This document shows positions 1-51,449 of a DNA stretch of 51,449 nucleotides, one piece after another. The translations under genes and the position numbers were made by a program. The number at the start of each line of letters is the position of its first letter. Within the stretch, counting starts at the first letter, position 1. Below the pieces are notes generated by a model. That model ran no database searches. It was given only the letters and a program-made list of their open reading frames with translations, and was not told the origin of the DNA. The stretch is from an uncultured Candidatus Saccharibacteria bacterium (GTDB lineage: Bacteria; Patescibacteriota; Minisyncoccia; Phycocordibacterales; Zambryskibacteraceae), in NCBI GenBank assembly GCA_964348525.1, contig CAYGCY010000004.1, positions 1,886 to 53,334 of the forward strand, written 5' to 3'.

Positions 1-3000
1 CGCTCACGAACCTTCTTACTAATGGCTCCACCACCCTCCAAAACTTCACATTCCAGAACGCAACAGGTACTCAAGCTACTACCACCAATCTCTTCTCTAC
101 CAATGGCACATTCACAAATCTTTTCGCCAACACGCTTAATTTAGCCAACCTATTAGTAACTGGTTCTACCACTCTCCAAAACCTCACATTCCAAAACGCT
201 ACAGGAACAAACGCAACGACAACTAATCTTTATGTTTCAGGTAGAGCCTCCACCACAGACTTAAGAGCAAACACAGGAAACATCGGAAGTTTAACAAGCG
301 TGTTTGCTACGCTCACGAACCTTCTTACTAATGGCTCCACCACCCTCCAAAACTTCACATTCCAAAACGCTACAGGAACAAACGCAACGACAACCAATCT
401 TTATGTTTCAGGGTTAGCATCAACAACTAGTCTTCGCGCAAACACAGGATTGTTTGGGAATGTTGGGATTGGTTTATCAAATCCTACAACCAAACTTCAC
501 ATCTCAGACATAACAGCTAATGCTCCACAAATCCTAGTTGAAAACACAAGTACTTATGGAATTCGTCTCGGATTAAATTCAAGCAATGTTGGTTTTATGG
601 GTTCAGCAAATGCAACGCCAGTACAAATTCAAACTAATAGTATTGCTCGAATGTATTTTGATACCGCAGGAAATGTTGGCATCGGAACATCTAGCCCGGC
701 GGGTGGGCAGTTAGTTATATCTTCTTCAACAGGCCCCCAACTTGCACTTACAGATGCATCTTTAACTAATAATGTCTGGACCTTTAGAAATTTGGGAAAT
801 AATCTCTATATTTCAACATCATCTCCAACATCATTCTCAACTTCAACTAATCCCGTTGTTTCTATAGATGGAATATTGGGTAATGTAAAAATTGGAACCA
901 CATCAGAATCTTATGCCTCTTCTTACACGTCTACATCCACAAAACTTCAGGTTGGTGGCGCTGGTAAATTTGGCTTTGGTTCATACGGAACAAGTAATCA
1001 AACTACAGTGACCGATGCCAGCTTGATTATTCCAACGGGCGGTCAAATATATATGGAAAATGCTCAGGGCTTCTTAAGAACATTGATTAAATCAGATGGA
1101 AGTGGAAACGTAGATATTGGGCAATCAGGAACAGCGATTGTTCCCTCAATAAGTTTGAAGGCAGGGAATGCCGGGTATATTTCAATGATACCCGGAGGAG
1201 GCGAGGCAATGAGAATTGTCAGTTCCGGTCTTGTTGGAATTGGTACAACCACACCAATTGCTAACGTAGATATTTTCAAAGCAAGCGGAGACGCATCTCA
1301 AGGATTTACCTCTTCCTCAACTGCGGGGGTACAGATGGCGTGGACAATCGGCACTGATATTTCTGATTCAGGAAAATTCAAAATATCTTCCTCAACACTT
1401 CTAGGCCTCAATGATAGATTTGTAATTGATGGATCGGGGAATGTGGGAATAGGCACAGCGAGCCCAGGAGCAAAATTACAGGTATATGGAGATGGGGCAA
1501 GCAGTGCCGGGACTATTTTAATCGACCAACCAACCTCACCAACCGGTTCAACTAGTGTGGGTCCTCACATATTCTTTAAATCTGCTGGGGTAAATAGAGG
1601 GTGGATAGGATTTTTTGATGCATCAGCTCACGGCAACGGCACAGAGATGAATTTGCGAGGTTATGCTGGCTTGAGATTGTCTGGTGCGTCAACTGGTGAT
1701 CATTTATATGTAAATACTAGTGGTAACGTTGGTATTGGGACAACAACACCTACCACTCTTTTAAATGTCTACGGAGATGCCTCCTTTGGACAGGCTGCGA
1801 AATCTACTATCTTTATCAGGGGCTCTGCTGGTACAGCTATTTCTTTCAATAGAAATCCAACGAGTGGAGCGATTACTAATACAGGTGCATATTCATATCA
1901 ATTAAATCACACAGAAAGTACCACTAATACAAGTGATTATTTAGCATGGCAAATCTATGATACGGCCGGTAATTCTGTTGCAAACAATGCTTTTGTATTG
2001 AATGGTGTAGGAAATGTTGGCATCGGCACCACCTCTCCTCTCACAAAACTCTCGGTTGCAGGCAATGCATATATAGGAGGATGGTTAATGGCAACAGGGA
2101 CAGCTTCAATAGCCGGAAACACATATCTAGGCTCTGAACTTTTGGTAATGGGTTCAACAACACTTCAGAATTTCACTGGGACAAGTGGCACTACAACCAA
2201 TTTCTTTGCCACCAATCTTACTGCCACTAATCTTACGTTTACGAATGAGATTACCACAAACTCAACTTCTACAAATGCAACCACTACCAATCTCTATGTT
2301 TCCGGGTTGGCTTCAACAACTAACCTAAGAGCAAATACTGCTTTGCTAGGAAATGTCGGTATAGGCACAACGACATCACTAACTGAAGCACTTACCGTAG
2401 ATGGAAATATAAAACTTAACAACAACACACTTTCTGCCCAAAGCATTACTCTCGATTCAGAAACAAGCATTGGTCTACGTGTTACTAATCCAAATGGGTA
2501 TGTTTCTATTACTCCGCTCAACACTTCTGGCGCTCATATCTATACCAGTCTTCCAAGATTTTATTTCAATGTAGCCCCAACTTCTATTACTGGAGCATTT
2601 AGCGCATACAGCACGACAGACCTCAGTCTCCAAACAGGAAGTGGTGCGTCTACTAGAATGACAATAAAAGCAGCTACTGGAAATGTGGGTATTGGTACCA
2701 CCACCCCAGAAGGCAGATTGGACATCCTCTCAACTAACACTCCAGGAATTGGCGCCGAGCCCACAGTAAAAGGAACACTAAGAATATTAGATGCAGGAGG
2801 GGACACGGCTTCAGCTGGAGGATTGGAATTCAAATCAGCAGCTACAGGCAATGGTTATGGCTGGAGACTCACTGCTCCAGACGAAGTAGGAGCACCAGGC
2901 TCACTGTATTTCCAAAAGAGAGCCAATTCAGCTTCTTGGACAAATGCAGTTACATTTAGAGGAGATTCTGGGAATGTGGGGATAGGTACGACGAGCCCTT

Positions 3001-6000
3001 ATGCAAGACTCTCTGTTTGGGGTTCTGATACATCCGCCACAACCCGTGCATTTGAAGTTGCAAATAACGCTTCTACCACAATGTTCTCTGTATTTAATAA
3101 TGGTCTTGCCGCTGCCACCAATTTCTTAGTTAATGGGTCTTCAACACTTCAAGCATTTACAGGAACTAATTATCTAGCCCTTGGCTCCACAACTCTTCAA
3201 TCATTTACCGGAACTAATGGAATTATTACTAACGCTACAACTACAAATGCCACCACAACTTACTTGTATGTTTCAGGATTAGCATCAACAACTGACATAC
3301 ATTCCAATACTGCAGACATTGGCTCTCTAGTTGCAAGAAATTTCCTTGCAAATGGCTCCACAACTCTTCAAACATTTACAGCAACACAAGCAACAATTAA
3401 TGCCACCAGCACAATAAGTAATCTCACGAATTCCCAAGAGTATTCAATAGCTCTAACTCTTGGTACCGAAGAGTGGGTCAAACTCGCTACAATTCCTAAC
3501 CATTCATACGCAACTTTTGTTGGAAATATTGGGTCTACAAACTCAGAAGAGACATTCAAAATAGACATTGGTACAACACACACTACATCGCTGGCATTAA
3601 TAGATGTCGATCGCCAGACATATAACGCAAGGTTGAGCGAAGTTAAAGTTGAAGGTGCTGATGGGGGTACTAGAACTATCTATGTAAGGATACGAACCTC
3701 TGATTTTGCTCCAACGATGACTTGGAGGGTGTTAAATGCAAAAGGTGCAATAACAGTGGTAAATGCAACTTCCACCACTCCTACAGGCGCAACTTTTGCA
3801 ACACTGCCTGTTACAGTCAATACATCAAACAACACAACTAAAACCCCAATATTCTTTAAGGGAAATGCTGACGCTTACGCGACCTTCACTGCGTCGTCAA
3901 CAGCGGGGGTATCTTTGGCGTGGTCTTTGGGGACCGACCTATCTGATTCAGGTAAGTTTAAAATATCTTCATCTACAGCATTAGGGTCATCGGACAGGTT
4001 TGTTATTGATGGAAATGGGAATGTGGGTATAGGAACTACCACCCCACTCTCCAAACTGGCAGTCTCTGGAGGCGTCTCTATTGGCTCCAACTACAATATC
4101 GCAGCTCCCACAGATGGGTTAATAGTAGAAGGTAGTGTTGGGATTGGGAGGTCGAGCGCAGGGGCTTCAAAATTACAAATTCTTGCAACTGGCAGTGGCT
4201 TTACTCAAGAAAAAACAATAGGAGGGTATTTCTATTCTATGGGTTTTAATGCGAACAACCCTTATTTGACATACTACTCGAGCACTGGGATGACGATTGG
4301 TTACGGAGAGGCTACAGGCGCAGCCCCAACAGTGAACACAATGACGCTATTGAATAATGGTAATGTCGGCATTGGTTCAACAACCCCACTCACAAAACTT
4401 TCTGTAGCTGGAAATACATATTTAGGTGGAAATGTAACAGCTACAGGCACAGCAACAGTTTATGGTTCTCTGATGGTTCTTTCATCAACCACTCTTCAAG
4501 TTGTTGGTGCAACTTATGCATCAACAACGCAAATCCAATCCACGGGGCAAGCATATCTCGCTACATCTGGTGGAAATGTGGGTATTGGCACTGCGGCACC
4601 TGCATACAAATTGGAAGTAGTGGGGACTTTGGGACATGACAATATTCAAATTTCTAAAGAGACAGCCATAAACTCTGGCACATACGGCGTTACTTATAAA
4701 ACTTTAATGTTGGGAGAAGAAGGGTCTCGTAGCATTTCATTAAACTATGATCCATCAACAAACACCTCAACCAATTTTAATGGTATTGATCAAATTTTTA
4801 TTCAAGACAGCAAAGGAATTTTGGCTCCAAACACTGCAGACAATGCCTTTATTGGGGTATTGAGACCGATGAATGATAGGGTTTATTTTGGAGGAAGTTT
4901 GAGTTCTGGAGATTTGCTAGGAGATGGTATGACAATTCTGTCTAGTTCCGGCAATGTCGGGGTTGGCTCAACCTCTCCTCTCACAAAACTCTCGGTTGCA
5001 GGCAGTGCATATATAGGGGGGTGGTTGGTAGCCACAGGCACAGCGCAAATAGATGGAGCTACTGTATTAAATTCAACACTGTTTGTTAATTCTTCCACAA
5101 CTCTTCAAAATTTTACTGCACAGAACGCAACCACTACAAACGCAACGACAACCAAATTTGCGATTACGGGTCTTTCTTCTCAAATTCCTTACGCATCACC
5201 TAATGGGGCGATTGTCCCACTTACAATTGGTACCAACCTTACTCTTACAAACGGTACACTTTCTTCTGCTCCCACATTTACCTTCCCATTCACAACCCAA
5301 ACTGATTGGGGGACACACAACGCAACCTCAACCATCATAGGATTTAAGGCTGGTTTTTATTCTCTCGCATCTTCGACAATAGGAAACAGCACTACTGGTG
5401 GAGGACTCACAATTTTTGGTGGAGCTACCACTACAAATAATTTCTTAGTATTGGGTTCAACTACTCTTCAAAATCTTACAACCACCAACGCCACCACAAC
5501 CAATCTTTATGTTTCAGGTCTCGCTTCCACCACAGATATTCATTCAAACCTAGCTAATATTGGCGCCCTTACAGTAGGTCCAATAACTTCCGGTTTGATA
5601 AATGGCCAAACAATTTCTTCAACAGCCTCATTCACAGGAACAGTAAATGCAGTTACAGGATATAAATTAAATGGCGCGGCTACTTCCGGCAACTATTTGA
5701 GGGGAGACGGAACCAACTTTGTTTCAAGCGCAATTCAAGTCAGTGATGTTCCTACACTCAACCAGAGCACAACTGGTTCGGCAGGAACTTTATTGCGCGA
5801 AGATAATCGCACAATCATACCAACCGAACTAACTTCCGCTTACTTAAAATTTGGCTTTACCAGTTTTGCCAATAATGATTCTTCACCTTACGCTGATTTT
5901 CTCCATATGAGGAGCTACACAGATGCTTCTGGCGGAAATGATAATTTGGTTATGTTCAACAAGAGCTCCATTGGTATGCGCATATACCAGCAGACTTGGG

Positions 6001-9000
6001 CAGCATCAACCTCTGCATACTCTTCTTACAAGGATGCAGTTCTAACAGATGTAGGAAGTGCCAATGTTACACTTCTTGGTTCAACAACTCTTCAAGCTAT
6101 AACAAGGACAACAGAACTCGCCCTAGGTTCCACCACCCTCCAATCATTCACAGGAACAAATGGCATCATTACTAACGCTACAACCACCAACGCTACAACA
6201 ACAAATCTCTATGTTTCTGGGTTGGCCTCTTCTTCAGCGTTGAGGGCTAATACTGCGTTATTTGGTGGAAATGTTGGAATTGGGACAACCACTCCAACCG
6301 CGCTTCTTTCTGTGCAAGGTGCTACCGCAAATCAGCTTATGTTGAGTTATGATGCCACCAATTCCACAAGGATATTCACCAACTCTGGTGGCGCACTTGT
6401 ACTAGACCCATCTGATGCTGGTGAGACAATTTATTTTGGTGCAGCAGGTACGTACTATATGAAGGGTGGGTCTAGCGGTTCAAATCTTTATGCACTCACA
6501 CTAAATCGTTCTGGTGGTAATCCTGCGGTAGCCGATATTTGGTCTGGCGGAAACGCTCTCGTTATTGGTGGAACATCAGCCGGCGCAGGAACTGTAACAA
6601 TAAATACTTCCGGTGGCGCAGCCCCAACCGCCTATTTTACTAGCTCAAGTGTTGGTATTGGAACGACGACACCAACACGACAGCTTACCGTAGCTGGTGT
6701 TGGAACAGGGATACTTAGGATCGATGGTAGTTTTTCTGGCGCTCCAGCAAGAAGGTCTATGCTTGAGTTAAGTTCTGACGATGCTGGAAGAGCGCAGGGT
6801 GTAATTACTATTTCTGCAGGAACAGAGGGGTGGTTTTATGGGAAACCATATTCAGCGGATGCATTTACAATTGGCTACGGCTCGTCTCAAGCTGAATACC
6901 CGGCACAATCAAAATTTTATATAACTAGTGCTGGAAACGTAGGGATAGGTTCATCTTCCCCGCTTACAAAACTCTCTGTAGCGGGAAGCGCATATATAGG
7001 AGGATGGTTGGTAGCCACAGGCACAGCACAAATTGATGGGGCAACTGTACTGAAGTCGACGCTGCTTGTTAATTCTTCAACAACCCTCCAATCATTCACA
7101 GGAACAAATGGAATTATTACTAACGCTACAACCACCAACGCCACCACAACCAATTTCTATGTTTCTGGATTAGCATCAACTACCAATCTAAGAGCAAATG
7201 TCGCAAACATTGGGAACCTTACTGTGACGACATGTAGCGGGTGTTCTGGTGGAACAATTGCTTGGCCTTTCACAAAACTATCAACTGGGGAGCAAGCAAC
7301 ATCAACTACACTTGCATTTTTGAATGGATTTATTTCAACAGCTTCTTCAACAATTAATTCCAATCTAGCTATTACTGGAAGTCTTGGAGTTGGGACATCA
7401 ACACCCAGTGGTTTTAAGGTTGATGTGGCTGGCAATGTGATACTTTCCGGTGATACTAGAAGTTTACAAATCGGACAGTCGGGTGGGCAAACCTTATATT
7501 TCCAAAATTCATCAAACGGAATTTCATTTAATAACAATCAGTTCCAATTTTTAACTACTCAAACATCAGGTTTTAATTTTTCTGGAGGCAATGTCGGTAT
7601 TGGAACCACCACTCCTTCTCGTGCACTAACAATATCTTCTTCAGCTGCACCACAACTTGCGCTTACTGACGCATCTCTTACATCAAACGCTTGGACAATG
7701 CGTTCCCTTGGCAACTTCTTCTACTTGGCGACATCAAGCCCAACGTCATATGCAACTTCGACAGTGCCTTCTCTTACAATCACACCAAATAATATGGTGG
7801 GAATCGGTACATCTACACCGGCTGCTGCAACACTTTCGGTGCAGGGAAGTATATATTCTTCTGGAAATGTAATGACATCTGGGCAACTCCTTGGCTCATT
7901 GCCTTTCAACTTCCTCACTACTCCTACAGCTTCGCCTTCTATAAATATGTCCACATACTCTACACTCTTAAACTGGGCGACAGGTTCTGGAGTGAGCGAC
8001 TTGTTTAGATTGCAAACAGATGCTTCTGCAAACGGCACAGGAAGTCTCCTTTTGGTACAAACAGGAGCGGGTGCCACCGTAAAACCATTAAATGTATATG
8101 CTGGTTCCGCGCAGGCGTTGACTATAGATACCTCGGGTAATACAGGTCTTGGTACCACATCTCCAGGTGCAAGGCTAGATGTTAACCAAATAAGCGGACA
8201 GCCAGGTGCATTCTTCGGAGACATTGCTGGCACTGGAACAGGGGGCACTATGCGATTTATTTCGGCACAAGGGCCAAATTCAACAGCAGACTATTATATA
8301 CAGCTAAACAACAACGCTCGTAGTGCTACTGGTGGGGTATTCCGCTTCACTGGGCGATTTGGTGCAAATGAGACTCTTTCTGTTGATGTGGCAAATCAAA
8401 GAGTAGGTATTGGTTCAAGTACCCCCGGAACAACACTCGCGGTTGTGGGTACTACAACGGGTTATGGATTTGTACCAAGCGCCAATTTGGCTTATGGTTT
8501 GGGTAGCACAGGACAAAGATTCAAAGATGTTTGGGTTGGTACTGCAAACATCGGTACATCCACTTGGTCAATTTCAAACGGCTCCGATGGCAGACTTACA
8601 TTCAACAACGCAGCAAACTCTGCGGGTACTGAAACTGTCTCTCTCGCAACAAATGGAAATGTTGGAATAGGGGTTACAAATCCACAATTTACTTTGGAAA
8701 TATCAGGAAGCACCAAAATTTCAGGGAATTTATCAAGTACATCTATTTCCATGTCTTCAATGAGCCCTTATTGGGCTACGTATAGTGCTGGAGGAGGAGC
8801 TGCTGGTAAAACACTTAAACTTAATGCATCTACTACTGTTATTTTTACTGGAGGAGCGATAAATATAAATAAGATAGGTAGCTATGGCACGGTGCAGGTT
8901 AGTTCTTATGCGATTAATGCAGGAATCGATGTAAATTTTTGGAGTGCTAGCCCGCCCTACGGAGATATGATCTTATTGGATTCTAGTAGATTAGTGTTTA

Positions 9001-12000
9001 CTTATGCGTATTCATCTTGGGGTACTAAGGCCGTGGTGTGTACGATTTCAGGAGATGCTGTTCAAAGTTGTGGATCTCCAGTAACTGTCAAATCTGGGAC
9101 AAGCCAGCCATGGCACAGCAAGCTAATTAACGTTGGTGATGGTACAAATTTCATTGTAGCTTACACGGATACAACCTCTGGAAGTGGTGTATTTGCGAGA
9201 GTCGGGGTAACTTCTGGCACTACTATTTCTTCTTTTGGCACAGAAGCCAGTTTCTCTGATGGAGGATGGAACACTACATATCCTACAATTTCAATGTTTG
9301 TTGCTACCACAACAAGATTTGTTCTTGGGTGGTACAACGCCACCCTAACTTCAGGGAGGTATGTAGTGGGCAATACAAGTGGCACCACAATAACATTTGG
9401 ACAAAGAGAAAATGGAGTTATGACCCACTCTTCCCCATCAGCAGGAGATGCTTTAATGCCCCTGTCTGATTCAAATATGTTGGTTTTTGCGCCAATAACC
9501 GGTGGTACTGTGCTTCATCAAATATCTGTTACGGGCACATCAACGATCGCTACTTCTACTCTTGCTGCATTATCCAATAGTGCGACAACTCCTTATGTTG
9601 ATCTTTTAGATTATCAAACAGTCGTTGTTGGTTACGGTACTAATTTTAGGATACTAAACATTTCTTCTTCCACAGTAACAAATATAGGATCACCTCAAAG
9701 CACGCCATCTGTTTCTCACCAATATATTGTTGGTATTTCAACTACCTCATTTATTTCAAATCTTCGTATTCTTAAAACAAGAGATATGTCTTTAACACAC
9801 GGCATTGATAGCTTTGACACAAGTCAAGCACTTGCCATCACCACGTCAAATCCGACAACAATGCGAACGATTAAACTTAGTGATTCAAAATTTGTTCATG
9901 TAATTGATGTGGGTTCCCAGATACAAATGAAAGCTGGGACTTATACTTCTACTGGGATTGAGAGGGTTGGTGCCCTACAAACCATTTCAACGACTACGAA
10001 TTATTTGTCTGCAGCGGCCTTAAGTGATAGTGCGTTTATTATTACTAATTCTTCTAATACTGGAGGAGCTAGTAGTGGAGGACACGTCGATGCGTGGATA
10101 TGTTCTGTTGACACTGCTAACACCATTACTTGTGGGACAGCAAGAAGGATTTTTGACTCTTATGTTGCAGGTGCTATCTATAATTCCGTAGACAGTTTTG
10201 GGAGCTCTAATTTTATCATTGGATACGCAACATCTACAAACGCCGCAGCTACTGTAGTGGCTGGTGCGTGGTCGGGTACCTCCATAACATCTCTTGGCAC
10301 ACCCCAAACATCCGGCTCAGGCTTAAGCATAACCGGTGTGGCTTTGGCTAGAATTTATGGGACTACAACACAGTTTGCTTTTGCGTATGTAGACAATACT
10401 GCAATATCTCCAGCTAAAAATAAGGTAGTAATAGGTACTATCTCCGGCACCACTATTACTCTAGGTAGTACGGCAAATCTTACTTCAGCGACCTCTTCTA
10501 ACATTAGAATTGTCTCTAACTCTCCCGACACTTTTATTGCTTACTCAACATTAACTTCCGGAAATGCTTTAATTCATGGTGCTATTTCAAATGAATATAG
10601 TGTAGCTACCACTTCTGTGCCGTTTGAAACATTAGCAACTCCTACTATGAGCGTATTGGATACCAGTCATATAATGTTATCGTCTGGGGCTGACTTTATA
10701 ATTTTCGAAACAGCACCTTCTGGTATAACTAGAATGCAGAATAGACAAACCGTACGAACAGGTGCCGTAACATACTTTAGCTCAATGGAGAATATCGCTG
10801 CTTTTAGTACAACCAGTGCAATAGTGTCTTATTATACTGATAATTTGGGTGGTAGTACCAACACTTATTCGGTTGCTATTTTATTTGATACAGCCGCGTT
10901 AAATTACCAATCTAAAGCACTTGTCATTAAGGAAACAGGCACGAGTCTTTTTGGAGATCCCAGAGTTGGTATTAACAATACTAGTCCTCTTTATGCCTTG
11001 CATGTTAATGCACCCACGGGTGAAACGACTGTGGCAGGATTTTCAAACGGTTCTTATACTTGTACTGTAAATCCTGCTGATACAGCATTAACATGTACTT
11101 CAGACATCAGACTTAAGAACAATATCTCCACGTTAGCAAGCTCAACGGACATTATAAGAAAACTAAGGGGCGTTAATTTCTCATGGAAAAATGATGAAAC
11201 AAATGCAAATCATATAGGATTTATTGCACAAGAAGTTCAAACAATTGCGCCAGAACTAGTGTCGGAAGGACCAAACGGAATATTGGGGGTGAACTACTTA
11301 AATTTTGCACCCTACTTGGTAAACGCATGGAATGCTTTGGATGTGCGCGTTTCTTCTCTTGAAGGAATTGCAACATCGACACTTCCTGCAACATCAACAC
11401 CAATGCTCTCTGTGACATCAACTGGTTTGGGAATTGGAACACTAACACCAGCATTTGCGCTTCACGCAAAATTTGGTGGAGAGGGAACTGCGGTATTTGA
11501 AAATGAAAATGGAATTTGCGAAATAAATCCAAACACGGGTTCATTTGGCTGTGCACCTAATAGGGGAGCAGTAGTAGCTACATCAACAATAGGCACCAGC
11601 CTTGCAAGCTCAACCGAAATAATAAAGAAACTTCGCGGAGTAAATCTCTCTCTAATGTCTGCTTCTTCAAGCGTAAGTCAATTTGGATTCCTAGCAGAGG
11701 ACGTGGAGATGATAGCTCCTGAACTAGTTTCAAATGTGGGTGGAATTAAGCTAGTAAAAACAACAGAGATGATTCCTCTTCTAGTAAACTCGGTTGCAGA
11801 TTTAGCCGTAAAAATAGACACAATAGATGAAAGGCTTGCCAAACTCGAAGCGCTAGTTGCTACCACCACAACTGCCACCTCAACTACCGCAACCAGCACA
11901 GGTATAACTTTGGGCGGACTAGATTTGCAGTTTGTAGTGGACGCAGTAGTAGGGGCATTCCAAAACATGACTACCCAAATAAGCTTCAACATCGCAAAAT

Positions 12001-12527
12001 TTAGTACCGTCTTTGCAGATAACATAATAATTGGTTCTAAAGAAAAACCATCCGGCATCACTCTATACGACATTGCAACAAGAGAGCCGTTCTGTATGAG
12101 AATCCAAAATGGGGGACAGATAACCACTCAAGGGGCATGCTCCGATGTGCTATTTGTAAACACTACTCCAACAGATGGAGGTACAACTTCCGGTGACACA
12201 AGTGGAGCCGTAGTGATAACAGACGTTGCAACAACTACAACTACAGCATCTTCTGATACTGCGACCTCGACCACTACAGCAAGCACAGACAGTGCAACTA
12301 CAACAGCTTCCACCGACACTACTACAACCACTGCTTCAACTGAAACTGGTACTACGGCCGTGACAACAGACACATCGACCCCCACAGCATCAACAGATAC
12401 AACCACAACGACTGCTTCAACCGATACCAGTACAACCACCGCATCAGAAACACCTGCCGAACCAACAGCTTCAGCTGATACCACTCAACCAACAGCATCT
12501 TCCGAACCTACACCTCCAACGGGCTAG
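1..12527 (+). CDS. Giant surface/secreted fibre protein, 5'-truncated by the window edge (>4,170 codons). It contains GNVGIGT modules, STTLQ-F-T/NATTTN/LYVSGLASTT modules, a central propeller-like block, two S74-type chaperone domains and a Thr-rich tail.
   Basis: The ORF track gives 300..12527. I read the same frame (codons starting at nt 3) upstream of 300 and found no stop (LTNLLTNGSTTLQNFTFQNATGTQATTTNLFSTNG...SLTSV), so the GTG at 300 is an ORF-caller artefact. More than 20 copies of GNVGIGT(T/S)xP-like strings. Stop TAG at 12525-12527, followed by a hairpin terminator. Confidence 0.92.
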   Translation, partial: LTNLLTNGSTTLQNFTFQNATGTQATTTNLFSTNGTFTNLFANTLNLANLLVTGSTTLQNLTFQNATGTNATTTNLYVSGRASTTDLRANTGNIGSLTSVFATLTNLLTNGSTTLQNFTFQNATGTNATTTNLYVSGLASTTSLRANTGLFGNVGIGLSNPTTKLHISDITANAPQILVENTSTYGIRLGLNSSNVGFMGSANATPVQIQTNSIARMYFDTAGNVGIGTSSPAGGQLVISSSTGPQLALTDASLTNNVWTFRNLGNNLYISTSSPTSFSTSTNPVVSIDGILGNVKIGTTSESYASSYTSTSTKLQVGGAGKFGFGSYGTSNQTTVTDASLIIPTGGQIYMENAQGFLRTLIKSDGSGNVDIGQSGTAIVPSISLKAGNAGYISMIPGGGEAMRIVSSGLVGIGTTTPIANVDIFKASGDASQGFTSSSTAGVQMAWTIGTDISDSGKFKISSSTLLGLNDRFVIDGSGNVGIGTASPGAKLQVYGDGASSAGTILIDQPTSPTGSTSVGPHIFFKSAGVNRGWIGFFDASAHGNGTEMNLRGYAGLRLSGASTGDHLYVNTSGNVGIGTTTPTTLLNVYGDASFGQAAKSTIFIRGSAGTAISFNRNPTSGAITNTGAYSYQLNHTESTTNTSDYLAWQIYDTAGNSVANNAFVLNGVGNVGIGTTSPLTKLSVAGNAYIGGWLMATGTASIAGNTYLGSELLVMGSTTLQNFTGTSGTTTNFFATNLTATNLTFTNEITTNSTSTNATTTNLYVSGLASTTNLRANTALLGNVGIGTTTSLTEALTVDGNIKLNNNTLSAQSITLDSETSIGLRVTNPNGYVSITPLNTSGAHIYTSLPRFYFNVAPTSITGAFSAYSTTDLSLQTGSGASTRMTIKAATGNVGIGTTTPEGRLDILSTNTPGIGAEPTVKGTLRILDAGGDTASAGGLEFKSAATGNGYGWRLTAPDEVGAPGSLYFQKRANSASWTNAVTFRGDSGNVGIGTTSPYARLSVWGSDTSATTRAFEVANNASTTMFSVFNNGLAAATNFLVNGSSTLQAFTGTNYLALGSTTLQSFTGTNGIITNATTTNATTTYLYVSGLASTTDIHSNTADIGSLVARNFLANGSTTLQTFTATQATINATSTISNLTNSQEYSIALTLGTEEWVKLATIPNHSYATFVGNIGSTNSEETFKIDIGTTHTTSLALIDVDRQTYNARLSEVKVEGADGGTRTIYVRIRTSDFAPTMTWRVLNAKGAITVVNATSTTPTGATFATLPVTVNTSNNTTKTPIFFKGNADAYATFTASSTAGVSLAWSLGTDLSDSGKFKISSSTALGSSDRFVIDGNGNVGIGTTTPLSKLAVSGGVSIGSNYNIAAPTDGLIVEGSVGIGRSSAGASKLQILATGSGFTQEKTIGGYFYSMGFNANNPYLTYYSSTGMTIGYGEATGAAPTVNTMTLLNNGNVGIGSTTPLTKLSVAGNTYLGGNVTATGTATVYGSLMVLSSTTLQVVGATYASTTQIQSTGQAYLATSGGNVGIGTAAPAYKLEVVGTLGHDNIQISKETAINSGTYGVTYKTLMLGEEGSRSISLNYDPSTNTSTNFNGIDQIFIQDSKGILAPNTADNAFIGVLRPMNDRVYFGGSLSSGDLLGDGMTILSSSGNVGVGSTSPLTKLSVAGSAYIGGWLVATGTAQIDGATVLNSTLFVNSSTTLQNFTAQNATTTNATTTKFAITGLSSQIPYASPNGAIVPLTIGTNLTLTNGTLSSAPTFTFPFTTQTDWGTHNATSTIIGFKAGFYSLASSTIGNSTTGGGLTIFGGATTTNNFLVLGSTTLQNLTTTNATTTNLYVSGLASTTDIHSNLANIGALTVGPITSGLINGQTISSTASFTGTVNAVTGYKLNGAATSGNYLRGDGTNFVSSAIQVSDVPTLNQSTTGSAGTLLREDNRTIIPTELTSAYLKFGFTSFANNDSSPYADFLHMRSYTDASGGNDNLVMFNKSSIGMRIYQQTWAASTSAYSSYKDAVLTDVGSANVTLLGSTTLQAITRTTELALGSTTLQSFTGTNGIITNATTTNATTTNLYVSGLASSSALRANTALFGGNVGIGTTTPTALLSVQGATANQLMLSYDATNSTRIFTNSGGALVLDPSDAGETIYFGAAGTYYMKGGSSGSNLYALTLNRSGGNPAVADIWSGGNALVIGGTSAGAGTVTINTSGGAAPTAYFTSSSVGIGTTTPTRQLTVAGVGTGILRIDGSFSGAPARRSMLELSSDDAGRAQGVITISAGTEGWFYGKPYSADAFTIGYGSSQAEYPAQSKFYITSAGNVGIGSSSPLTKLSVAGSAYIGGWLVATGTAQIDGATVLKSTLLVNSSTTLQSFTGTNGIITNATTTNATTTNFYVSGLASTTNLRANVANIGNLTVTTCSGCSGGTIAWPFTKLSTGEQATSTTLAFLNGFISTASSTINSNLAITGSLGVGTSTPSGFKVDVAGNVILSGDTRSLQIGQSGGQTLYFQNSSNGISFNNNQFQFLTTQTSGFNFSGGNVGIGTTTPSRALTISSSAAPQLALTDASLTSNAWTMRSLGNFFYLATSSPTSYATSTVPSLTITPNNMVGIGTSTPAAATLSVQGSIYSSGNVMTSGQLLGSLPFNFLTTPTASPSINMSTYSTLLNWATGSGVSDLFRLQTDASANGTGSLLLVQTGAGATVKPLNVYAGSAQALTIDTSGNTGLGTTSPGARLDVNQISGQPGAFFGDIAGTGTGGTMRFISAQGPNSTADYYIQLNNNARSATGGVFRFTGRFGANETLSVDVANQRVGIGSSTPGTTLAVVGTTTGYGFVPSANLAYGLGSTGQRFKDVWVGTANIGTSTWSISNGSDGRLTFNNAANSAGTETVSLATNGNVGIGVTNPQFTLEISGSTKISGNLSSTSISMSSMSPYWATYSAGGGAAGKTLKLNASTTVIFTGGAININKIGSYGTVQVSSYAINAGIDVNFWSASPPYGDMILLDSSRLVFTYAYSSWGTKAVVCTISGDAVQSCGSPVTVKSGTSQPWHSKLINVGDGTNFIVAYTDTTSGSGVFARVGVTSGTTISSFGTEASFSDGGWNTTYPTISMFVATTTRFVLGWYNATLTSGRYVVGNTSGTTITFGQRENGVMTHSSPSAGDALMPLSDSNMLVFAPITGGTVLHQISVTGTSTIATSTLAALSNSATTPYVDLLDYQTVVVGYGTNFRILNISSSTVTNIGSPQSTPSVSHQYIVGISTTSFISNLRILKTRDMSLTHGIDSFDTSQALAITTSNPTTMRTIKLSDSKFVHVIDVGSQIQMKAGTYTSTGIERVGALQTISTTTNYLSAAALSDSAFIITNSSNTGGASSGGHVDAWICSVDTANTITCGTARRIFDSYVAGAIYNSVDSFGSSNFIIGYATSTNAAATVVAGAWSGTSITSLGTPQTSGSGLSITGVALARIYGTTTQFAFAYVDNTAISPAKNKVVIGTISGTTITLGSTANLTSATSSNIRIVSNSPDTFIAYSTLTSGNALIHGAISNEYSVATTSVPFETLATPTMSVLDTSHIMLSSGADFIIFETAPSGITRMQNRQTVRTGAVTYFSSMENIAAFSTTSAIVSYYTDNLGGSTNTYSVAILFDTAALNYQSKALVIKETGTSLFGDPRVGINNTSPLYALHVNAPTGETTVAGFSNGSYTCTVNPADTALTCTSDIRLKNNISTLASSTDIIRKLRGVNFSWKNDETNANHIGFIAQEVQTIAPELVSEGPNGILGVNYLNFAPYLVNAWNALDVRVSSLEGIATSTLPATSTPMLSVTSTGLGIGTLTPAFALHAKFGGEGTAVFENENGICEINPNTGSFGCAPNRGAVVATSTIGTSLASSTEIIKKLRGVNLSLMSASSSVSQFGFLAEDVEMIAPELVSNVGGIKLVKTTEMIPLLVNSVADLAVKIDTIDERLAKLEALVATTTTATSTTATSTGITLGGLDLQFVVDAVVGAFQNMTTQISFNIAKFSTVFADNIIIGSKEKPSGITLYDIATREPFCMRIQNGGQITTQGACSDVLFVNTTPTDGGTTSGDTSGAVVITDVATTTTTASSDTATSTTTASTDSATTTASTDTTTTTASTETGTTAVTTDTSTPTASTDTTTTTASTDTSTTTASETPAEPTASADTTQPTASSEPTPPTG
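8750..10900 (+). other. Central block of the giant protein with no GNVGIGT modules. It has roughly 55-65 aa repeats carrying an SG(T/S)(T/S)I(T/S)..G motif (propeller-like; inferred).
   Basis: Recurring strings in the translation: VCTISGDAVQSCGSP, GVTSGTTISSFGTE, GNTSGTTITFGQRE, VDTANTITCGTARR, AWSGTSITSLGTPQ, GTISGTTITLGSTA. Confidence 0.45.
11100..11366 (+). other. Peptidase S74 / tail-fibre intramolecular chaperone auto-processing domain, copy 1, with the S-D-x-R-x-K start
   Basis: Translation SDIRLKNNISTLASSTDIIRKLRGVNFSWKNDETNANHIGFIAQEVQTIAPELVSEGPNGILGVNYLNFAPYLVNAWNALDVRVSSLE fits the family pattern SDxRxK...L.gv.f.w......hiGfIAQEv....PElV.......v.Y..l.p.l..a...L. Confidence 0.8.
11607..11856 (+). 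other. Second, N-terminally truncated S74-like chaperone domain (no SDxRxK motif)
   Basis: SSTEIIKKLRGVNLSLMSASSSVSQFGFLAEDVEMIAPELVSNVGGIKLVKTTEMIPLLVNSVADLAVKIDTIDERLAKLE parallels copy 1 from the IIRKLRGVN position onward. Confidence 0.65.
12160..12524 (+). other. Thr/Ser/Ala-rich low-complexity C-terminal tail of the giant protein
   Basis: Translation TTTTASSDTATSTTTASTDSATTTASTDTTTTTASTETGTTAVTTDTSTPTASTDTTTTTASTDTSTTTASE... Confidence 0.8.
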
Positions 12528-12538
12528 AGCAACCCACG

Positions 12539-12559
12539 CCAAGGTTCCACCTTGGTAAA
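12539..12559. repeat. 21-nt hairpin motif CCAAGGTTCCACCTTGGTAAA, copy 1 (an identical copy lies at 50993-51013)
   Basis: Exact 21-mer seen at both sites. The stem is CCAAGG/CCTTGG with loop TTCCA. Confidence 0.8.
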
Positions 12560-12561
12560 TC

Positions 12562-12591
12562 AAAACTCCGCCCTTTAGGGGGCGGAGTTTT
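12562..12591. terminator. Bidirectional intrinsic terminator between the giant gene (+) and rnpB (-)
   Basis: AAAACTCCGCCC-TTTAGG-GGGCGGAGTTTT: a 12-bp stem flanked by an A-run and a T-run. Confidence 0.8.
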
Positions 12592-12597
12592 GATTTT

Positions 12598-12935
12598 GTG
12601 TTCGAGCTCGTAAGCCGAGTTCTGTTTCTAAGCAACATTTATCTTGGCGATGCATTACTGCAAAGCTCTAGCGACTCAAATTCCGCCGAAGCGAAAAGTA
12701 CGGTCTTGCACTCAAGTAAGGATTTAGCCGTTTCACTTTCAATATTACTATTGAACTCACCCCGTGCTTACGCTCGGGGCGATTTTTTTCTTTCAAAAAA
12801 AATCGTCTCTGTTCGCACCTCGCATATCACTATGGACGGGCGTTACCCGCTACTCTTGTTCCGCGAAAGCGGAACCAAGTGCTCGGACTTTCCTCCCTCT
12901 AAAAAATAGAGAGTGGTTGCTCGACTCGAACACCC
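12598..12935 (-). ncRNA. rnpB: RNase P RNA, bacterial type A
   Basis: The minus-strand read contains GGAGGAAAGTCCGAGCAC (CR-I), AGCGGGTAACGCCCGTC, GAAAGTGAAACGGC and ACAGAACTCGGCTTACG (CR-V). The termini pair as P1: GTGTTCGAG at 12598-12606 is complementary to CTCGAACAC at 12925-12933. Confidence 0.85.
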
Positions 12936-13097
12936 ACAATTATACAATCTTTGTATAAAAAATCAAATTTCTTTCAAAAATATTGACCAAGCTCGATTTC
13001 CATTTTACGTTGCAAAATAAGGGTTTTATTAACATATTTACACCGCTATTTTAGGATATAATGAGTGTATTAATAATTAGAAAAATTAACAAAGAAC

Positions 13098-15458
13098 ATG
13101 GATAGTTTTAATGGTTTGATTGAAAGCAATAAGGGCTCAAATTCGTCTAGATTTGCTGTGTGGGTGTTGAGTATTGTAGCGATTCTTTTACCAATATTTT
13201 TTATTCCTTCATCTGTAGTTTCTCTGCCAGTAGCAAAAATGCTCTTGCTTTCGGTAGGGGTGTTAGTAGCTCTTGCTGCAGTTATATTAACAACGATTCA
13301 GCATGGGGAAGTTAGAATCCCTTGGAACTTAATGACGGCAAGTGTTTTGGCCATTCCTTTAGCGTTTTTGGTGGCATCTGTTTTTTCTTCTAATCCGTCG
13401 CACTCACTCTGGGGATACGGTTTTGAAAACGGTACTTTTGGTTTCATTGTTCTCAGTGCTTTGGCAACTCTCTTGGTTGCTTCGCTCATGAGAAATGGCC
13501 AAAAATACGGAACAATCTTATGGGGGTTACTATCCGTCTCTATAATATTAGGTTTGTTCCATGTCATTAGATTCTTTGTTGGTGCATCTAAACTCTCTTT
13601 TGGTTTGTTTACTGATGTTTTGGCTAATACCGTTGGAGGTTGGAATGAACTAGCCATATGGTTTGGTCTCACAGCAGTGCTCTCTGTAATAATGCTTGAG
13701 ACAATGAGGCCAATTGGCACAGCGAAGATAGTTTCTTATGCCTCGCTCGTCCTCTCGGTGATAGTAATGGCTGTTATTAATTTCAAAACAGCTTGGATTT
13801 TGGCTGGTGTATTTGCGGTGGTGTTCTTGGTCTATGAGCTCTCAAGAGTAAGCGCCAATCAGGATGGTTCTTCAAAAAGAAAAGTTTCTTGGTTTGCACT
13901 CGGGCTTTTGATAGTGTCTCTGTTTTGTGTTTTGGCAGGTTCTACAATCGCAACTGGTATTACTCAAAAATTAGGTGTGGGCTCAGTAGAGGTAAGACCT
14001 TCGTGGGGGGCGACATTTATGGTTTTGAAATCAGCACTTTCTGACAATGTTCTTATAGGGGCTGGGCCAAACAATTTTACTGATGTGTGGCTCAAGCATA
14101 AGCCTGATGGAATAAATGAAACGATATTCTGGAATACTGATTTCACTACCGGTATAGGATTGGTCCCAACCTTTGCTATCACTACAGGAATTCTTGGAAT
14201 TCTTGCTTGGGTGCTCTTCTTTGCGATGATTATTCGATACAGTGTGAAGTTGATGTTTAGAGAAGGAGTGGATGCTCAGGAAAAATTAATGAGTGTGTCC
14301 TCAGTCTTCGGGACGCTCTTCTTGTGGTCGGTGGCCGTTTTCTACACGCCGTCATCCGCCCTTCTAGCTCTGGCTTTCTTCTTTACTGGGCTTTTTGTGG
14401 CCTCCCTTTATAGAGCGGGCTATCTAAAAGTAAAAGGCTTCTCCCTCTTTTCGGTGCCGAGAGCCAGTTTTGTGTCGGTTCTCCTGCTGATTGTAGTTCT
14501 TATCGGAGTGGTTTCTTTTGGGTTCTTGTTTATTGAAAGGGCTGTAGCACAGATATATTTTGGCAAAGCAGTACTAGTAGCCAATGAACGCGGGAATATG
14601 GATATGGCAGAAAGCTACTTAAACAAAGCAGTTTCTGTGCACCCATTTGATTCGTTCTACAGATCACTTTCAACAGTGTCGATAACCAAGCTTTCTAATT
14701 TGCTGAATGATCAAAATGCTACAGCAGAATCTGTACAAGCAGGGTTCGGAGCACTGCTATCTAGTGCTATCCAAAATGCCCAAACAGCTACACAGGTTAA
14801 TCCGTCAAATTATCAAAACTGGACATCGCTTGCGCAAGTCTATGCTTCTGTAGTTCCTCAGCCTTTCAAAATAGCGGACGCCTACGAATCAGCAAAAACT
14901 GCGTTTGAAAAAGCGAGAGAACTTAATCCATCAAGTCCTGCAATAGTTTTGTCTATGGCACGCCTTGAGTCGGATCATGAAAACTTGTCAAAAGCCGTTG
15001 AGGTAGCAGAAGAAGCTGTAAAACTAAAAACTAATTATGCAGACGGGCACTTCTTCTTGTCTCAAATAGCGGTACAACAAGGCAACTTGTATACAGCTAT
15101 AGAAAAGACTCAGACTACGATTTTGTTGTCTCCACAAAATGCTGGTTTGTATTTCCAGCTCGGCATTCTTTACTTTAATTTGCCTGACTACACAAAAGCT
15201 TCTCAAGCTCTTGCTCAGGCGGTGCAGATTATTCCTGACTATGCGAACGCAAGATACTTCCTAGGTTTGTCGTTAGCGAGGACGGGAGACAAGGCAGGAG
15301 CAACTGCACAGTTTGAAGCAATTCAAAAAACCAATCCTGACAATGCAGAGATAAAGAGCGTTTTGGCGAATCTAAAGGCAGGTAAAGACCCTCTCTCAGG
15401 GCTTGGTAAAGATGTCCAGCCTTCAAACAGACAGACACTGCCAGTCTCGGGTCAATAA
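13098..15458 (+). CDS. Polytopic membrane protein with C-terminal TPR repeats (O-antigen-ligase/Wzy-like plus TPR architecture; the product name is tentative)
   Basis: 786-aa ORF. About 10 or more hydrophobic helices in the first ~500 aa. The C-terminus has TPR-like A/Y/L periodicity (NYQNWTSLAQVYAS, GLYFQLGILYFNLPDYTKASQALAQAV, ARYFLGLSLARTGDKAGA). Confidence 0.8.
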   Translation: MDSFNGLIESNKGSNSSRFAVWVLSIVAILLPIFFIPSSVVSLPVAKMLLLSVGVLVALAAVILTTIQHGEVRIPWNLMTASVLAIPLAFLVASVFSSNPSHSLWGYGFENGTFGFIVLSALATLLVASLMRNGQKYGTILWGLLSVSIILGLFHVIRFFVGASKLSFGLFTDVLANTVGGWNELAIWFGLTAVLSVIMLETMRPIGTAKIVSYASLVLSVIVMAVINFKTAWILAGVFAVVFLVYELSRVSANQDGSSKRKVSWFALGLLIVSLFCVLAGSTIATGITQKLGVGSVEVRPSWGATFMVLKSALSDNVLIGAGPNNFTDVWLKHKPDGINETIFWNTDFTTGIGLVPTFAITTGILGILAWVLFFAMIIRYSVKLMFREGVDAQEKLMSVSSVFGTLFLWSVAVFYTPSSALLALAFFFTGLFVASLYRAGYLKVKGFSLFSVPRASFVSVLLLIVVLIGVVSFGFLFIERAVAQIYFGKAVLVANERGNMDMAESYLNKAVSVHPFDSFYRSLSTVSITKLSNLLNDQNATAESVQAGFGALLSSAIQNAQTATQVNPSNYQNWTSLAQVYASVVPQPFKIADAYESAKTAFEKARELNPSSPAIVLSMARLESDHENLSKAVEVAEEAVKLKTNYADGHFFLSQIAVQQGNLYTAIEKTQTTILLSPQNAGLYFQLGILYFNLPDYTKASQALAQAVQIIPDYANARYFLGLSLARTGDKAGATAQFEAIQKTNPDNAEIKSVLANLKAGKDPLSGLGKDVQPSNRQTLPVSGQ

Positions 15459-15473
15459 AGACCGCTCGGGCTT

Positions 15474-15663
15474 GTTATTTTAGAATCAACTGCCACTCGG
15501 CTGAAAATTCGTAAATAACTAAGCTGAATAACGAAAAACATTAAAACTTCCGAAACAAAAACATAGCGATATATCGCTATGTTTTTGTTTGTGTTCAAAC
15601 ACTTAATGTTTTTCTATTACGCTAGAGTTATTTACGAATAGCCTCGTGAGCTTCTAAAATAAC
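15474..15663 (+). repeat. ~190-nt long-hairpin structured intergenic element, copy 1 (family shared with 45699-45875)
   Basis: Outer arms GTTATTTTAGAA / TTCTAAAATAAC. Inner arms TTCGTAAATAAC / GTTATTTACGAA and GAAAAACATTAA / TTAATGTTTTTC. The apex is the perfect palindrome AAACAAAAACATAGCGATAT|ATCGCTATGTTTTTGTTT. Confidence 0.75.
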
Positions 15664-15713
15664 AAAACCCTCGCTTTAAGTAAAAAGTGTTCGTATGGTA
15701 GGATGACAGAACG

Positions 15714-17402
15714 ATGGAGCGTATAGTTGCGACCCTAAAAAAGCCTGTATCGAATGTTGGCGAAGCGGCGTTTTTGCTAGGGCTTTTTGCTTTTTTGTCC
15801 CAATTTTTGGGGCTAGCAAGAGACAGGCTTTTAGCACACACTTTTGGGGCGGGTACCGAGCTCGACATCTATTACTCTGCATTCAGAGTGCCAGATTTTA
15901 TATTTGTAACCATCGGCTCACTGGTTGCGGTTTCTGTTCTGATTCCTTTTATTGCGTCTGCAAAAAGAGAGAGTAGGGAAGCCTTTGAGTTATTTATCTC
16001 AGATGTCTTTACCTGTTTTTCGATTGCTATCGTGTTCTTCTGCGCACTCGCTTTTGTTTTGATGTCTCTTATTGTCCCCAAACTTTTCCCCGGTTTTTCT
16101 CCGGACGAGTTAGGCCAAATAATTCTTCTATCGCGAATAATACTTCTGTCTCCACTTTTCTTGGGGCTCTCTAATTTGATAGGAAGTATATCTCAGTCAT
16201 ATGGCAAATTTGTGGCTTACGCGATGGCCCCCGCTATCTATAATTTGGGAATTATTTTTGGCGTAATATTTTTAACAAAAAGTTTAGGCATAGCAGGCGT
16301 TGCAGTAGGTGTGTCTTTTGGAGCACTTCTGCACCTTTTGGTACAAATGACCACTTTGACAGACATTATTCCTTTTGAGACCCTGTGTAATTTTCGCAAA
16401 AAAATATCCGAGTCATTTTTTAGAATAAAGAAAGTTTTTTTAGTATCAATACCGCGCACTCTTTCGCTCGCCTCGAGCAACTTGGCTGTTTTTGGGCTTT
16501 TGTCCATCGGCTCGGTTTTGGGTGCGGGGGCAATATCGTCTTTTACTCTCGCTAATAACTTGCAGTCTGTAATAGTGTCTATCATAGGTATCTCCTTTGC
16601 TCTGGCGGTGTTCCCAGTATTGTCTCAACTATTCAATAGTGGTGATAACGACAGAATGAAACTTGAGTTTGTAAATACATTTAGGAAAATTATTTTTTTC
16701 ACCATACCGGCGGCGTGCTTCATTATAGTTTTCAGGGCCCACATTGTGAGGCTTGTCTTGGGTTCGGGGGCATTCAGTTGGGAAGATACCAGACTGGTGG
16801 CGGCGTCTCTCGCAATATTTGCGCTATCGCTCACATTTCAATCTCTGTACCATCTTTTTATGAGAGCTTTGTACGCAATGGGGGACAATAGGAAGTCTTT
16901 CATTTCGTCTATTTCAGGTGCCGTGGTTATGGTTTTGGGTGCGGTGTTGTGGCAGAAATATTCTCTTATCAACCCACTACCGAGCGAAATACTCGGCGCT
17001 TTTCTAAAAGTGGAAGATGTAGCAGGTAAAGCAATGCTTGCACTACCAATAGGCTTTGTTTTGGGGACGATAGTTGAATGCACTGCACTTTGGGTTATGG
17101 TCAACAAAAAAATACATTTTACTAAAGATATAATCAAAGTAACCTTTCATTCTGTAGGAGCTTCTGTTATTGGTGCTTCCTCCTCATATGTAATACTTCA
17201 ATATACAGATTCATTTTTTACTCTAAATAAATTTGTAGGGCTTTTAATGCACGCTACTGTGGCGGGCATTTCGGGGCTTCTAATTTTTATAGCGACTCTT
17301 GTCTTGCTTGAGAATGAAGAGATTTATGTATTCTTAAAGAGCTTTACCAGAAAGTTCTCTGGAGTAAAACCGTTGGCAGTGGAGACTGACGTATTGAGTT
17401 AA
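15714..17402 (+). CDS. murJ: Lipid II flippase MurJ/MviN
   Basis: 562 aa and polytopic. The N-terminus LLGLARDRLLAHTFGAGTELDIYYSAFRVPDFIF matches the MurJ signature region. Confidence 0.85.
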   Translation: MERIVATLKKPVSNVGEAAFLLGLFAFLSQFLGLARDRLLAHTFGAGTELDIYYSAFRVPDFIFVTIGSLVAVSVLIPFIASAKRESREAFELFISDVFTCFSIAIVFFCALAFVLMSLIVPKLFPGFSPDELGQIILLSRIILLSPLFLGLSNLIGSISQSYGKFVAYAMAPAIYNLGIIFGVIFLTKSLGIAGVAVGVSFGALLHLLVQMTTLTDIIPFETLCNFRKKISESFFRIKKVFLVSIPRTLSLASSNLAVFGLLSIGSVLGAGAISSFTLANNLQSVIVSIIGISFALAVFPVLSQLFNSGDNDRMKLEFVNTFRKIIFFTIPAACFIIVFRAHIVRLVLGSGAFSWEDTRLVAASLAIFALSLTFQSLYHLFMRALYAMGDNRKSFISSISGAVVMVLGAVLWQKYSLINPLPSEILGAFLKVEDVAGKAMLALPIGFVLGTIVECTALWVMVNKKIHFTKDIIKVTFHSVGASVIGASSSYVILQYTDSFFTLNKFVGLLMHATVAGISGLLIFIATLVLLENEEIYVFLKSFTRKFSGVKPLAVETDVLS

Positions 17403-17537
17403 TAGAGCTTGGGTGCTTATCCTTTGGAGAGATACGCGCTTCGCGGACAAGCGTCCAAGTCCATTTTATTTTGAAGCGCACGATTTGGCTTTATTGAGCT
17501 CTGTTTTGGCGTTAGATGTGACAAAATAAGAAAGTGC

Positions 17538-17565
17538 TTGACAAAAGATATAAAAGGTGTATTAT
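17538..17565 (+). promoter_or_regulatory. Near-consensus sigma70-type promoter: TTGACA, 16-nt spacer, TATTAT preceded by TGT
   Basis: GCTTGACAAAAGATATAAAAGGTGTATTAT is nearly the same module as the promoter at 41413-41440 (minus strand). Confidence 0.6.
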
Positions 17566-17571
17566 GAATAT

Positions 17572-17857
17572 GCCAAGAGTTCCCCGACTCTAGGCATAAA
17601 CAAAGAAAAGGCAGGCCCAAGAAAAGAAAAAACAGCCGGGCCAAGACAAGAAAAAACAGAAGTACCAAAAAAAGACAAGGGGTTGGACGGTGTGGTGAGT
17701 CCTCGGCCGAGGCCGCCACACCGTCCAAGTAGTACCTTTAGCCGATTCGTGTAGTGAGAGGCCCCTTGTGGGCTGGGACTACGGAACGGTTGGCCGTGAA
17801 CCTGTGATTATTCCAGGAATTCGGTAACAAAAGCGCTCTCATAAGCGCTTTTTTTGT
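17572..17857 (+). ncRNA. Orphan ~285-nt ncRNA candidate (unclassified)
   Basis: Bounded by the promoter at 17538-17565 and the terminator at 17829-17855. It has a 5' hairpin ATGCCAAGAGT-TCCCCG-ACTCTAGGCAT, an A-rich tract, a 13-bp perfect stem TTGGACGGTGTGG...CCACACCGTCCAA enclosing CCTCGGCCGAGG, and no convincing ORF. Confidence 0.4.
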
Positions 17858-17864
17858 AAAACTT

Positions 17865-19652
17865 TTATTCACTTCGCATCATCTTTAGGAACACATCCTG
17901 AGGAATATTTACTTTTCCACGAGCCTGCATTTTCTTTTTTCCTTTCTTTTGCTTCTCTCGAAGTTTCATTTTTCGAGTAATATCTCCACCGTACATATGC
18001 TGGGTAACATCTTTTCTGAGTGCCGAAAGTGTTCTAGAAGCAATAATTCTGCCTAATCCCTTGGCTTGTATTTTTGTAACAATCATCTGGCGTGGCATTG
18101 AGGTATATAGTTTTTCTACTGCGGTCTCGGCTTCCTCTGAAATGAGTCGCCTTGAAACCACTCGCGAAAATGCAGGTACTACTTCCTCGTTTATTAAAAT
18201 TTCCATTTTTGCCACGTCGGCTTCTTTCTCGCCTTCTATTTCATAGGAAATTGAAGCATAGCCGGAAGATGCGCTTTTTAATTTATCAAAAAATCCACGC
18301 ATGAGTTCTCGCAGAGGCATTTTTACAGTGAGTGATGTACGGGAGTCTCCAAAAGTTTCAGTATGCTCTGTTTCTCCTTCGTGTTCATATAAAAGTTGCA
18401 TTATCTGACCCAAATATTCGACTGGAGTAATGATAATGACCTTAACCCATGGCTCATGAATAGTTTTTATTAGCCCGTCGTCTGGGAAAAAGGGGGCAGA
18501 ATAAATCATTTCCTTTTTGCCGTTTTTGTATTCAACCTCATAGGTAATGGATGGCAAAGTAACCACGAGCTCGAGATTAAATTCTCTGCGAAGCCTTTCG
18601 GTAATTATTTCGAGGTGAAGCATTCCTAAAAAGCCACAACGGAAACCGCGTCCCAGAGTGCCAGAAGATTCTTCTTCAAAAGTAAATGAAGAATCTGAAA
18701 GCTTCAATTTTCCCAGAGCTTGTTTAAGGGGCACAAAATCGTCCTGTGATTCGGGGTAAATAGAGGCCCACACAACGGGCCTAGGGTCCATATATCCCGG
18801 TAGCGGGGGATTAGTGTCATTTGAGAGCGCAATGGTATCTCCCACCTTTGCTATGCCCGGTTCCTTAATTCCTGTCACTATGTAGCCTATTTCTCCGGCG
18901 GACAAACTTTCTGTGGGCAATTCTGTAGGAGAAAAGATTCCTACTTCAAGTGCCTTGAAAGTGCTTCCTGCTACTTTGAATTTGAGATCGGCGTGCCTTT
19001 TTATCGAACCGTCCATTACACGAACGAAAACTATTACTCCGGTATGATTTGAGTATTTAAAATCAAACACAAGCGCATTGAATTTTTTATGATCGGTATT
19101 TAGGTTTTGAGGTGGAGGTATTTTTTCTATAACCGCCTCTAGCAAAGTGTTTACTCCAGCCCCTGTTTTTCCAGAAGTTTCTATAATGTCTTCTCTTTTG
19201 CAATCTATCAAATTTATTATTTCTTCTGCTATTTCTTCTGTACGGGCAAGAGGGGAGTCCACTTTTGAAAGTACAGGGATGATAGTAAGGCCAGACTCAC
19301 GAGCCATGCCGAGTGTGGTAAGAGTTTGGGCCTGAACGCCTTGGGTGGAATCTACTAGGAGAATTGACCCTTCTACTGCCTTTAGTGCCCTTGATACCTC
19401 GTAGGAGAAATCTATGTGCCCAGGAGTGTCTATTAGATTTAGTACGAAGTTTTCTCCTTTGTAAGAATATTTCATTCTTACGGGTTGCATTTTTATGGTT
19501 ATGCCACGCTCGCGCTCGAGCTCCATTGAGTCAAGCACCTGATCGACCATTTTTCGCTTTTCCACAGTATTAGTAATCTCGAGCATTCTGTCGGCAAGAG
19601 TGGATTTCCCATGGTCAATATGGGCAATGATTGAGAAATTACGGATATTCAT
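17865..19652 (-). CDS. lepA: Translation elongation factor 4 (LepA)
   Basis: MNIRNFSIIAHIDHGKSTLADRMLE..., DTPGHIDF, 595 aa. Confidence 0.95.
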   Translation of the reverse strand: MNIRNFSIIAHIDHGKSTLADRMLEITNTVEKRKMVDQVLDSMELERERGITIKMQPVRMKYSYKGENFVLNLIDTPGHIDFSYEVSRALKAVEGSILLVDSTQGVQAQTLTTLGMARESGLTIIPVLSKVDSPLARTEEIAEEIINLIDCKREDIIETSGKTGAGVNTLLEAVIEKIPPPQNLNTDHKKFNALVFDFKYSNHTGVIVFVRVMDGSIKRHADLKFKVAGSTFKALEVGIFSPTELPTESLSAGEIGYIVTGIKEPGIAKVGDTIALSNDTNPPLPGYMDPRPVVWASIYPESQDDFVPLKQALGKLKLSDSSFTFEEESSGTLGRGFRCGFLGMLHLEIITERLRREFNLELVVTLPSITYEVEYKNGKKEMIYSAPFFPDDGLIKTIHEPWVKVIIITPVEYLGQIMQLLYEHEGETEHTETFGDSRTSLTVKMPLRELMRGFFDKLKSASSGYASISYEIEGEKEADVAKMEILINEEVVPAFSRVVSRRLISEEAETAVEKLYTSMPRQMIVTKIQAKGLGRIIASRTLSALRKDVTQHMYGGDITRKMKLREKQKKGKKKMQARGKVNIPQDVFLKMMRSE

Positions 19653-19786
19653 TGAGTCTTATTGAAAGATAGGAGCGTACAGAAGGACCATGGATATTAT
19701 TATAAGAAAACAGAGCACAACCCAGATCTTCCCTACGGCTTTTTTTGTTCTACTGTGGAATAACATATATTTGGTAAAATCCTACT

Positions 19787-20179
19787 ATGCGTTCTTCAAA
19801 TTTGCAACGAAATATAAAGCCGAAAACTTCCCTTAGAAACATGATGCACTCAGGGCCAATCTTTTGGCTATCTATAATCGTTCTCTTTTTTCTAGCACGT
19901 GGGGCCATTATTACTGTTGTAAAGGAGAGGGAAACTGCGCGTCTTGCTGATGAGTCAAAGAAAAAGATGCTTGATTTAGAAAACAGGGGGAATGACTTAA
20001 CACAAAGGATAGAGTATTTAAAAACACCAGACGGCGAGGAGGCCGAACTTCGAGCTCTTTACAACGCTGCAAGACCAGATGAGTCCGTAGTTTTAATAGT
20101 GGATAGCAAAAGCAAAATAGCCACCACTACAGAACGGGTAAGTCTGTGGCAGAAAATAAAAAATATTTTTTCTAATTAG
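19787..20179 (+). CDS. Small bitopic coiled-coil protein, FtsB/DivIC-like septum-formation initiator (tentative)
   Basis: One TM helix (GPIFWLSIIVLFFLARGAII), then a coiled coil and YLKTPDGEEAELRALYNAARPDESVVLI, which resembles the FtsB/DivIC C-terminal pattern. Confidence 0.6.
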   Translation: MRSSNLQRNIKPKTSLRNMMHSGPIFWLSIIVLFFLARGAIITVVKERETARLADESKKKMLDLENRGNDLTQRIEYLKTPDGEEAELRALYNAARPDESVVLIVDSKSKIATTTERVSLWQKIKNIFSN

Positions 20180-20189
20180 AAAATTACGC

Positions 20190-20264
20190 TGGTCCCCTTG
20201 GCCGGAATCGAACCGACATCAAACCCTTAGGACGGGTCCGTTCTATCCATTGAACTACAAGGGG
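20190..20264 (-). tRNA. tRNA-Arg(CCT), CCA encoded
   Basis: Reverse complement CCCCTTG TA GTTCAATGGATAGAAC G GACCC GTCCTAA GGGTT TGAT GTCGG TTCGATT CCGGC CAAGGGG A CCA. The anticodon loop is GT-CCT-AA. Confidence 0.9.
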
Positions 20265-20273
20265 AGTCTTGGC

Positions 20274-20510
20274 CTATACACCCAAGAGACTTGAGAGTAG
20301 GGGTTTGTTGAAACCTACCACTATTTGATCGTCTACAAGGATAACAGGCACGCCCATTTGGCCACTCAACTCTACCATTTCTTGTCGCCTCACAGGGTCA
20401 ATGGCCACGTCCACTGATTCAAAGGAGATATTATTGGCATTAAAAAAATCTTTTGCCATATTGCAGTAAGTGCAGTTTGGGGTGGAATAAATGGTTACCT
20501 TTTTCATCAT
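20274..20510 (-). CDS. Glutaredoxin-like protein (CxxC thiol-disulfide oxidoreductase)
   Basis: 78 aa. KVTIYSTPNCTYCNMAKDFF ... GVPVILVDDQIVVGF. Confidence 0.85.
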   Translation of the reverse strand: MMKKVTIYSTPNCTYCNMAKDFFNANNISFESVDVAIDPVRRQEMVELSGQMGVPVILVDDQIVVGFNKPLLSSLLGV

Positions 20511-20572
20511 TTCTTTCTTTTTTTATTGCTAATTCATCGAATTCTACACCATAAATAAAAATATATCTAACT

Positions 20573-20646
20573 TGGTGCGGGTAGCGAGAATCGAACTCGC
20601 GTCTCAACCTTGGGAAGGTCGCATTCTGCCACTAAACCATACCCGC
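20573..20646 (-). tRNA. tRNA-Gly(CCC), CCA encoded
   Basis: Reverse complement GCGGGTA...CGACC TTCCCAA GGTTG AGAC GCGAG TTCGATT CTCGC TACCCGC A CCA. Confidence 0.9.
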
Positions 20647-20689
20647 ATATAGGAGCCATTATATTACCTGATATAATTGTACATAGCAC

Positions 20690-20971
20690 ATGCAAGATTT
20701 AAGCGAGCAAAAACTTCAAAGAATACTAGAACTTTCGGAATCCAATAGCAGGATTCTCAAATCTATACGCAGATCTATCATAGTAGGAAGGATTATCCAT
20801 ACAGTCTATTGGGCTGTCCTTATAGGGGCTTCTATCGGGGCATTTTGGTTTTTGAGGCCATATATATCTCAGATAAACGAGCTTTTTGGGGGGTTAAAAA
20901 ATGGTGCGGGGGTTGCGGAGACGATAAATTATGAAGGCCTCAATAATATTTTAAAAAATTTGGGGCAGTAA
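20690..20971 (+). CDS. Hypothetical small membrane protein
   Basis: 93-aa ORF with one hydrophobic helix (IIHTVYWAVLIGASIGAFWFL). No recognisable motif. Confidence 0.5.
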   Translation: MQDLSEQKLQRILELSESNSRILKSIRRSIIVGRIIHTVYWAVLIGASIGAFWFLRPYISQINELFGGLKNGAGVAETINYEGLNNILKNLGQ

Positions 20972-21002
20972 TAGAAAATATGTTAGTATCTTTCCTACGC
21001 GA

Positions 21003-21025
21003 GCTGAGATAGCTCAGTTGTAGCG
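21003..21025 (+). pseudogene. Orphan 5' fragment of tRNA-Phe (partial duplication)
   Basis: GCTGAGATAGCTCAGTTG-TAGCG compared with the start of the genuine gene, GCCGAGATAGCTCAGTTGGTAGAGC, 36 nt downstream. Confidence 0.6.
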
Positions 21026-21038
21026 TTCCAATAAGTTC

Positions 21039-21114
21039 GCCGAGATAGCTCAGTTGGTAGAGCATTCCCCTGAAGAGGGAAGGGTCCCCAGTTCGAACCT
21101 GGGTCTCGGCACCA
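21039..21114 (+). tRNA. tRNA-Phe(GAA), CCA encoded
   Basis: GCCGAGA TA GCTCAGTTGGTAGAGC A TTCCC CTGAAGA GGGAA GGGTC CCCAG TTCGAAC CTGGG TCTCGGC A CCA. Confidence 0.92.
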
Positions 21115-21120
21115 AACAAA

Positions 21121-21615
21121 TTACCCCCTTACTTTTAATTTCGCTTGTTTGTTTTTGTCTATTTTAGGAAGTCGAATTGTGAGAAGCCCATGTTTTTCTG
21201 ATGCCTCTGCTTCTTCTACCTCCACCTCTTTTGGCAAAACGATAGTTCTGGAAAAAGAGCCCCAATAAAGTTCTTTGTGAAAATAATCTTCCTCAGAGAC
21301 TGTTCTTTCTGATTCGCGCTCGCCTCTTACGGTTACTACATCTCTTGTAATAGAAATATCTAAATCTTCAGGACGAACCCCAGCGACCATTGTGCGAATC
21401 ACTATGTCGTTAGGAGTTTCGTACATATCTATTGTAAGTTCGGCGTCTCCAGGATCATTTTCTATAATAGATTGTCTTTCAGAAGAGCCGTTTTTTAGCA
21501 AATCTTTTCCATGAATAATTTTCTCTCTACCTGTTAGGGGAGGGATAGTATCTTCCTCGTCGAGCTTTACCGCTCCTGTAAGTCTTTCAAAGAATGATCT
21601 TTTTTGTGGTTGCAT
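21121..21615 (-). CDS. Hsp20/alpha-crystallin family small heat-shock protein
   Basis: 164 aa. ...DMYETPNDIVIRTMVAGVRPEDLDISITRDVVTVRGERE...GSFSRTIVLPKEVEVEEAEASEKHGLLTIRLPK. Confidence 0.85.
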   Translation of the reverse strand: MQPQKRSFFERLTGAVKLDEEDTIPPLTGREKIIHGKDLLKNGSSERQSIIENDPGDAELTIDMYETPNDIVIRTMVAGVRPEDLDISITRDVVTVRGERESERTVSEEDYFHKELYWGSFSRTIVLPKEVEVEEAEASEKHGLLTIRLPKIDKNKQAKLKVRG

Positions 21616-21617
21616 AT

Positions 21618-22313
21618 TTAGAAAGTGCTGAATCTGTTTATTTGTTTAACTTTTTCGAACACGAGCATCATTGCTATCACCAGAACCCACACAAAACCAA
21701 ATACTGAAACGGTGCCAGCTTCTGTACCCTTCATTATAAATATATTGAAGAAGGCATGCAATGTGATAGCCGATACACATCCCACTAATATCGCCACTCT
21801 TTTTATAGTTTTCGATTTATAAAATGTGATAGCCATAAATGCTCCTATAAGAGCGGAGCTCATCGTGTGCAACAAACTTGCCCCAACAAAGCGCATGTTT
21901 CCAGTAATTAAGCTTCCTGTGATATCTCCATGAGTGATAGGCTCTAGCAGAAATAGGGCATTTTCAGCGGCAGCAAAGCCAAGTGAGGCTGTCATCATAT
22001 ATATAAGCGCATCCACAGGCTCATTTACCTCGCCAGAACGCCATGCCACAAGGAGGGCTACACCAAATTTGAGCATCTCCTCTATTATTGCCCACATAAA
22101 AAAGACACTAATCAGGTCGGCACCATTATTTACAGCTCTTTCTATGGGGATAGCAAGAGGCACTGCGACCATACCAGCGATAAAGGTGAGCATCACTATA
22201 GAGCGTGGTTCTGGATGGAGCCTGTCTTCTCTCAGCCAAAAACTAAGCCATATGACTGCAGGCGCGATTCCTCCCACAAGGGTCCAGAAAATTGTTGATG
22301 CATTTATCCACAT
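21618..22313 (-). CDS. PrsW-family intramembrane protease
   Basis: 231 aa and polytopic. Contains the WAIIEEMLKFG (EExxK) and AAAENALF / LHTMSSAL motifs. Confidence 0.7.
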   Translation of the reverse strand: MWINASTIFWTLVGGIAPAVIWLSFWLREDRLHPEPRSIVMLTFIAGMVAVPLAIPIERAVNNGADLISVFFMWAIIEEMLKFGVALLVAWRSGEVNEPVDALIYMMTASLGFAAAENALFLLEPITHGDITGSLITGNMRFVGASLLHTMSSALIGAFMAITFYKSKTIKRVAILVGCVSAITLHAFFNIFIMKGTEAGTVSVFGFVWVLVIAMMLVFEKVKQINRFSTF

Positions 22314-22322
22314 TTTAAAAAA

Positions 22323-24506
22323 CTATATTGGCCACTTTGAAATTATAAGCCCAAGTTTTCTCTTTGGTAGCATGCTCCATATTTCTTCTGTGATGAAAGG
22401 CATAAATGGGTGGAGTAATTTTACGAGCATCTCTAGTGTATACAGAAGAGTAAATTGAGCAGACTCTTTTGCTATTGCATCCTCACCAGACAAATCTTTT
22501 TTCGAATCCTCAACATAAATATCTGCAAACTCGTGCCATGTGAAGTTGTATATTTTTTCTGTTGCCAAATGGATTCTCCAATTTTCTAGGTCGTCGGTGA
22601 CGTCCTTTGCTAAAGCATCTACTTTTTCGATGAAATTTGAATCTTTGTCTGTAATTTTGAGGTTGGCTGTTTTGGGGTCATTTGAAAGTACGAACCTAGT
22701 GATGTTCCAGAGTTTGTTTGCAAAATGTTTCTGACCTTTTATTTTTTCTAGTGAAATTTTGGTGTCGGTGCCTGGAGCTGTCCCCATTAAAAGAGCCATT
22801 CTCACGGCATCTGCGCCGTACTCTTTTATAAGCTCTGTTGGGTCTAAACTATTCCCAAGAGATTTAGACATTTTTTTGCCGTCTTTATCTCGGATTATTC
22901 CGTGTAAGTAAACATTTTTAAACGGAATCTCTCCAACTAGGAAGCCTGAAAGCATTATCATTCTGGCAACCCAGAAAAAAAGAATGTCGTAGCCTGTTTC
23001 CAAGACAGAGGTTGGATGGAAGTTTTTTAAATCCTCGGTTTGTTCCGGCCATCCAAGAGTGGAAAAGGTCCAAAGACCGGAGGAGAACCATGTGTCCAAA
23101 GTATCCTCGTCTTGCTTCCATCCAAAGCCAAAAGGCTTTTTAATGCCCACAAACGTCTTTCCGCCCTTATACCAGACAGGCACTCCGTGCCCAAACCATA
23201 TTTGCCTAGAAATGCACCAATCACGCAGATTATCTATCCAATGAAAATAGGTCTTGTCGAAATGCTCAGGGATTATTGATATAGCACCGCTAGATACCGA
23301 TTTGCGCATTATTTCTTTTAGAGTTGTTTTAGAGCCGGATTCTATTCCAGGAATTTTAGAATGTTTGATAGTAAACTCTTTATTTACTGCTACAAACCAC
23401 TGATCTAAAATTTGAGGCTCAATAAAGCCATTAGTGCGTTCTGCTGTGGCGACATTGTGCGTGTAGTCTTCTTCTTTTTCCAAAAGGCCTTTAGCTTTTA
23501 GCTTTTCCACAATCTTTGCTCTGGCTTCCGCTATTTTCATGCCAGAAAATTCGCCTGCAACAGGAAGCAAGCGCCCCTTTAGGTCTATTATTTGTTCTTT
23601 GTCTAGTTTGTGTCTCTCACTTATTTCAAAATCCTCAACACTGTGCCAAGGAGTGATTGTCATAACACCTGTTCCAAACTCTTTATCAATAACCTCATCT
23701 TTTATGACTGTTGCAGTAATGGCGTCATTTATCCACTCTAGGTCTATTTTTTGTCCGTTCTTGTATTGAGAATACCTTTCGTCATCAGGGTGCATTACTA
23801 CATATTTATCTCCAAATTTAGTTTCTGGTCTTGCAGTTGCTATTGTGAACGGGCCGTACTTTAGGTAGTAAAGTTTAGTTTTTTCTTCCACATATACTAT
23901 TTCATCGTCTGAAATAGTCGTTTGCCCTTTCGGATCCCAATTAACTATTCTGTGCCCGCGATAAATTAAACCGGCGTCGTACATTTCCTTAAATGCGGTG
24001 CGCACAGCCTCCACACGTTTTTTGTCTAACGTGTACGCTTCACGGGACCAGTCGAGAGACGCACCCAGAGTTTTGATTTGAGAAACTATGGTGTCATGAC
24101 TTTCTTGAGCAAATTTCTCAATTCTTTTTATGAGTTCTTTTCTCCCTATATCATATCTAGATTTGCCCTCTTTCTTTGAAATTTCTTTTTCAACTCGTGA
24201 TTGTGTTGCTATAGCTGCGTGGTCTGTCCCTGGGAGCCAGAGAGTATTTTTGCCACGCATTCGGTTGAAGCGAATCAATGCATCTTCTATAGCTATGCCG
24301 AGAGCGTGACCCATATGTAGAGTGCCGGTTACATTTGGAGGGGGAAGTATTATAGAAAAATAATCTTTACTTTTTATTGGATTAAAAGATTTATTTTTTA
24401 GCCACATTTCATAAATAACTTTTTCAGTCGTGGCGGGGTCGTATGGGGATAACAATTTTTGGGGCACATTATCCGAAACAGACTTTATTTTTGATACGGA
24501 CGGCAT
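22323..24506 (-). CDS. valS: Valine--tRNA ligase (short form without the C-terminal coiled coil)
   Basis: PPPNVTGTLHMGHALG (HIGH) and KMSKSLGN (KMSKS). 727 aa. Confidence 0.85.
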   Translation of the reverse strand: MPSVSKIKSVSDNVPQKLLSPYDPATTEKVIYEMWLKNKSFNPIKSKDYFSIILPPPNVTGTLHMGHALGIAIEDALIRFNRMRGKNTLWLPGTDHAAIATQSRVEKEISKKEGKSRYDIGRKELIKRIEKFAQESHDTIVSQIKTLGASLDWSREAYTLDKKRVEAVRTAFKEMYDAGLIYRGHRIVNWDPKGQTTISDDEIVYVEEKTKLYYLKYGPFTIATARPETKFGDKYVVMHPDDERYSQYKNGQKIDLEWINDAITATVIKDEVIDKEFGTGVMTITPWHSVEDFEISERHKLDKEQIIDLKGRLLPVAGEFSGMKIAEARAKIVEKLKAKGLLEKEEDYTHNVATAERTNGFIEPQILDQWFVAVNKEFTIKHSKIPGIESGSKTTLKEIMRKSVSSGAISIIPEHFDKTYFHWIDNLRDWCISRQIWFGHGVPVWYKGGKTFVGIKKPFGFGWKQDEDTLDTWFSSGLWTFSTLGWPEQTEDLKNFHPTSVLETGYDILFFWVARMIMLSGFLVGEIPFKNVYLHGIIRDKDGKKMSKSLGNSLDPTELIKEYGADAVRMALLMGTAPGTDTKISLEKIKGQKHFANKLWNITRFVLSNDPKTANLKITDKDSNFIEKVDALAKDVTDDLENWRIHLATEKIYNFTWHEFADIYVEDSKKDLSGEDAIAKESAQFTLLYTLEMLVKLLHPFMPFITEEIWSMLPKRKLGLIISKWPI

Positions 24507-24798
24507 GGGAAGAATTATAGCATCCTTGTCTTTAAGACATTTAGTGCCAAATGACGGCTATAAAGCGTGTTTAAAGGACATAACTAAATGAAGTTCGAAT
24601 CAATTTCAGATAACGGTTAATGGTGGGAGTTTAAATATAAATTATAAGCCGTTTTTTGAAAGTTCGAGCAATGAATTTAAAGGACTTTTATAGATAAAGG
24701 ACAAATATATAAAAAAGCCTTATTTTTCAACAGATTGACCAAATTGAATTTGAATTGCAAAATATTGACATGTCCGTCAAAAAAAGTAGGGTTTTGAT

Positions 24799-27700
24799 GT
24801 GTCTAATTCAACCTATAACACCTATAGAAATATTCGTAAAAATAAAGCTATAAAGCTGGTTGTTTTCTCTTTAATTTTCTTGTCGTCTTTGACGAATATT
24901 CAAGCGGCAAATCCTAGTGTTTCTATCACTGCAAACGGTGCTTCAGACAACTTGGGGATAAACCAAGGGGATACATTCACAATCGCATGGGTATCAAGTG
25001 ATGTTGTCGCTTGTAATTTGACTAGAAATGGCGAAGACCTTGGGGGCGTTAATGTTAGTGATTCTGTGGGGCCTATAGATGCAAATCATCTCTACTACCC
25101 AACGGCAACTTCTTCTGCAACATTCGCGATAAGCTGTACTGACGGGACGGACACTTTTAGTAGCTCTGTTGTGGTAAGCATAAATGCACCAAACTCTCCT
25201 CCACCTCCTCCTCCAGCCTCACCCGCTCCTCAATCAACAACGCTAAATGCTCCAACGATTACCGTAGCTACAAGCGCTCAATGCGGAGGTCAGATTGATA
25301 TATCTTGGCAGTCTGTAAGTGGAGCAACCTTTTACAATATAAACAGAGATGGTTCTCAAATATCTACCACTTCGAATTTGTCCTTTACAGATACGGGGCT
25401 AGTTCCTGACTCGGCGCATACTTACACGGTTTCTGCTACAGACGGAATAGTAACTTCCAATAATTCAAGCATGTCGTCTGTTTTTGCCTCAAGCGCATGC
25501 CCATCTGGAGCATCCGGAACAGTTCAAACCACTTCTTTCAATACTGACCCAGCAGACTATCCAACAATCAGTGTGTCTAATTACTCACAAAACCCTCTCT
25601 CAATTTCAAATTGGTCTCCAAGTGTAAATTTGCAACCTGGAGAAATATTGAGCGTAGGTATTTACTACCACAACGCTGGTTCTGTAGACGCTGTAAATAC
25701 AACCGTTTCAATACTTGTCCCAACGGGATCTAGTGCTAGTTTTATTGTCTCGGGTGGAGTATCCGCAGATAATGCTTCAGCAGTAGGAGGCTCTGCTACA
25801 GCAAACATTGCTGGTAGCGAATCGCTTACATACATCCCAGGCTCAGCTGTTTGGTACCCAAATCAAATCCAAGATCCTTCTCAAGGTGTTTCGTTGTCGT
25901 CATATTCACCAAACAACATAGGCACTATCGTGCCCGGCTGGCCGTCTCAAGGAATGGTAGTGGCGCGCTTTCAAGTTTCTAACTCTTCTTCAACCAGTAC
26001 CCCTATTTCTGCCCCAGTCTTAACAGGCTCAACAGGTGTTCAATGTGGAGGAAATATTTCTTTGTCTTGGAATAGTGTGTCTGGAGCTATCAGCTACAAA
26101 ATTTTTAGAGACAACTCTCTCATCACAACCGTCTCAAATAATTCATTTACAGATACTGGTTTAGTAGCGGGGAGTTCTCACAGCTACTATGTAGTAGCTT
26201 CAAATGGAATTTCTGACAGCGTGCCATCTAATACTGCTAATCTAGTCGCCTCTCTTGCGTGCACATCAGTACCGTCTGCACCAACAGGTGTGACGGTTGT
26301 AACAGGCATCCAGTGTGGGGGACAAATAGATATATCGTGGAGTTCTGTAGCAAATGCATCTTTCTATAAAATCTTAAGAGATGGGACTTTAATATCCACC
26401 ACCTCAAATTTGTCTTTTACAAACACAGGATTAAATGCAGGACAAACCTATTCATACAGCATCATAGCTGTAAATAGCATAGGGGACTCCTCTCCATCTG
26501 TACCAGCTCAAGCAGTTGCGTCTGCCGTATGTCCGAGCCAGCCTCCGGCTTCGCCCATTCTCTCTGGAGGAACTGGAGCAATATGTGGGGGACAAGTCGC
26601 CCTAAACTGGACGGCCGTATCAGGAGCAACTTCTTACACAGTATTCAGGGGAGGTAGCCAAATAAACGCCACTACCAATTTGTCCTTTACAGATACGGGG
26701 CTTACTTCAGGCCAAACATATTCATACACCGTGAGAGCATTAAATTCTTTCGGTTCATCTACTGACTCAAACATCGTTTCAGCTGTAGCTTCTTCTGTCT
26801 GTGGAGGGGGTGGCGGTGGCAATCCAGCGCCAACAGTAACCCTTATTCCTGTTCCGCCTGTTATTACTGCGGGAGCAACTTCTACTTTGTCTTGGACATC
26901 TACAAATGCAACATCGTGTTCTGCTTTGGGTGGATGGACTGCTCTAACATCTGTTTCAGGATCTCAAATAGTGTCGCTTGCTACTACCACATCGTTTACG
27001 CTGACATGTACTGGCGCTGGTGGTACAGCGACATCTACTGCGATAGTGACAGTTACACTACCGACAGCGCCACCCAGTGTGCCGACAAACCTAGTGGCTA
27101 ACACTGGGGCACAATGCGGAGGGCAAATAGACCTTTCATGGAATACTGCTTTAGGGGCAACATTCTATAACGTATTTAGGTCCGGAACTTTTGTGGCCTC
27201 CACTACCAATTTGTCCTTTACAGATACGGGCCTTACTTTTGGTCAAAGCTACTCGTATACCATTCAAGCGGGCAACTCTTTTGGTACATCAACCAACTCA
27301 AATACTGCTTCTGCATCTGCTTCTAGTGCCTGTGGTTCAGGTACTGGCGGTGGTGGAGGGGGCGGAGGTTCATCTTCTGGAGGCGGAGGGTCTTCTTCGG
27401 GCGGTGGAAGGGTATTGTCTACTACAGGTGGAGGAATATTCCAATGCAACTACCTAATAGACTACTTAAGAATAGATTTTCAGAATAATCCAGTAGAGGT
27501 TACCAAACTCCAAATCTTCTTGAGAGATTTTGAAAAAGAAAATTTGTCCGTTACAGGAATATTTGATCAAGCCACGTTTGATGCAACCTCTCGTTTTCAA
27601 GCAAAATATCAAGACGATATTTTGTCTCCTTGGGGTTATGCAGAAGGGGAATCTACTGGATACGTTTACATACTTACAAAAAAGAAAATAAATGAGATTG

Positions 27701-28275
27701 TGTGCAAACAAATTTTGAGCCTAACCACGGGCCAATTGCAGGAAATCTCAGAATTTAACAGCTTCCTATCTTCACTACAGGAAGGTTCTGCTGTTTCTCC
27801 AGAAATTAGAGAAACTATTTTGGAAGGAACTGGTACTCCAACATCTACTAAAAACATAATCTCTAGAATTACAGATAATCCAAATGTAAAAGCTTTAGCC
27901 TCCGCTGTATTTGCTACTCCACAAGGGTTTAGAAATACTCTGAAAGCAATATTCACCTTCTTGCTCGTTTTGATTGCTGCTTATGTGGTAGCAGAAGAAT
28001 TAATAAAAAGATTTCTAAAGACTACGGATAAAGACAACGAAAGACTTCGCAGGCTTGCTATCGTATTGGGATTTTTAGCTGGAGCTATCGCAGTGTCTTC
28101 AATACTTAAATATTTCGTGCTTATACTTCCGTTAGTTATTTTGATGGGGCTTTTGGTTGCTTTCTTTGGGTGGATAATTTGGAAAAAAAGAAATAAAAAA
28201 GGTGTTCTGGTTCAAAACTTTAGAATGATTCCACCTCAAGTAATCATTACTCCACCACCAGCCAAACAGTCCTAA
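24799..28275 (+). CDS. Secreted/anchored protein with two Ig-like modules, six FN3-like repeats, a poly-Gly/Ser linker, a PG_binding_1-like domain and C-terminal TM helices
   Basis: GTG start and a signal peptide (LVVFSLIFLSSLTNIQA). Six copies of (Q/I)CGG(Q/N)I.(I/L)SW.SV.GA..Y.(I/V)(F/N/L)R(D/G/S)..I....N.SFT(D/N)TGL......Y.Y. A GSGTGGGGGGGGSSSGGGGSSSGGG linker. VTKLQIFLRDFEKENLSVTGIFDQATFDATSRFQAKYQ. Two or three terminal hydrophobic helices. Confidence 0.85.
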   Translation: MSNSTYNTYRNIRKNKAIKLVVFSLIFLSSLTNIQAANPSVSITANGASDNLGINQGDTFTIAWVSSDVVACNLTRNGEDLGGVNVSDSVGPIDANHLYYPTATSSATFAISCTDGTDTFSSSVVVSINAPNSPPPPPPASPAPQSTTLNAPTITVATSAQCGGQIDISWQSVSGATFYNINRDGSQISTTSNLSFTDTGLVPDSAHTYTVSATDGIVTSNNSSMSSVFASSACPSGASGTVQTTSFNTDPADYPTISVSNYSQNPLSISNWSPSVNLQPGEILSVGIYYHNAGSVDAVNTTVSILVPTGSSASFIVSGGVSADNASAVGGSATANIAGSESLTYIPGSAVWYPNQIQDPSQGVSLSSYSPNNIGTIVPGWPSQGMVVARFQVSNSSSTSTPISAPVLTGSTGVQCGGNISLSWNSVSGAISYKIFRDNSLITTVSNNSFTDTGLVAGSSHSYYVVASNGISDSVPSNTANLVASLACTSVPSAPTGVTVVTGIQCGGQIDISWSSVANASFYKILRDGTLISTTSNLSFTNTGLNAGQTYSYSIIAVNSIGDSSPSVPAQAVASAVCPSQPPASPILSGGTGAICGGQVALNWTAVSGATSYTVFRGGSQINATTNLSFTDTGLTSGQTYSYTVRALNSFGSSTDSNIVSAVASSVCGGGGGGNPAPTVTLIPVPPVITAGATSTLSWTSTNATSCSALGGWTALTSVSGSQIVSLATTTSFTLTCTGAGGTATSTAIVTVTLPTAPPSVPTNLVANTGAQCGGQIDLSWNTALGATFYNVFRSGTFVASTTNLSFTDTGLTFGQSYSYTIQAGNSFGTSTNSNTASASASSACGSGTGGGGGGGGSSSGGGGSSSGGGRVLSTTGGGIFQCNYLIDYLRIDFQNNPVEVTKLQIFLRDFEKENLSVTGIFDQATFDATSRFQAKYQDDILSPWGYAEGESTGYVYILTKKKINEIVCKQILSLTTGQLQEISEFNSFLSSLQEGSAVSPEIRETILEGTGTPTSTKNIISRITDNPNVKALASAVFATPQGFRNTLKAIFTFLLVLIAAYVVAEELIKRFLKTTDKDNERLRRLAIVLGFLAGAIAVSSILKYFVLILPLVILMGLLVAFFGWIIWKKRNKKGVLVQNFRMIPPQVIITPPPAKQS

Positions 28276-29447
28276 TTTGTTTCTAGAGAAAGTCTCCCGT
28301 TTGCTTTGAGATAAGTTGAAGCGTCTCTGCCTTTATCGCCAAGCAAGCTTCTAATGTAAGCAACTGCTCCTATCATTATTGCGTTGTCTGTAGAGAGTTC
28401 GTGCATTGGAAACAGGGTATCTATATTCATATCTAAACCAAGGCTTTTTATGCGATTCCTGAGCTCAGTATTACTTGCCACACCTCCCGCTACTATAAGA
28501 GTTTTTACATCGGGGTAGCTCTCTATCGCGCGTTTAGTCTTTTGTACTAGCACATCGCATATTGCGTCTTCAGCTTCGCGAGAGGCATCCATTTTTTCTT
28601 CTTCGGTCAGGGTTCCGTGTTTTTGTATCGCGTAAAGCACATGGGTTTTTAAACCAGAAAAAGAAAAATCAAAGTCATGAGTGTTTATCATTGGGCGGGG
28701 GAATGAAAATGTTTTGGGGATATTGTTTTCGCGTGCAGAGCGAGCGAGTTTTGAAATTTCAGGGCCCCCTGGGTATTGCATACCTAAAATGCGAGCAATT
28801 TTATCAAACGCTTCGCCAGAAGCATCGTCCCTTGTTTCTCCGAGCAGAGCGTATTTTCCGGCTCCATCGGATTTTATGAGCTGTGTATGTCCGCCTGATA
28901 CAAGTAAAGCAAGAAAAGGAAATGCGATAGAGGGGGCGTTTTGTCCGACGAGAACAGAAAAAATGTGTCCTTCCATGTGGTTTATTCCAAACAACGAAAG
29001 ATTCCAAACGCGAGCTAGCACTTCAGCACATTGAATGCCAACCCAAAGAGTAGGCTCGAGCCCTGGGCCCACCGTGACAGCTATTGCGTCTACATTTGGT
29101 TTTTCATTGGTTGTTAGAAAATCAATCAGAGCATCGCCTGCTTCGGACTCCCTTTCGAGCAAACTTCTTACGGTCGTTTCGTCAATGTGTTTGTTATTCT
29201 GATGTTCTGGAGGACCTTGGAGTAAACCGGCTTGGGAGAGTGCGGAGATGAGAAGGGGAGTGAAATTTTGTGCGTGTTCTCTTTTAGCCAAATTTGGATA
29301 CACACCGCCATATTTTCTGTGAGTTTCTATTTGAGAAAAAAGGGCGTGTCCAAGCACTTTAAAACTCGGAGAAGAAATATCTCCGGAGCCTTCTACTATG
29401 GCAATCGAAGTTTCGTCGCAACTGGTTTCAATAGCTAGGATTTTCAT
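28272..29447 (-). CDS. tsaD: tRNA N6-adenosine threonylcarbamoyltransferase TsaD (Kae1/Gcp family)
   Basis: MKILAIETSCDETSIAIVEG..., GINHMEGH, GGVASN. The start is trimmed to the ATG at 29447 because the longer ORF-track start (29534) runs through tRNA-Ser. The stop codon overlaps the convergent stop of 24799..28275. Confidence 0.88.
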   Translation of the reverse strand: MKILAIETSCDETSIAIVEGSGDISSPSFKVLGHALFSQIETHRKYGGVYPNLAKREHAQNFTPLLISALSQAGLLQGPPEHQNNKHIDETTVRSLLERESEAGDALIDFLTTNEKPNVDAIAVTVGPGLEPTLWVGIQCAEVLARVWNLSLFGINHMEGHIFSVLVGQNAPSIAFPFLALLVSGGHTQLIKSDGAGKYALLGETRDDASGEAFDKIARILGMQYPGGPEISKLARSARENNIPKTFSFPRPMINTHDFDFSFSGLKTHVLYAIQKHGTLTEEEKMDASREAEDAICDVLVQKTKRAIESYPDVKTLIVAGGVASNTELRNRIKSLGLDMNIDTLFPMHELSTDNAIMIGAVAYIRSLLGDKGRDASTYLKANGRLSLETN

Positions 29448-29453
29448 ATTTTG

Positions 29454-29540
29454 CGGAGAGGGAGAGATTTGAACTCTCGATGAGGTTGCCCCCATGCCGG
29501 TTTTCGAAACCGGTGCCTTCAACCACTCAGCCACCTCTCC
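29454..29540 (-). tRNA. tRNA-Ser(CGA), long variable arm, no encoded CCA
   Basis: Reverse complement GGAGAGG TG GCTGAGTGGTTGAAGGC A CCGGT TTCGAAA ACCGG CATGGGGGCAACCTCATC GAGAG TTCAAAT CTCTC CCTCTCC G. Confidence 0.9.
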
Positions 29541-29620
29541 TTTGAGCGATTACTCTAGCATTTTAGCTTAAAAATGCTATATTTTGGCTCATTAAAGCCT
29601 CGCCCGAGCGAAGCTTTTAG

Positions 29621-29692
29621 GGCCCTATCGTCTAACGGTTAGGACATCGCCTTTTCAAGGCGGTAATCAGAGTTCGATTCTCTGTAGGGTCA
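29621..29692 (+). tRNA. tRNA-Glu(TTC)
   Basis: GGCCCTA...A TCGCC TTTTCAA GGCGG TAAT CAGAG TTCGATT CTCTG TAGGGTC A. Confidence 0.85.
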
Positions 29693-29698
29693 CAATTT

Positions 29699-30178
29699 AT
29701 GAAAAACACCACACATATTTTTTTGGTAAAAAAAGAAGGAGATAAAATTGTGGAGATTTGTCTTGCTATGAAAAAGCGGGGGTTTGGTGTGGGCAGGTGG
29801 AACGCTGTTGGCGGTAAAGTTATGGAAGGGGAATCTATTGAAGAAGGAGCAATACGCGAAGCCCAAGAGGAAATTGGAGTGTTAGCAAAAAATATTTCAA
29901 AAGTAGCGGAACACTCATTTACCTTTCCGCATAAGCCCGACTGGAACCAAACAGTTCATACTTTTGTTTCAATTGAATGGGATGGGGAGCCAATAGAGAG
30001 TGAAGAAATGAATCCAAAATGGTTTGCTGTTTCAGATATTCCATATTCTGAAATGTGGCCCGACGATATATTTTGGTTGCCCCACATAATTGAAGGAAAA
30101 CTTTTAAAAACGAAATTTGTATTTGGAGAGAATGATTTACTTTTAGAAAAACAAGTAGATGTGGTTGATTTGTTATAA
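29699..30178 (+). CDS. NUDIX hydrolase (MutT/8-oxo-dGTPase-like)
   Basis: Nudix box GGKVMEGESIEEGAIREAQEEIGV. 159 aa. Wedged between tRNA-Glu (6 nt upstream) and tRNA-Val (10 nt downstream). Confidence 0.85.
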   Translation: MKNTTHIFLVKKEGDKIVEICLAMKKRGFGVGRWNAVGGKVMEGESIEEGAIREAQEEIGVLAKNISKVAEHSFTFPHKPDWNQTVHTFVSIEWDGEPIESEEMNPKWFAVSDIPYSEMWPDDIFWLPHIIEGKLLKTKFVFGENDLLLEKQVDVVDLL

Positions 30179-30188
30179 TTAAATAAAT

Positions 30189-30261
30189 GCGTGGTTAGCT
30201 CAGTTGGTAGAGCATCTCATTGACGTTGAGAGGGCCATAGGTTCAAGTCCTATACCGCGCA
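30189..30261 (+). tRNA. tRNA-Val(GAC)
   Basis: GCGTGGT TA GCTCAGTTGGTAGAGC A TCTCA TTGACGT TGAGA GGGCC ATAGG TTCAAGT CCTAT ACCGCGC A. Confidence 0.9.
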
Positions 30262-30273
30262 CAAATAAACCGC

Positions 30274-30301
30274 TTTACAATACTAACAAATGTGATAAAG
30301 T
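30274..30301 (+). promoter_or_regulatory. Promoter-like TTTACA-N16-TAAAGT (TG-extended) ahead of 30342..30812
   Basis: CTTTACAATACTAACAAATGTGATAAAGT. The SD GGGAG lies 6 nt before the ATG. Confidence 0.45.
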
Positions 30302-30341
30302 ATTGTTAGATTTGATCCAACCACGCCTACGGGAGTAACTC

Positions 30342-30812
30342 ATGGAATTTCTGCGTGCAAGCGTTGACAGAGCAATCGTGATGACCCAGTACGACTTGAG
30401 AGGGTTTGGTCATCCGCTTGGAATTCGAATTACCAAGAAGCATCCGAAGTATCATCTCGCTTTGATGTGTAATTTCATGTCTTTCTGTTGTATGTCAGCA
30501 GAGAAAGGCAAACAGATTGACGGAGCTCTGCATTATACAGAAAGCACATTTGAGCAGTATCGGTCAATGTGCAAAGAGCTTGCGACATTTTGTGAGGGTT
30601 CCGAGAAAGAAGCAATTCAGCTTATCATCAAGGCAATGGCAAGACAGCACATGATGTTTCGCAGACAAATTCGTGCTGGACGGCTAGAGGAGAATAGGTA
30701 TTTTGCACCCGTTGTGAAGACGACAATCACAGGCAAAGTTCTGCTCTCGTTGGCAGAAGCGTTTGGCGTTAGCCTTGTGGTCAGGCGCGGGTGGATAGTT
30801 TCGGTGGGGTGA
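30342..30812 (+). CDS. Hypothetical Cys-rich cytoplasmic protein (cassette A1, intermediate GC)
   Basis: 156-aa ORF with an SD and its own terminator. No motif recognised. Confidence 0.6.
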   Translation: MEFLRASVDRAIVMTQYDLRGFGHPLGIRITKKHPKYHLALMCNFMSFCCMSAEKGKQIDGALHYTESTFEQYRSMCKELATFCEGSEKEAIQLIIKAMARQHMMFRRQIRAGRLEENRYFAPVVKTTITGKVLLSLAEAFGVSLVVRRGWIVSVG

Positions 30813-30818
30813 GAGATA

Positions 30819-30856
30819 CAACTGGCTAAGGAAAGCTTCCTAGCCAGTTTTGTTTT
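30819..30856 (+). terminator. Intrinsic terminator of cassette A1
   Basis: AACTGGCTAAGGAA-AGC-TTCCTAGCCAGTT followed by TTGTTTT. Confidence 0.7.
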
Positions 30857-30858
30857 AC

Positions 30859-30887
30859 TTTACAATATTGAAAGAGTATGATACAGT
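30859..30887 (+). promoter_or_regulatory. Promoter-like TTTACA-N17-TACAGT (TG-extended) ahead of 30938..31675
   Basis: CTTTACAATATTGAAAGAGTATGATACAGT shares the CTTTACAATA start with the A1 promoter. Confidence 0.45.
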
Positions 30888-30937
30888 TATTAAGGAAGCT
30901 TTTTAACTCATTTTCCAACTAGGCCCTAGGAGGGCAC

Positions 30938-31675
30938 ATGACGCTGAACAATCTGAAGGCCCGAGCCGACAAGGCTCGGAGTGTTCGCAACACGGTGGCG
31001 ATGGTTTTCGTGCTTTTCGGCATGATTCTCGCCTTCGTGTCGCCCCGCGATGCGCACGGTCAGACAACCGTCATCCGCACCAAGTCCGGCATGGTGGTGA
31101 GCGTCAACGTGCAGGACACGGGCAAGTGCGTTTGCGATACCGCGGTCGTGAAGAAGGCCGTGGCGCCGAAGCCGGTCATCAAGCCGGTTGTGCGCGCCAA
31201 GGCAGTCTCTGCTCCGGCGAAGCCGAAGGTGTCGTCGAGGGACAGCATTCTCTCGGCACTCCAGTTTTCGGCGGATTCGGCATCGGCCGCTCTGAAGGCG
31301 AAACTTGCTCGTGAAGCTCTCGGCGTTGCCGAGGCAAAGGACGACTCTGTGAAAGCAGAGGATGCCTTCAAGGGTCAGCCTGCACCGACTCAGCTTGTGT
31401 TTCCGCCGTCACCCATTCCGAGCAAGCTCCAGCTTGAGCATTCGGGGAAGGTGGCGGTCAACCTCAGCGGAAAGCTTGTGGTCGAACACAAGCGAAGCTG
31501 GAAGGGGCCGGCGGTCATTGCTGGCATCCTAGGAGCTGTCGCGGCGTACTGTGTGTACGAGAATTGTTTCGGACACACCACGAACGTCAAGACCGCGCCC
31601 CCTTCGAAGACTGGAGGTCCGGTGTGGGCTCCGAACGGCATTCGTGCGAGCTTTTCGGTCCCGATTCGGCCGTAG
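30938..31675 (+). CDS. GC-rich hypothetical membrane protein with an N-terminal signal/anchor, an Ala/Pro/Lys-rich linker and a C-terminal TM helix (cassette A2)
   Basis: 245-aa ORF. SD AGGAGGG. VAMVFVLFGMILAFV near the N-terminus and GPAVIAGILGAVAAYCVY near the C-terminus. Sample line 31141-31200 is 41/60 GC. Confidence 0.7.
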   Translation: MTLNNLKARADKARSVRNTVAMVFVLFGMILAFVSPRDAHGQTTVIRTKSGMVVSVNVQDTGKCVCDTAVVKKAVAPKPVIKPVVRAKAVSAPAKPKVSSRDSILSALQFSADSASAALKAKLAREALGVAEAKDDSVKAEDAFKGQPAPTQLVFPPSPIPSKLQLEHSGKVAVNLSGKLVVEHKRSWKGPAVIAGILGAVAAYCVYENCFGHTTNVKTAPPSKTGGPVWAPNGIRASFSVPIRP

Positions 31676-31693
31676 AGGAAATGAGAAGTAAAG

Positions 31694-31730
31694 AAAGGGC
31701 GTTGCGACCAGCACGGTCGCAACGCCCTTT
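31694..31730 (+). terminator. Intrinsic terminator of cassette A2
   Basis: AAAGGGCGTTGCGACC-AGCAC-GGTCGCAACGCCCTTT followed by AATTTTT. Confidence 0.75.
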
Positions 31731-31755
31731 AATTTTTAGCGAATTTTTAAAATTT

Positions 31756-32694
31756 TTAGCGCATATCTCTTCCTCCTCCAGCGCGTAAGTACATATAAAT
31801 ATCTTCAAGCGCTCTCACGCCGTCTCCTGCAGCGATATTATTCTGATGATAAAGCACGTCTGTTACGTCTCCTGCAGCCCATATTTTTTGATTGCTAGTG
31901 CGCTGTGTACGAGGGTCGATTTTTACTTGGCCCACATTATTTAAATCTACAAGACCAGCTAGAATTGAAGAATTAGGAATAAGACCAATTTCCACAAATA
32001 CTCCTTCTACCGGAATTTCTGTCATTTCACCAGTTCTTAAATCTTTATAAACAATTGATTTTACAAACTTGTCTCCTTTGATTTCTACAGGGTCTACGTT
32101 TAGTAGTCCTTTGAAGGTTGGGTTCTTTGAGACTGCCTCTACAGTCATTTCATCTGCTTTAAATCTGTCGCTATGCTGTAAAAGTGTGACTGAAGTACAG
32201 TAGGCGAGAAGCTGGGCAGATGTTTCAAATCCGGCATTACCTCCACCAATAACCGCAACATGTTTGCCTGAATAAAGTGGTCCATCGCATGAGGCGCAGT
32301 ACACAATGCCTTTATTTTCAAATTCTTTAGCTCCGGTGATATTCAGTTTTTTTCTAGAAGAGCCGGTACTTACTAAAAGAGTCTTTGCTGAAATATTTTT
32401 ACCATCAACCTCAATATTAAAACCGTCAGATGTTTCGGAAATCGCCAGTACTTTGTTTCCAAGTATGAGCTCAACGTCCTCGCCCGCGTATTCTCTCAAA
32501 TGTTTTTCAAAAATCTCACCCAATTGTGCACCGGAAATATGTGGAGTGCCTATCCAGTTTTGAATGTCTTGAGACTCATAGCTTTGCCCACCGAATGATT
32601 CTGTTATAAAAGCCGTCTTAAGTTTTTTTCTTGCTGCGTAAACGGCCGAAGAAACTCCCGCCGGTCCACCTCCTATAATTGCTAGTTCGTACAT
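31756..32694 (-). CDS. trxB: Thioredoxin-disulfide reductase
   Basis: IIGGGPAG, redox-active CASCDG, GGGNAG. 312 aa. Confidence 0.9.
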   Translation of the reverse strand: MYELAIIGGGPAGVSSAVYAARKKLKTAFITESFGGQSYESQDIQNWIGTPHISGAQLGEIFEKHLREYAGEDVELILGNKVLAISETSDGFNIEVDGKNISAKTLLVSTGSSRKKLNITGAKEFENKGIVYCASCDGPLYSGKHVAVIGGGNAGFETSAQLLAYCTSVTLLQHSDRFKADEMTVEAVSKNPTFKGLLNVDPVEIKGDKFVKSIVYKDLRTGEMTEIPVEGVFVEIGLIPNSSILAGLVDLNNVGQVKIDPRTQRTSNQKIWAAGDVTDVLYHQNNIAAGDGVRALEDIYMYLRAGGGRDMR

Positions 32695-32743
32695 TGTTTG
32701 TGAAGAATATCAAAAAACTCTCCAAAACAAAAACTTTGGCACA

Positions 32744-32770
32744 AAAAAGAGCCAAAATTGGCTCTTTTTT
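32744..32770. terminator. Bidirectional terminator downstream of ftsZ
   Basis: AAAAAAGAGCC-AAAATT-GGCTCTTTTTT. Confidence 0.75.
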
Positions 32771-32778
32771 GTGCTTCT

Positions 32779-33957
32779 TTACTTTAGACGAGAGCGTCTC
32801 AAGAATGACGGCACCGCGCTCCAATCGTCATCTTCGTCCTCATCCTTTTTAGGAGTTGGTTCTGGTTTCTTTATTTCCTTTGGGATTTCCTTCTTCTCTT
32901 CTTTTTTAGGCTCTTCGATTTTAGGCTTTATGATTTCAACGGAATTGAATATCTTTCCTTTTTCATCCTTGTCTCCGCCGAATAGCCCTTTTTTCACTGC
33001 GCCTTCTGGGAAACCTGAAGCGATAACAGTAATTCTGATTTCATTTTTCTTCAGCTTCTCATCTCTTACTGTTCCGAAGATTATTTTTGCATTCTGGTCT
33101 ACTGATTCTGTGATTACTTTAGCGGCGTCTTGTATTTCAAACATTGTAAGATCGTCTCCGCCTGCAATAGAGAACAACACGCCCTTTGCGCCTGCTATTG
33201 ATACTTCAAGAAGGGGAGAATTGATTGCCAAACGAGCTGCTTCTATAGCTCTGTTTTCTCCAGAGGCGGTGCCTATACCCATAAGGGCTGGCCCTGCGTC
33301 CTCGAGAATTGCTTTTATGTCTGCAAAGTCTATGTTGATGATGCCGGGTGTAGTGATGAGATCTGAAATACCTTCAACGGCAGATTTCAAAATGTCATCA
33401 CACATTGCGAATGCTCCTTTTGCTGTGGTTTCTTTTGAAACCGTAGAAAGAAGTCTGTCGTTTGGAATGACGATGAGCGCGTCTACTGCTTCGCGCAATT
33501 CGTCTAGACCTGTTTCAGCGATTCTCATTCTCTGAATCCCTTCAAATGAAAATGGTTTTGTAACAACGCCCACAGTAAGGCACCCTGATTCACGCGCAAT
33601 TTTTGAAATGATAGGAGCGGCGCCTGTGCCAGTTCCTCCGCCCATACCGCAAGCAATGAAAACCATGTCGGAGCCCTTCAAAGATTCCTGAAGCTCTTCT
33701 CGTGTTTCCTCAACTGCTTTTTTCCCGAGTTCTGGATCCATGCCTGTACCCAAACCACGAGTTAGATTTTTGCCAATGTGAATTTTCTTTTTTGCAAGAG
33801 AATGGTGAAGGTCTTGTGCATCTGTATTGACTGCAATGAAATCAACTCCTTTAACTTTGGAGTTAATCATGTGGTTGAGAGTATTTTTTCCTGAACCTCC
33901 AACGCCGATGACCTTTATTCGTGCGAATGACTCAACTTCCGGTTTGATTTGTGGCAT
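32779..33957 (-). CDS. ftsZ: Cell division GTPase FtsZ
   Basis: GGGTGTGAAP tubulin signature, NTDAQ, and the C-terminal conserved peptide DDDWSAVPSFLRR. Confidence 0.95.
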   Translation of the reverse strand: MPQIKPEVESFARIKVIGVGGSGKNTLNHMINSKVKGVDFIAVNTDAQDLHHSLAKKKIHIGKNLTRGLGTGMDPELGKKAVEETREELQESLKGSDMVFIACGMGGGTGTGAAPIISKIARESGCLTVGVVTKPFSFEGIQRMRIAETGLDELREAVDALIVIPNDRLLSTVSKETTAKGAFAMCDDILKSAVEGISDLITTPGIINIDFADIKAILEDAGPALMGIGTASGENRAIEAARLAINSPLLEVSIAGAKGVLFSIAGGDDLTMFEIQDAAKVITESVDQNAKIIFGTVRDEKLKKNEIRITVIASGFPEGAVKKGLFGGDKDEKGKIFNSVEIIKPKIEEPKKEEKKEIPKEIKKPEPTPKKDEDEDDDWSAVPSFLRRSRLK

Positions 33958-34078
33958 GATTTTATTGGTAATTTATGGCTAAAAATAAAGATAATTTTCA
34001 CATTGCTGAATTTAGACTGTTCTTACTTTCGGCAATATTCGCGCCCATACTACTCGCTATCTCACAGCTTGCAACGTC

Positions 34079-34107
34079 TTGATGTAATTATTCTGGTGTG
34101 CTATAAT
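34079..34107 (+). promoter_or_regulatory. Near-consensus promoter TTGATG-N17-TATAAT with a TGC extended -10 (cassette B)
   Basis: CTTGATGTAATTATTCTGGTGTGCTATAAT. The SD GGAG lies 8 nt before the TTG start at 34152. Confidence 0.6.
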
Positions 34108-34151
34108 AAATTGTAGAAGTACTAATACACTCAAGCTACGGAGCGTGCATC

Positions 34152-34628
34152 TTGGTCAAGAAAGTCCTGTTGGTTCGCCACGGCAACTACTCTGGGGACG
34201 ATCTCACGGACGATGGTTTCAAGGCGTCACAGAAGCTGGCAGAGCGACTCCGTGTTGTTCTCGCTGAACATGTGGGCAAGATTGCCGTCGTTTCGTCCGC
34301 CACTCCGAGGGCAAGGCAAACGGCGGAAATCATCGAGATCGGTCTCAAGACTGGTCGCTTGGAGTTTCGTGATGAAATCTCTGACACGTGGCGCGTCGAT
34401 GAAATAACCGATGGCGCTAGCGGGCTGTACACGGAGAAACTCACTAACGGTGTCGACGAAATGGTTGACGTCGTTATTGTAGTGACCCATGACCCGTTCA
34501 TCAGAGAATTCATGGCGATTTTCCGTCGTGAATTCGAGAGGGGGCCGAACCAAGCGTTTGTGGACTATGCGTCAGCAGTCGTGTGCAACCGCGAGCTGAA
34601 GACAATCGGTCTTCTGACCGTTGAGTAG
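34152..34628 (+). CDS. Histidine phosphatase superfamily protein (SixA/PGAM-like), GC-elevated (cassette B)
   Basis: VLLVRHGNY (RHG catalytic motif), SSATPRARQTAEII, VVTHDPF. TTG start. Sample lines are 30-33/60 GC. Confidence 0.75.
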   Translation: MVKKVLLVRHGNYSGDDLTDDGFKASQKLAERLRVVLAEHVGKIAVVSSATPRARQTAEIIEIGLKTGRLEFRDEISDTWRVDEITDGASGLYTEKLTNGVDEMVDVVIVVTHDPFIREFMAIFRREFERGPNQAFVDYASAVVCNRELKTIGLLTVE

Positions 34629-34640
34629 TGTTCCCACCCA

Positions 34641-34675
34641 ATCTGCATCCGGACAACGGGTGCAGATTTTGTTTT
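34641..34675 (+). terminator. Intrinsic terminator of cassette B
   Basis: ATCTGCATCC-GGACAAC-GGGTGCAGAT followed by TTTTGTTTT. Confidence 0.75.
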
Positions 34676-34744
34676 ATATACACCCTTCAATTTAGAGCAA
34701 GTATTTAGCTTTTCCCAAGTTCGCGAGAAATTAAAGCGAGCTTT

Positions 34745-34862
34745 ATTCTCCGCCGTTCGTCTCGGAAGTTTTTCAGCACGGTATCCCGCCTTGGCGGGAT
34801 TGAAAAACTGAGAGACAGCAAACTTTTTCGCTGGAAAAAGTTATGCGTGAACGCCGGAGAAT
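34745..34862. other. Multi-hairpin structured element downstream of ftsA (function unknown)
   Basis: The outer pairing is ATTCTCCGCCGTTCG / CGTGAACGCCGGAGAAT. The inner hairpins are GTTTTTCA..ATCCCGCC-TT-GGCGGGAT..TGAAAAAC and AACTTTTTC-GCT-GGAAAAAGTT. Confidence 0.4.
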
Positions 34863-34877
34863 ATGGCGAGCGCCTCT

Positions 34878-36065
34878 TTATGGCATAAATTTTGAAAACC
34901 AGCCTCTAGCAGTTTTTCCTATTTTCCCAGGGCGTTTTAAAATTCCTGAGATTGATGCAAGAGATATTGGTGCGTCTCCCTCCTGTTCAAGTCCTATGTA
35001 GCAGAGGCCATACGCTACAGCCCATGATGAGTCTTTTACCACCCTTTCTTTTGAACCTATTTCTATGTGAGCAATGCGAGAGGGAAGTCTCAAAGCGGTT
35101 TTTGCATAATCTTCTATTGTAGTAATGCCAGCTCCGCCCCCTGTAATAATTATTCCTGCAGGTAAAAGCTGTGACCGCCCCATTTTTTTCAAATGTGTTT
35201 CGATTAATTCAAAAATATCTGAAAGACGAGAAGAAATGATGTCGTCCAATTTCTTTTTTGGATAATCCGCATTTACCAAGCCTCCGCGCTTTAGCATCTC
35301 GGCCTCCTCCAAAGATATTTTCATGCCTAGTGCAATGTCGTGCGTGATGTTTGTTGAGCCCACAGGAAAAACTTCGAGCGATATTGGAATGTTGTTTTCA
35401 AAAACAGCGACAGAGACGGTTTCTGAACCTATGTTTGCAAGGACACAGCCCGCAACTTTTTGAGATTTGGTAAGGGTTACAAAGCTCGCTGCAATAGGCG
35501 CTGCCGAAATATCCAAAACTTCTATACCAGCTTCCGCCAATGCCTCTACCAAATCACGCAAGTGGCTTTCCAAGCATGTTACAAAAAGTGCCTTCACGGA
35601 AAGCTCGTTTCCGGTCATTCCCAGTACTTTTCCATATACGGGTTTTTGGTCTACAAAATAGTCTATGGGGATGCTGTAAATAATGCTTTTATTTTGAAGG
35701 TCTTTTTTAGGTATGTTTTCTTCGGCAGATTTCAAAGCCTCTTCTACATCGTGTTCTGTGATTTCATTGTCTTGCCTTGCAATAGGGATAGTTCCTGTTG
35801 CGGAAATGCTTGAAAGCCCAATGCCCCCAATAGACACATATGCGGATTCCAAACGAGTGCCAAGCTGGTTTTCTATATTTTCTTTAGCTGTCCTGATGGC
35901 TCTTGCTACTTCTCCAACATTAACCACATAGCCGTGCCTGAGTCCTTTAGATTCTGTATAGGCGGTTGCGAGAATAATAGGTGCCTGAGCTCCTTTTTCG
36001 GCTACCACAATTTTTACTTGGTATGAGCCGATATCAATTCCTACCGCTATATTTTTTCTTGCCAT
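34878..36065 (-). CDS. ftsA: Cell division protein FtsA (actin-like ATPase)
   Basis: IAVGIDIGSYQVKIVVAE..., GGIGLSS, IIITGGGAGI. 395 aa. Confidence 0.9.
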   Translation of the reverse strand: MARKNIAVGIDIGSYQVKIVVAEKGAQAPIILATAYTESKGLRHGYVVNVGEVARAIRTAKENIENQLGTRLESAYVSIGGIGLSSISATGTIPIARQDNEITEHDVEEALKSAEENIPKKDLQNKSIIYSIPIDYFVDQKPVYGKVLGMTGNELSVKALFVTCLESHLRDLVEALAEAGIEVLDISAAPIAASFVTLTKSQKVAGCVLANIGSETVSVAVFENNIPISLEVFPVGSTNITHDIALGMKISLEEAEMLKRGGLVNADYPKKKLDDIISSRLSDIFELIETHLKKMGRSQLLPAGIIITGGGAGITTIEDYAKTALRLPSRIAHIEIGSKERVVKDSSWAVAYGLCYIGLEQEGDAPISLASISGILKRPGKIGKTARGWFSKFMP

Positions 36066-36438
36066 TGGTCTTTAGGTGTAAAGGTAAGGAGATTTTCAGC
36101 AACTTCAAAAATTTCCTTTCTTGTTCATTCATTTTAGCGCTATGTTTAAGACCTTTCAAATGAAGGAGTGCGTGGATAAGCATATATTTCTCACATTCTT
36201 TTTCTGTAATGCCAAATTTTTTTGCATCTTTTTTTATTTGCTTCAAATTGAGAAAAATTTCTCCAGATTTCTTTGAGTATGGAAAAGACAATACATTAGG
36301 AATGTAGTCCTTTTTTCTGTATTGCTTGTTTAGTGAGAGGGCCAGCTTGTCGCTCGCAAAAACGACAGACAATTCATAGTCTTTTGGTAGAATCTTTTTC
36401 GCTATTTTTTCGAAGATTTTTTGCTTATCTTCTGCCAC
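36034..36438 (-). CDS. ybeY: rRNA maturation endoribonuclease YbeY
   Basis: HALLHLKGLKH matches the HxxxHxxGxxH zinc motif. 134 aa. The 3' end overlaps the ftsA start by 32 nt. Confidence 0.8.
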   Translation of the reverse strand: MAEDKQKIFEKIAKKILPKDYELSVVFASDKLALSLNKQYRKKDYIPNVLSFPYSKKSGEIFLNLKQIKKDAKKFGITEKECEKYMLIHALLHLKGLKHSAKMNEQERKFLKLLKISLPLHLKTNGKKKYSGRN

Positions 36439-36670
36439 GCTTTTTTTCTACAACCTTGCCCATTTTTAGATCGGCGAGAACAGCTTCTTTTCTAGATATC
36501 CTTTTTAGAGCCTTCTTTCTTTTCACATTTTCAGAGCGGTTCCTTTCAGAATATCTCTTTGAGCGAACCTTGGTTAAAACTCCAGAGCCTTGAACTCTTT
36601 TAGTAAAACGGCGAAGAGCCGAAAGATTGTTTTCGGTTGAGCCACGACTTATTTCTACATTAACTGCCAT
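36425..36670 (-). CDS. rpsU: 30S ribosomal protein S21
   Basis: 81 aa and basic. ...NNLSALRRFTKRVQGSGVLTKVRSKRYSERNRSENVKRKK. Confidence 0.8.
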   Translation of the reverse strand: MAVNVEISRGSTENNLSALRRFTKRVQGSGVLTKVRSKRYSERNRSENVKRKKALKRISRKEAVLADLKMGKVVEKKRGRR

Positions 36671-36726
36671 AGATGCAAAACTTTAACATAAAGCCCGATT
36701 ATGGGCAATCTTGTATACAAAACCAG

Positions 36727-37902
36727 CTAAACCCTACCTCTTTTTAGGATTTTCTTTATGTGTTCAGCTACCTCTAAAATAGGGTAAGATTCTTGCGCTC
36801 TGGTTTCGTTGTCTCTTATTACCACCGATTTATCAAGCGCTTCTTTGTGTCCCATAATTATAAGGAATGGAGTTTTATCTTCCGTTCCCATTTGAGAAAG
36901 CAGTTTGTCTCTTGATATGTGGAACATTACTGGCACCCCAACCTTTCTAAGGCACTCAACGAGTGATAAAGATAAGAGCTTGGCTGAATATCCGAGTTGT
37001 ACAAAATGGAATTTTGGTTCGGGAAGTTTTTTCTTTGTGGCTTTTGCGGAACCTCCGTTTACTACTACAGAAATAAAAGGAGTCTCTCTTTTTGCCCCCA
37101 TTTTTTTGGTAAGAGGCGAGAGTCTCATACCTCGGGCGAGAGTTTCTCCGCTAGCATTGCTCCTCACTTCAAAAATTATCTGATGAGCAAGTGCGCGTGG
37201 CCCCATAAGAGAAGTGTCTAGGACATACGGCACGTCCATTGCTTCTATATATTCAATAACTTCTTTCAATAAATTTCTGGCATTTTGAGACAGAGAGGCA
37301 ATAGCTGTGGGGAATCGCTCTTTGAATGGCGATTCTGCATATTTTTTATCAGTAAGAAGCAAGAGGGGATTGTCTTTTATTGATTTTCTAATTTCGGGCG
37401 ACATGAGGGGAGAATTTTTTCTCAAAAACGATGCCACCGCGTGATCAAAGTCGTTCATTGACTCTCTGTCTCCCGTAGAACCGAGGGCGATGTACAAGTC
37501 TTTGTGCCCTGCCTCTTCAAGGAGCGACAAAACCGTTCTTAAGGCCAGAGCTTCTCCGGCGCTTGAATTTATGCCCATTATCCTTAGCGATATAGAGGCT
37601 TTCTTTTTTTCAAATGAAGAGTGGGATACTAAAAGAAGTGGGTGAGGAAGGGCGCTCCAGTTGTTTTCTACATATCTTTTCACGAAAGCCACATCTTCAT
37701 CTATAAAAAGCATAGTCTCTTTTTCTCCGCCCAAAAGCTCTTTTGCATATTCGCGGTCCTGCCTCCCCGGCATAAAAGATTCAATAGGAATAAACCCGAA
37801 AAAAGCGGCCACTTCATCTGCCTTTAAGGAAAAACACCTCAAGGCCAAGCCTGCGCCTTTAATTTTTTCCTTTACTGTCGTGTCTGGTTTTTTAGGAAAC
37901 AT
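36727..37902 (-). CDS. Histidyl-tRNA-synthetase-like protein (class IIa fold plus anticodon-binding domain) with degenerate catalytic motifs
   Basis: The colinear layout resembles HisRS/HisZ: LRIMGINSSAGEALALRTVLSLLEEAGHKDLYIALGSTGDRES and a C-terminal HGTP-anticodon-like FHFVQLGYSAKLLSLSLVECLRKVGVPV...FLIIMGHKEALDKSVVIRD. However, RGLDYY and GGRYD equivalents are not recognisable. Confidence 0.55.
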   Translation of the reverse strand: MFPKKPDTTVKEKIKGAGLALRCFSLKADEVAAFFGFIPIESFMPGRQDREYAKELLGGEKETMLFIDEDVAFVKRYVENNWSALPHPLLLVSHSSFEKKKASISLRIMGINSSAGEALALRTVLSLLEEAGHKDLYIALGSTGDRESMNDFDHAVASFLRKNSPLMSPEIRKSIKDNPLLLLTDKKYAESPFKERFPTAIASLSQNARNLLKEVIEYIEAMDVPYVLDTSLMGPRALAHQIIFEVRSNASGETLARGMRLSPLTKKMGAKRETPFISVVVNGGSAKATKKKLPEPKFHFVQLGYSAKLLSLSLVECLRKVGVPVMFHISRDKLLSQMGTEDKTPFLIIMGHKEALDKSVVIRDNETRAQESYPILEVAEHIKKILKRGRV

Positions 37903-37904
37903 TT

Positions 37905-38510
37905 TTATTTGAAACTACTTAACGCTCCTGGCAAAAGTTTTATTTTGTCCAACGGGTAAAGTGCTAAAAATGGTCTGCCAACGATATTTTTTCTAGGCAC
38001 CGCCCCCCACACCCTAGAGTCAGAGCTCGCGCCTCTGTTGTCTCCCATTACGAAATACTCGCCTTCATTTAGAGTGAAAGAAGTATCCGAGGTTTGTTTG
38101 TACGCTACATATGGCTCCTCTATTTTCAAGATTTCTTTTGTGGCAGGATTTTTTATTGAAGTGCCTGAATTATCTAGTATTACCGTTTCTCCCGGCAGGC
38201 CTATGATTCTTTTTATGAAATATTGGTCTGGGTTTACTGGGTATTTAAATATCACCACGTCGCCTCTTTTAGGGTCTCCTAGTCTATAAGAAAGCTGGTC
38301 TACTATTAGGTATTCATTGTTTTTGAATGTTGGGTCCATTGAAGAACCGTCCACCAGATAGGGCTGAGCAATAAAAATTCTGAAGGGGATTATTATAAAA
38401 ACGATAATAGCTATTGAAGACAAAACATCCTTTACCCAGGCCCGTTTGTACCATTTTTTAGGAGCCAGAGAGGTAGTTATTGGAGCATTTTCAATAGAGT
38501 TTTCTTCCAT
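37905..38510 (-). CDS. lepB: Signal peptidase I
   Basis: GSSMDPTF (catalytic Ser box), RGDVVIF, GDNRGASSDSR. Confidence 0.9.
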   Translation of the reverse strand: MEENSIENAPITTSLAPKKWYKRAWVKDVLSSIAIIVFIIIPFRIFIAQPYLVDGSSMDPTFKNNEYLIVDQLSYRLGDPKRGDVVIFKYPVNPDQYFIKRIIGLPGETVILDNSGTSIKNPATKEILKIEEPYVAYKQTSDTSFTLNEGEYFVMGDNRGASSDSRVWGAVPRKNIVGRPFLALYPLDKIKLLPGALSSFK

Positions 38511-38599
38511 GTTCGCGCTATTGTACTGCCTTGCTTACATAACGACAAGTTTTTTTAAATTTTTTACATTTTTTTCAAAAAAACTGTAAACTATTAATC

Positions 38600-39187
38600 A
38601 TGTGGTACATAGTGGGTTTAGGAAATCCAGACGAAGAATATAAAGGCACTCGGCACAATATTGGCCGTGATGTTGTGAGTGCTTTGGCTAAAAAGTTCGA
38701 TTTAGGTTTTAAAGAGGACGGAAAAGCAAAAACTCATTTTGCAAAAGGTTCAATCGGTAAAAAGCCGAGCATGCTACTACTCCCAGATGTTGCAATGAAT
38801 AACAACGGGCTTGTTGTCCGCGCTTTTATAAAGAGTAAAAAAGATGCGAAGAATTTGATTGTAATCCGTGACGATATAGATATGGGGCTAGGAAAAATGA
38901 AAATCACATTTGATAGAGGTTCTGGCGGACACAGAGGTGTGGAATCAACTTTAAAGCAAATAAAAACCAATGAATTTTTTCAACTCAAGATTGGAATTTT
39001 GCCCCTTACGCCATCAGGAAAACCAAAGAAACCAATAGGAGAGAAGAAAGTAATAGATTTTATTTTGGGCACATGGAAGCCGACCGAAGAAAAGATAATT
39101 AAAAAAGAAATAAAAAGAGCCGGTGAAGCTATTGAGGCCCTTATTAATGAGGGGTTTCCTAAAGCGGCGAGCAATTTCAACGGGTAA
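38600..39187 (+). CDS. pth: Peptidyl-tRNA hydrolase
   Basis: WYIVGLGNPDEEYKGTRHNIG. 195 aa. Confidence 0.9.
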   Translation: MWYIVGLGNPDEEYKGTRHNIGRDVVSALAKKFDLGFKEDGKAKTHFAKGSIGKKPSMLLLPDVAMNNNGLVVRAFIKSKKDAKNLIVIRDDIDMGLGKMKITFDRGSGGHRGVESTLKQIKTNEFFQLKIGILPLTPSGKPKKPIGEKKVIDFILGTWKPTEEKIIKKEIKRAGEAIEALINEGFPKAASNFNG

Positions 39188-39188
39188 C

Positions 39189-39220
39189 AAAAATACCACT
39201 CATAAGTGAGTGGTATTTTT
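39189..39220. terminator. Bidirectional terminator between pth and rpsA
   Basis: AAAAATACCACTCA-TAAG-TGAGTGGTATTTTT. Confidence 0.8.
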
Positions 39221-39238
39221 GTATTTCTTATCTAGTTT

Positions 39239-40312
39239 TTAAGCTTCTACAAAACTTAATGTTAATTTCTGATCTTTTGAATCAAATGTGACTATCTTGA
39301 AGTTGTAAACCTTTCCAAGCCCCAATTTTTCTCGAAGCTTTTCTTCAGAACCAAATTCAGATACATGTACGAGCCCTGCTACGCCCTCTTCTATTGAAGC
39401 GAGTGCTCCATGCTTGTTGAATTTGATTACAACACCCTTTACGATATCGCCTTTTTTGTATTTTTCTTCAGTACCCTGCCAAGGATTTGGTTTCAAAGCC
39501 TTGATAGAAAGAGAAATCTTTCCGTCTTTTATTTCTATAATCTTCACCTTTACTCTGTCTCCAACTTTGTAAACAGAGCGAGGGTTTTCAACGAGTGACC
39601 AGTCCATCTCTGAAATATGCACGAGCCCTTCAAGGCCGTCTTCTATTTTTACGAACACTCCGAAATCAACGGCTCCTGTTATTTCTCCTACAAACTCGTC
39701 TCCTACTGCGTACTTGTCTACCATTTCGCTTTTTGCTTTCTCTATCTCGCCCTTTTCAGAGAAAATGAGCTTACCTTCTTTTGGCAAAGCTGCGATTATG
39801 ATGACGTCCAAACTTTCTCCAACGAACTTCCTTAACTCATCAAGTATTTTGTCTTTATCTCCATCAGCAACTCTTGGGTAGTGCTCGGGCTTCAATTGTG
39901 AAGCAGGTAGGAACCCTTGAATTCCTTGCCAAGAGAGCATAAGCCCGCCCTTGTTTGCGTCTACTACCGATAGAGCAAAAAGTTTCTTGTCTCTTATAGC
40001 ATCATCCGCTTCTTGCCATATTTGCGCTTGCCTTGCTTCTTTTAGAGAAATTTCTATGTAGCCTTCTGGGTTGTTGAAGCCCACAACTTTGCCAGCAATA
40101 GTGTCGCCAACATTTACATTTTTTATGATGTCTCTCGCTTGTAAAAATTCACGACCAAAAATGATACCAGTACCAAATGGTGCTAGGTCTACATAAACAG
40201 CAGCTTTTTCAATTCCTATAACTTTGCCCTCTATTATGTCGTCCGCTAAAGGCGGGGTAGGGGCATCCGCGACGATTTTCTGCATCGCAGGATTTATTTT
40301 TATCTCTTTCAT
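39239..40312 (-). CDS. rpsA: 30S ribosomal protein S1-like protein (four S1 RNA-binding domains)
   Basis: Repeated S1 motifs: G.V..I....v.VDL..g..G.I, GLVHISE, GLVHVSEF. 357 aa. Confidence 0.85.
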   Translation of the reverse strand: MKEIKINPAMQKIVADAPTPPLADDIIEGKVIGIEKAAVYVDLAPFGTGIIFGREFLQARDIIKNVNVGDTIAGKVVGFNNPEGYIEISLKEARQAQIWQEADDAIRDKKLFALSVVDANKGGLMLSWQGIQGFLPASQLKPEHYPRVADGDKDKILDELRKFVGESLDVIIIAALPKEGKLIFSEKGEIEKAKSEMVDKYAVGDEFVGEITGAVDFGVFVKIEDGLEGLVHISEMDWSLVENPRSVYKVGDRVKVKIIEIKDGKISLSIKALKPNPWQGTEEKYKKGDIVKGVVIKFNKHGALASIEEGVAGLVHVSEFGSEEKLREKLGLGKVYNFKIVTFDSKDQKLTLSFVEA

Positions 40313-40319
40313 ATTTAGT

Positions 40320-40391
40320 GGCGCGATGCCCTACAATCCGAGCTTTTCCGAAAGGTTCAGAAAGGTTCGGATGGCAAGGGGATTACGCGCC
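40320..40391 (-). promoter_or_regulatory. Structured 5' leader of rpsA (candidate autoregulatory element)
   Basis: The minus-strand read is GGCGCG...ATCCGA ACCTTTCTGAACCTTTCGGAAAAGC TCGGAT...CGCGCC. It has nested complementary arms and ends 7 nt before the rpsA ATG. Confidence 0.4.
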
Positions 40392-40444
40392 GTTATTAAT
40401 GATTAATTCTTATAATTCATACGGAACGAACTACGGGATAGTAC

Positions 40445-40478
40445 AAAAAAAACAGCCAACCCGCAAGGGGCTGGCTGT
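40445..40478 (-). terminator. Intrinsic terminator of cassette C1
   Basis: Minus-strand ACAGCCAGCCCC-TTGC-GGGTTGGCTGT followed by TTTTTTTT. Confidence 0.8.
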
Positions 40479-40497
40479 CATGACGGAGTTCTCCTCG

Positions 40498-40779
40498 CTA
40501 TTCGGCCGTCTTTGTGTCAGGCCGTGTTTTGAGGAGCTCCATGATTGAGTCGCACTGTGCTTGTGTGACTCGTCCCTCGATGAGGGGGACCGCTCCGCCG
40601 AACGCTCTCGGGTCCGGCTGACACGTGACGCTGTCCGTAACCACCCGAACATAGCCGGGTCTGTTGGGGACAGGCTCCACCCTAACGAACTCGGCTGTTG
40701 CGAAGAAGACGAGTCCCAAGGCAAGAATGATGGCTACCTTGAGAACGTCGAAATCGCTCTCGCTCCTTTCTTTCGGCAT
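40498..40779 (-). CDS. GC-rich small bitopic membrane protein with a 2-Cys ectodomain (cassette C1)
   Basis: 93 aa. SD GGAG 8 nt upstream. TM helix VAIILALGLVFFATA. Cysteines at VTCQPD and AQCDS. Confidence 0.65.
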   Translation of the reverse strand: MPKERSESDFDVLKVAIILALGLVFFATAEFVRVEPVPNRPGYVRVVTDSVTCQPDPRAFGGAVPLIEGRVTQAQCDSIMELLKTRPDTKTAE

Positions 40780-40820
40780 AACTACACTCCGTGGTGTTGG
40801 GTACGCAAAGATCTTTTTAG

Positions 40821-40849
40821 ATTATTACACATTATTTTATATTTAGCAA
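40821..40849 (-). promoter_or_regulatory. Promoter-like TTGCTA-N16/17-TAATAAT (TG-extended) for cassette C1
   Basis: Minus-strand ATTTGCTAAATATAAAATAATGTGTAATAATC. Confidence 0.45.
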
Positions 40850-40850
40850 A

Positions 40851-40884
40851 TAAAACAAAACCCCCACCAGCAAGCTGGTGGGGG
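40851..40884 (-). terminator. Intrinsic terminator of cassette C2
   Basis: Minus-strand CCCCCACCAG-CTTG-CTGGTGGGGG followed by TTTTGTTTT. Confidence 0.8.
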
Positions 40885-40912
40885 ATGTGCCCTGTGTCGC
40901 CGGGCCGGCGTC

Positions 40913-41341
40913 CTAGCGCGCGAGGTCTCGTCTCACGTGGCTTTCGGGCCGGTAGACGTTGGTTCCTTGCGCAACGCGGTAGTCGTAGTCGGAGTTGTCG
41001 GCGAAGTTTGCCGAGGGACCGGCGCGTGAACTGGCGATGATGTCAACCGTCAAAACGTGGTCGGCGGTCGAGGTCGATTTGCGACCGGCCAAGACGGCCT
41101 GCACCTCCTTGCCGAGCACCGGCTTCATCGCGGTGAAGTTCTGCGGCGAGTCCGTCGACGAGCTGGCGCACTTCGGCGCGAGCCCGAGCTCGAGCGAGGC
41201 CGTGGCGACGAAATCGCACGGAACGTGCGAAGTCAGTACCATGACCTGCGGTTCCCCAGCGTTCGCCGGGGGAGCCGTTGCCATCGTCGCGAGAGCGAGA
41301 ACGGCGACGGCGGCCAAGAGTGCCGTGCGGGACCTGATCAA
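40913..41341 (-). CDS. GC-rich secreted protein with signal peptide and 2 Cys (cassette C2)
   Basis: I prefer the TTG start at 41341, with GGAGG 5 nt upstream. This gives (M)IRSRTALLAAVAVLALATMATAPPANA|GEPQ. The ORF-track ATG at 41440 lies inside the -35 box of the promoter. Sample line 41101-41160 is 40/60 GC. Confidence 0.65.
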   Translation of the reverse strand: MIRSRTALLAAVAVLALATMATAPPANAGEPQVMVLTSHVPCDFVATASLELGLAPKCASSSTDSPQNFTAMKPVLGKEVQAVLAGRKSTSTADHVLTVDIIASSRAGPSANFADNSDYDYRVAQGTNVYRPESHVRRDLAR

Positions 41342-41412
41342 GCATACCTCCGCGCTAGGGAAGTGATTGGAAAGAACGTCCTCGTGGACGTCCGATCCAG
41401 AGGCGAAACTAT

Positions 41413-41440
41413 ATAATACACCTTTTGTACATTTTGTCAA
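41413..41440 (-). promoter_or_regulatory. Near-consensus promoter TTGACA-N16-TATTAT (TGT-extended) for cassette C2
   Basis: Minus-strand ATTTGACAAAATGTACAAAAGGTGTATTAT. Confidence 0.6.
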
Positions 41441-41460
41441 ATATAGAAATTATATAAATG

Positions 41461-41529
41461 AAAACACCAGCTCATCCGCTGGTGTTGTTTATCTGCTTTG
41501 GGGCGACGGCGTTTGAGCGCCGTCGCCCC
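41461..41529 (-). terminator. Two tandem hairpins ending the C3 transcript
   Basis: Minus-strand GGGGCGACGGCG-CTCAAA-CGCCGTCGCCCC, then AACACCAGC-GGATGA-GCTGGTGTT followed by TTTC. Confidence 0.65.
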
Positions 41530-41940
41530 GCACAGTGTTCCGCCGTAGTTTGCGAGGCGTTGCCTCGTAGCCATAGTTGAGTTTGGCAGACGAGAGTCCT
41601 TAGACCCCGTGCATGCCCAATTCCCGACTGGCCGTTCGTTACCCGGCGGATGGTGGTTGGCTCCGGTGTTAGGCGGAGCGGTCGATTATCGTGAGGTGTC
41701 CCTCAGGACCATGATTGCCATGTGCGAGCCCAGCGAGTTGTCCGCTCATTCTGTGTTAGAGCGAACCTCTTTTCTTGGGTGTACGACATTCCTCCGTTTG
41801 AGGCCTAGGCTCTAGTGGCCCCGAGCAATCGAACGGCAACCAGCACGGGTCAGCCGTTCATCCAAATGGATGAGTTCGTGGGCGCACTTAGTTGTGCCTC
41901 GAATCTCATCCGTTGAGTGCGACGGTGTCGGCCGGTACGG

Positions 41941-42033
41941 CTAGTCGCCGTAGCGGCCGGCGCCGGTGCGCGAGTTGGTCTTGAGCGTGGAATAATCGTC
42001 GGCGATACGAACGAGGGGCGGGGAACGAGTCAT
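41941..42033 (-). CDS. Candidate 30-aa peptide MTRSPPLVRIADDYSTLKTNSRTGAGRYGD (cassette C3)
   Basis: ATG preceded by GTGAGGTTCC (GAGG 4 nt upstream). 24 of 30 third positions are G/C, far higher than in the overlapping 62-aa frame. Below the ORF-track size cutoff. Confidence 0.3.
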   Translation of the reverse strand: MTRSPPLVRIADDYSTLKTNSRTGAGRYGD

Positions 42034-42106
42034 GGAACCTCACGACGTTTGAAGGTGCTATGTCTGTGCCGTGGGCAGGATTTCCACCCCGCACTTTGAC
42101 CTCTCT

Positions 42107-42134
42107 AGTATAGCAGACAATAGGTATTTGTCAA
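42107..42134 (-). promoter_or_regulatory. Near-consensus promoter TTGACA-N16-TATACT with a TGC extended -10 (cassette C3)
   Basis: Minus-strand ACTTGACAAATACCTATTGTCTGCTATACT. Confidence 0.6.
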
Positions 42135-42243
42135 GTATGTAAATTAAATCAGCCATTTAGCACTTGGCTATTTACATATTTTATGGCTTAAATTAGCCAT
42201 AAAAACTATGGTCAATTTGTGCCGTTTTTGTTATAATACTTGT

Positions 42244-42867
42244 ATGGTAATCACATATCATGGGCTAGAATTTTTCAAAGTTACTTTTGGAGATACCACC
42301 ATAGCCTTTAATCCAATCTCGAAAGACTCAAAGCTAAAAGGACCACATTTTGGCGCCGATGTCGCTCTTATTTCCTTAAAAGATAGAGATATGAATGGAG
42401 CGGATGCGGTTTCAAGAGGAGAAAAACAGGCTTTTGTTATAGATGGTCCGGGTGAATATGAAATAGGAGGCCTGTTTGTGAAAGGCTTCACAAGTAAAAG
42501 CAATTATGGAGGAGAAGAAAGACTCAATACCATATATCTAGTAAATCTGGAAAACATGAATCTTTGTTTTTTGGGCGCGCTTTCTCACAAAGATCTTGAT
42601 CCAAAGGTAACGGAAGAACTTGAAGACATAGACATTTTGTTTACTCCAATAGGAGGCGAAGGAGTTTTGAATTCTCTTGAAAGTTATAAAATGGCAGTAA
42701 AACTTGAACCATCTCTTATTATTCCAATGCATTATGATGAGAAATCTCTGAAGGCTTTTCTCAAAGACGCGGGAGAGGAAAAAATGGCACCTGTTGATAA
42801 ACTCACTCTGAAGAAAAAAGATTTGGAAGGCAAGGAAAGCGACGTTGTGATTTTGAAAGTAGAGTAA
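42244..42867 (+). CDS. MBL-fold metal-dependent hydrolase (UPF0173-like)
   Basis: MVITYHGLEFFKVTFGDTTIAFNP... The ATG at 42244 lies 6 nt after a TATAAT box (42232-42237), so the mRNA may be leaderless. The ORF-track start at 42208 would include that box. Confidence 0.75.
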   Translation: MVITYHGLEFFKVTFGDTTIAFNPISKDSKLKGPHFGADVALISLKDRDMNGADAVSRGEKQAFVIDGPGEYEIGGLFVKGFTSKSNYGGEERLNTIYLVNLENMNLCFLGALSHKDLDPKVTEELEDIDILFTPIGGEGVLNSLESYKMAVKLEPSLIIPMHYDEKSLKAFLKDAGEEKMAPVDKLTLKKKDLEGKESDVVILKVE

Positions 42868-42868
42868 T

Positions 42869-43213
42869 ATGAGCAATATTTTAGAAAAAACTCTCAAAGT
42901 AATAGAAAAGACTCGAGAAAAGCCCGAACATGTGAGGCATTTGGTGTCTCTTTCTGTGGCAGGTGGGTTCACTCTAGTACTCTTTTTGATGTGGGCTTTT
43001 ATTTTATTGCCAATGCGCTTTGACAGTCCTGTTTTGGCGGAGAAAAGCAAAGAGATATCGCCATTTGCTTCCTTAAAAGCACAAGTGGGGAGCGCTTATG
43101 ACGATTTTTTAAAGACCCTGAAGAATCAGGATGGAACAAACGAAAGCAATAAATCTCTTTGGCAAAACAGTTATGAAAAGATAAAATCTGAAGCCCAGAA
43201 TTCAGGACAATAG
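42869..43213 (+). CDS. Hypothetical small membrane protein
   Basis: 114 aa with one TM helix (LVSLSVAGGFTLVLFLMWAFILL). Tightly coupled to flanking genes. Confidence 0.6.
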   Translation: MSNILEKTLKVIEKTREKPEHVRHLVSLSVAGGFTLVLFLMWAFILLPMRFDSPVLAEKSKEISPFASLKAQVGSAYDDFLKTLKNQDGTNESNKSLWQNSYEKIKSEAQNSGQ

Positions 43214-43222
43214 CGAATAAAG

Positions 43223-45688
43223 ATGAAAAAGAAAGAAGAAACAACAAAAGAAGAGATACCACACCAAAATGTTGTGTCGCGTTCGATAGTTTCTGAAATG
43301 AAAGAATCTTTCATTGATTACGCCATGAGCGTAATCACAGACCGAGCGCTTCCAGATGTGCGTGACGGTTTGAAGCCGGTGCATAGAAGGATCCTTTTTA
43401 CCATGAACGAAATGGGACTTACTGCTTCCGCCAAATTCAGAAAATCAGCAACAGTGGTGGGAGATGTTTTGGGTAATTATCACCCACACGGAGATACGGC
43501 CGTCTATGATTCTATGGTAAAGCTCGCTCAAGATTTTTCTACTAGATACCCTTTGGTTTTGGGTCAGGGAAACTTCGGTTCCGTTGATGGCGATCAGGCG
43601 GCAGCATACAGATACACTGAAGCCAAAATGTCTAAAATCTCGAGCGAAATGCTAGCAGATATAGAAAAAGACACCGTAGATTTTAAACCAAACTATGACG
43701 GTAGAAAAAAAGAGCCGACGGTTCTGCCGACAGCAATTCCCAACCTCATTCTCAATGGCACTTTGGGGATTGCTGTAGGAATGGCCACCAATATTCCTCC
43801 GCACAACTTGCGTGAAGTGGCCGACGCTGTTTCTTTTTATGTAGACAATGAGGATGCGTCAACGGACGACCTGATGCAGTTTATAAAAGGTCCAGATTTT
43901 CCTACGGGGGGAATCGCTTTTAATGAAAAAGATATTCATCATGCTTCTTCTACAGGAAGAGGTGGAGTGGTGGTGAGAGGGGTTGCGGAAATTGTTGAAT
44001 CAAAGCTAAATCAGTTTCAAATAATAATTTCAGAATTGCCGTACAGGGTGAATAGATCCACTCTTATAGAAAATATTGCCGAACTGGTAAAGGATAAAAA
44101 GATAGAAGGCATAAAAGATATGCGAGATGAGTCTACAAAAGAGACCCGCATAGTTATTGAGTTAAAAAATGGTTCCCAACCTCAAAAAATTCTCAACGCA
44201 CTCTACAAACACACTCAGCTTGAAGAAACTTTTCATTACAATCTGGTCGCCATAGTGGACGGCGTGCCACAAACACTCTCGCTCGCAGACATTATAGGAG
44301 AATTTGTTGCTCACAGAAAAATTGTAATAAAAAGACGTACAGAGTTTGATTTGGCAAAAGCTAAAGACAGAGAACACATCTTGCTCGGTCTCAAAAAAGC
44401 TCTCGACCATATAGACGAAATCATCAAGCTTATTAAAAAATCAAAGGACGTTGAGGCGGCGAAGCTCGGCTTGATGAAAGAATTCAAGTTCTCTGAAAAA
44501 CAGGCTATTGCCATTTTGGAAATGAGGCTTCAAAAGCTCGCGGGACTAGAAAGACAGAAAATAGAAGACGAGCTTAAAGAGGTGGGGATTCTTATAAAAG
44601 AGTTAGAGGCCATTCTTTCTTCGCCCAAAAAAGTACTTTCAATAATTAAAAAAGAAATGTCTGATGCGTCCGAAAAATACGGAGATGATAGGCGCACCAA
44701 AATAGTGAAGCACGCCGTAAAGTCGTTTTCAGTAGAAGACCTTATTCCAGATGAAGAGCAAACTCTAGTATTAACGGCCGGTGGTTATGTAAAAAGAACC
44801 AAACCAGAAGAATACAGAAAACAGAAAAGGGGCGGAGTGGGAGTAATAGATTTGGATACAAAAGAAGAGGATTTCGTCACCAATATTTTATCTGCCTCAA
44901 CTCATGCTGACCTACTATTTTTCTCTGACAAAGGAAAAGTGTATCAGCTAAAAATGTTTGATTTGCCGGAGGGCAAGAGAGCTACCAAGGGAAAAGCGAT
45001 GGTGAATTATTTGGCGATTTCGGAGGACGAAAAAATAACATCCATTCTTCCTGTGCCAAAAGAAGCAAAAGCAGTAGAGGATTTATCTCTTATTATGGTT
45101 ACAAAAAACGGCACTGGCAAAAGAGTGGCAGCAAAATCTTTTTCAGATGTGCGTTCTAGCGGAATTATTGCGATTAAGCTCGACGAAGGGGACAAACTGC
45201 AATCTGTCTCTCTGTGCAAATCGGGGGACACGGTCATTTTGGCATCAAGCGATGGGCAGTCTATACATTTCAAAGAATCTGATGTACGAGAAATGGGAAG
45301 AACCGCTGGGGGCGTAAGGCTTATTAGTTTGAAAGGAAAAGATTCCGTAGTAGGAGCTCAAGTGGTAGCAAAAGCTGATGCAGGGAAAGCAGAGCTTCTC
45401 ACTGTGTCTCAAAATGGGTATGGGAAAAAGACCCCACTTGAAGAATATAAGGTTCAAAATAGAGGAGGCTCTGGTATAAAGACCGCCCAAGTAACGACAA
45501 AAACTGGGAAAGTAATGGCAGCTTCTATCGTCTTGTCCCTCGAAGAGGAGTTGGTAGCTATTTCTAAAAAAGGTCAGATTATTCGTGTGGGTACAGAGGA
45601 AATACCATCACTCGGTAGACAGACTCAAGGTGTAAGAATTATGAAATTACGTGAAGGAGACTCTCTGGCCTCGACTGTTTGTTTATAA
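43223..45688 (+). CDS. gyrA: DNA gyrase subunit A
   Basis: [32 protein letters not shown], and the active-site region [10 protein letters not shown]. 821 aa. Confidence 0.95.
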
Positions 45689-45698
45689 AATTTCGTTT

Positions 45699-45875
45699 GG
45701 ATATGTTATTTCAAAATCAACGGCCACTCGTCTTAAAATTTAAAAATAACCCAAGCTTCATAAACGAAAAACACCAGAACTCGTCCCGTTAGAACGGGAC
45801 TCAGACGCCTGGTGTTTTTCTATTGCGCTAAGGTTATTTTGAAATATCCTCATGAGCTTTTGAAATAACATATCC
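45699..45875 (+). repeat. ~180-nt long-hairpin structured intergenic element, copy 2 (family shared with 15474-15663)
   Basis: Perfect 18-bp outer arms GGATATGTTATTTCAAAA / TTTTGAAATAACATATCC. Inner arms AAAATAACC / GGTTATTTT and GAAAAACACCAG / CCTGGTGTTTTTC. The apex is GTCCCGTT-AG-AACGGGAC. Confidence 0.75.
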
Positions 45876-45916
45876 TCACTCTAAAATACTAAAAAGTATT
45901 GTAGAATATATAAGGT

Positions 45917-47221
45917 ATGCAAATAAGCAAATTTCAAATTGCTATTCTTATCTTGTTTGGTCTTGCTATAGTGGGAGGCGTTATTGCTTTCTCTGTTTAT
46001 AAAGGATCAGGAGGACAAACGATTGATCTATCTGTGTGGGGAGTAATGCCTCAAACGACTTGGAATGCTTGGTATTCTTCTAGCCCAATCGCCCAAAACA
46101 ATCTGTACAGGATTACCTATACAACTGTTTCGGAACAAAATTTTGACAATGAACTCATCAATGCGCTAGCGGAAGGCAGGGGGCCTGACATAGTGATAGC
46201 TTTTCACGATAGGCTTTTGAAAAACCAGACCAAATTACTTCCGATTCCATATACGTCTTTTTCTAAAAGAGATTATCAAAATACATTTATAGATGCTTCT
46301 TCTGCACTAATGACGCCTGAGGGAGAAATGGCGGTGCCACTTTTGATAGACCCACTAGTCCTCTATCACAACAAAGATACATTCGCGAGCTATTCTTTGG
46401 TAGAGCCTCCAACTCTTTGGGAACAGATGTACCCGCTTGCACAGGGAATGACTGTCAAAGATCCAAAGAGTGGCAACATAGTGAAGCCAGCGGTGCCTTT
46501 GGGCAGTTTTTCAAATATTTTGTACGCCAAAGATATTTTGGCCACGATGATTTTTCAGGCCGGTGGTAAAATCGTTTCTGATACAGAGGGTTTTATAACC
46601 GCAACTTTAAGCGATTCTTTTGGAGCTCCGTATCCACCCGCCAATTCCGCGCTCTTGTTCTTTACAGAATTTTCTAATCCTGCGAAAGTTTTTTATACAT
46701 GGAACAGATCGCTTTCAGATTCGCTCTCTAAATTTTCTGCAGGGGATTCGGCTATGTATGTAGGGTATGCATCTGACTTAAGAAAAATAAAAGACAAAAA
46801 TCCTAATTTGGTTTTTGACGCTTCCTTTCTGCCTCAAGCAACTGGGGCAACAAAAGCTATTACATACGGCAAGATGCTTTCTATGGCTGTGCCGAGGGGC
46901 ACTGAAAAGTGGAGCTCTGCATTTGGGGCTATTTTTGAGATGATGTCTCCGCAATCTGTTGATGGGCTTTATCAGACGCTTCGACTTCCTCCTGCGAGAA
47001 GAGATTTACTCAAAAATAGCCCCGAAGACCCATTTGAGGCGGTATTTTTTGACTCAGCCATACGCGCATTTGCTTGGAAAGACCCCGATACAGACTCCAC
47101 TTCGGCTATATTTCAAAACATGATAGATTCTGTAACATCAGGCAGAGTGCGGATAGAAGATGCAGTATTTACTGGGCAAAAAGAATTGCAAGCTGTAATA
47201 TCAACTTATAAAACAAGATGA
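45917..47221 (+). CDS. Membrane-anchored extracellular solute-binding-protein-like protein (tentative)
   Basis: 434 aa with an N-terminal anchor IAILILFGLAIVGGVIAF. The SBP-like layout is an impression only. The stop overlaps the next start (ATGA). Confidence 0.7.
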   Translation: MQISKFQIAILILFGLAIVGGVIAFSVYKGSGGQTIDLSVWGVMPQTTWNAWYSSSPIAQNNLYRITYTTVSEQNFDNELINALAEGRGPDIVIAFHDRLLKNQTKLLPIPYTSFSKRDYQNTFIDASSALMTPEGEMAVPLLIDPLVLYHNKDTFASYSLVEPPTLWEQMYPLAQGMTVKDPKSGNIVKPAVPLGSFSNILYAKDILATMIFQAGGKIVSDTEGFITATLSDSFGAPYPPANSALLFFTEFSNPAKVFYTWNRSLSDSLSKFSAGDSAMYVGYASDLRKIKDKNPNLVFDASFLPQATGATKAITYGKMLSMAVPRGTEKWSSAFGAIFEMMSPQSVDGLYQTLRLPPARRDLLKNSPEDPFEAVFFDSAIRAFAWKDPDTDSTSAIFQNMIDSVTSGRVRIEDAVFTGQKELQAVISTYKTR

Positions 47222-47622
47222 AAATTTTAGGCCAAACATTTGTTATTTTGTTTCTTGCAGTAGTTTTGGTTTCTCCAGTTCTGGCTAGCGCACAAATATA
47301 CCGCCTAGAGCCTCTCGTAGTTTGTGGGTACAAAGATATGCCAGCGCAAGATCAGCAGTGCAAATTCCCACACCTGATACTCTTTGTGAAAAATCTCATA
47401 AAAGATTTGGTACTGATTGCCTTTCCTCTGACGGCCGTAACGTTTGCTTGGGCGGGGTTTCTCATCCTCACTTCAGGTGGAGATAAGGGGAAGCTTGAAA
47501 AAGGTAGAGGGATGCTCATAAAGGTTGGGATAGGTTTTGCGTGGATAGTGGGTGCGTATATTTTGGTGACGTTTATAATAAATACATTCGTTAAGTCGGG
47601 CTCGATAGTTAATTTGCTATAA
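47218..47622 (+). CDS. TrbC/VirB2-like (T4SS-pilin-family) small membrane protein, paralog 1
   Basis: Signal peptide, then helix-charged loop-helix: LIAFPLTAVTFAWAGFLILTSGGDKGKLEKGRGMLIKVGIGFAWIVGAYILVTFI. Confidence 0.7.
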   Translation: MKILGQTFVILFLAVVLVSPVLASAQIYRLEPLVVCGYKDMPAQDQQCKFPHLILFVKNLIKDLVLIAFPLTAVTFAWAGFLILTSGGDKGKLEKGRGMLIKVGIGFAWIVGAYILVTFIINTFVKSGSIVNLL

Positions 47623-47623
47623 A

Positions 47624-48064
47624 ATGAAAAAAATACATCTAATAATTTTGGCGCTCATAGTTTCAAGTTTTGTGTTTTCAAGTGTCTTTGCTCAGACCGG
47701 CGGAGGTACTGCAGGCCAGCCAACAGGCGGAGGAACAGCGAACCAACCAACAGGTGGAGGCACGGCCAATGAAGGCTCTACTAATATACGAATAGGGAAT
47801 CCTTTTAAAGGTGCTGGAGAAGATGGTAATTTGTTAGGCCTGATTTACGTTATTCTCGATAAGGCAGTAAAGCCAATAGGGGGAGTGATAGTGGTCATCA
47901 TGATAATTTATTCAGGATTTCTATTTGTTACTGCAAGGGGTAGTGAAGATAAAATATCTGAAGCCAGAAGGAATTTTACCTATACGGCAATAGGTGCGGC
48001 GATACTTTTGGGTTCTGTAGCTCTCGCAAAAATGATAGAAGCCACCATAAAATCTCTACAATAA
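47624..48064 (+). CDS. TrbC/VirB2-like pilin-family protein, paralog 2 (Gly-rich repeat N-terminal region)
   Basis: Signal peptide. GGGTAGQPTGGGTANQPTGGGTANEG. GGVIVVIMIIYSGFLFVTARGSEDKISEARRNFTYTAIGAAILLGSVAL. Confidence 0.7.
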   Translation: MKKIHLIILALIVSSFVFSSVFAQTGGGTAGQPTGGGTANQPTGGGTANEGSTNIRIGNPFKGAGEDGNLLGLIYVILDKAVKPIGGVIVVIMIIYSGFLFVTARGSEDKISEARRNFTYTAIGAAILLGSVALAKMIEATIKSLQ

Positions 48065-48065
48065 A

Positions 48066-49007
48066 GTGAAAAACGTAAAATCATTTCAATACATTCTTGC
48101 AATTGGAGTAGTAATTTTACCTATAGTTCTCTTCGCGGAAACTTCTCCATTTGGAGATCCTGCAAGCTCTCAAACTTTTAATATAAAAACCATACCGACT
48201 GGAGGCCCAATAAAGACGGCTACTTCAGTTCCAAGCGGTGGGGCTATTAACACAGGTGCTTCTACCACCGCAGGAGGCCAGATACAAACAGGCACTTCTA
48301 CTACCGCGGGAGGCAAGATACAGACGGGTGGATCCGTCACGGGAGGTGGCTCTGTTATGAGTGGCGGAGGGATTCGTTCGGGCAATCTTATAAGAACCGT
48401 CTATTACATTTTTTCTGGAGGGACAATTCCTAGGGCAGGTGGGTCTATTGAATCTGGTGGAAGTATTGCAACCGGAGGAGGGTGCGTAGAGTACGCCAAA
48501 AAAACGGTAATAGATTATGACACGGTGGAATCATGGGACGATGAAACTGGTCAGCCGTATTTTAAAGTGATAGGACAGCACCAAGAAAATGATACGACAA
48601 GGTGTTTAAAATTTGCCAGTGATGTACTTGGACCAACTAACCCATTCATTCAATCTGGTGGCGCTATCAGTACTGTAAATGATTCAAACAGATCGGCTTT
48701 TTCGTTTTTCGGTTCGCCTTTTGTAGAAACCCCAAAAACATTTAAAGAATTTATTTCCTTGCTTATTGATCTCATAAGAATAGTAATACCTTTGACCGTT
48801 GTGATGTCCTTATGGTTCTTCTTCTGGGGCCTTACAAGATTTATTAGAAATTCTGGTGACGAAAATAAAGAGCAGGAAGGTAAGGACCTCATGATATGGG
48901 GGACTCTCGCTCTATTTGTGATGGTGTCTGTTTATGGGCTGTTGAATCTTTTGTACGCAAGTGCGTTTGGAGGTAGCATATCTGGACTTCCTTTACTTCC
49001 ACAATAA
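48066..49007 (+). CDS. TrbC/VirB2-like pilin-family protein, paralog 3, with a ~230-aa N-terminal extension
   Basis: GTG start and a signal peptide. Degenerate GG-x-I-x-T-G repeats. The C-terminus is IPLTVVMSLWFFFWGLTRFIRNSGDENKEQEGKDLMIWGTLALFVMVSVYGLL. Confidence 0.7.
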   Translation: MKNVKSFQYILAIGVVILPIVLFAETSPFGDPASSQTFNIKTIPTGGPIKTATSVPSGGAINTGASTTAGGQIQTGTSTTAGGKIQTGGSVTGGGSVMSGGGIRSGNLIRTVYYIFSGGTIPRAGGSIESGGSIATGGGCVEYAKKTVIDYDTVESWDDETGQPYFKVIGQHQENDTTRCLKFASDVLGPTNPFIQSGGAISTVNDSNRSAFSFFGSPFVETPKTFKEFISLLIDLIRIVIPLTVVMSLWFFFWGLTRFIRNSGDENKEQEGKDLMIWGTLALFVMVSVYGLLNLLYASAFGGSISGLPLLPQ

Positions 49008-49423
49008 TGAAAAAAATACTAATAATCACACTTGTAGTTTCTTTAGCCTTGCCTCTAGCCTTTGCCTTTGCTGATCAGACTGGTACTGGGAGAACAACGA
49101 CGGGCCCCACTTTTCCAGGGGGGACCACTTATGGGAGGACAATAGATTGTTATGGCGGAAATATACAGGGGATTTTAATATGTGTGGGGCAACTTTTTGA
49201 AAGGCTTATTCCTATTACTGTTGGGCTCGCTCTCCTATATTTTATTTGGGGTGTGTTTAAAATAATTCGAGCGCAGGGCGACACCGGAAAAATTGAAGAG
49301 GGTAGAAAAATTGTTTTCTGGGGGCTCATTGCTCTTTTTGTGATGGTGTCGATTGGGGGACTAATTGCCTTTATCTACGGAGATTTCTTAGGAGGAATAC
49401 CAAACACCATCCCCACAAATTAG
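49007..49423 (+). CDS. TrbC/VirB2-like pilin-family protein, paralog 4
   Basis: Signal peptide. ITVGLALLYFIWGVFKIIRAQGDTGKIEEGRKIVFWGLIALFVMVSIGGLIAF. Confidence 0.7.
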   Translation: MKKILIITLVVSLALPLAFAFADQTGTGRTTTGPTFPGGTTYGRTIDCYGGNIQGILICVGQLFERLIPITVGLALLYFIWGVFKIIRAQGDTGKIEEGRKIVFWGLIALFVMVSIGGLIAFIYGDFLGGIPNTIPTN

Positions 49424-49503
49424 CCTTTTTATCCCCATATCTAATCAATATTCTCCTCTTTAAGTTATAATAATTGAAGCCTATTAAAGGTTAAATATAA
49501 ATT

Positions 49504-49869
49504 ATGAAAAAATTAATTGGAATTACTTCAGGTGCGATGCTTCCTATGCTTGCTTTGGCACAGACCAATCCAGACCTTAGGAATGTAGATACCTTGTTGA
49601 CCAACATTGGAGAAATAATCAACAGTGCCCTACCTATCTTGGTAGCTGCAGCACTTTTGTTCTTCTTTTATGGTCTAGCACGCTTTATTCTAGCTTCAGG
49701 CGGAGACGAAGATGCTAAAAAAGCTGGTAAACATATCATGGTTTGGGGAGTAGTAGCTCTCTTCGTGATGGTGTCAGTTTGGGGCCTAGTATCATTCATT
49801 GGAAATGCTTTGGGCATTCAGCAAGGTCAGTCGCTTCCTAACGTTCCTCGTGTAAACGACATCAGATAG
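49504..49869 (+). CDS. TrbC/VirB2-like pilin-family protein, paralog 5
   Basis: Signal peptide. LPILVAAALLFFFYGLARFILASGGDEDAKKAGKHIMVWGVVALFVMVSVWGLVSF. Confidence 0.7.
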   Translation: MKKLIGITSGAMLPMLALAQTNPDLRNVDTLLTNIGEIINSALPILVAAALLFFFYGLARFILASGGDEDAKKAGKHIMVWGVVALFVMVSVWGLVSFIGNALGIQQGQSLPNVPRVNDIR

Positions 49870-49887
49870 CTTTTTGGAAAGACCGAA

Positions 49888-50145
49888 ATGGTTGAATTCA
49901 TAAAGAAAGTAGATTCGGTTATTCTAAACCCAATCATAATACTTGGATTTGCCGTCGCGATGATGGTGTTTCTTTGGGGAGTGTTTCAGTTTATCCGAAA
50001 TCCTGCAGACGAAGGGAACAGAAAGGAGGGACAAAGAAATATTATGTGGGGCCTTTTGGGGCTTCTAATAATGTTTGGGGCAAAAAGTATTATAAAGATT
50101 GTATTAGGTACTTTCGGAGTTACTGATTTGGGTTTTCCATTTTAG
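49888..50145 (+). CDS. TrbC/VirB2-like pilin-family protein, paralog 6 (core only, no obvious signal peptide)
   Basis: IIILGFAVAMMVFLWGVFQFIRNPADEGNRKEGQRNIMWGLLGLLIMFGAKSII. Confidence 0.65.
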   Translation: MVEFIKKVDSVILNPIIILGFAVAMMVFLWGVFQFIRNPADEGNRKEGQRNIMWGLLGLLIMFGAKSIIKIVLGTFGVTDLGFPF

Positions 50146-50168
50146 GTTTAGACAGAAATAAAATAATA

Positions 50169-50230
50169 TAAAGCAAGGTGCCTCATCACGGAGAGATATA
50201 CCGCGCTCCTAAATGAGGCACTTTGCTTTA
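50169..50230. other. 18-bp-stem hairpin with a 26-nt loop at the junction between the pilin operon and GC island D
   Basis: TAAAGCAAGGTGCCTCAT - CACGGAGAGATATACCGCGCTCCTAA - ATGAGGCACTTTGCTTTA (one G-T pair). Confidence 0.6.
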
Positions 50231-50240
50231 TATAAAAAAG

Positions 50241-50278
50241 AAATACCCCCATTCCGTTGTAACGGAATGGGGGTATTT
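50241..50278 (-). terminator. Intrinsic terminator of cassette D
   Basis: AAATACCCCCATTCCGTT-GT-AACGGAATGGGGGTATTT, with a T-run on the minus strand (CTTTTTT). Confidence 0.8.
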
Positions 50279-50286
50279 CGTTTCTT

Positions 50287-50892
50287 CTACGGACAGGTTT
50301 CGCTGAGCGCCACCTGCCCGCCACTTCTGAACTTGAACCTCAGACTGGTCGTGCGACCGGCCGTGACCCGTGGATCGTCCACCGTGGTCGCGATGGACCC
50401 ATGGTCCGTCGTAATCCACAGCGAGTCTCCGGGGGTTCCGAAGATGTCCCATCTCGTCTTGCAGGCGGGATTGAGGGGGATTAGCGCCCCCTCCTCGTTC
50501 GGATCGAGGTCCTGTACCACAGGCGCCTTGGTGACGCGCGCCCTTGAAACAGGCGCGGACGTCGTCACGGGCGCGACCGCGTTCTTTGCGGCCTCGGCCT
50601 TCAACTTCGGCCACAGGCCGTAGTAGAAACCGATGCCGAGAATCGCGATGGTCAGGGCGATCGAAATGAACGCTCCGATTTCGAGGCGTCGGCTGTTCAG
50701 CCAGTTGCCGAACGCCCGCGTGCGACCGACGACTGCCGGCCACCATACGCGGATGTTCCGCGCGATGAACCAGACGGCGCCGATTGCGAACAGGATGGCG
50801 AGGGCCGAAGCCCAGCCAATCCAGCCGAGCCAAATGCCGAGGACGACAACAATCGCCGTCACGATGGGGAGCAGGAACAGAAAGAGTACCAT
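50287..50892 (-). CDS. GC-rich membrane protein with 4 predicted TM helices plus a ~95-aa C-terminal domain containing 2 Cys (cassette D)
   Basis: I prefer the ATG at 50892, with GGAGG 7 nt upstream (MVLFLFLLPIVTAIVVVLGIWLGW...). The longer ORF-track start at 50961 would overlap the promoter at 50949-50977, downstream of its -35 box (50972-50977). Sample line 50701-50760 is 42/60 GC. Confidence 0.7.
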   Translation of the reverse strand: MVLFLFLLPIVTAIVVVLGIWLGWIGWASALAILFAIGAVWFIARNIRVWWPAVVGRTRAFGNWLNSRRLEIGAFISIALTIAILGIGFYYGLWPKLKAEAAKNAVAPVTTSAPVSRARVTKAPVVQDLDPNEEGALIPLNPACKTRWDIFGTPGDSLWITTDHGSIATTVDDPRVTAGRTTSLRFKFRSGGQVALSETCP

Positions 50893-50948
50893 TTGATCGC
50901 CTCCAAGGGCGTGGGTAGAAGAAACGAATTTGTAAGAGCTCTGTGTAT

Positions 50949-50977
50949 ATGATAGCACCAAGAGCCTTATTTGTCAA
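50949..50977 (-). promoter_or_regulatory. Near-consensus promoter TTGACA-N17-TATCAT with a TGC extended -10 (cassette D)
   Basis: Minus-strand ACTTGACAAATAAGGCTCTTGGTGCTATCAT shares ACTTGACAAATA and TGCTAT with the C3 promoter. Confidence 0.6.
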
Positions 50978-50987
50978 GTACCCAAAT

Positions 50988-51032
50988 GTTTACCAAGGTT
51001 CCACCTTGGTAAAGCCAAGGTGGAACCTTGTA
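50988..51032. repeat. Copy 2 of the 21-nt hairpin motif, immediately followed by its reverse complement (compound palindrome)
   Basis: TTTACCAAGGTTCCACCTTGGTAAA then GCCAAGGTGGAACCTTGTA. The two halves can fold separately or pair with each other. Confidence 0.75.
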
Positions 51033-51137
51033 CCGCTAACTTGTTTATGTTTCTTTTTGTATCGATTACGATACAAATTCTTCATTCGCATAAACTACGT
51101 AAGCAAGCTTCCGCGCTTTATGACTCATTCGAATTTG

Positions 51138-51219
51138 TGGGCGAGAGAGGACTTGAACCTCCACCCCTTACGGGACCAGTTCCTAAGACTGGCGTGTATA
51201 CCAATTTCACCACTCGCCC
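51138..51219 (-). tRNA. tRNA-Leu(TAG), long variable arm
   Basis: Reverse complement GGGCGAG TG GTGAAATTGGTATACAC G CCAGT CTTAGGA ACTGG TCCCGTAAGGGGT GGAGG TTCAAGT CCTCT CTCGCCC A. Confidence 0.9.
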
Positions 51220-51239
51220 AACTAAGCGAAAGCCTCGCT

Positions 51240-51259
51240 TGTCCGCTCAGAGGGAATCG
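51240..51259 (-). repeat. Orphan 20-nt copy of the tRNA-Lys 3' end (att-like direct repeat)
   Basis: TGTCCGCTCAGAGGGAATCG is identical to 51392-51411, which is the acceptor/T-arm 3' part of tRNA-Lys. Confidence 0.8.
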
Positions 51260-51297
51260 GTCACAGATAATTCCGCCAAGACGGAATTATCTGTGAC
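51260..51297. repeat. Perfect 16-bp-stem hairpin abutting the orphan tRNA-Lys fragment
   Basis: GTCACAGATAATTCCG-CCAAGA-CGGAATTATCTGTGAC. Confidence 0.8.
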
Positions 51298-51393
51298 CCC
51301 GCCTCGCGTCGGCCTTGGCGACATGCTCCGGCCTTCGATTCCTCCACGAGCCAAGTAGTTGGCTCGTTTGGTCGGCCACTCGCTTCTCTCGTG

Positions 51394-51449
51394 TCCGCTC
51401 AGAGGGAATCGAACCCCCGACCATCTCCTTAAGAGGGAGCTGCTCTACC
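51394..51449 (-). tRNA. tRNA-Lys(CTT), 5' part cut off by the window edge
   Basis: Reverse complement ...GGTAGAGC A GCTCC CTCTTAA GGAGA TGGTC GGGGG TTCGATT CCCTC TGAGCGG A. Confidence 0.8.

Follow-up and report, generated by a model that had tools for sequence, protein, structure and literature searches.

A giant gene for a probable surface fibre of the MAT and phage tail-fibre type in a CPR bacterium

Results

The giant gene and its genomic neighbourhood

The window, meaning the whole 51,449-nucleotide stretch of DNA that was analysed, opens inside a giant gene on the forward strand. The open reading frame (ORF) spans positions 3 to 12527, comprises 4,174 codons plus a TAG stop codon (12525-12527), and occupies 24.3% of the window. 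This agrees with an initial interpretation made from the sequence alone (hereafter the sequence-only reading), which described a single ORF that fills 24% of the window, is free of stops from nucleotide 3, and continues upstream of nucleotide 1. The features of this gene are listed below, where residues are numbered along the window ORF.

3..12527, + strand: 3′ part of the giant fibre gene; the 5′ end is open, and the window begins after a 100-N scaffold gap
3..452, + strand: first STTLQNFT / NATTTNLYVSGLASTT.LRAN shaft modules, three units (from motif counts and DNA repeat comparison)
450..8807, + strand: shaft in which STTLQ/NATTTN blocks alternate with blocks of 70-125-aa modules that close on a GNVGIGTTxPxxxL capping loop (21 loops)
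3375..4007, + strand: non-repeat shaft insert 1 (aa 1125-1335), conserved in orthologue P0004
5535..6077, + strand: non-repeat shaft insert 2 (aa 1845-2025, 'GNYLRGDGTNF...')
8808..10889, + strand: central block (aa 2936-3629), predicted tandem beta-propellers of ~50-aa blades (AF2, Foldseek)
10956..11009, + strand: last capping loop before the chaperone, 'PRVGINNTSPLYALHV', which aligns with Bd3182 capping loops
11094..11372, + strand: Peptidase_S74 intramolecular chaperone, copy 1 (aa 3698-3790; Pfam PF13884)
11100-11102, + strand: Ser3700, predicted cleavage site in the S-D-x-x-x-K motif of S74 copy 1
11115-11117, + strand: Lys3705 of the same motif
11550..11852, + strand: degenerate S74-like copy 2 (aa 3850-3950), ending in a coiled-coil-like 'ERLAKLEA'
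12030..12152, + strand: conserved Cys-bracketed C-terminal module 'EKPSGITLYD...C4031...C4046' (orthologue comparison)
12153..12524, + strand: low-complexity tail rich in Thr, Ser, Ala, and Asp (42% Thr)

The neighbours of the giant gene are housekeeping genes. Its flanks carry RNase P RNA, a TPR protein, MurJ, LepA, tRNAs, an aminoacyl-tRNA synthetase, TsaD, and GyrA, and the region upstream of the fibre start, which is located on another contig (C5), carries MYG1, GatB, and an envelope cassette. The order giant gene, RNase P, TPR, MurJ is found again in two relatives (L004 and L071), and LepA is also located within the synteny kept in relatives. No phage genes are present within approximately 39 kb downstream or within the 7 kb examined upstream on C5, which bears out the earlier statement that none flank the gene. 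A search for RNA runs containing the giant gene found none. A paralogue of the fibre on a further contig (C8) adjoins cell-wall synthesis genes.

Extent and continuity of the reading frame

The frame is indeed open at the start of the window, but nucleotide 1 is not a contig edge as the sequence-only reading had it. It is the first base past a 100-N scaffold gap (C4:1786-1885) in the contig that carries the window (C4), and the fibre frame resumes across this gap for a further 594 codons (C4:1-1785). The 5′ start of the gene almost certainly lies on C5. A census of the genome yields exactly two N-terminal domains of this fibre (C5 and C8) and two S74 C-termini (C4 and C8), with C8 having both its own. 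A repeat unitig connects the C5 end with the C4 start. This bridging Logan unitig has a depth of approximately 3x and thus represents a repeat rather than a unique link, and no unique sequence spans either the C5-to-C4 join or the 100-N gap.

The known sequence of the giant fibre, made up of the C5 end, the C4 upstream piece, and the window ORF, amounts to at least 5,653 residues. The window ORF is the C-terminal three quarters of the gene, which extends for about 1,500 or more codons beyond it and represents approximately 3% of the 0.55-Mb genome. Named relatives place the organism in Paceibacterota / Minisyncoccia. Complete orthologues of 6,480 and 6,621 aa reside on contigs of 58-100 kb. 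On the longer of these (P0004), the three pieces map collinearly, with the C5 end at 6-628, the C4 upstream piece at 1561-2131, and the window ORF at 4942-6621.

Repeat collapse or in-frame stops had been named as findings that would overturn the sequence-only reading. Logan contigs from four public runs (three samples) cover the whole window ORF with zero differences and at single-copy depth, and in two runs a single contig spans window positions 5069-12729 (7.6 kb). Breaks in the Logan contigs fall at approximately 1-194, 2732-2942, and 4997-5069, and the module order around three short repeats rests on the original assembler. The internal DNA repeats of the gene are short and mostly 60-90% identical, the longest close pair being 305 nt at 93% between the C4 upstream piece and window positions 2688-2992. 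Given these short and diverged repeats, the lack of differences in the Logan contigs, and the one contig over 5069-12729, the long frame does not stem from sequencing error or repeat collapse.

Shaft modules

Blocks of two module types do alternate along the shaft, as had been described. The S[ST]TLQ motif occurs 13 times in the window ORF, and the full NATTT..YVSGLAS..LRAN unit occurs six times. The claim of more than 20 GNVGIGT modules stands for degenerate loops, since the relaxed pattern [VLTK]G[IVL][GN]x2-4P occurs 23 times in the window ORF in addition to three variants without Pro, but it does not hold for the exact pattern GNVGIGT[TSA]xP, which occurs 10 times. The block at 3..452 contains the repeat that is best conserved at the DNA level and is the site of an assembly break.

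The GNVGIGT modules are matched by PHROG 9942 (tail fibre). Neither of the two shaft inserts has a sequence relative in Pfam or PDB. An NCBIfam search returned no match, and no paper on the GNVGIGT motif turned up in the literature search. When the whole fibre protein was compared with PDB (phmmer), only weak matches were obtained due to compositional bias, and profiles of the C-terminal region were therefore needed. The composition of the protein is rich in Thr, Ser, Gly, and Asn. Enrichment of N-glycosylation sequons was considered and rejected, because N-x-S/T occurs 88 times compared to 83 +/- 7 in shuffled sequences. Six close Cys pairs speak for an extracellular character of the protein, as judged from its sequence.

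A predicted propeller head

The central block was already recognized as a distinct repeat region, and it is unlike the rest of the protein. An AF2 model of its ~700 residues, built from a four-sequence alignment, predicts an all-beta fold with about 60 strands and a mean pLDDT of 71.3. The best Foldseek matches are tandem propellers (DDB1, Elp2, and WD40 pairs) with E values of 1e-11 to 1e-8, although their TM scores are only 0.25-0.31 and full-length TM scores overall stay at 0.25-0.38. Viral single propellers match with TMt values of 0.5-0.6. Neither the window protein nor nine distant relatives yielded a Pfam family for the central repeat. This block is presumed to form the distal head of the fibre. 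The relative P0006 has a different propeller-type repeat in the same position, which points to an exchange of the head module among close relatives.

S74 domains and the C-terminal end

Two S74-type domains had been proposed, and both are borne out, copy 1 by a search with PF13884 and copy 2 by its similarity to copy 1. Copy 1 scores 70.1 bits (gathering cut-off 22; E 1.9e-19) and carries the motif S3700-D-I-R-L-K3705, in which S3700, D3701, and K3705 are invariant in five orthologues. Copy 2 scores 14.7 bits, which is under the cut-off, yet a direct comparison (40% identity, E 2e-18) shows the two copies to be genuine paralogues. A five-residue deletion has removed its Ser/Lys motif, both residues are also absent in orthologue P0004, and the second copy is predicted on these grounds to be catalytically dead. 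In a congener, both S74 copies are predicted to be active.

Copy 1 is not located at the extreme C-terminus, contrary to the usual place of this domain family. Approximately 385 residues follow its end, and 475 follow the predicted cleavage serine. These include the Thr-rich tail that had also been noticed from the sequence. The residues past the predicted cleavage site, including the dead second S74, could alter the assembly logic. An AF2 monomer model of aa 3655-4060 (406 residues covering both S74 copies and the tail module) had a pLDDT of 32.6 and was discarded.

A profile of the pre-S74 region built solely from CPR sequences matches the Bdellovibrio proteins Bd3182 (8OJN, E 9.2e-7) and Bd2133 (8OND, E 5.7e-5), and the last capping loop aligns in this profile with both Bd3182 capping loops. 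The same profile also matches the phage fibres 8JOV and 6F45, T5 pb1 (8HQZ), and MyRF (7DC3).

The N-terminus and an upstream cassette

The sequence-only reading had proposed extending the contig upstream to find the true start and a signal peptide. A Sec signal peptide is indeed present, on the separate contig C5, with a predicted cut at AQA|S (MKTFFNKIIIFFIIFVLVFPPSLLALPEKAQA|SFNEQINYQGKL). It is directly followed by an N-terminal domain (N-domain) of about 120-130 aa that is encoded on C5, outside the window, and the complete orthologue P0004 has the same N-terminus. A jackhmmer search locates the N-domain at residues ~25-190 in fibre ORFs from CPR, from Bacteroidota, and from one Bdellovibrionaceae MAG. 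BLASTP between the N-domain and its Bdellovibrionaceae equivalent is marginal (E 0.03), and profile methods are therefore needed. A CPR-only HMM of the N-domain matches the Bdellovibrionaceae protein with an E value of 6.8e-7 (hhalign 98.7%, E 1.8e-16), where the comparison partner is the MAG protein and not the HD100 proteins themselves.

No LPxTG motif or TM segment was found in the mature fibre, and the signal peptide is predicted to be cleaved. Because the mature protein has no recognizable anchor, its retention on the cell is assumed. Directly upstream of the fibre gene is a conserved three-gene cassette, whose spacers of 1-2 nt point to an operon. It encodes an HTH_17+TM protein, a WxLIP-like protein, and an FN3-like membrane protein. 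Four other CPR loci have the same cassette ahead of their giant fibre ORFs.

Discussion

Weighing the explanations

We favour the explanation that the product of one chromosomal gene is exported by Sec and forms a homotrimeric surface fibre of the MAT (mosaic adhesive trimer) and phage tail-fibre type, with the maturation and host binding proposed below, and assign it a probability of roughly 0.7. The state of the assembly might suggest instead that the giant frame is partly an artefact, in which repeat-rich reads from more than one fibre gene or strain were joined to give an artificial ORF. The gene sits at a contig start and crosses the 100-N gap, contigs break exactly in the STTLQNxTFQNATGT repeat, the Logan contigs stop at the three places given above, and the 305-nt repeat ties the C4 upstream piece to the window. 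However, every Logan piece lacks differences and has single-copy depth, the 7.6-kb portion is one contig in two runs, the DNA repeats are mostly less than 90% identical, and the complete orthologues are collinear with the pieces. Moreover, a mis-join at short repeats would produce shuffled modules and not a newly made ORF, and we regard this explanation as very improbable. A phage or prophage tail-fibre gene, or its remnant in the chromosome, would account for two features that are known in phage tail fibres, namely the S74 domain and GNVGIGT modules (PHROG 9942 and 33119). Cyanophage and pelagiphage fibre genes match at 25-33% identity (tblastn), and NCBI names one relative 'tail fiber domain-containing protein'. 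Nevertheless, matches occur in only 12 of 50,697 phage records versus at least 421 cellular loci, and the 5,650 or more residues of the fibre exceed every phage fibre matched in our searches, where the longest PDB chain matched has 1,076 aa. The housekeeping flanks without phage genes, whose RNase P RNA, TPR, MurJ, and LepA synteny is kept in relatives, indicate that the gene is not a phage part. Virion fibres need no Sec signal peptide, and its presence here, along with a MAT-type N-domain, favours a cell-borne fibre. A phage origin of this kind is extremely improbable. The sequence-only reading, in which tail-fibre and S74 logic is used for a chromosomal fibre carried by the cell, is thus upheld, and a cellular counterpart exists in the MAT fibres.

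The protein might also be a real surface fibre with a structural or protective job, such as an envelope spacer, an S-layer-like coat, a biofilm or aggregation fibre, or a phage decoy, rather than a device for host attachment. Its Thr/Ser/Gly/Asn-rich composition would suit such a role, as would the cell-wall synthesis genes beside the C8 paralogue. Homologous fibres are present in free-living Bacteroidota (Hymenobacter, Dyadobacter, and Emticicia), which means that the fibre family is not confined to predators or symbionts. Even so, the distal domains of MAT fibres, the only characterized cellular relatives, are adhesins for the surfaces of other cells (Caulton 2024, PMC10769870). A head module that is swapped among close relatives is what would be expected of a recognition part, a coat protein has no need of a 0.2-µm shaft with a single distal head, and sequons are not enriched. 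We therefore consider a structural or protective role of this kind unlikely.

Proposed maturation and role

For the giant fibre as a host-attachment device, we infer both trimer formation and host attachment by analogy. Following the precedents of S74 domains, endosialidase, T5 pb1, MyRF, and Bd3182, the three S74 domains would come together first and initiate folding of the trimer, which would proceed along the shaft away from the C-terminus. They would then cut at Ser3700, which would free a 475-aa (48.6-kDa) fragment and expose the distal end. By analogy with MAT fibres, the N-domain would anchor the fibre to the envelope of its own cell, perhaps by docking on the products of the three upstream genes, and the propeller head near the far end would bind some surface structure on a second cell. 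That cell would be the host of the bacterium, which is presumed to be an episymbiont. With the rise of 0.4-0.7 Å per residue seen in Bdellovibrio MAT fibres, a shaft length of about 0.2-0.3 µm would be expected. This length is comparable to the reported size of CPR cells. The fibre probably serves to reach and hold another cell.

A broader proposal is that, in CPR bacteria of the Paceibacteria type, the main host-capture organelle is one MAT-type trimeric fibre of ~6,000 residues and 0.2-0.3 µm that carries three distal double-propeller heads. The cassette, including the WxLIP-like protein as a peptidoglycan binder, would dock this fibre to the envelope, and gene expression would be linked to the status of the fibre through the membrane-tethered HTH protein. 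With its tandem S74 domains, the fibre would mature in two checkpointed steps and release a separate 48-kDa product, and head modules exchanged between relatives might predict host range. This is a tentative picture with a real but minor chance of being correct as a whole.

Little is understood of the way in which uncultured, ultra-small CPR bacteria locate their hosts and keep hold of them, and type IV pili are the sole device that has been studied. A gene that takes up ~3% of the genome, occupies a fixed chromosomal site in relatives, and has the parts of a MAT fibre, a type of cell-to-cell recognition fibre that has been characterized by experiment, is a concrete candidate, open to testing, for the organelle with which this lineage recognizes its hosts. 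The swappable head could serve as a sequence marker of host range. In addition, the MAT/S74 design would span a six-fold greater size, would occur in monoderm-like CPR cells, and would include tandem chaperone domains.

Comparison with known systems

In endosialidases, the chaperone comes after a short trimeric stalk, which itself follows a beta-propeller domain. The giant fibre has the same order, with predicted propellers, last capping loop, and S74 domain. It also shares an S74 domain with a Ser-Lys dyad with phage endosialidases and tailspikes and with T5 pb1 (PDB 3GW6, 4UW8, and 8HQZ; S16 gp37, 6F45). Unlike the phage S74 fibres, it is not a virion protein, given its signal peptide, housekeeping synteny, and lack of phage neighbours. 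It is also five or more times longer, and its S74 domain is not at the extreme C-terminus. The ICA domain of MyRF (PDB 7DC3; profile E 1.4e-6) likewise is an S74-type domain with a beta-helical stalk upstream, which together drive trimerization and self-cleavage. In contrast to the giant fibre, MyRF is a eukaryotic membrane-bound transcription factor that lacks a fibre shaft and differs in its biological role.

Giant repetitive surface adhesins include SprB of Flavobacterium, which has ~6,500 aa. These adhesins and the giant genes of Omnitrophota (bioRxiv 10.1101/2023.11.21.568195) are of a comparable size class and have a presumed role in cell-surface contact, but the domain grammar of the giant fibre is unrelated to that of SprB or the Omnitrophota genes. 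The Omnitrophota preprint mentions neither S74 nor tail fibres.

The architecture of the giant fibre matches the S74 subgroup, which includes Bd3182, of the MAT fibres of the predator Bdellovibrio bacteriovorus (Caulton 2024, PMC10769870; PDB 8OJN/8ONB/8ONC). In both, a signal peptide precedes a conserved beta-rich N-domain of ~130 aa, the S74 domain carries S-D-x-x-x-K, the gene belongs to the chromosome of the cell rather than to a phage, and mosaic distal modules are exchanged between relatives. The capping loops 'GRVGVGTTAPTSALHV' and 'GFFGINTAAPAYNIHV' of Bd3182 align with 'PRVGINNTSPLYALHV' of the giant fibre, and the consensus for MAT loops is V-G-G/N-pi-x-x-P-x-x-x-L (Caulton 2024). 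The differences begin with size. MAT proteins typically have ~1,000 aa, with about 650-1,100 for the Bdellovibrio fibres compared here and 481-1,001 among the entries considered from Suppl. Table S3 (Caulton 2024), whereas the giant fibre, with at least 5,653 residues and orthologues of up to 6,621, is about six-fold longer. Length is a descriptive rather than a defining trait of the family. It also differs by its STTLQ/NATTTN shaft modules, a predicted double beta-propeller ahead of S74, and the 475 residues past the predicted cleavage site with a dead second S74, a Cys module, and a Thr-rich tail. An HTH_17/WxLIP-like/FN3-like cassette is located upstream, and the organism, being a CPR bacterium, has no outer membrane or prey-invasion vesicle context. 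No CPR members appear in the text of Caulton 2024 or in its supplementary files available as text, and our literature search found no paper that ties S74 fibres to CPR. A fibre of the MAT kind has already been described in predatory bacteria, and the CPR fibre is a giant variant of it.

The giant gene across contigs

The fibre gene reads openly from nt 3 to a TAG at window 12525-12527, giving 4,174 residues and 24.3% of the window, in agreement with the sequence-only reading of a single stop-free ORF filling about 24%. The source genome comprises 545,666 bp in 19 contigs (GC ~41%, completeness 98.8%), and the window corresponds to C4:1886-53334, its first base lying immediately past a 100-N scaffold gap at C4:1786-1885. 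The proposed continuation upstream of nt 1 is borne out by the 1,785 bases 5ˊ of this gap, which hold 594 open codons of giant-gene repeat types without the frame closing before the contig begins.

Relatives of the fibre protein in the source genome were found by tblastn (protein against genome) only on contigs C4, C5 and C8. The end of C5 carries the start codon and Sec-type signal peptide (MKTFFNK-IIIFFIIFVLVF-PPSLLALPEKAQA/S) that upstream extension had been expected to reach, followed by 885 residues of giant-gene modules in a frame still open at the contig end. The C8 locus is a paralogue:

L003 (G000:C8:9000-19021) 3702-9406: complete fibre paralogue, ~1,900 aa, with a 100-N gap inside

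This paralogue comes with a signal peptide and N-domain of its own, STTLQ modules, an S74 chaperone domain (Peptidase_S74, PF13884) with an intact SSLRFK motif, and a Thr-rich tail. It adjoins PBP and Mur-ligase genes, and a gene for a Gly-rich secreted protein comes next. A profile search finds exactly two N-domain copies in the genome (C5 and C8), and there are two S74 loci (C4 and C8). Since the C8 gene is complete, the C5 start almost certainly belongs to the same gene as the C4 end.

Of four orthologues in the database, P0004 (6,621 aa) and P0005/P0007 (6,480 aa) are full-length. The C5 end, the C4 stretch before the gap and the window ORF align in collinear order along P0004 (6-628, 1561-2131 and 4942-6621, respectively), and therefore the assembly includes at least 5,653 fibre residues, equal to 16.96 kb or 3.1% of the genome. 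The coding length absent at the two breaks is probably about 0.1-1 kb.

Repeats within the gene could in principle have been collapsed or expanded into an artificial frame. At the DNA level they are mostly 60-90% identical and shorter than 220 nt, and the closest long pair (C4:450-754 and window 2688-2992) spans 305 nt at 93%. Across four public metagenome runs, drawn from three samples of one study, Logan contigs together cover the ORF at single-copy depth without a single difference, which argues against such an artefact for the open frame. One run has window 5069-12729 on a single Logan contig, and another run from that sample has 5069-12290 on one. Contig breaks coincide with three short high-identity repeats, so at these points the arrangement of modules follows what the original assembler chose, whereas the open frame itself is independent of that assembler's choices.

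Shaft modules, central block and S74 domains

The exact pattern GNVGIGT[TSA]xP occurs 10 times in the window ORF, and a relaxed loop pattern occurs 23 times, with three further variants lacking Pro; the earlier count of more than 20 modules thus holds for the relaxed loop but not for the exact pattern. The ORF also has 13 S[ST]TLQ motifs and six complete NATTT..YVSGLAS..LRAN units. PHROGs tail-fibre families match both the GNVGIGT modules and the S74 domain. When a CPR-only profile is aligned with Bdellovibrio Bd3182 (CPR being the group of ultra-small bacteria that includes the source organism), PRVGINNTSPLYALHV falls opposite both of the capping loops defined in the Bd3182 structure, GRVGVGTTAPTSALHV and GFFGINTAAPAYNIHV. 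On this alignment, the GNVGIGT motif thus corresponds to the capping loop of S74 fibres and of the mosaic adhesive trimer (MAT) fibres of Bdellovibrio.

Residues 2936-3629 carry units of ~50 aa in place of the GNVGIGT periodicity, such as "..FIVAYTD....G.F.RVG.TSGTTISSFG.." and "L.DS..hhh". This repeat is present in 125 representative proteins, none of which has a Pfam family for it. An AF2 model from a 4-sequence alignment is all-beta (mean pLDDT 71), and Foldseek matches it to tandem beta-propellers (DDB1, Elp2 and WD40 pairs; E 1e-11 to 1e-8) and, in the viral library, to propeller-bearing proteins, among them a short tail fibre and hemagglutinin-type proteins of phages. The block is therefore predicted to be tandem beta-propeller-like, with blade number and packing not fixed by the model because full-length TM-scores are low. 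The relative P0006 (3,567 aa), whose C-terminus shares 73% identity with the window protein, has a different propeller-type repeat at this position ('..FPVISYYD...LKVAHCGNASCSSGN..'), and so illustrates swapping of the head module.

The only Pfam match in the window ORF is the Peptidase_S74 domain (aa 3700-3753, E 1.9e-19), which confirms the anticipated PF13884 hit. Its motif, S3700-D-I-R-L-K3705, is invariant across five orthologues. Both S74-type domains of the sequence-only reading are present, the second (aa 3850-3950) being 40% identical to the first (E 2e-18), but the second copy has lost the Ser/Lys motif through a 5-residue deletion, in the window protein and P0004 alike. The following locus is from a same-genus genome:

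L090 (G003:C5:18500-20968) 428-2467, minus strand: tandem S74 fibre end

Here both S74 domains keep S-D-x-x-L-K and are followed by a window-type 'EKPGGITLYD...C' module and a Thr/Ser-rich tail. Beyond Ser3700, the predicted fragment of the window protein (475 aa, 48.6 kDa) is made up of the inactive second S74 copy together with a coiled coil, a Cys module and a Thr-rich tail.

Genomic neighbourhood and distribution

Downstream of the giant gene lie RNase P RNA, a TPR protein, MurJ, LepA, tRNAs, a class I aminoacyl-tRNA synthetase, TsaD and GyrA. A three-gene cassette lies directly upstream of the C5 start. The RNA and the cassette are located as follows:

Window 12595-12932, minus strand: bacterial RNase P RNA, class A (113.5 bits)
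L002 (G000:C5:30300-40300) 3275-7343: cassette with spacers of 1-2 nt
Cassette gene: 374-aa protein, two HTH_17-like units and one TM helix
Cassette gene: 529-aa protein, weak WxLIP peptidoglycan-binding match, 'SxNY' repeats
Cassette gene: 449-aa FN3-like membrane protein

Encoded on the opposite strand, the RNase P RNA lies 68 nt past the fibre stop, beneath spurious ORFs. Its position, and the order giant gene, RNase P RNA (minus), TPR and MurJ, are kept in a JGI metagenome locus (L004) and a Minisyncoccia MAG (L071). The HTH_17/WxLIP-like/FN3-like cassette likewise precedes giant fibre ORFs at four other loci (L064, L033, L061 and L015). No phage genes were seen in the flanks examined (window downstream, C5 upstream), as had been claimed.

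Elsewhere in the window, 24799-28275 (plus strand) encodes a large envelope protein of 1,158 aa that has a weak GH85_C-like match besides its FN3 domain. A stretch of ~1.9 kb at window 40300-42200, flanked by an S1-domain gene and the ORF at 42208-42867, has a GC content of 0.54 against a background of ~0.41. This region has no ORF above 175 aa and no Rfam family, its sole match being a chance-level Leu_leader (E 0.066). Possible explanations are foreign DNA or a large structured RNA.

PF13884 is present in 17 of 41 genomes of the source organism's order. A scan of species-representative genomes yielded at least 421 related loci, and the best 79, in a ranking biased towards the CPR query, include 31 from CPR, 28 from Bacteroidota, four from Bdellovibrionota, four archaeal (Woesearchaeota, Aenigmatarchaeota and one Methanoregula-labelled contig), seven from Proteobacteria or Desulfobacterota, one from Verrucomicrobiota and four unclassified. 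Among 50,697 phage records, only 12 have matches to the shaft modules.

Proposed mechanism

The sequence itself establishes the domain order, the catalytic motif and homology to MAT and phage S74 fibres. By the precedent of those fibres, the C-terminal S74 domains would nucleate trimer folding and afterwards cut at Ser3700, freeing the 475-aa, 48.6-kDa fragment. The N-domain would keep the fibre on the producer's envelope, and the propeller head at the distal end might bind another cell. Bd3182 spans ~550 Å for ~760 residues and the Bd2133 tip 142-150 Å for 370 residues (Caulton et al. 2024, PMC10769870); scaled from these, ~4,450 shaft residues would extend roughly 0.2-0.3 µm.

Relation to MAT and other S74 fibres

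PDB matches of a CPR-only profile of the pre-S74 and S74 region
8JOV: phage tail fibre, E 4e-9
6F45: phage S16 gp37, E 8e-8
8OJN: Bdellovibrio Bd3182, E 9e-7
7DC3: MyRF, E 1e-6
8HQZ: T5 pb1, E 1e-5
8OND: Bd2133, E 6e-5

We found no link between S74 fibres and CPR, and no mention of the GNVGIGT motif, in the literature, and no CPR member is named among MAT fibres in the text of Caulton et al. 2024 (PMC10769870) or in the supplementary files searched. In the definition given there, a MAT fibre has a signal peptide with a conserved N-domain of ~130 aa and forms an intertwined trimeric beta-helix bearing capping loops; 13 of 21 members also carry an S74 domain with SDxxxK (Caulton et al. 2024, PMC10769870). 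The giant-fibre N-domain (INYQGKLT...VPAAF) directly follows the signal peptide in fibre ORFs from many CPR classes, Bacteroidota, a Verrucomicrobia MAG and a Bdellovibrionaceae MAG. A CPR-only N-domain HMM matches a Bdellovibrionaceae protein (E 7e-7), and hhalign of CPR and non-CPR N-domains gives 98.7% probability. The MAT members compared here come from predators and span 481-1,001 aa (Caulton et al. 2024, PMC10769870), whereas the giant CPR fibre has at least 5,653 residues.

Follow-up and report, generated by a model that had tools for sequence, protein, structure and literature searches.

A genus-restricted family of polar, modular palindromic repeats placed behind stop codons in Paceibacteria

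In Enterobacteria and Pseudomonas, dispersed extragenic palindromes at the 3' ends of genes are known as REP/BIME and REPIN-RAYT systems. Single REP units are short (20-40 nt) and carry a GTAG or CGTC tag, BIMEs combine modules in a mosaic fashion, and a role in termination or mRNA stabilisation was proposed for these repeats. The ERIC/IRU and Correia (CREE/NEMIS) repeats are longer imperfect palindromes of about 120-160 bp, which are transcribed with their neighbours and whose presence is polymorphic. The attC sites of integrons are located directly after stop codons and recombine as a folded strand. Here, we compare with these systems a family of long hairpin elements that was recognised by two copies in a DNA stretch of 51,449 nucleotides (the window). 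The window lies on contig C4 of the source genome G000 (545,666 bp, 19 contigs, 98.8% complete). G000 to G005 denote six genomes, each a species, of one genus; L numbers and c numbers (c2-c6) denote loci or copies.

A first, sequence-only reading of the window had described two related structured elements in one orientation, at 15474-15663 and 45699-45875. Both are present there on the + strand. Copies 1 and 2 align at 77% column identity, the conserved blocks named in that description are found in both, and all three stem differences quoted between them are changed on both sides of the stem. The extent of the elements had been drawn too short: the gap after the stop codon, given as 11-16 nt, is actually 0-5 nt, and the basal helix reaches the stop codon. 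Because this helix runs from the stop codon to the right-end block CCTCGCT(C/T)TAAA, we set copy 1 to approximately 15456/15459-15680 and copy 2 to approximately 45686/45689-45887 (Table 1). In copy 1, the stop codon itself is the outermost part of the basal helix (TAAAG ... CTTTA). The apex, thought to differ completely between the copies, falls into a few discrete types with AACTCG...CTCAGAC brackets. The "conserved unpaired blocks" turned out to be largely symmetric mismatch motifs, with CTCG on both arms, and not free loops.

Table 1. Features of copy 1 and copy 2 and of the genes in front of them (positions in the window)
Feature	Position	Strand	Basis
TAA stop of the upstream TPR-repeat gene (13098-15458)	15456..15458	+	ORF list, Pfam, sequence
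Copy 1, full extent, long-apex type	15459..15680	+	sequence, fold, covariance model
Copy 1, left end AGACCGCTCGGG	within 15459..15680	+	sequence
Copy 1, outer stem	15474-15485 paired with 15652-15663	+	sequence, fold
Copy 1, junction TCAACTGCCACTCG opposite CTCGTGAGC	15486-15499 opposite 15643-15651	+	sequence, fold
Copy 1, middle stem	15500-15519 paired with 15627-15642	+	sequence, fold
Copy 1, inner stem GAAAAACATTAA paired with TTAATGTTTTTC	15533-15544 paired with 15603-15614	+	sequence, fold
Copy 1, apex module; AACTTCC and GTGTTCAAACAC bracket the perfect palindrome ACAAAAACATAGCGATAT / ATATCGCTATGTTTTTGT	15545..15602	+	
Copy 1, right end CCCTCGCTTTAAG	15668-15680	+	sequence
TAA stop of gyrA (43223-45688), abutting copy 2	45686..45688	+	sequence, Pfam
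Copy 2, full extent, short-apex type	45689..45887	+	sequence, fold, covariance model
Copy 2, outer stem GTTATTTCAAAA paired with TTTTGAAATAAC	45705-45716 paired with 45858-45869	+	sequence, fold
Copy 2, junction TCAACGGCCACTCG opposite CCTCATGAGC	45717-45730 opposite 45848-45857	+	sequence, fold
Copy 2, apex CTCGTCCCGTTAGAACGGGACTCAGAC; right end CCTCACTCTAAAAT	within 45689..45887	+	sequence

Folding predicts a single long hairpin for copy 1 (-77 kcal/mol, z -13.2) as well as for copy 2 (-64.1 kcal/mol, z -9.1), and in neither case were any of 200 shuffled sequences as good. The elements of the family measure 170-220 bp and comprise three stacked helices; a rod-like hairpin of approximately 60 bp would form either in the transcript or in extruded DNA. 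Downstream of the two copies, Pfam assigns murJ and a gene for a solute-binding protein. A sigma-70-like motif, TTGAAA-16-TAAAAT (10 of 12 matches), lies over the right end of copy 2 at 45860-45887 (+) and is directed towards the next gene, 30 nt away. An outward promoter at the right end of the element was considered and rejected, as these hexamers are not conserved across the copies. Elsewhere in the window, a giant ORF of 4232 aa (G000 C4:1714-14412), which begins upstream of the window, covers positions 1-12527 (+), and an RNase P RNA gene follows directly at 12595-12932 (-).

The expectation that a covariance model would reveal further copies was borne out, with eight copies in G000 and 47 collected from six species of the genus. 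The covariance model was built from seven copies. With nhmmer and the covariance model, seven strong copies, a degenerate one (C6:16152-16327) and an isolated 5' arm beside c3 were found in G000; copy 1 scores 174.7 bits in forward direction, and copy 2 scores 197.3 bits forward versus 49.9 bits reverse. All six genomes of the genus hold between 3 and 14 matches to the model, which found no family match in 55 genomes of 40 other genera from the same family and order. A scan of approximately 185,000 species representatives with exact motifs recovered the family only in this genus, plus unrelated hits at chance level: by our own calculation about 28 hits are expected by chance, and the hits outside the CPR are at that number. 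Six further family copies occur in public metagenome contigs, and none was found in the viral contigs searched. We thus deal with a genus-restricted family of polar, modular palindromic DNA repeats of Paceibacteria (CPR).

The first reading could not assign the two copies to a family, and no Rfam family matches them. An Rfam scan of the window at gathering thresholds had no hit at copy 1 or copy 2. In a permissive Rfam scan of copy 1, all matches were of the generic long-hairpin kind (miRNA precursors) and did not exceed 31 bits, versus thresholds of 100-211. Our full-text searches of PubMed Central and bioRxiv did not bring up any account of CPR bacteria with such repeats. A search for the locus in RNA sequencing runs found it in none of them. 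Metagenome DNA contigs which cover copy 1 show strain variants and contig breaks at the apex only, and no excision joint. Within the apex palindrome of copy 1, one public contig ends at 15586, and one strain carries a 6-nt deletion; palindromic repeats of this family fragment metagenome assemblies at their tips. A composite-like arrangement is observed in G004, where two 95%-identical inverted copies (C6:37443-37616, +, and 39153-39326, -) lie 1.5 kb apart around one or two small genes.

The forward model scores of the family copies (about 130-198 bits) far exceed the reverse scores (about 27-51 bits), so that the family has a clear direction. The elements are placed with high regularity. Of the 47 copies, 34 follow a co-oriented ORF (70 aa or longer) whose stop falls between -10 and +10 nt relative to model position 1. 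If L029 and three copies behind the short rpsR gene are added, the number standing flush behind a co-oriented stop rises to at least 38 of 47. A stop triplet is found 0-5 nt ahead of the end motif CGCTCGG in 36 of the 47, and a TAA, TAG or TGA triplet follows the right end in 33 copies. The TAA stop sits within the basal helix of the family elements. In the group of copies at the c4 site, the ORF extends 4-10 nt into the element and ends at an internal TAG or TAA. Four comparisons of occupied with empty sites show the stop codon at the identical aligned position with or without the element; the element therefore lies behind the native stop, and the gene is not truncated. In convergent gene pairs, each gene may bear its own copy, e.g., c3 and the half copy beside it, or the pair on contig C8 of G004. 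An account of this polarity by replication strand was considered and rejected: GC skew on the sense strand of the element is positive for five, negative for two and approximately zero for one of the eight G000 copies, which makes it uninformative and a poorer predictor than gene orientation. A process acting on DNA alone would not be expected to align the elements so strictly with the gene in front, and this co-orientation suggests a coupling to transcription or translation.

The question whether the stems are held together by selection on a fold can be addressed by the base pairs themselves. In an alignment of 40 distinct family members to the model, which as a model-fitted alignment favours structure, standard pairs make up 94.2% of the cells of 53 pairs, versus 74.0% after shuffling and at most 51% with a slid 3' partner. 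Changes on both sides occur in 43 of the 53 pairs and in 419 cells. The covariation first seen between two copies is thus supported statistically with a very large margin, since the covariation score of 0.504 compares with 0.155 in shuffled alignments (0 out of 500 reach it) and at most 0.092 in slid ones. The kind of exchanges is informative as well. An RNA fold under selection is expected to have many G·U and few A·C pairs. With one conserved G·U column excluded from the count, the 53 modelled pairs comprise 1862 Watson-Crick cells, 29 G·T cells on the sense strand (1.4%), 60 A·C cells (3.0%) and 54 others. These pairing statistics argue against a selected fold at the mRNA level.

The two strands of the element are not equivalent. 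Folded with RNA parameters, 45 of the 47 copies are less stable on the sense than on the antisense strand (mean difference 8.7 kcal/mol); DNA parameters give the same order for 41 of them. Three parts of the element, the base, the junction of outer and middle stem, and the apex bracket, carry CTCG on both arms, which means tandem C·U/U·C mismatches on the sense strand, and CGAG facing CGAG with tandem G·A pairs on the antisense strand. In a strand-symmetric alignment of the arms, the sense strand accordingly shows 283 C·T/T·C versus 54 G·A/A·G mismatches and 140 A·C versus 43 G·T. This wobble asymmetry is due to the conserved junction columns: isolated mismatches within the variable stems comprise 21 G·T versus 26 A·C (p = 0.56), i.e., no strand bias. 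We therefore conclude that the variable stems are probably kept complementary by a strand-symmetric, DNA-level process, and that the junction motifs are conserved separately and structurally sensible on the antisense strand only. A DNA-level maintenance also fits the long apex variants, which are perfect, copy-specific palindromes of 13-23 bp. Five of these are centred on CGATATATCG; copy 1 has this centre, with an A-run before and a T-run after its palindrome, and L017, L027, L037 and L041 have it with other perfect arms. Some selection acts nevertheless, because the junction motifs and an 8-nt bulge (CAACNRCC) are conserved asymmetrically, and simple arm-to-arm correction would erase asymmetric motifs.

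Comparison of copies between loci and species reveals a mosaic. Copies at unrelated loci can share inner modules (CCACTCG to CTCGTGAG) of 93-100% identity, while the outer stems of the same pairs reach 48-80%; the correlation of inner with outer identity is 0.11. This holds across species, too, as the inner module of G000 c5 is 96-97% identical to those of L018, L029 and L035 in G002. Whole elements are 92-96% identical at non-orthologous loci, within as well as between species (L023/L036, 94.8%; L029/L035, 95.6%; L051/L052, 92.2%), and this whole-element similarity extends from (A)AAGTCGCTCGG to CTCGCT(C/T)TAAAG. The reverse situation is seen in the orthologous pair L036/L044, whose flanks are 91% identical and whose elements are 68% identical; for each of these elements, a copy at another place is closer, with 89-95% identity. 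Apex types cluster by genome, and the CCCG...CGGG apex occurs only in G000 c2, c3, c4 and c6. The site of copy 1 is also occupied in G004 (L051), and that of copy 2 in G001 (L032) and G004 (L059). From orthologous occupancy in combination with element exchange, it follows that the family is old in the genus, vertical at many sites and repeatedly overwritten from other copies.

Five sites are empty in G000 and occupied in relatives, and four of these hold other hairpins. At window positions 39175-39255 (- strand; G000 C4:41055-41140), a terminator-like hairpin ACAAAAATACCACTCACTTATGAGTGGTATTTTTGT (-23 kcal/mol, z -4.7) lies behind a stop; the orthologue of this site in the sister species G004 is the family copy L024. 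At G000 C1:114525-114650, the post-stop slot holds a member of another hairpin family (z -6.1), whose stem is AT-rich and 20 bp long and whose tip reads GGAGAGAT...CTCC; in G005, this slot is filled by the family copy L031. The hairpin at G000 C9:3545-3680 (z -4.9) combines the family end motifs CCACTCGGGG ... CCCCTCGTTCTAAG with an unrelated interior and is missed by the covariance model; it may represent a sister family or an overwritten copy. At G000 C2:78793-78817, a weak short hairpin (z -2.1) keeps both end motifs in degraded form, so that this absence looks like a deletion remnant. The rpsR site in G000 shows no significant hairpin. With four of five empty sites carrying hairpins, the post-stop slot is usually filled by some hairpin. 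All differences in presence and absence could be losses.

These observations bear on the initial view that the element is maintained and not a recently copied MITE. Its first half stands, as old orthologous sites and strong covariation speak for maintenance. The conclusions that covariation points to a selected RNA and excludes a repeat are not supported. Covariation does not exclude a repeat of MITE type here: the family is confined to one genus with 3-14 matches per genome, orthologous sites are found empty, non-orthologous copies are 92-96% identical, and modules reassort.

Near-identical copies at unrelated loci together with varying occupancy of orthologous sites are what is expected of a MITE, and both are found here. 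We searched the metagenome bins for three transposase families. PF01609 (DDE_Tnp_1) has no match in any of the six genomes, and PF07282 (TnpB) has none over its cut-off. PF01797 (Y1/HUH) is not found in G000, G002 and G004, which have the highest numbers of matches to the model. PF01797 is present in G001, G003 and G005 in the form of RAYT-like genes. The one on contig C12 of G001 (L063) encodes a Y1 transposase of 217 aa with the motifs HFH and YIHLNP, and near-identical 34-nt GC-rich hairpins, CCAAGGACTAACCTCCGC(A/G)GAGGTTAGTCCTTGG, are located on both sides of it (L063, 1258-1291 and 1949-1982). A CPR genome thus shows the classic layout of a REP-RAYT system, which has no relation to the repeat family of this study. 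Around the RAYT-like genes, the covariance model reaches at most 20 bits, and no RAYT gene is flanked by the repeat under study.

The pattern that would have marked the elements as plain MITEs, target-site duplications around identical terminal repeats, was not demonstrated, and no cognate transposase was seen in the tested families. TAA(A/G) flanks most copies on both sides; it is at the same time part of a terminal inverted repeat (TAAAG...CTTTAAAG), and the empty sites stem from species of only about 70-80% identity and cannot be aligned base by base. The stop-like triplets at both ends also led us to consider an IS200/IS605-like insertion 3' of an antisense TTA, with a displaced native stop. 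This idea was set aside because TAAAG...CTTTAAAG may just as well be the terminal inverted repeat, and because every available empty site is a distant one.

With respect to transcription, a consensus scan called no terminator at copy 1, copy 2, L051 or L053. The whole hairpin ends with CUCGCU(C/U)UAAA and has no U-run behind it, and thus differs from an intrinsic (Rho-independent) terminator, i.e., a GC-rich stem-loop followed by a U-run. By eye, about a quarter of the copies have a tip that resembles the A-run, stem and T-run of bidirectional terminators; the T-run itself is paired. Since the hairpin lacks a following U-run and the scan made no call, we can only infer a role as terminator. 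No antisense promoter was found beside copies 1 and 2 by the consensus scan. An antisense RNA is not claimed, as the global G·U count favours the antisense strand and the control with isolated mismatches does not.

Implementing all these facts, we give an even chance to the explanation that copies 1 and 2 are members of a REP/BIME/MITE-like repeat family which resides in the post-stop, gene-end slot, and not a dedicated RNA gene. Stem complementarity would then be kept at the DNA level and not by selection on an mRNA fold, presumably in such a way that arm is corrected against arm, and copy against copy, via template switching or gene conversion at stalled or extruded palindromes. The conserved junctions would both mark the break-points of recombination and be recognised by some protein. 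As a gene-end hairpin, the element may be useful to its host or at least tolerated, acting as transcription stop or insulator, or as a protector of the 3' end. A bolder version, which we consider rather unlikely, sees the elements as transposase-free hairpin cassettes whose whole modules are exchanged at the CGAG/CGAG junctions, by a structure-specific enzyme of host or phage or by replication template switching; such cassettes would be self-correcting, locked onto stop codons and co-opted as gene-end signals.

Three further explanations have to be weighed against the repeat family in the gene-end slot, and each appears improbable to us. The regular position flush behind a co-oriented stop in at least 38 of 47 copies would be readily understood if the sense strand acted in cis as a 3' UTR RNA, be it as terminator, RNase III site, 3'-end stabiliser or a fold coupled to translation termination. 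The sense RNA does fold at -35 to -100 kcal/mol, its loop sequences are conserved, and sites free of the element usually carry another hairpin. We nevertheless ascribe a low probability to such an RNA, given that G·U pairs make up 1.4% of the sense cells and are rarer than A·C, that the sense strand is the less stable one in 45 of 47 copies, and that the conserved motifs are tandem C·U/U·C mismatches in it. The unpaired positions are C-rich and G-poor, the terminator-like tip of long-apex copies would stop the transcript ahead of the 3' arm, the hairpin lacks a U-run, copies exchange modules, and the family occurs in a single genus. Some of these objections turn into arguments for a functional antisense form, whether a small RNA gene, a stop for backward polymerases, or single-stranded DNA for a hairpin-specific enzyme: the antisense strand gives the more stable fold for 45 of the 47 copies under RNA parameters (by 8.7 kcal/mol on average) and for 41 under DNA parameters, and on it the sense mismatches read as G·U and, at three or four junctions with CGAG facing CGAG, as tandem G·A pairs. 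This bias, however, comes from conserved junction columns that represent few inherited motifs, and isolated mismatches (21 vs 26, p = 0.56) do not share it. The window copies have no antisense promoter beside them in the consensus scan, most copies are located between tandem genes, where an antisense transcript is not expected, and the transposase searches yielded no gene for a hairpin-specific enzyme, so that this explanation, too, has little probability in our view.

The last of the three is a classical non-autonomous transposon (MITE/REPIN) that targets the TAA(A/G) of stop codons. It would be moved in trans by a transposase which either belongs to an unrecognised family, sits on a phage or plasmid, or is missing from the bins. 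Such a transposon would account for the varying number of matches (3-14 per genome), the 92-96% identical whole elements with defined similarity ends at non-orthologous loci, the stop-like triplets after the right end (33 copies) and before the left end (36), and the empty orthologous sites. The genomes with most matches have no Y1, DDE_Tnp_1 or TnpB, though, and the RAYT-like genes of G001, G003 and G005 have their own, unrelated flanking hairpins (the G001 gene was inspected in detail). The flanking TAAAG...CTTTAAAG is readable as part of the inverted repeat, so that it does not prove a duplication; many copies are ancient at orthologous sites; and near-identity can also be explained by conversion of existing copies, as for L035 at a site occupied in four species. 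We thus judge a classical transposon to be unlikely as well.

In ultra-small CPR bacteria, mobile DNA that can be recognised is, to our knowledge, almost absent, and the intergenic regions are very short. The genus nonetheless retains 3-14 matches per genome of a palindrome of about 200 bp right behind stop codons, including those of the essential genes gyrA and rpsR. If the elements are in fact transposase-free, self-correcting and module-swapping, they would offer a tractable case for studying the persistence and spread of palindromes in minimal genomes, and would also inform on what marks gene ends in minimal CPR genomes. From a practical point of view, such repeats give rise to false "novel ncRNA" calls when genomes are screened by covariation, because their strong covariation mimics a structured RNA.

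Among the known systems, the family is in good agreement with REP/BIME and REPIN-RAYT with respect to its dispersal as extragenic palindromes at gene 3' ends and, for BIMEs, its mosaic module combinations. Complementary hairpin arms, vertical persistence, homogenisation within genomes and the role proposed in termination or mRNA stabilisation are further points in common with REP/REPIN. It departs from REP units in forming one hairpin of 170-220 bp with three stacked helices, in the lack of a GTAG or CGTC tag, and in its strictly stop-flush, polar placement, and from REPIN-RAYT in that G000, G002 and G004 have no RAYT and the RAYT-like genes of the sister species go with unrelated hairpins. 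The attC sites of integrons resemble the family in their position directly after the stop, in conserving structure at variable sequence, in a strand asymmetry caused by extrahelical bases and in a recombination that would act on a folded single strand. In contrast to attC, RYYYAAC...GTTRRRY core sites are absent from the ends, and the copies stand singly behind housekeeping genes such as gyrA and rpsR and not in cassette arrays. With ERIC/IRU and Correia repeats, the family shares the long imperfect palindrome presumably transcribed with its neighbours, the polymorphic presence and the occurrence of size variants with internal indels. Going by the descriptions of these repeats, it is set apart from them by the lack of a demonstrable duplication of TA or another target, by ends which are not simple terminal inverted repeats (CTCG on both arms), by its reassorting modules and by its restriction to one CPR genus. 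Taken together, the reading that fits best is a new member of the REP/BIME/MITE type of bacterial palindromic repeat, unusually large and modular for its kind.

Follow-up and report, generated by a model that had tools for sequence, protein, structure and literature searches.

The window examined here, a stretch of 51,449 nucleotides from a short-read metagenome assembly, carries several patches that are richer in GC than their surroundings, as a first-pass annotation of the same DNA had stated. In a sliding profile, GC reached 0.57 at 30701-31725, 0.54 at 34126-34650, 0.58 at 40426-42100 and 0.62 at 50251-50925, compared to 0.43 for the window overall; a small patch at 17626-17850 reached 0.52. 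The patch boundaries fall at promoters and terminators, and the promoter, Shine-Dalgarno (SD), ORF and hairpin layout proposed earlier was found as described. Each unit appears to be a monocistronic operon, in which a sigma70 promoter close to consensus, in many cases of the extended -10 type, is followed by a short 5'UTR with a GGAGG SD, a GC-rich body and a predicted strong intrinsic terminator with a GC-rich stem of 9-17 bp. Over 37.5 kb, the highest sigma70-like scores (11 of 12 positions matched) belong to the promoters of the units called below C3, C2 and the 17.5-kb unit; that of unit B matches at 10 of 12 positions, plus the TG, and the exact arrangement TTGACA-N13-15-TGnTA is found in C3 and D only. 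These promoters and terminators are consensus matches backed by conservation, and their activity is predicted. The terminators would insulate the neighboring essential genes (trxB, ftsZ/ftsA, S1 and the pilin genes).

Patch A starts at the 3' end of tRNA-Val(GAC) (30189..30262, + strand), the same tRNA that flanks A2-type genes in L016, L038, L043 and L049. Unit A1 (30274..30856, +) consists of a promoter (30274-30301, TTTACA-16-TGaTAAAGT), a 156-aa ORFan (30342-30812) and a terminator hairpin (30820-30849) followed by a T-tract. Its composition is almost native (GC 0.47, GC3 0.50) and family searches produced no match; a single viral match was judged spurious. Unit A2 (30859..31730, +; GC 0.61, GC3 0.73) has the promoter TTTACA-17-TGaTACAGT, an AGGAGG SD, a 245-aa ORF (30938-31675) and a 17-bp terminator (31694-31730). 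The product, a predicted anchored surface protein, has a Cys pair, an Ala/Pro/Lys-rich linker and, at the N terminus, a signal peptide or an anchor; its C-terminal part contains a TM helix and then a CxxxxC tail. Unit B (34079..34668, +) is an antisense insert between ftsA and ftsZ with the promoter TTGATG-17-TGcTATAAT, a 158-aa ORF (34152-34628) in which the motifs RHG and THD occur, and a terminator (34640-34668). The protein matches Pfam His_Phos_1 (E = 5.6e-7) and, below that model's cut-off, TIGR00249 SixA (E = 6e-7), and is thus a predicted SixA-like histidine phosphatase.

The three units of patch C lie on the - strand. C1 (40451..40849; promoter 40849-40821, TTGCTA-17-TGtAATAAT; terminator 40479-40451) encodes an N-terminally anchored protein of 93 aa with a Cys pair (40498-40779). 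C2 (40861..41440; promoter 41440-41413, TTGACA-16-TATTAT; SD GGAGG; terminator 40884-40861) has an ORF at 40913-41341 for a predicted secreted protein containing a Cys pair; its start was corrected to a TTG at 41341 (142 aa). C3 (41463..42134; promoter 42134-42107, TTGACA-16-TGcTATACT; terminator 41486-41463) has a body of about 450 nt that is GC-rich and includes neither a convincing long ORF nor codon periodicity; a possible 30-aa ORF lies at 41941-42033. Across patch C, the sibling L088 (95% ANI) aligns collinearly, with the 93-97% identity that the backbone also shows. In this comparison C1 showed 10 synonymous and 4 non-synonymous codon changes, with 11 of 15 substitutions at third positions, and is a gene under purifying selection for a predicted small envelope protein. 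C2 showed 3 synonymous and 9 non-synonymous changes together with a 7-nt frameshifting deletion; therefore, selection on it is relaxed, and the decay of C2 means that selection does not maintain every unit. C3 was 96.7% conserved, with 1-2-nt indels.

Unit D (50237..50977, -; GC 0.63, GC3 0.81) lies on the 3' side of tRNA-Leu(TAG) (51137..51219, -), an arrangement also found in L090 and L095. It has a promoter (50977-50949, TTGACA-17-TGcTATCAT), a 5'UTR that holds a conserved block and a GGAGG SD, an ORF (50287-50892) with a corrected ATG start at 50892 (201 aa), and a terminator at about 50237-50283. The protein is predicted to have TM helices and a linker as well as an ectodomain that forms a beta-sandwich and contains a Cys pair; Cys pairs in the ectodomains of A2, C1, C2 and D, noted before, can be read straight from the translations. 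Between strains, D accumulated 12 synonymous and 6 non-synonymous codon changes and one compensatory change in the terminator stem, while the -35/-10 hexamers were conserved and the spacer was variable. D is, like C1, a gene for a predicted small envelope protein under purifying selection. The 17.5-kb unit (17538..17850, +; the smaller patch of the first-pass annotation) has a TTGACA-16-TATTAT promoter, the spacer of which almost matches the one in C2; it further contains an A-rich tandem pair, a hairpin of 11 perfect bp and a terminator. No credible ORF was found in it, and it is a candidate small RNA, probably non-coding or decayed.

The units are supported as genuine self-contained transcription units of foreign-looking composition, and they differ in kind. 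Rather than the one uniform system that had been suggested, they include constrained genes (C1 and D), a decaying gene (C2) and ORF-less units (C3 and the 17.5-kb unit). Most products (A2, C1, C2 and D) are lineage-restricted, fast-evolving small proteins, presumably located in the envelope, where they may act at a host or phage interface. Another interpretation is that the patches encode structured RNAs and owe their high GC to folding, as does the RNase P RNA in the window, while the ORFs are by-products of the high GC. Compared to shuffled sequences, folding is far stronger in C3 (z = -7.1) and in the 17.5-kb unit (z = -5.5), high GC yields spurious overlapping ORFs in every patch, and the coding sequences also fold better than their synonymous shuffles. 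However, the GC signal is strongly codon-phased in A2, B, C1, C2 and D, a Pfam domain is present in B, both B and D have protein-level orthologues, no Rfam family was matched by C3 or the 17.5-kb unit even at relaxed thresholds, and no compensatory base pairs were found in C3. For the patches as a whole this interpretation is very improbable, and for the protein units it is ruled out by the mainly synonymous divergence of C1 and D and by the D protein orthologue. C3 would be a non-coding RNA or, alternatively, a gene that has decayed.

Comparison of codon usage with the backbone confirmed that the ORFs are compositionally atypical. GC3 was 0.73 in A2, 0.64 in B, 0.68 in C1, 0.76 in C2 and 0.77-0.81 in D, which is 7.5-12 SD above the backbone (mean 0.357, sd 0.038, n = 28 genes); A1 was only mildly raised. 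The choice among four-fold codons is inverted, with CCG used for 59% of Pro (12% in the backbone), TCG for 58% of Ser (11%) and ACG for 47% of Thr (10%). Such codon usage would be expected in a high-GC genome and, for this reason, an ultimately lateral origin of the cassettes is probable.

Splicing of pieces from a high-GC genome into the contig during assembly would produce a similar picture, and both the short-read source and the presence of D on very short contigs (771-972 bp) are compatible with it. These short contigs, however, run into the backbone at both ends with 100% identity, and over the junctions of both D (50195-51166) and A the per-run Logan contigs match with 100% identity. Both D junctions are crossed by Logan contigs L084 and L085 and both patch A junctions by L093 and L094; 2.95 kb per-run contigs cover tRNA-Val-A1-A2-trxB-ftsZ; and L082, L086, L088, L090 and L095, from other samples, have the same arrangement. 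Since independent per-run assemblies and the 95%-ANI sibling cross the junctions, and the boundaries match promoters and terminators, the patches are not chimeras, and we assign a negligible probability to an artefact.

The first-pass annotation had proposed recent capture, in which each cassette was taken independently from a high-GC donor, possibly the host of the symbiont, was put behind a native promoter and still awaits amelioration. Besides codon usage, this proposal is favored by shifts in GC1, GC2 and amino acid composition (GARP 0.30-0.34 compared to 0.24), by the absence of cassette homologues from 80 syntenic loci of related species, by the location of A and D at tRNA 3' ends, and by a duplication of the tRNA-Lys 3' end next to D that resembles an att site, evidence of past integrase-type insertion in the tRNA cluster. 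Nevertheless, no att-like duplication brackets D or A, and the window contains no integrase, transposase or attC site, as noted before, nor a reverse transcriptase. The proposed donor found no support either: no homologue outside the same Paceibacteria loci was detected among 5.8 billion proteins (word-indexed search) or, for D, among 1.84 billion proteins (exhaustive HMMER), and viral collections and PHROGs yielded none. Between 95%-ANI strains the cassettes diverge at the backbone rate.

The orthologues speak most directly to age. A B orthologue (P0003, 47% identity) occupies the same ftsZ-ftsA position in L086, and D orthologues (about 40% identity) lie at the same locus, flanked by tRNA-Leu(TAG) and the pilin genes, in L090/L095 and L096. 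The latter share the promoter, the 5'UTR block and a post-stop motif, and keep the terminator. Backbone four-fold sites are saturated in comparison with the sister species (identity 0.27-0.38; 0.26-0.33 expected at saturation). The cassettes thus appear to have been resident before closely related strains split, and B and D before the sister species split; they are old residents, and recent capture as a whole is unlikely. That they stayed GC-rich from one species to another is not accounted for by a simple recent acquisition from a host. For B and D this comes near to the ancient residence that had been considered as an alternative, although not every relative has these orthologues. In most relatives the intergenic cassette sites are empty or otherwise occupied; the ftsA-ftsZ and trxB/tRNA-Val gaps are variable hot spots with different genes in different lineages, and so is the S1-lactamase gap.

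The high GC is maintained rather than a fading signal of transfer, because it persists in D and A2-type genes across saturated divergence. GC3 of D is 0.81 in both the window species and the sister species, and its four-fold GC is 0.83 and 0.70 in the two species (47 sites), against 0.19-0.43 in neighboring genes and a maximum of about 0.48 for a neutral relic. At the trxB/tRNA-Val site of another Paceibacteria clade GC-rich surface-protein genes persist, and A2-type pairs have four-fold GC of 0.54-0.71 across saturated divergence (41-66 sites); the best match of the window A2 to these genes has E = 0.018 in the TM region only, a level at which homology is not demonstrable. Maintenance is not uniform across units, because B falls from 0.67 in the window to 0.43 in the sister species (30 sites). 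These comparisons all rest on few four-fold sites. The synonymous GC of D and A2-type genes is far from the AT-biased equilibrium and, therefore, a directional force maintains it. Xenologous genes ameliorate over time in the Lawrence-Ochman model. The cassettes resemble such genes in that they depart from the host genome in GC and codon usage at each of the three codon positions, but the deviation has not decayed while backbone synonymous sites saturated, and no donor lineage is identifiable.

One candidate for this force is selection on transcript stability or structure. The GC-rich units fold better than synonymous-codon shuffles (mean z -2.26 compared to -0.45 for the backbone; one-sided Mann-Whitney p = 0.002), with z = -4.95 for D, -3.3 for its orthologue and -3.6 for A2, values that local compositional heterogeneity could inflate. 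Two A2-type genes gave no such signal (z = +0.3 and +1.1), and backbone control genes of L090 and L086 lean negative too. The other candidate is repair and conversion biased toward GC at surface-protein loci prone to recombination; we infer that these two are the most likely. A broader version of the second invokes repeated swapping of surface-protein alleles through homologous recombination among Paceibacteria, or from an unsampled GC-rich extrachromosomal pool, with biased gene conversion (gBGC) keeping GC high. It agrees with the different genes found at the same sites and with the A2-type ectodomain families interleaved on the FtsZ+FtsA tree, a neighbor-joining tree too crude to prove incongruence. 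In D and an A2-type fam1 pair synonymous identity exceeds that of the backbone although protein identity is lower; for D it is 0.47, with 0.31 expected, and the common ancestor of its alleles could be more recent than that of the backbone. gBGC raises GC3 in recombining bacterial genes (PMC4450053), and horizontal transfer in Patescibacteria is mostly intra-phylum (PMC12455944). However, the effects in the former study, as read here, are modest average shifts and not 0.3 to 0.8, none of the cassettes turned up on a mobile element or in another genomic context, and no allele replacement was seen between strain pairs. We consider this broader version unlikely. The interpretation that we favor, by a little better than even odds, is that the patches are moron-like islets of one gene each, resident in the chromosome and transcribed autonomously, in an ultra-small, low-GC Paceibacteria (Parcubacteria, Zambryskibacteria-like) bacterium.

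Other known elements share part of this organization. Hypervariable "flexible" islands linked to tRNA genes, such as those of the Prochlorococcus/SAR11 type, encode surface functions. A and D resemble them in their location at tRNA 3' ends, and the units in atypical composition, in lineage-specific ORFans that include many envelope proteins and in variable occupants of conserved sites. Unlike those islands, the units are just 0.6-1.7 kb long, lack an integrase and, in A and D, att duplications, lie away from tRNA genes in B and C, and insulate every gene individually by a separate promoter and terminator. Like the units, integron gene cassettes and CALINs are small, single-gene, arrayed or scattered, foreign in composition and rich in ORFans, but they are usually promoterless and attC-ended, with IntI present or nearby. 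Each window unit has its own promoter, its hairpins are perfect-stem terminators followed by T-tracts, and no boundary motif is shared among the units.

The first-pass annotation knew of no described organization of this kind. Phage morons, a concept of Hendrix and Juhala, have it: a single gene of atypical GC that carries a sigma70 promoter and an intrinsic terminator of its own (PMC2920897). They also lie between conserved genes of different GC, occupy hot spots where different units are found at one site in different genomes, are expressed independently of their neighbors, as predicted for the window units, and often encode surface-related or fitness factors (PMC2920897). The phage moron is the closest described counterpart, here in a cellular chromosome. 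The window units differ in that they lie between core cellular genes (trxB, ftsZ/ftsA, S1 and tRNAs) of a CPR chromosome and not in a phage or prophage, are known from one genomic context each, are GC-richer and not GC-poorer than their surroundings, and pass vertically from species to species with their composition preserved.

The window was assigned to Paceibacteria/Parcubacteria, as a 'Zambryskibacteria'-like member, by an FtsZ-anchored comparison in which FtsZ identity to the best GTDB species representatives was only ~76%. Its overall GC content is 0.43. Sliding GC profiles recovered all four GC-rich patches of the first-pass annotation, at positions 30701-31725 (GC 0.57), 34126-34650 (0.54), 40426-42100 (0.58) and 50251-50925 (0.62), as well as a minor patch at 17626-17850 (0.52). 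The single-gene units in these patches are here called cassettes (A1 and A2, B, C1 to C3, D, and a unit near 17.5 kb); in the four main patches, cassette GC content is 0.54-0.63 against 0.43 in the surrounding genome. The expected rise in third-position GC was also present: in frames that follow SD sequences, GC3 was 0.73 in A2, 0.64 in B, 0.68 in C1, 0.76 in C2 and 0.77-0.81 in D, values that are 7.5-12 SD outliers from the 28 backbone genes (0.357 ± 0.038). A1 is the exception, with a nearly native composition (GC3 0.50). Four-fold codon usage is inverted in the cassettes with respect to the backbone, with CCG at 59% versus 12%, TCG at 58% versus 11%, ACG at 47% versus 10% and CTC at 57% versus 25%. 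Elsewhere in the window, a mild GC rise near 12.4-12.9 kb is due to a bacterial class A RNase P RNA (12595-12932, minus strand, 113.5 bits).

The possibility that the patches are products of chimeric assembly was ruled out by independent contigs that run through the junctions. Two Logan contigs, each assembled from a single run (L084 and L085), cross both D junctions and match window positions 50195-51166 with 100% identity, two others (L093 and L094) cover tRNA-Val-A1-A2-trxB-ftsZ, and patch C is collinear in L088, a 95%-ANI strain from a different sample. Among the sequencing runs, only SRR8863434 (PRJNA512237) was traced to a publication (PMC11549363), in which no habitat was found.

The cassette layout of a promoter, an SD, a GC-rich ORF and a hairpin terminator, originally read by eye, was confirmed by sequence reading and consensus scans, from which promoter and terminator activity is predicted. 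The cassette promoters are the best consensus matches in the window. Matches of 11/12 in 37.5 kb belong only to C3, C2 and the 17.5-kb unit, the exact arrangement TTGACA-N13-15-TGnTA is found only in C3 and D, and the B promoter scores 10/12 with the TG element. The terminators have GC-rich stems of 9-17 bp. Comparison across strains and species shows conservation or compensation both in the -35/-10 hexamers and in the terminator stem. No integrase, transposase or reverse transcriptase was found in Pfam scans of the window, and the cassettes share no boundary repeats or modules, only promoter cores being recurrent; the earlier report that no integrase, attC-like site or transposase is visible was therefore upheld. 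Long direct repeats involving the cassettes were not found, and PADLOC returned no defence system. Unlike integron cassettes or CALINs, the units end in perfectly paired hairpins with a T-run behind them and have no attC and no IntI, and unlike the targets of diversity-generating retroelements, the cassettes come with neither an RT domain nor TR/VR repeats.

The intergenic sites occupied by the cassettes are variable in many lineages. The trxB-ftsZ-ftsA and S1-lactamase synteny is kept in 57-81 loci without cassettes, where the gaps are normally ~100-300 bp. When presence and absence were compared at sibling loci, as had been suggested, cassette proteins were not detected in 80 syntenic loci of related species. 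Every relative that was found (L082, L084-L088, L090, L093-L096) lies at the same locus. The same unit was not found in other genomic contexts or elements among these relatives. Throughout Paceibacteria (L001-L080), the ftsA-ftsZ gap (window 33958-34877) and the S1-lactamase_B gap (40313-42207) are insertion hot spots. The former is ~100-200 bp in most species and 500-1276 bp in ~17, in which small ORFs with no relation to one another occupy it, a number of these having raised GC (e.g., in L031 and L002), and the latter ranges from 46 to 2503 bp. The sister species L086 has a partly GC-rich (0.51-0.59) ORF of 313 aa, of membrane/coiled-coil type, between trxB and ftsZ (553-1494, minus strand), where the window has a gap of 88 bp.

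The cassettes are not recent arrivals. Between 95%-ANI strains, cassette DNA has diverged at the level of the backbone (93-97%), and the entry of all cassettes with a sibling comparison is older than the strain splits; that of B and D is older than the species split. Of the recent capture from a high-GC donor proposed in the first-pass annotation, the accessory nature and foreign-type composition of the cassettes stood. Recency was not supported, in view of the backbone-rate divergence and the B and D orthologues, nor was the donor, as the near-exhaustive protein searches with B, C2 and D returned same-locus Paceibacteria relatives and no donor-lineage homologue (the searches with A1, A2 and C1 covered family libraries and viral contigs). 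B, C2 and D thus differ from recent high-GC xenologs in having no closer donor homologue, and D differs also in not showing amelioration. The ultimate origin of the cassettes may still be lateral. Surveys of Patescibacteria found that transfers are mostly intra-phylum and non-recent, and that ancient ones evade detection as their composition ameliorates (PMC12455944); the cassettes of the window show the opposite pattern.

The statement that no described system has this organisation did not survive comparison with phage morons, which have the same architecture: their own promoter and terminator, deviant GC, and a position between conserved genes, at hot spots (PMC2920897). Like morons, the cassettes are extra genes between genes that are adjacent in relatives, their GC is unlike that of the surroundings and, judging from consensus matches and conservation, each would have its own promoter and terminator. 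Unlike morons, they are flanked by core cellular genes rather than phage or prophage genes, and each was found in a single context and is vertically retained. The architecture is that of phage morons, and the cassettes are not members of that group. A phage origin was rejected, since no relatives of D or A2 were found on IMG/VR contigs, the single viral match of A1 was a glycosyltransferase that had only the seeded 8-mer in common, and PHROGs yielded nothing meaningful.

Patches A and D adjoin the 3′-ends of tRNA-Val and tRNA-Leu, respectively, as a tRNA-integrating genomic island would. Unlike such an island, they have no integrase and no bracketing duplication: the tRNA 3′-ends and the distal flanks align at chance score. 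The same analysis detected its positive control, tRNA-Lys(CTT), with 24/26 matches and a score reached in 0/2000 shuffles. The last ~21-26 nt of this tRNA are directly repeated 133 bp downstream (window 51234-51259 and 51386-51411; L083 9427-9660), the repeats enclose a GC-rich insert of ~125 nt with a perfect hairpin, beside D, and a weaker version exists in the sister species L090. The pair is an attL/attR-like scar of site-specific integration, which shows that an integrase-type insertion has occurred in the tRNA cluster by D.

Unit D provided the most informative comparisons. An exhaustive HMMER search of 1.84 billion representatives identified one full-length homologue (~40% identity), located between tRNA-Leu(TAG) and T4SS-pilin genes in the sister species L090/L095, with a further variant in L096. 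The orthologues keep the consensus promoter, a 5′UTR block (agctcttcacatcgtttcttctac) and a post-stop motif. With respect to the 95.5%-identical strain L082, D has 12 synonymous and 6 non-synonymous codon changes, 13/19 substitutions are in the third position, pairing in the terminator stem is preserved by a compensatory change (TT..AA to CC..GG), and the promoter has kept its -35 and -10 hexamers around a variable spacer. An AlphaFold2 model (mean pLDDT 65, ectodomain ~80) predicts transmembrane helices joined by a disordered linker to an ectodomain with a beta-sandwich fold. The Foldseek matches, to cupins or beta-sandwiches, were all weak (best PDB E ~0.01; best BFVD ~1e-3 with a low TM-score) and uninformative. 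D is directly adjoined by a cluster of small T4SS-pilin/TrbC-like genes (PF18895) with a solute-binding protein (45917-50145), and the pilin/TrbC-like cluster is also kept beside D in L090.

The comparison between species indicated that the GC content of D is held high. Backbone four-fold sites are saturated between the window and L090/L086, with a third-base identity of 0.27-0.38 (0.26-0.33 is expected at saturation) and a four-fold GC of 0.19-0.43. The ancestral signal left in the backbone is ~7%, equivalent to ~26% per lineage. Under backbone-like neutrality, an ancestral D with a four-fold GC of 1.0 would now be at ~0.48. D has a GC3 of 0.81 both in the window and in L090; when only conserved residues are counted, four-fold GC in the two species is 0.83 and 0.70. 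These values are above the neutral ceiling, which argues that a directional force keeps the GC of D high. In B, four-fold GC is raised in both species unequally (0.67 versus 0.43), in part consistent with amelioration. Further support comes from an independent Paceibacteria clade, seven species of which have a GC-rich gene between trxB and tRNA-Val. Each of the seven has the layout of A2, namely a signal peptide, an ectodomain, a linker, a C-terminal TM helix and a Cys tail, and the pairs L038/L049 and L016/L043 have a four-fold GC of 0.54-0.71 across saturated divergence. The A2 of the window shares this architecture and position; homology to these genes was not accepted, the only match being a weak one in the TM region (E = 0.018, tiny database).

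Several forces could maintain this composition. Translational selection for GC-ending codons is unlikely because the highly expressed backbone genes S1, L33, IF-2 and ClpB have a GC3 of only 0.28-0.40 and the codons favoured in the cassettes are of the NCG types. Selection on the transcript is suggested by folding energies. Against shuffles of each unit's own synonymous codons, z-scores were -4.95 for D, -3.3 for its L090 orthologue, -3.6 for A2 and -6.0 for the A2-type gene of L016, and the pooled mean was -2.26 for GC-rich units versus -0.45 for the backbone (one-sided p = 0.002). This evidence is only suggestive because the signal is not universal, two A2-type genes having z-scores above zero. 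The main alternative is GC-biased conversion at recombination-prone surface loci. Effects of this kind have been reported in bacteria (PMC4450053); however, as we read that study, they are much smaller than the GC shift of the cassettes. It is very unlikely that the cassettes are adapted to being expressed by a partner cell of high GC.

The cassette units are heterogeneous. B scores 29.9 bits against Pfam His_Phos_1 (gathering cut-off 21.7) and has the catalytic motif RHG (residues 9-11) as well as a THD motif around residue 112, so that its sequence reads as that of a short SixA-like histidine phosphatase; it aligns over the full length of TIGR00249 at 29 bits, below the cut-off of 74.5 for the SixA equivalog. 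The one homologue of B, with 47% identity, was located in the ftsZ-ftsA gap of L086. C1 differs from its L088 allele by 10 synonymous and 4 non-synonymous changes. The S1-C1 intergenic segment (40360-40367) is the least conserved between these 95%-ANI strains (80.5% identity), with 54 extra nucleotides in L088. Between C2 and L088, 9 changes are non-synonymous and only 3 synonymous, and the L088 reading frame is shifted by 7 nt, a pattern of relaxed selection or gene decay; the L088 allele was its only homologue in the near-exhaustive protein search. C3 has a predicted promoter and terminator and, except for a 30-aa candidate, no ORF; its codon-phase signal is near nil, it is 96.7% conserved with 1-2-nt indels, and its fold z-score is -7.1. 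A conserved structured RNA was rejected for C3, since the strains showed no covariation: wobble preserved 4 pairs, 6 were broken and 0 were compensatory. The 17.5-kb unit (17538-17850, plus strand) resembles C3: it lacks an ORF and appears to be transcribed on its own. Its promoter (TTGACA-16-TATTAT) is near-identical to that of C2, including the spacer. The unit also contains a 24-nt tandem pair rich in A (17598-17645), a terminator and a perfect hairpin of 11 bp, and it folds with a z-score of -5.5. It is a candidate novel small RNA. Neither C3 (searched in 40300-42250) nor the 17.5-kb unit (17400-17900) matched an Rfam family at gathering thresholds, the rest being noise at E up to 1-5, and nhmmer found no homologues of either in 80 related loci. 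Over the whole window, the only Rfam matches at gathering thresholds were tRNAs and the RNase P RNA, all located outside the patches.

On balance, we lean towards the cassettes being long-resident, individually insulated, moron-like units, most of them genes for fast-evolving envelope proteins, together with a phosphatase gene and one or two units that lack an ORF, and towards their foreign-type GC-rich composition being actively maintained. The persistence of a GC3 of ~0.8 is surprising and testable; it is seen in few genes, and their transcription is predicted. A broader proposal, which we offer tentatively and consider improbable as it stands, is that Paceibacteria possess a class of small genes with individual insulation and strong promoters, most of them encoding envelope proteins, in which a GC3 of ~0.7-0.8 (background ~0.35) is actively maintained over speciation-scale time by transcript selection or by locus-restricted GC-biased repair or conversion. 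In that case, composition in these reduced genomes would not merely be a passive trace of gene transfer but a trait regulated gene by gene. Compositional outliers are routinely taken as recent HGT, and in CPR/Patescibacteria they readily suggest theft of host genes. This shortcut fails here, where the outlying genes are ORFans that persist at fixed loci and for which no donor was detected, and at least D has held an extreme synonymous GC through a divergence that randomised the neutral sites of its neighbours. If these findings are general, GC-based calls of HGT and genomic islands in CPR genomes would be systematically misdated. These streamlined genomes would also reserve a special expression class, with a consensus promoter, a GC-rich structured mRNA and a strong terminator, for surface proteins that evolve fast. 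In these as yet unculturable organisms, such proteins are the likeliest to mediate attachment to a host or escape from phages. The cassettes would moreover be a clean natural test of whether mRNA selection or biased gene conversion can keep bacterial genes off mutational equilibrium.

Two large ORFs of another composition were also observed in the window. One of 4075 aa (300-12527, plus strand) has an unusually high GC2 (0.55) and a low GC3 (0.30). Residues 3601-3654 form a Peptidase_S74 domain (endosialidase intramolecular chaperone), and the product is probably a very large protein of the cell surface or of a fibre. The other, of 1158 aa (24799-28275), has faint fn3 matches and a similar GC2 bias.
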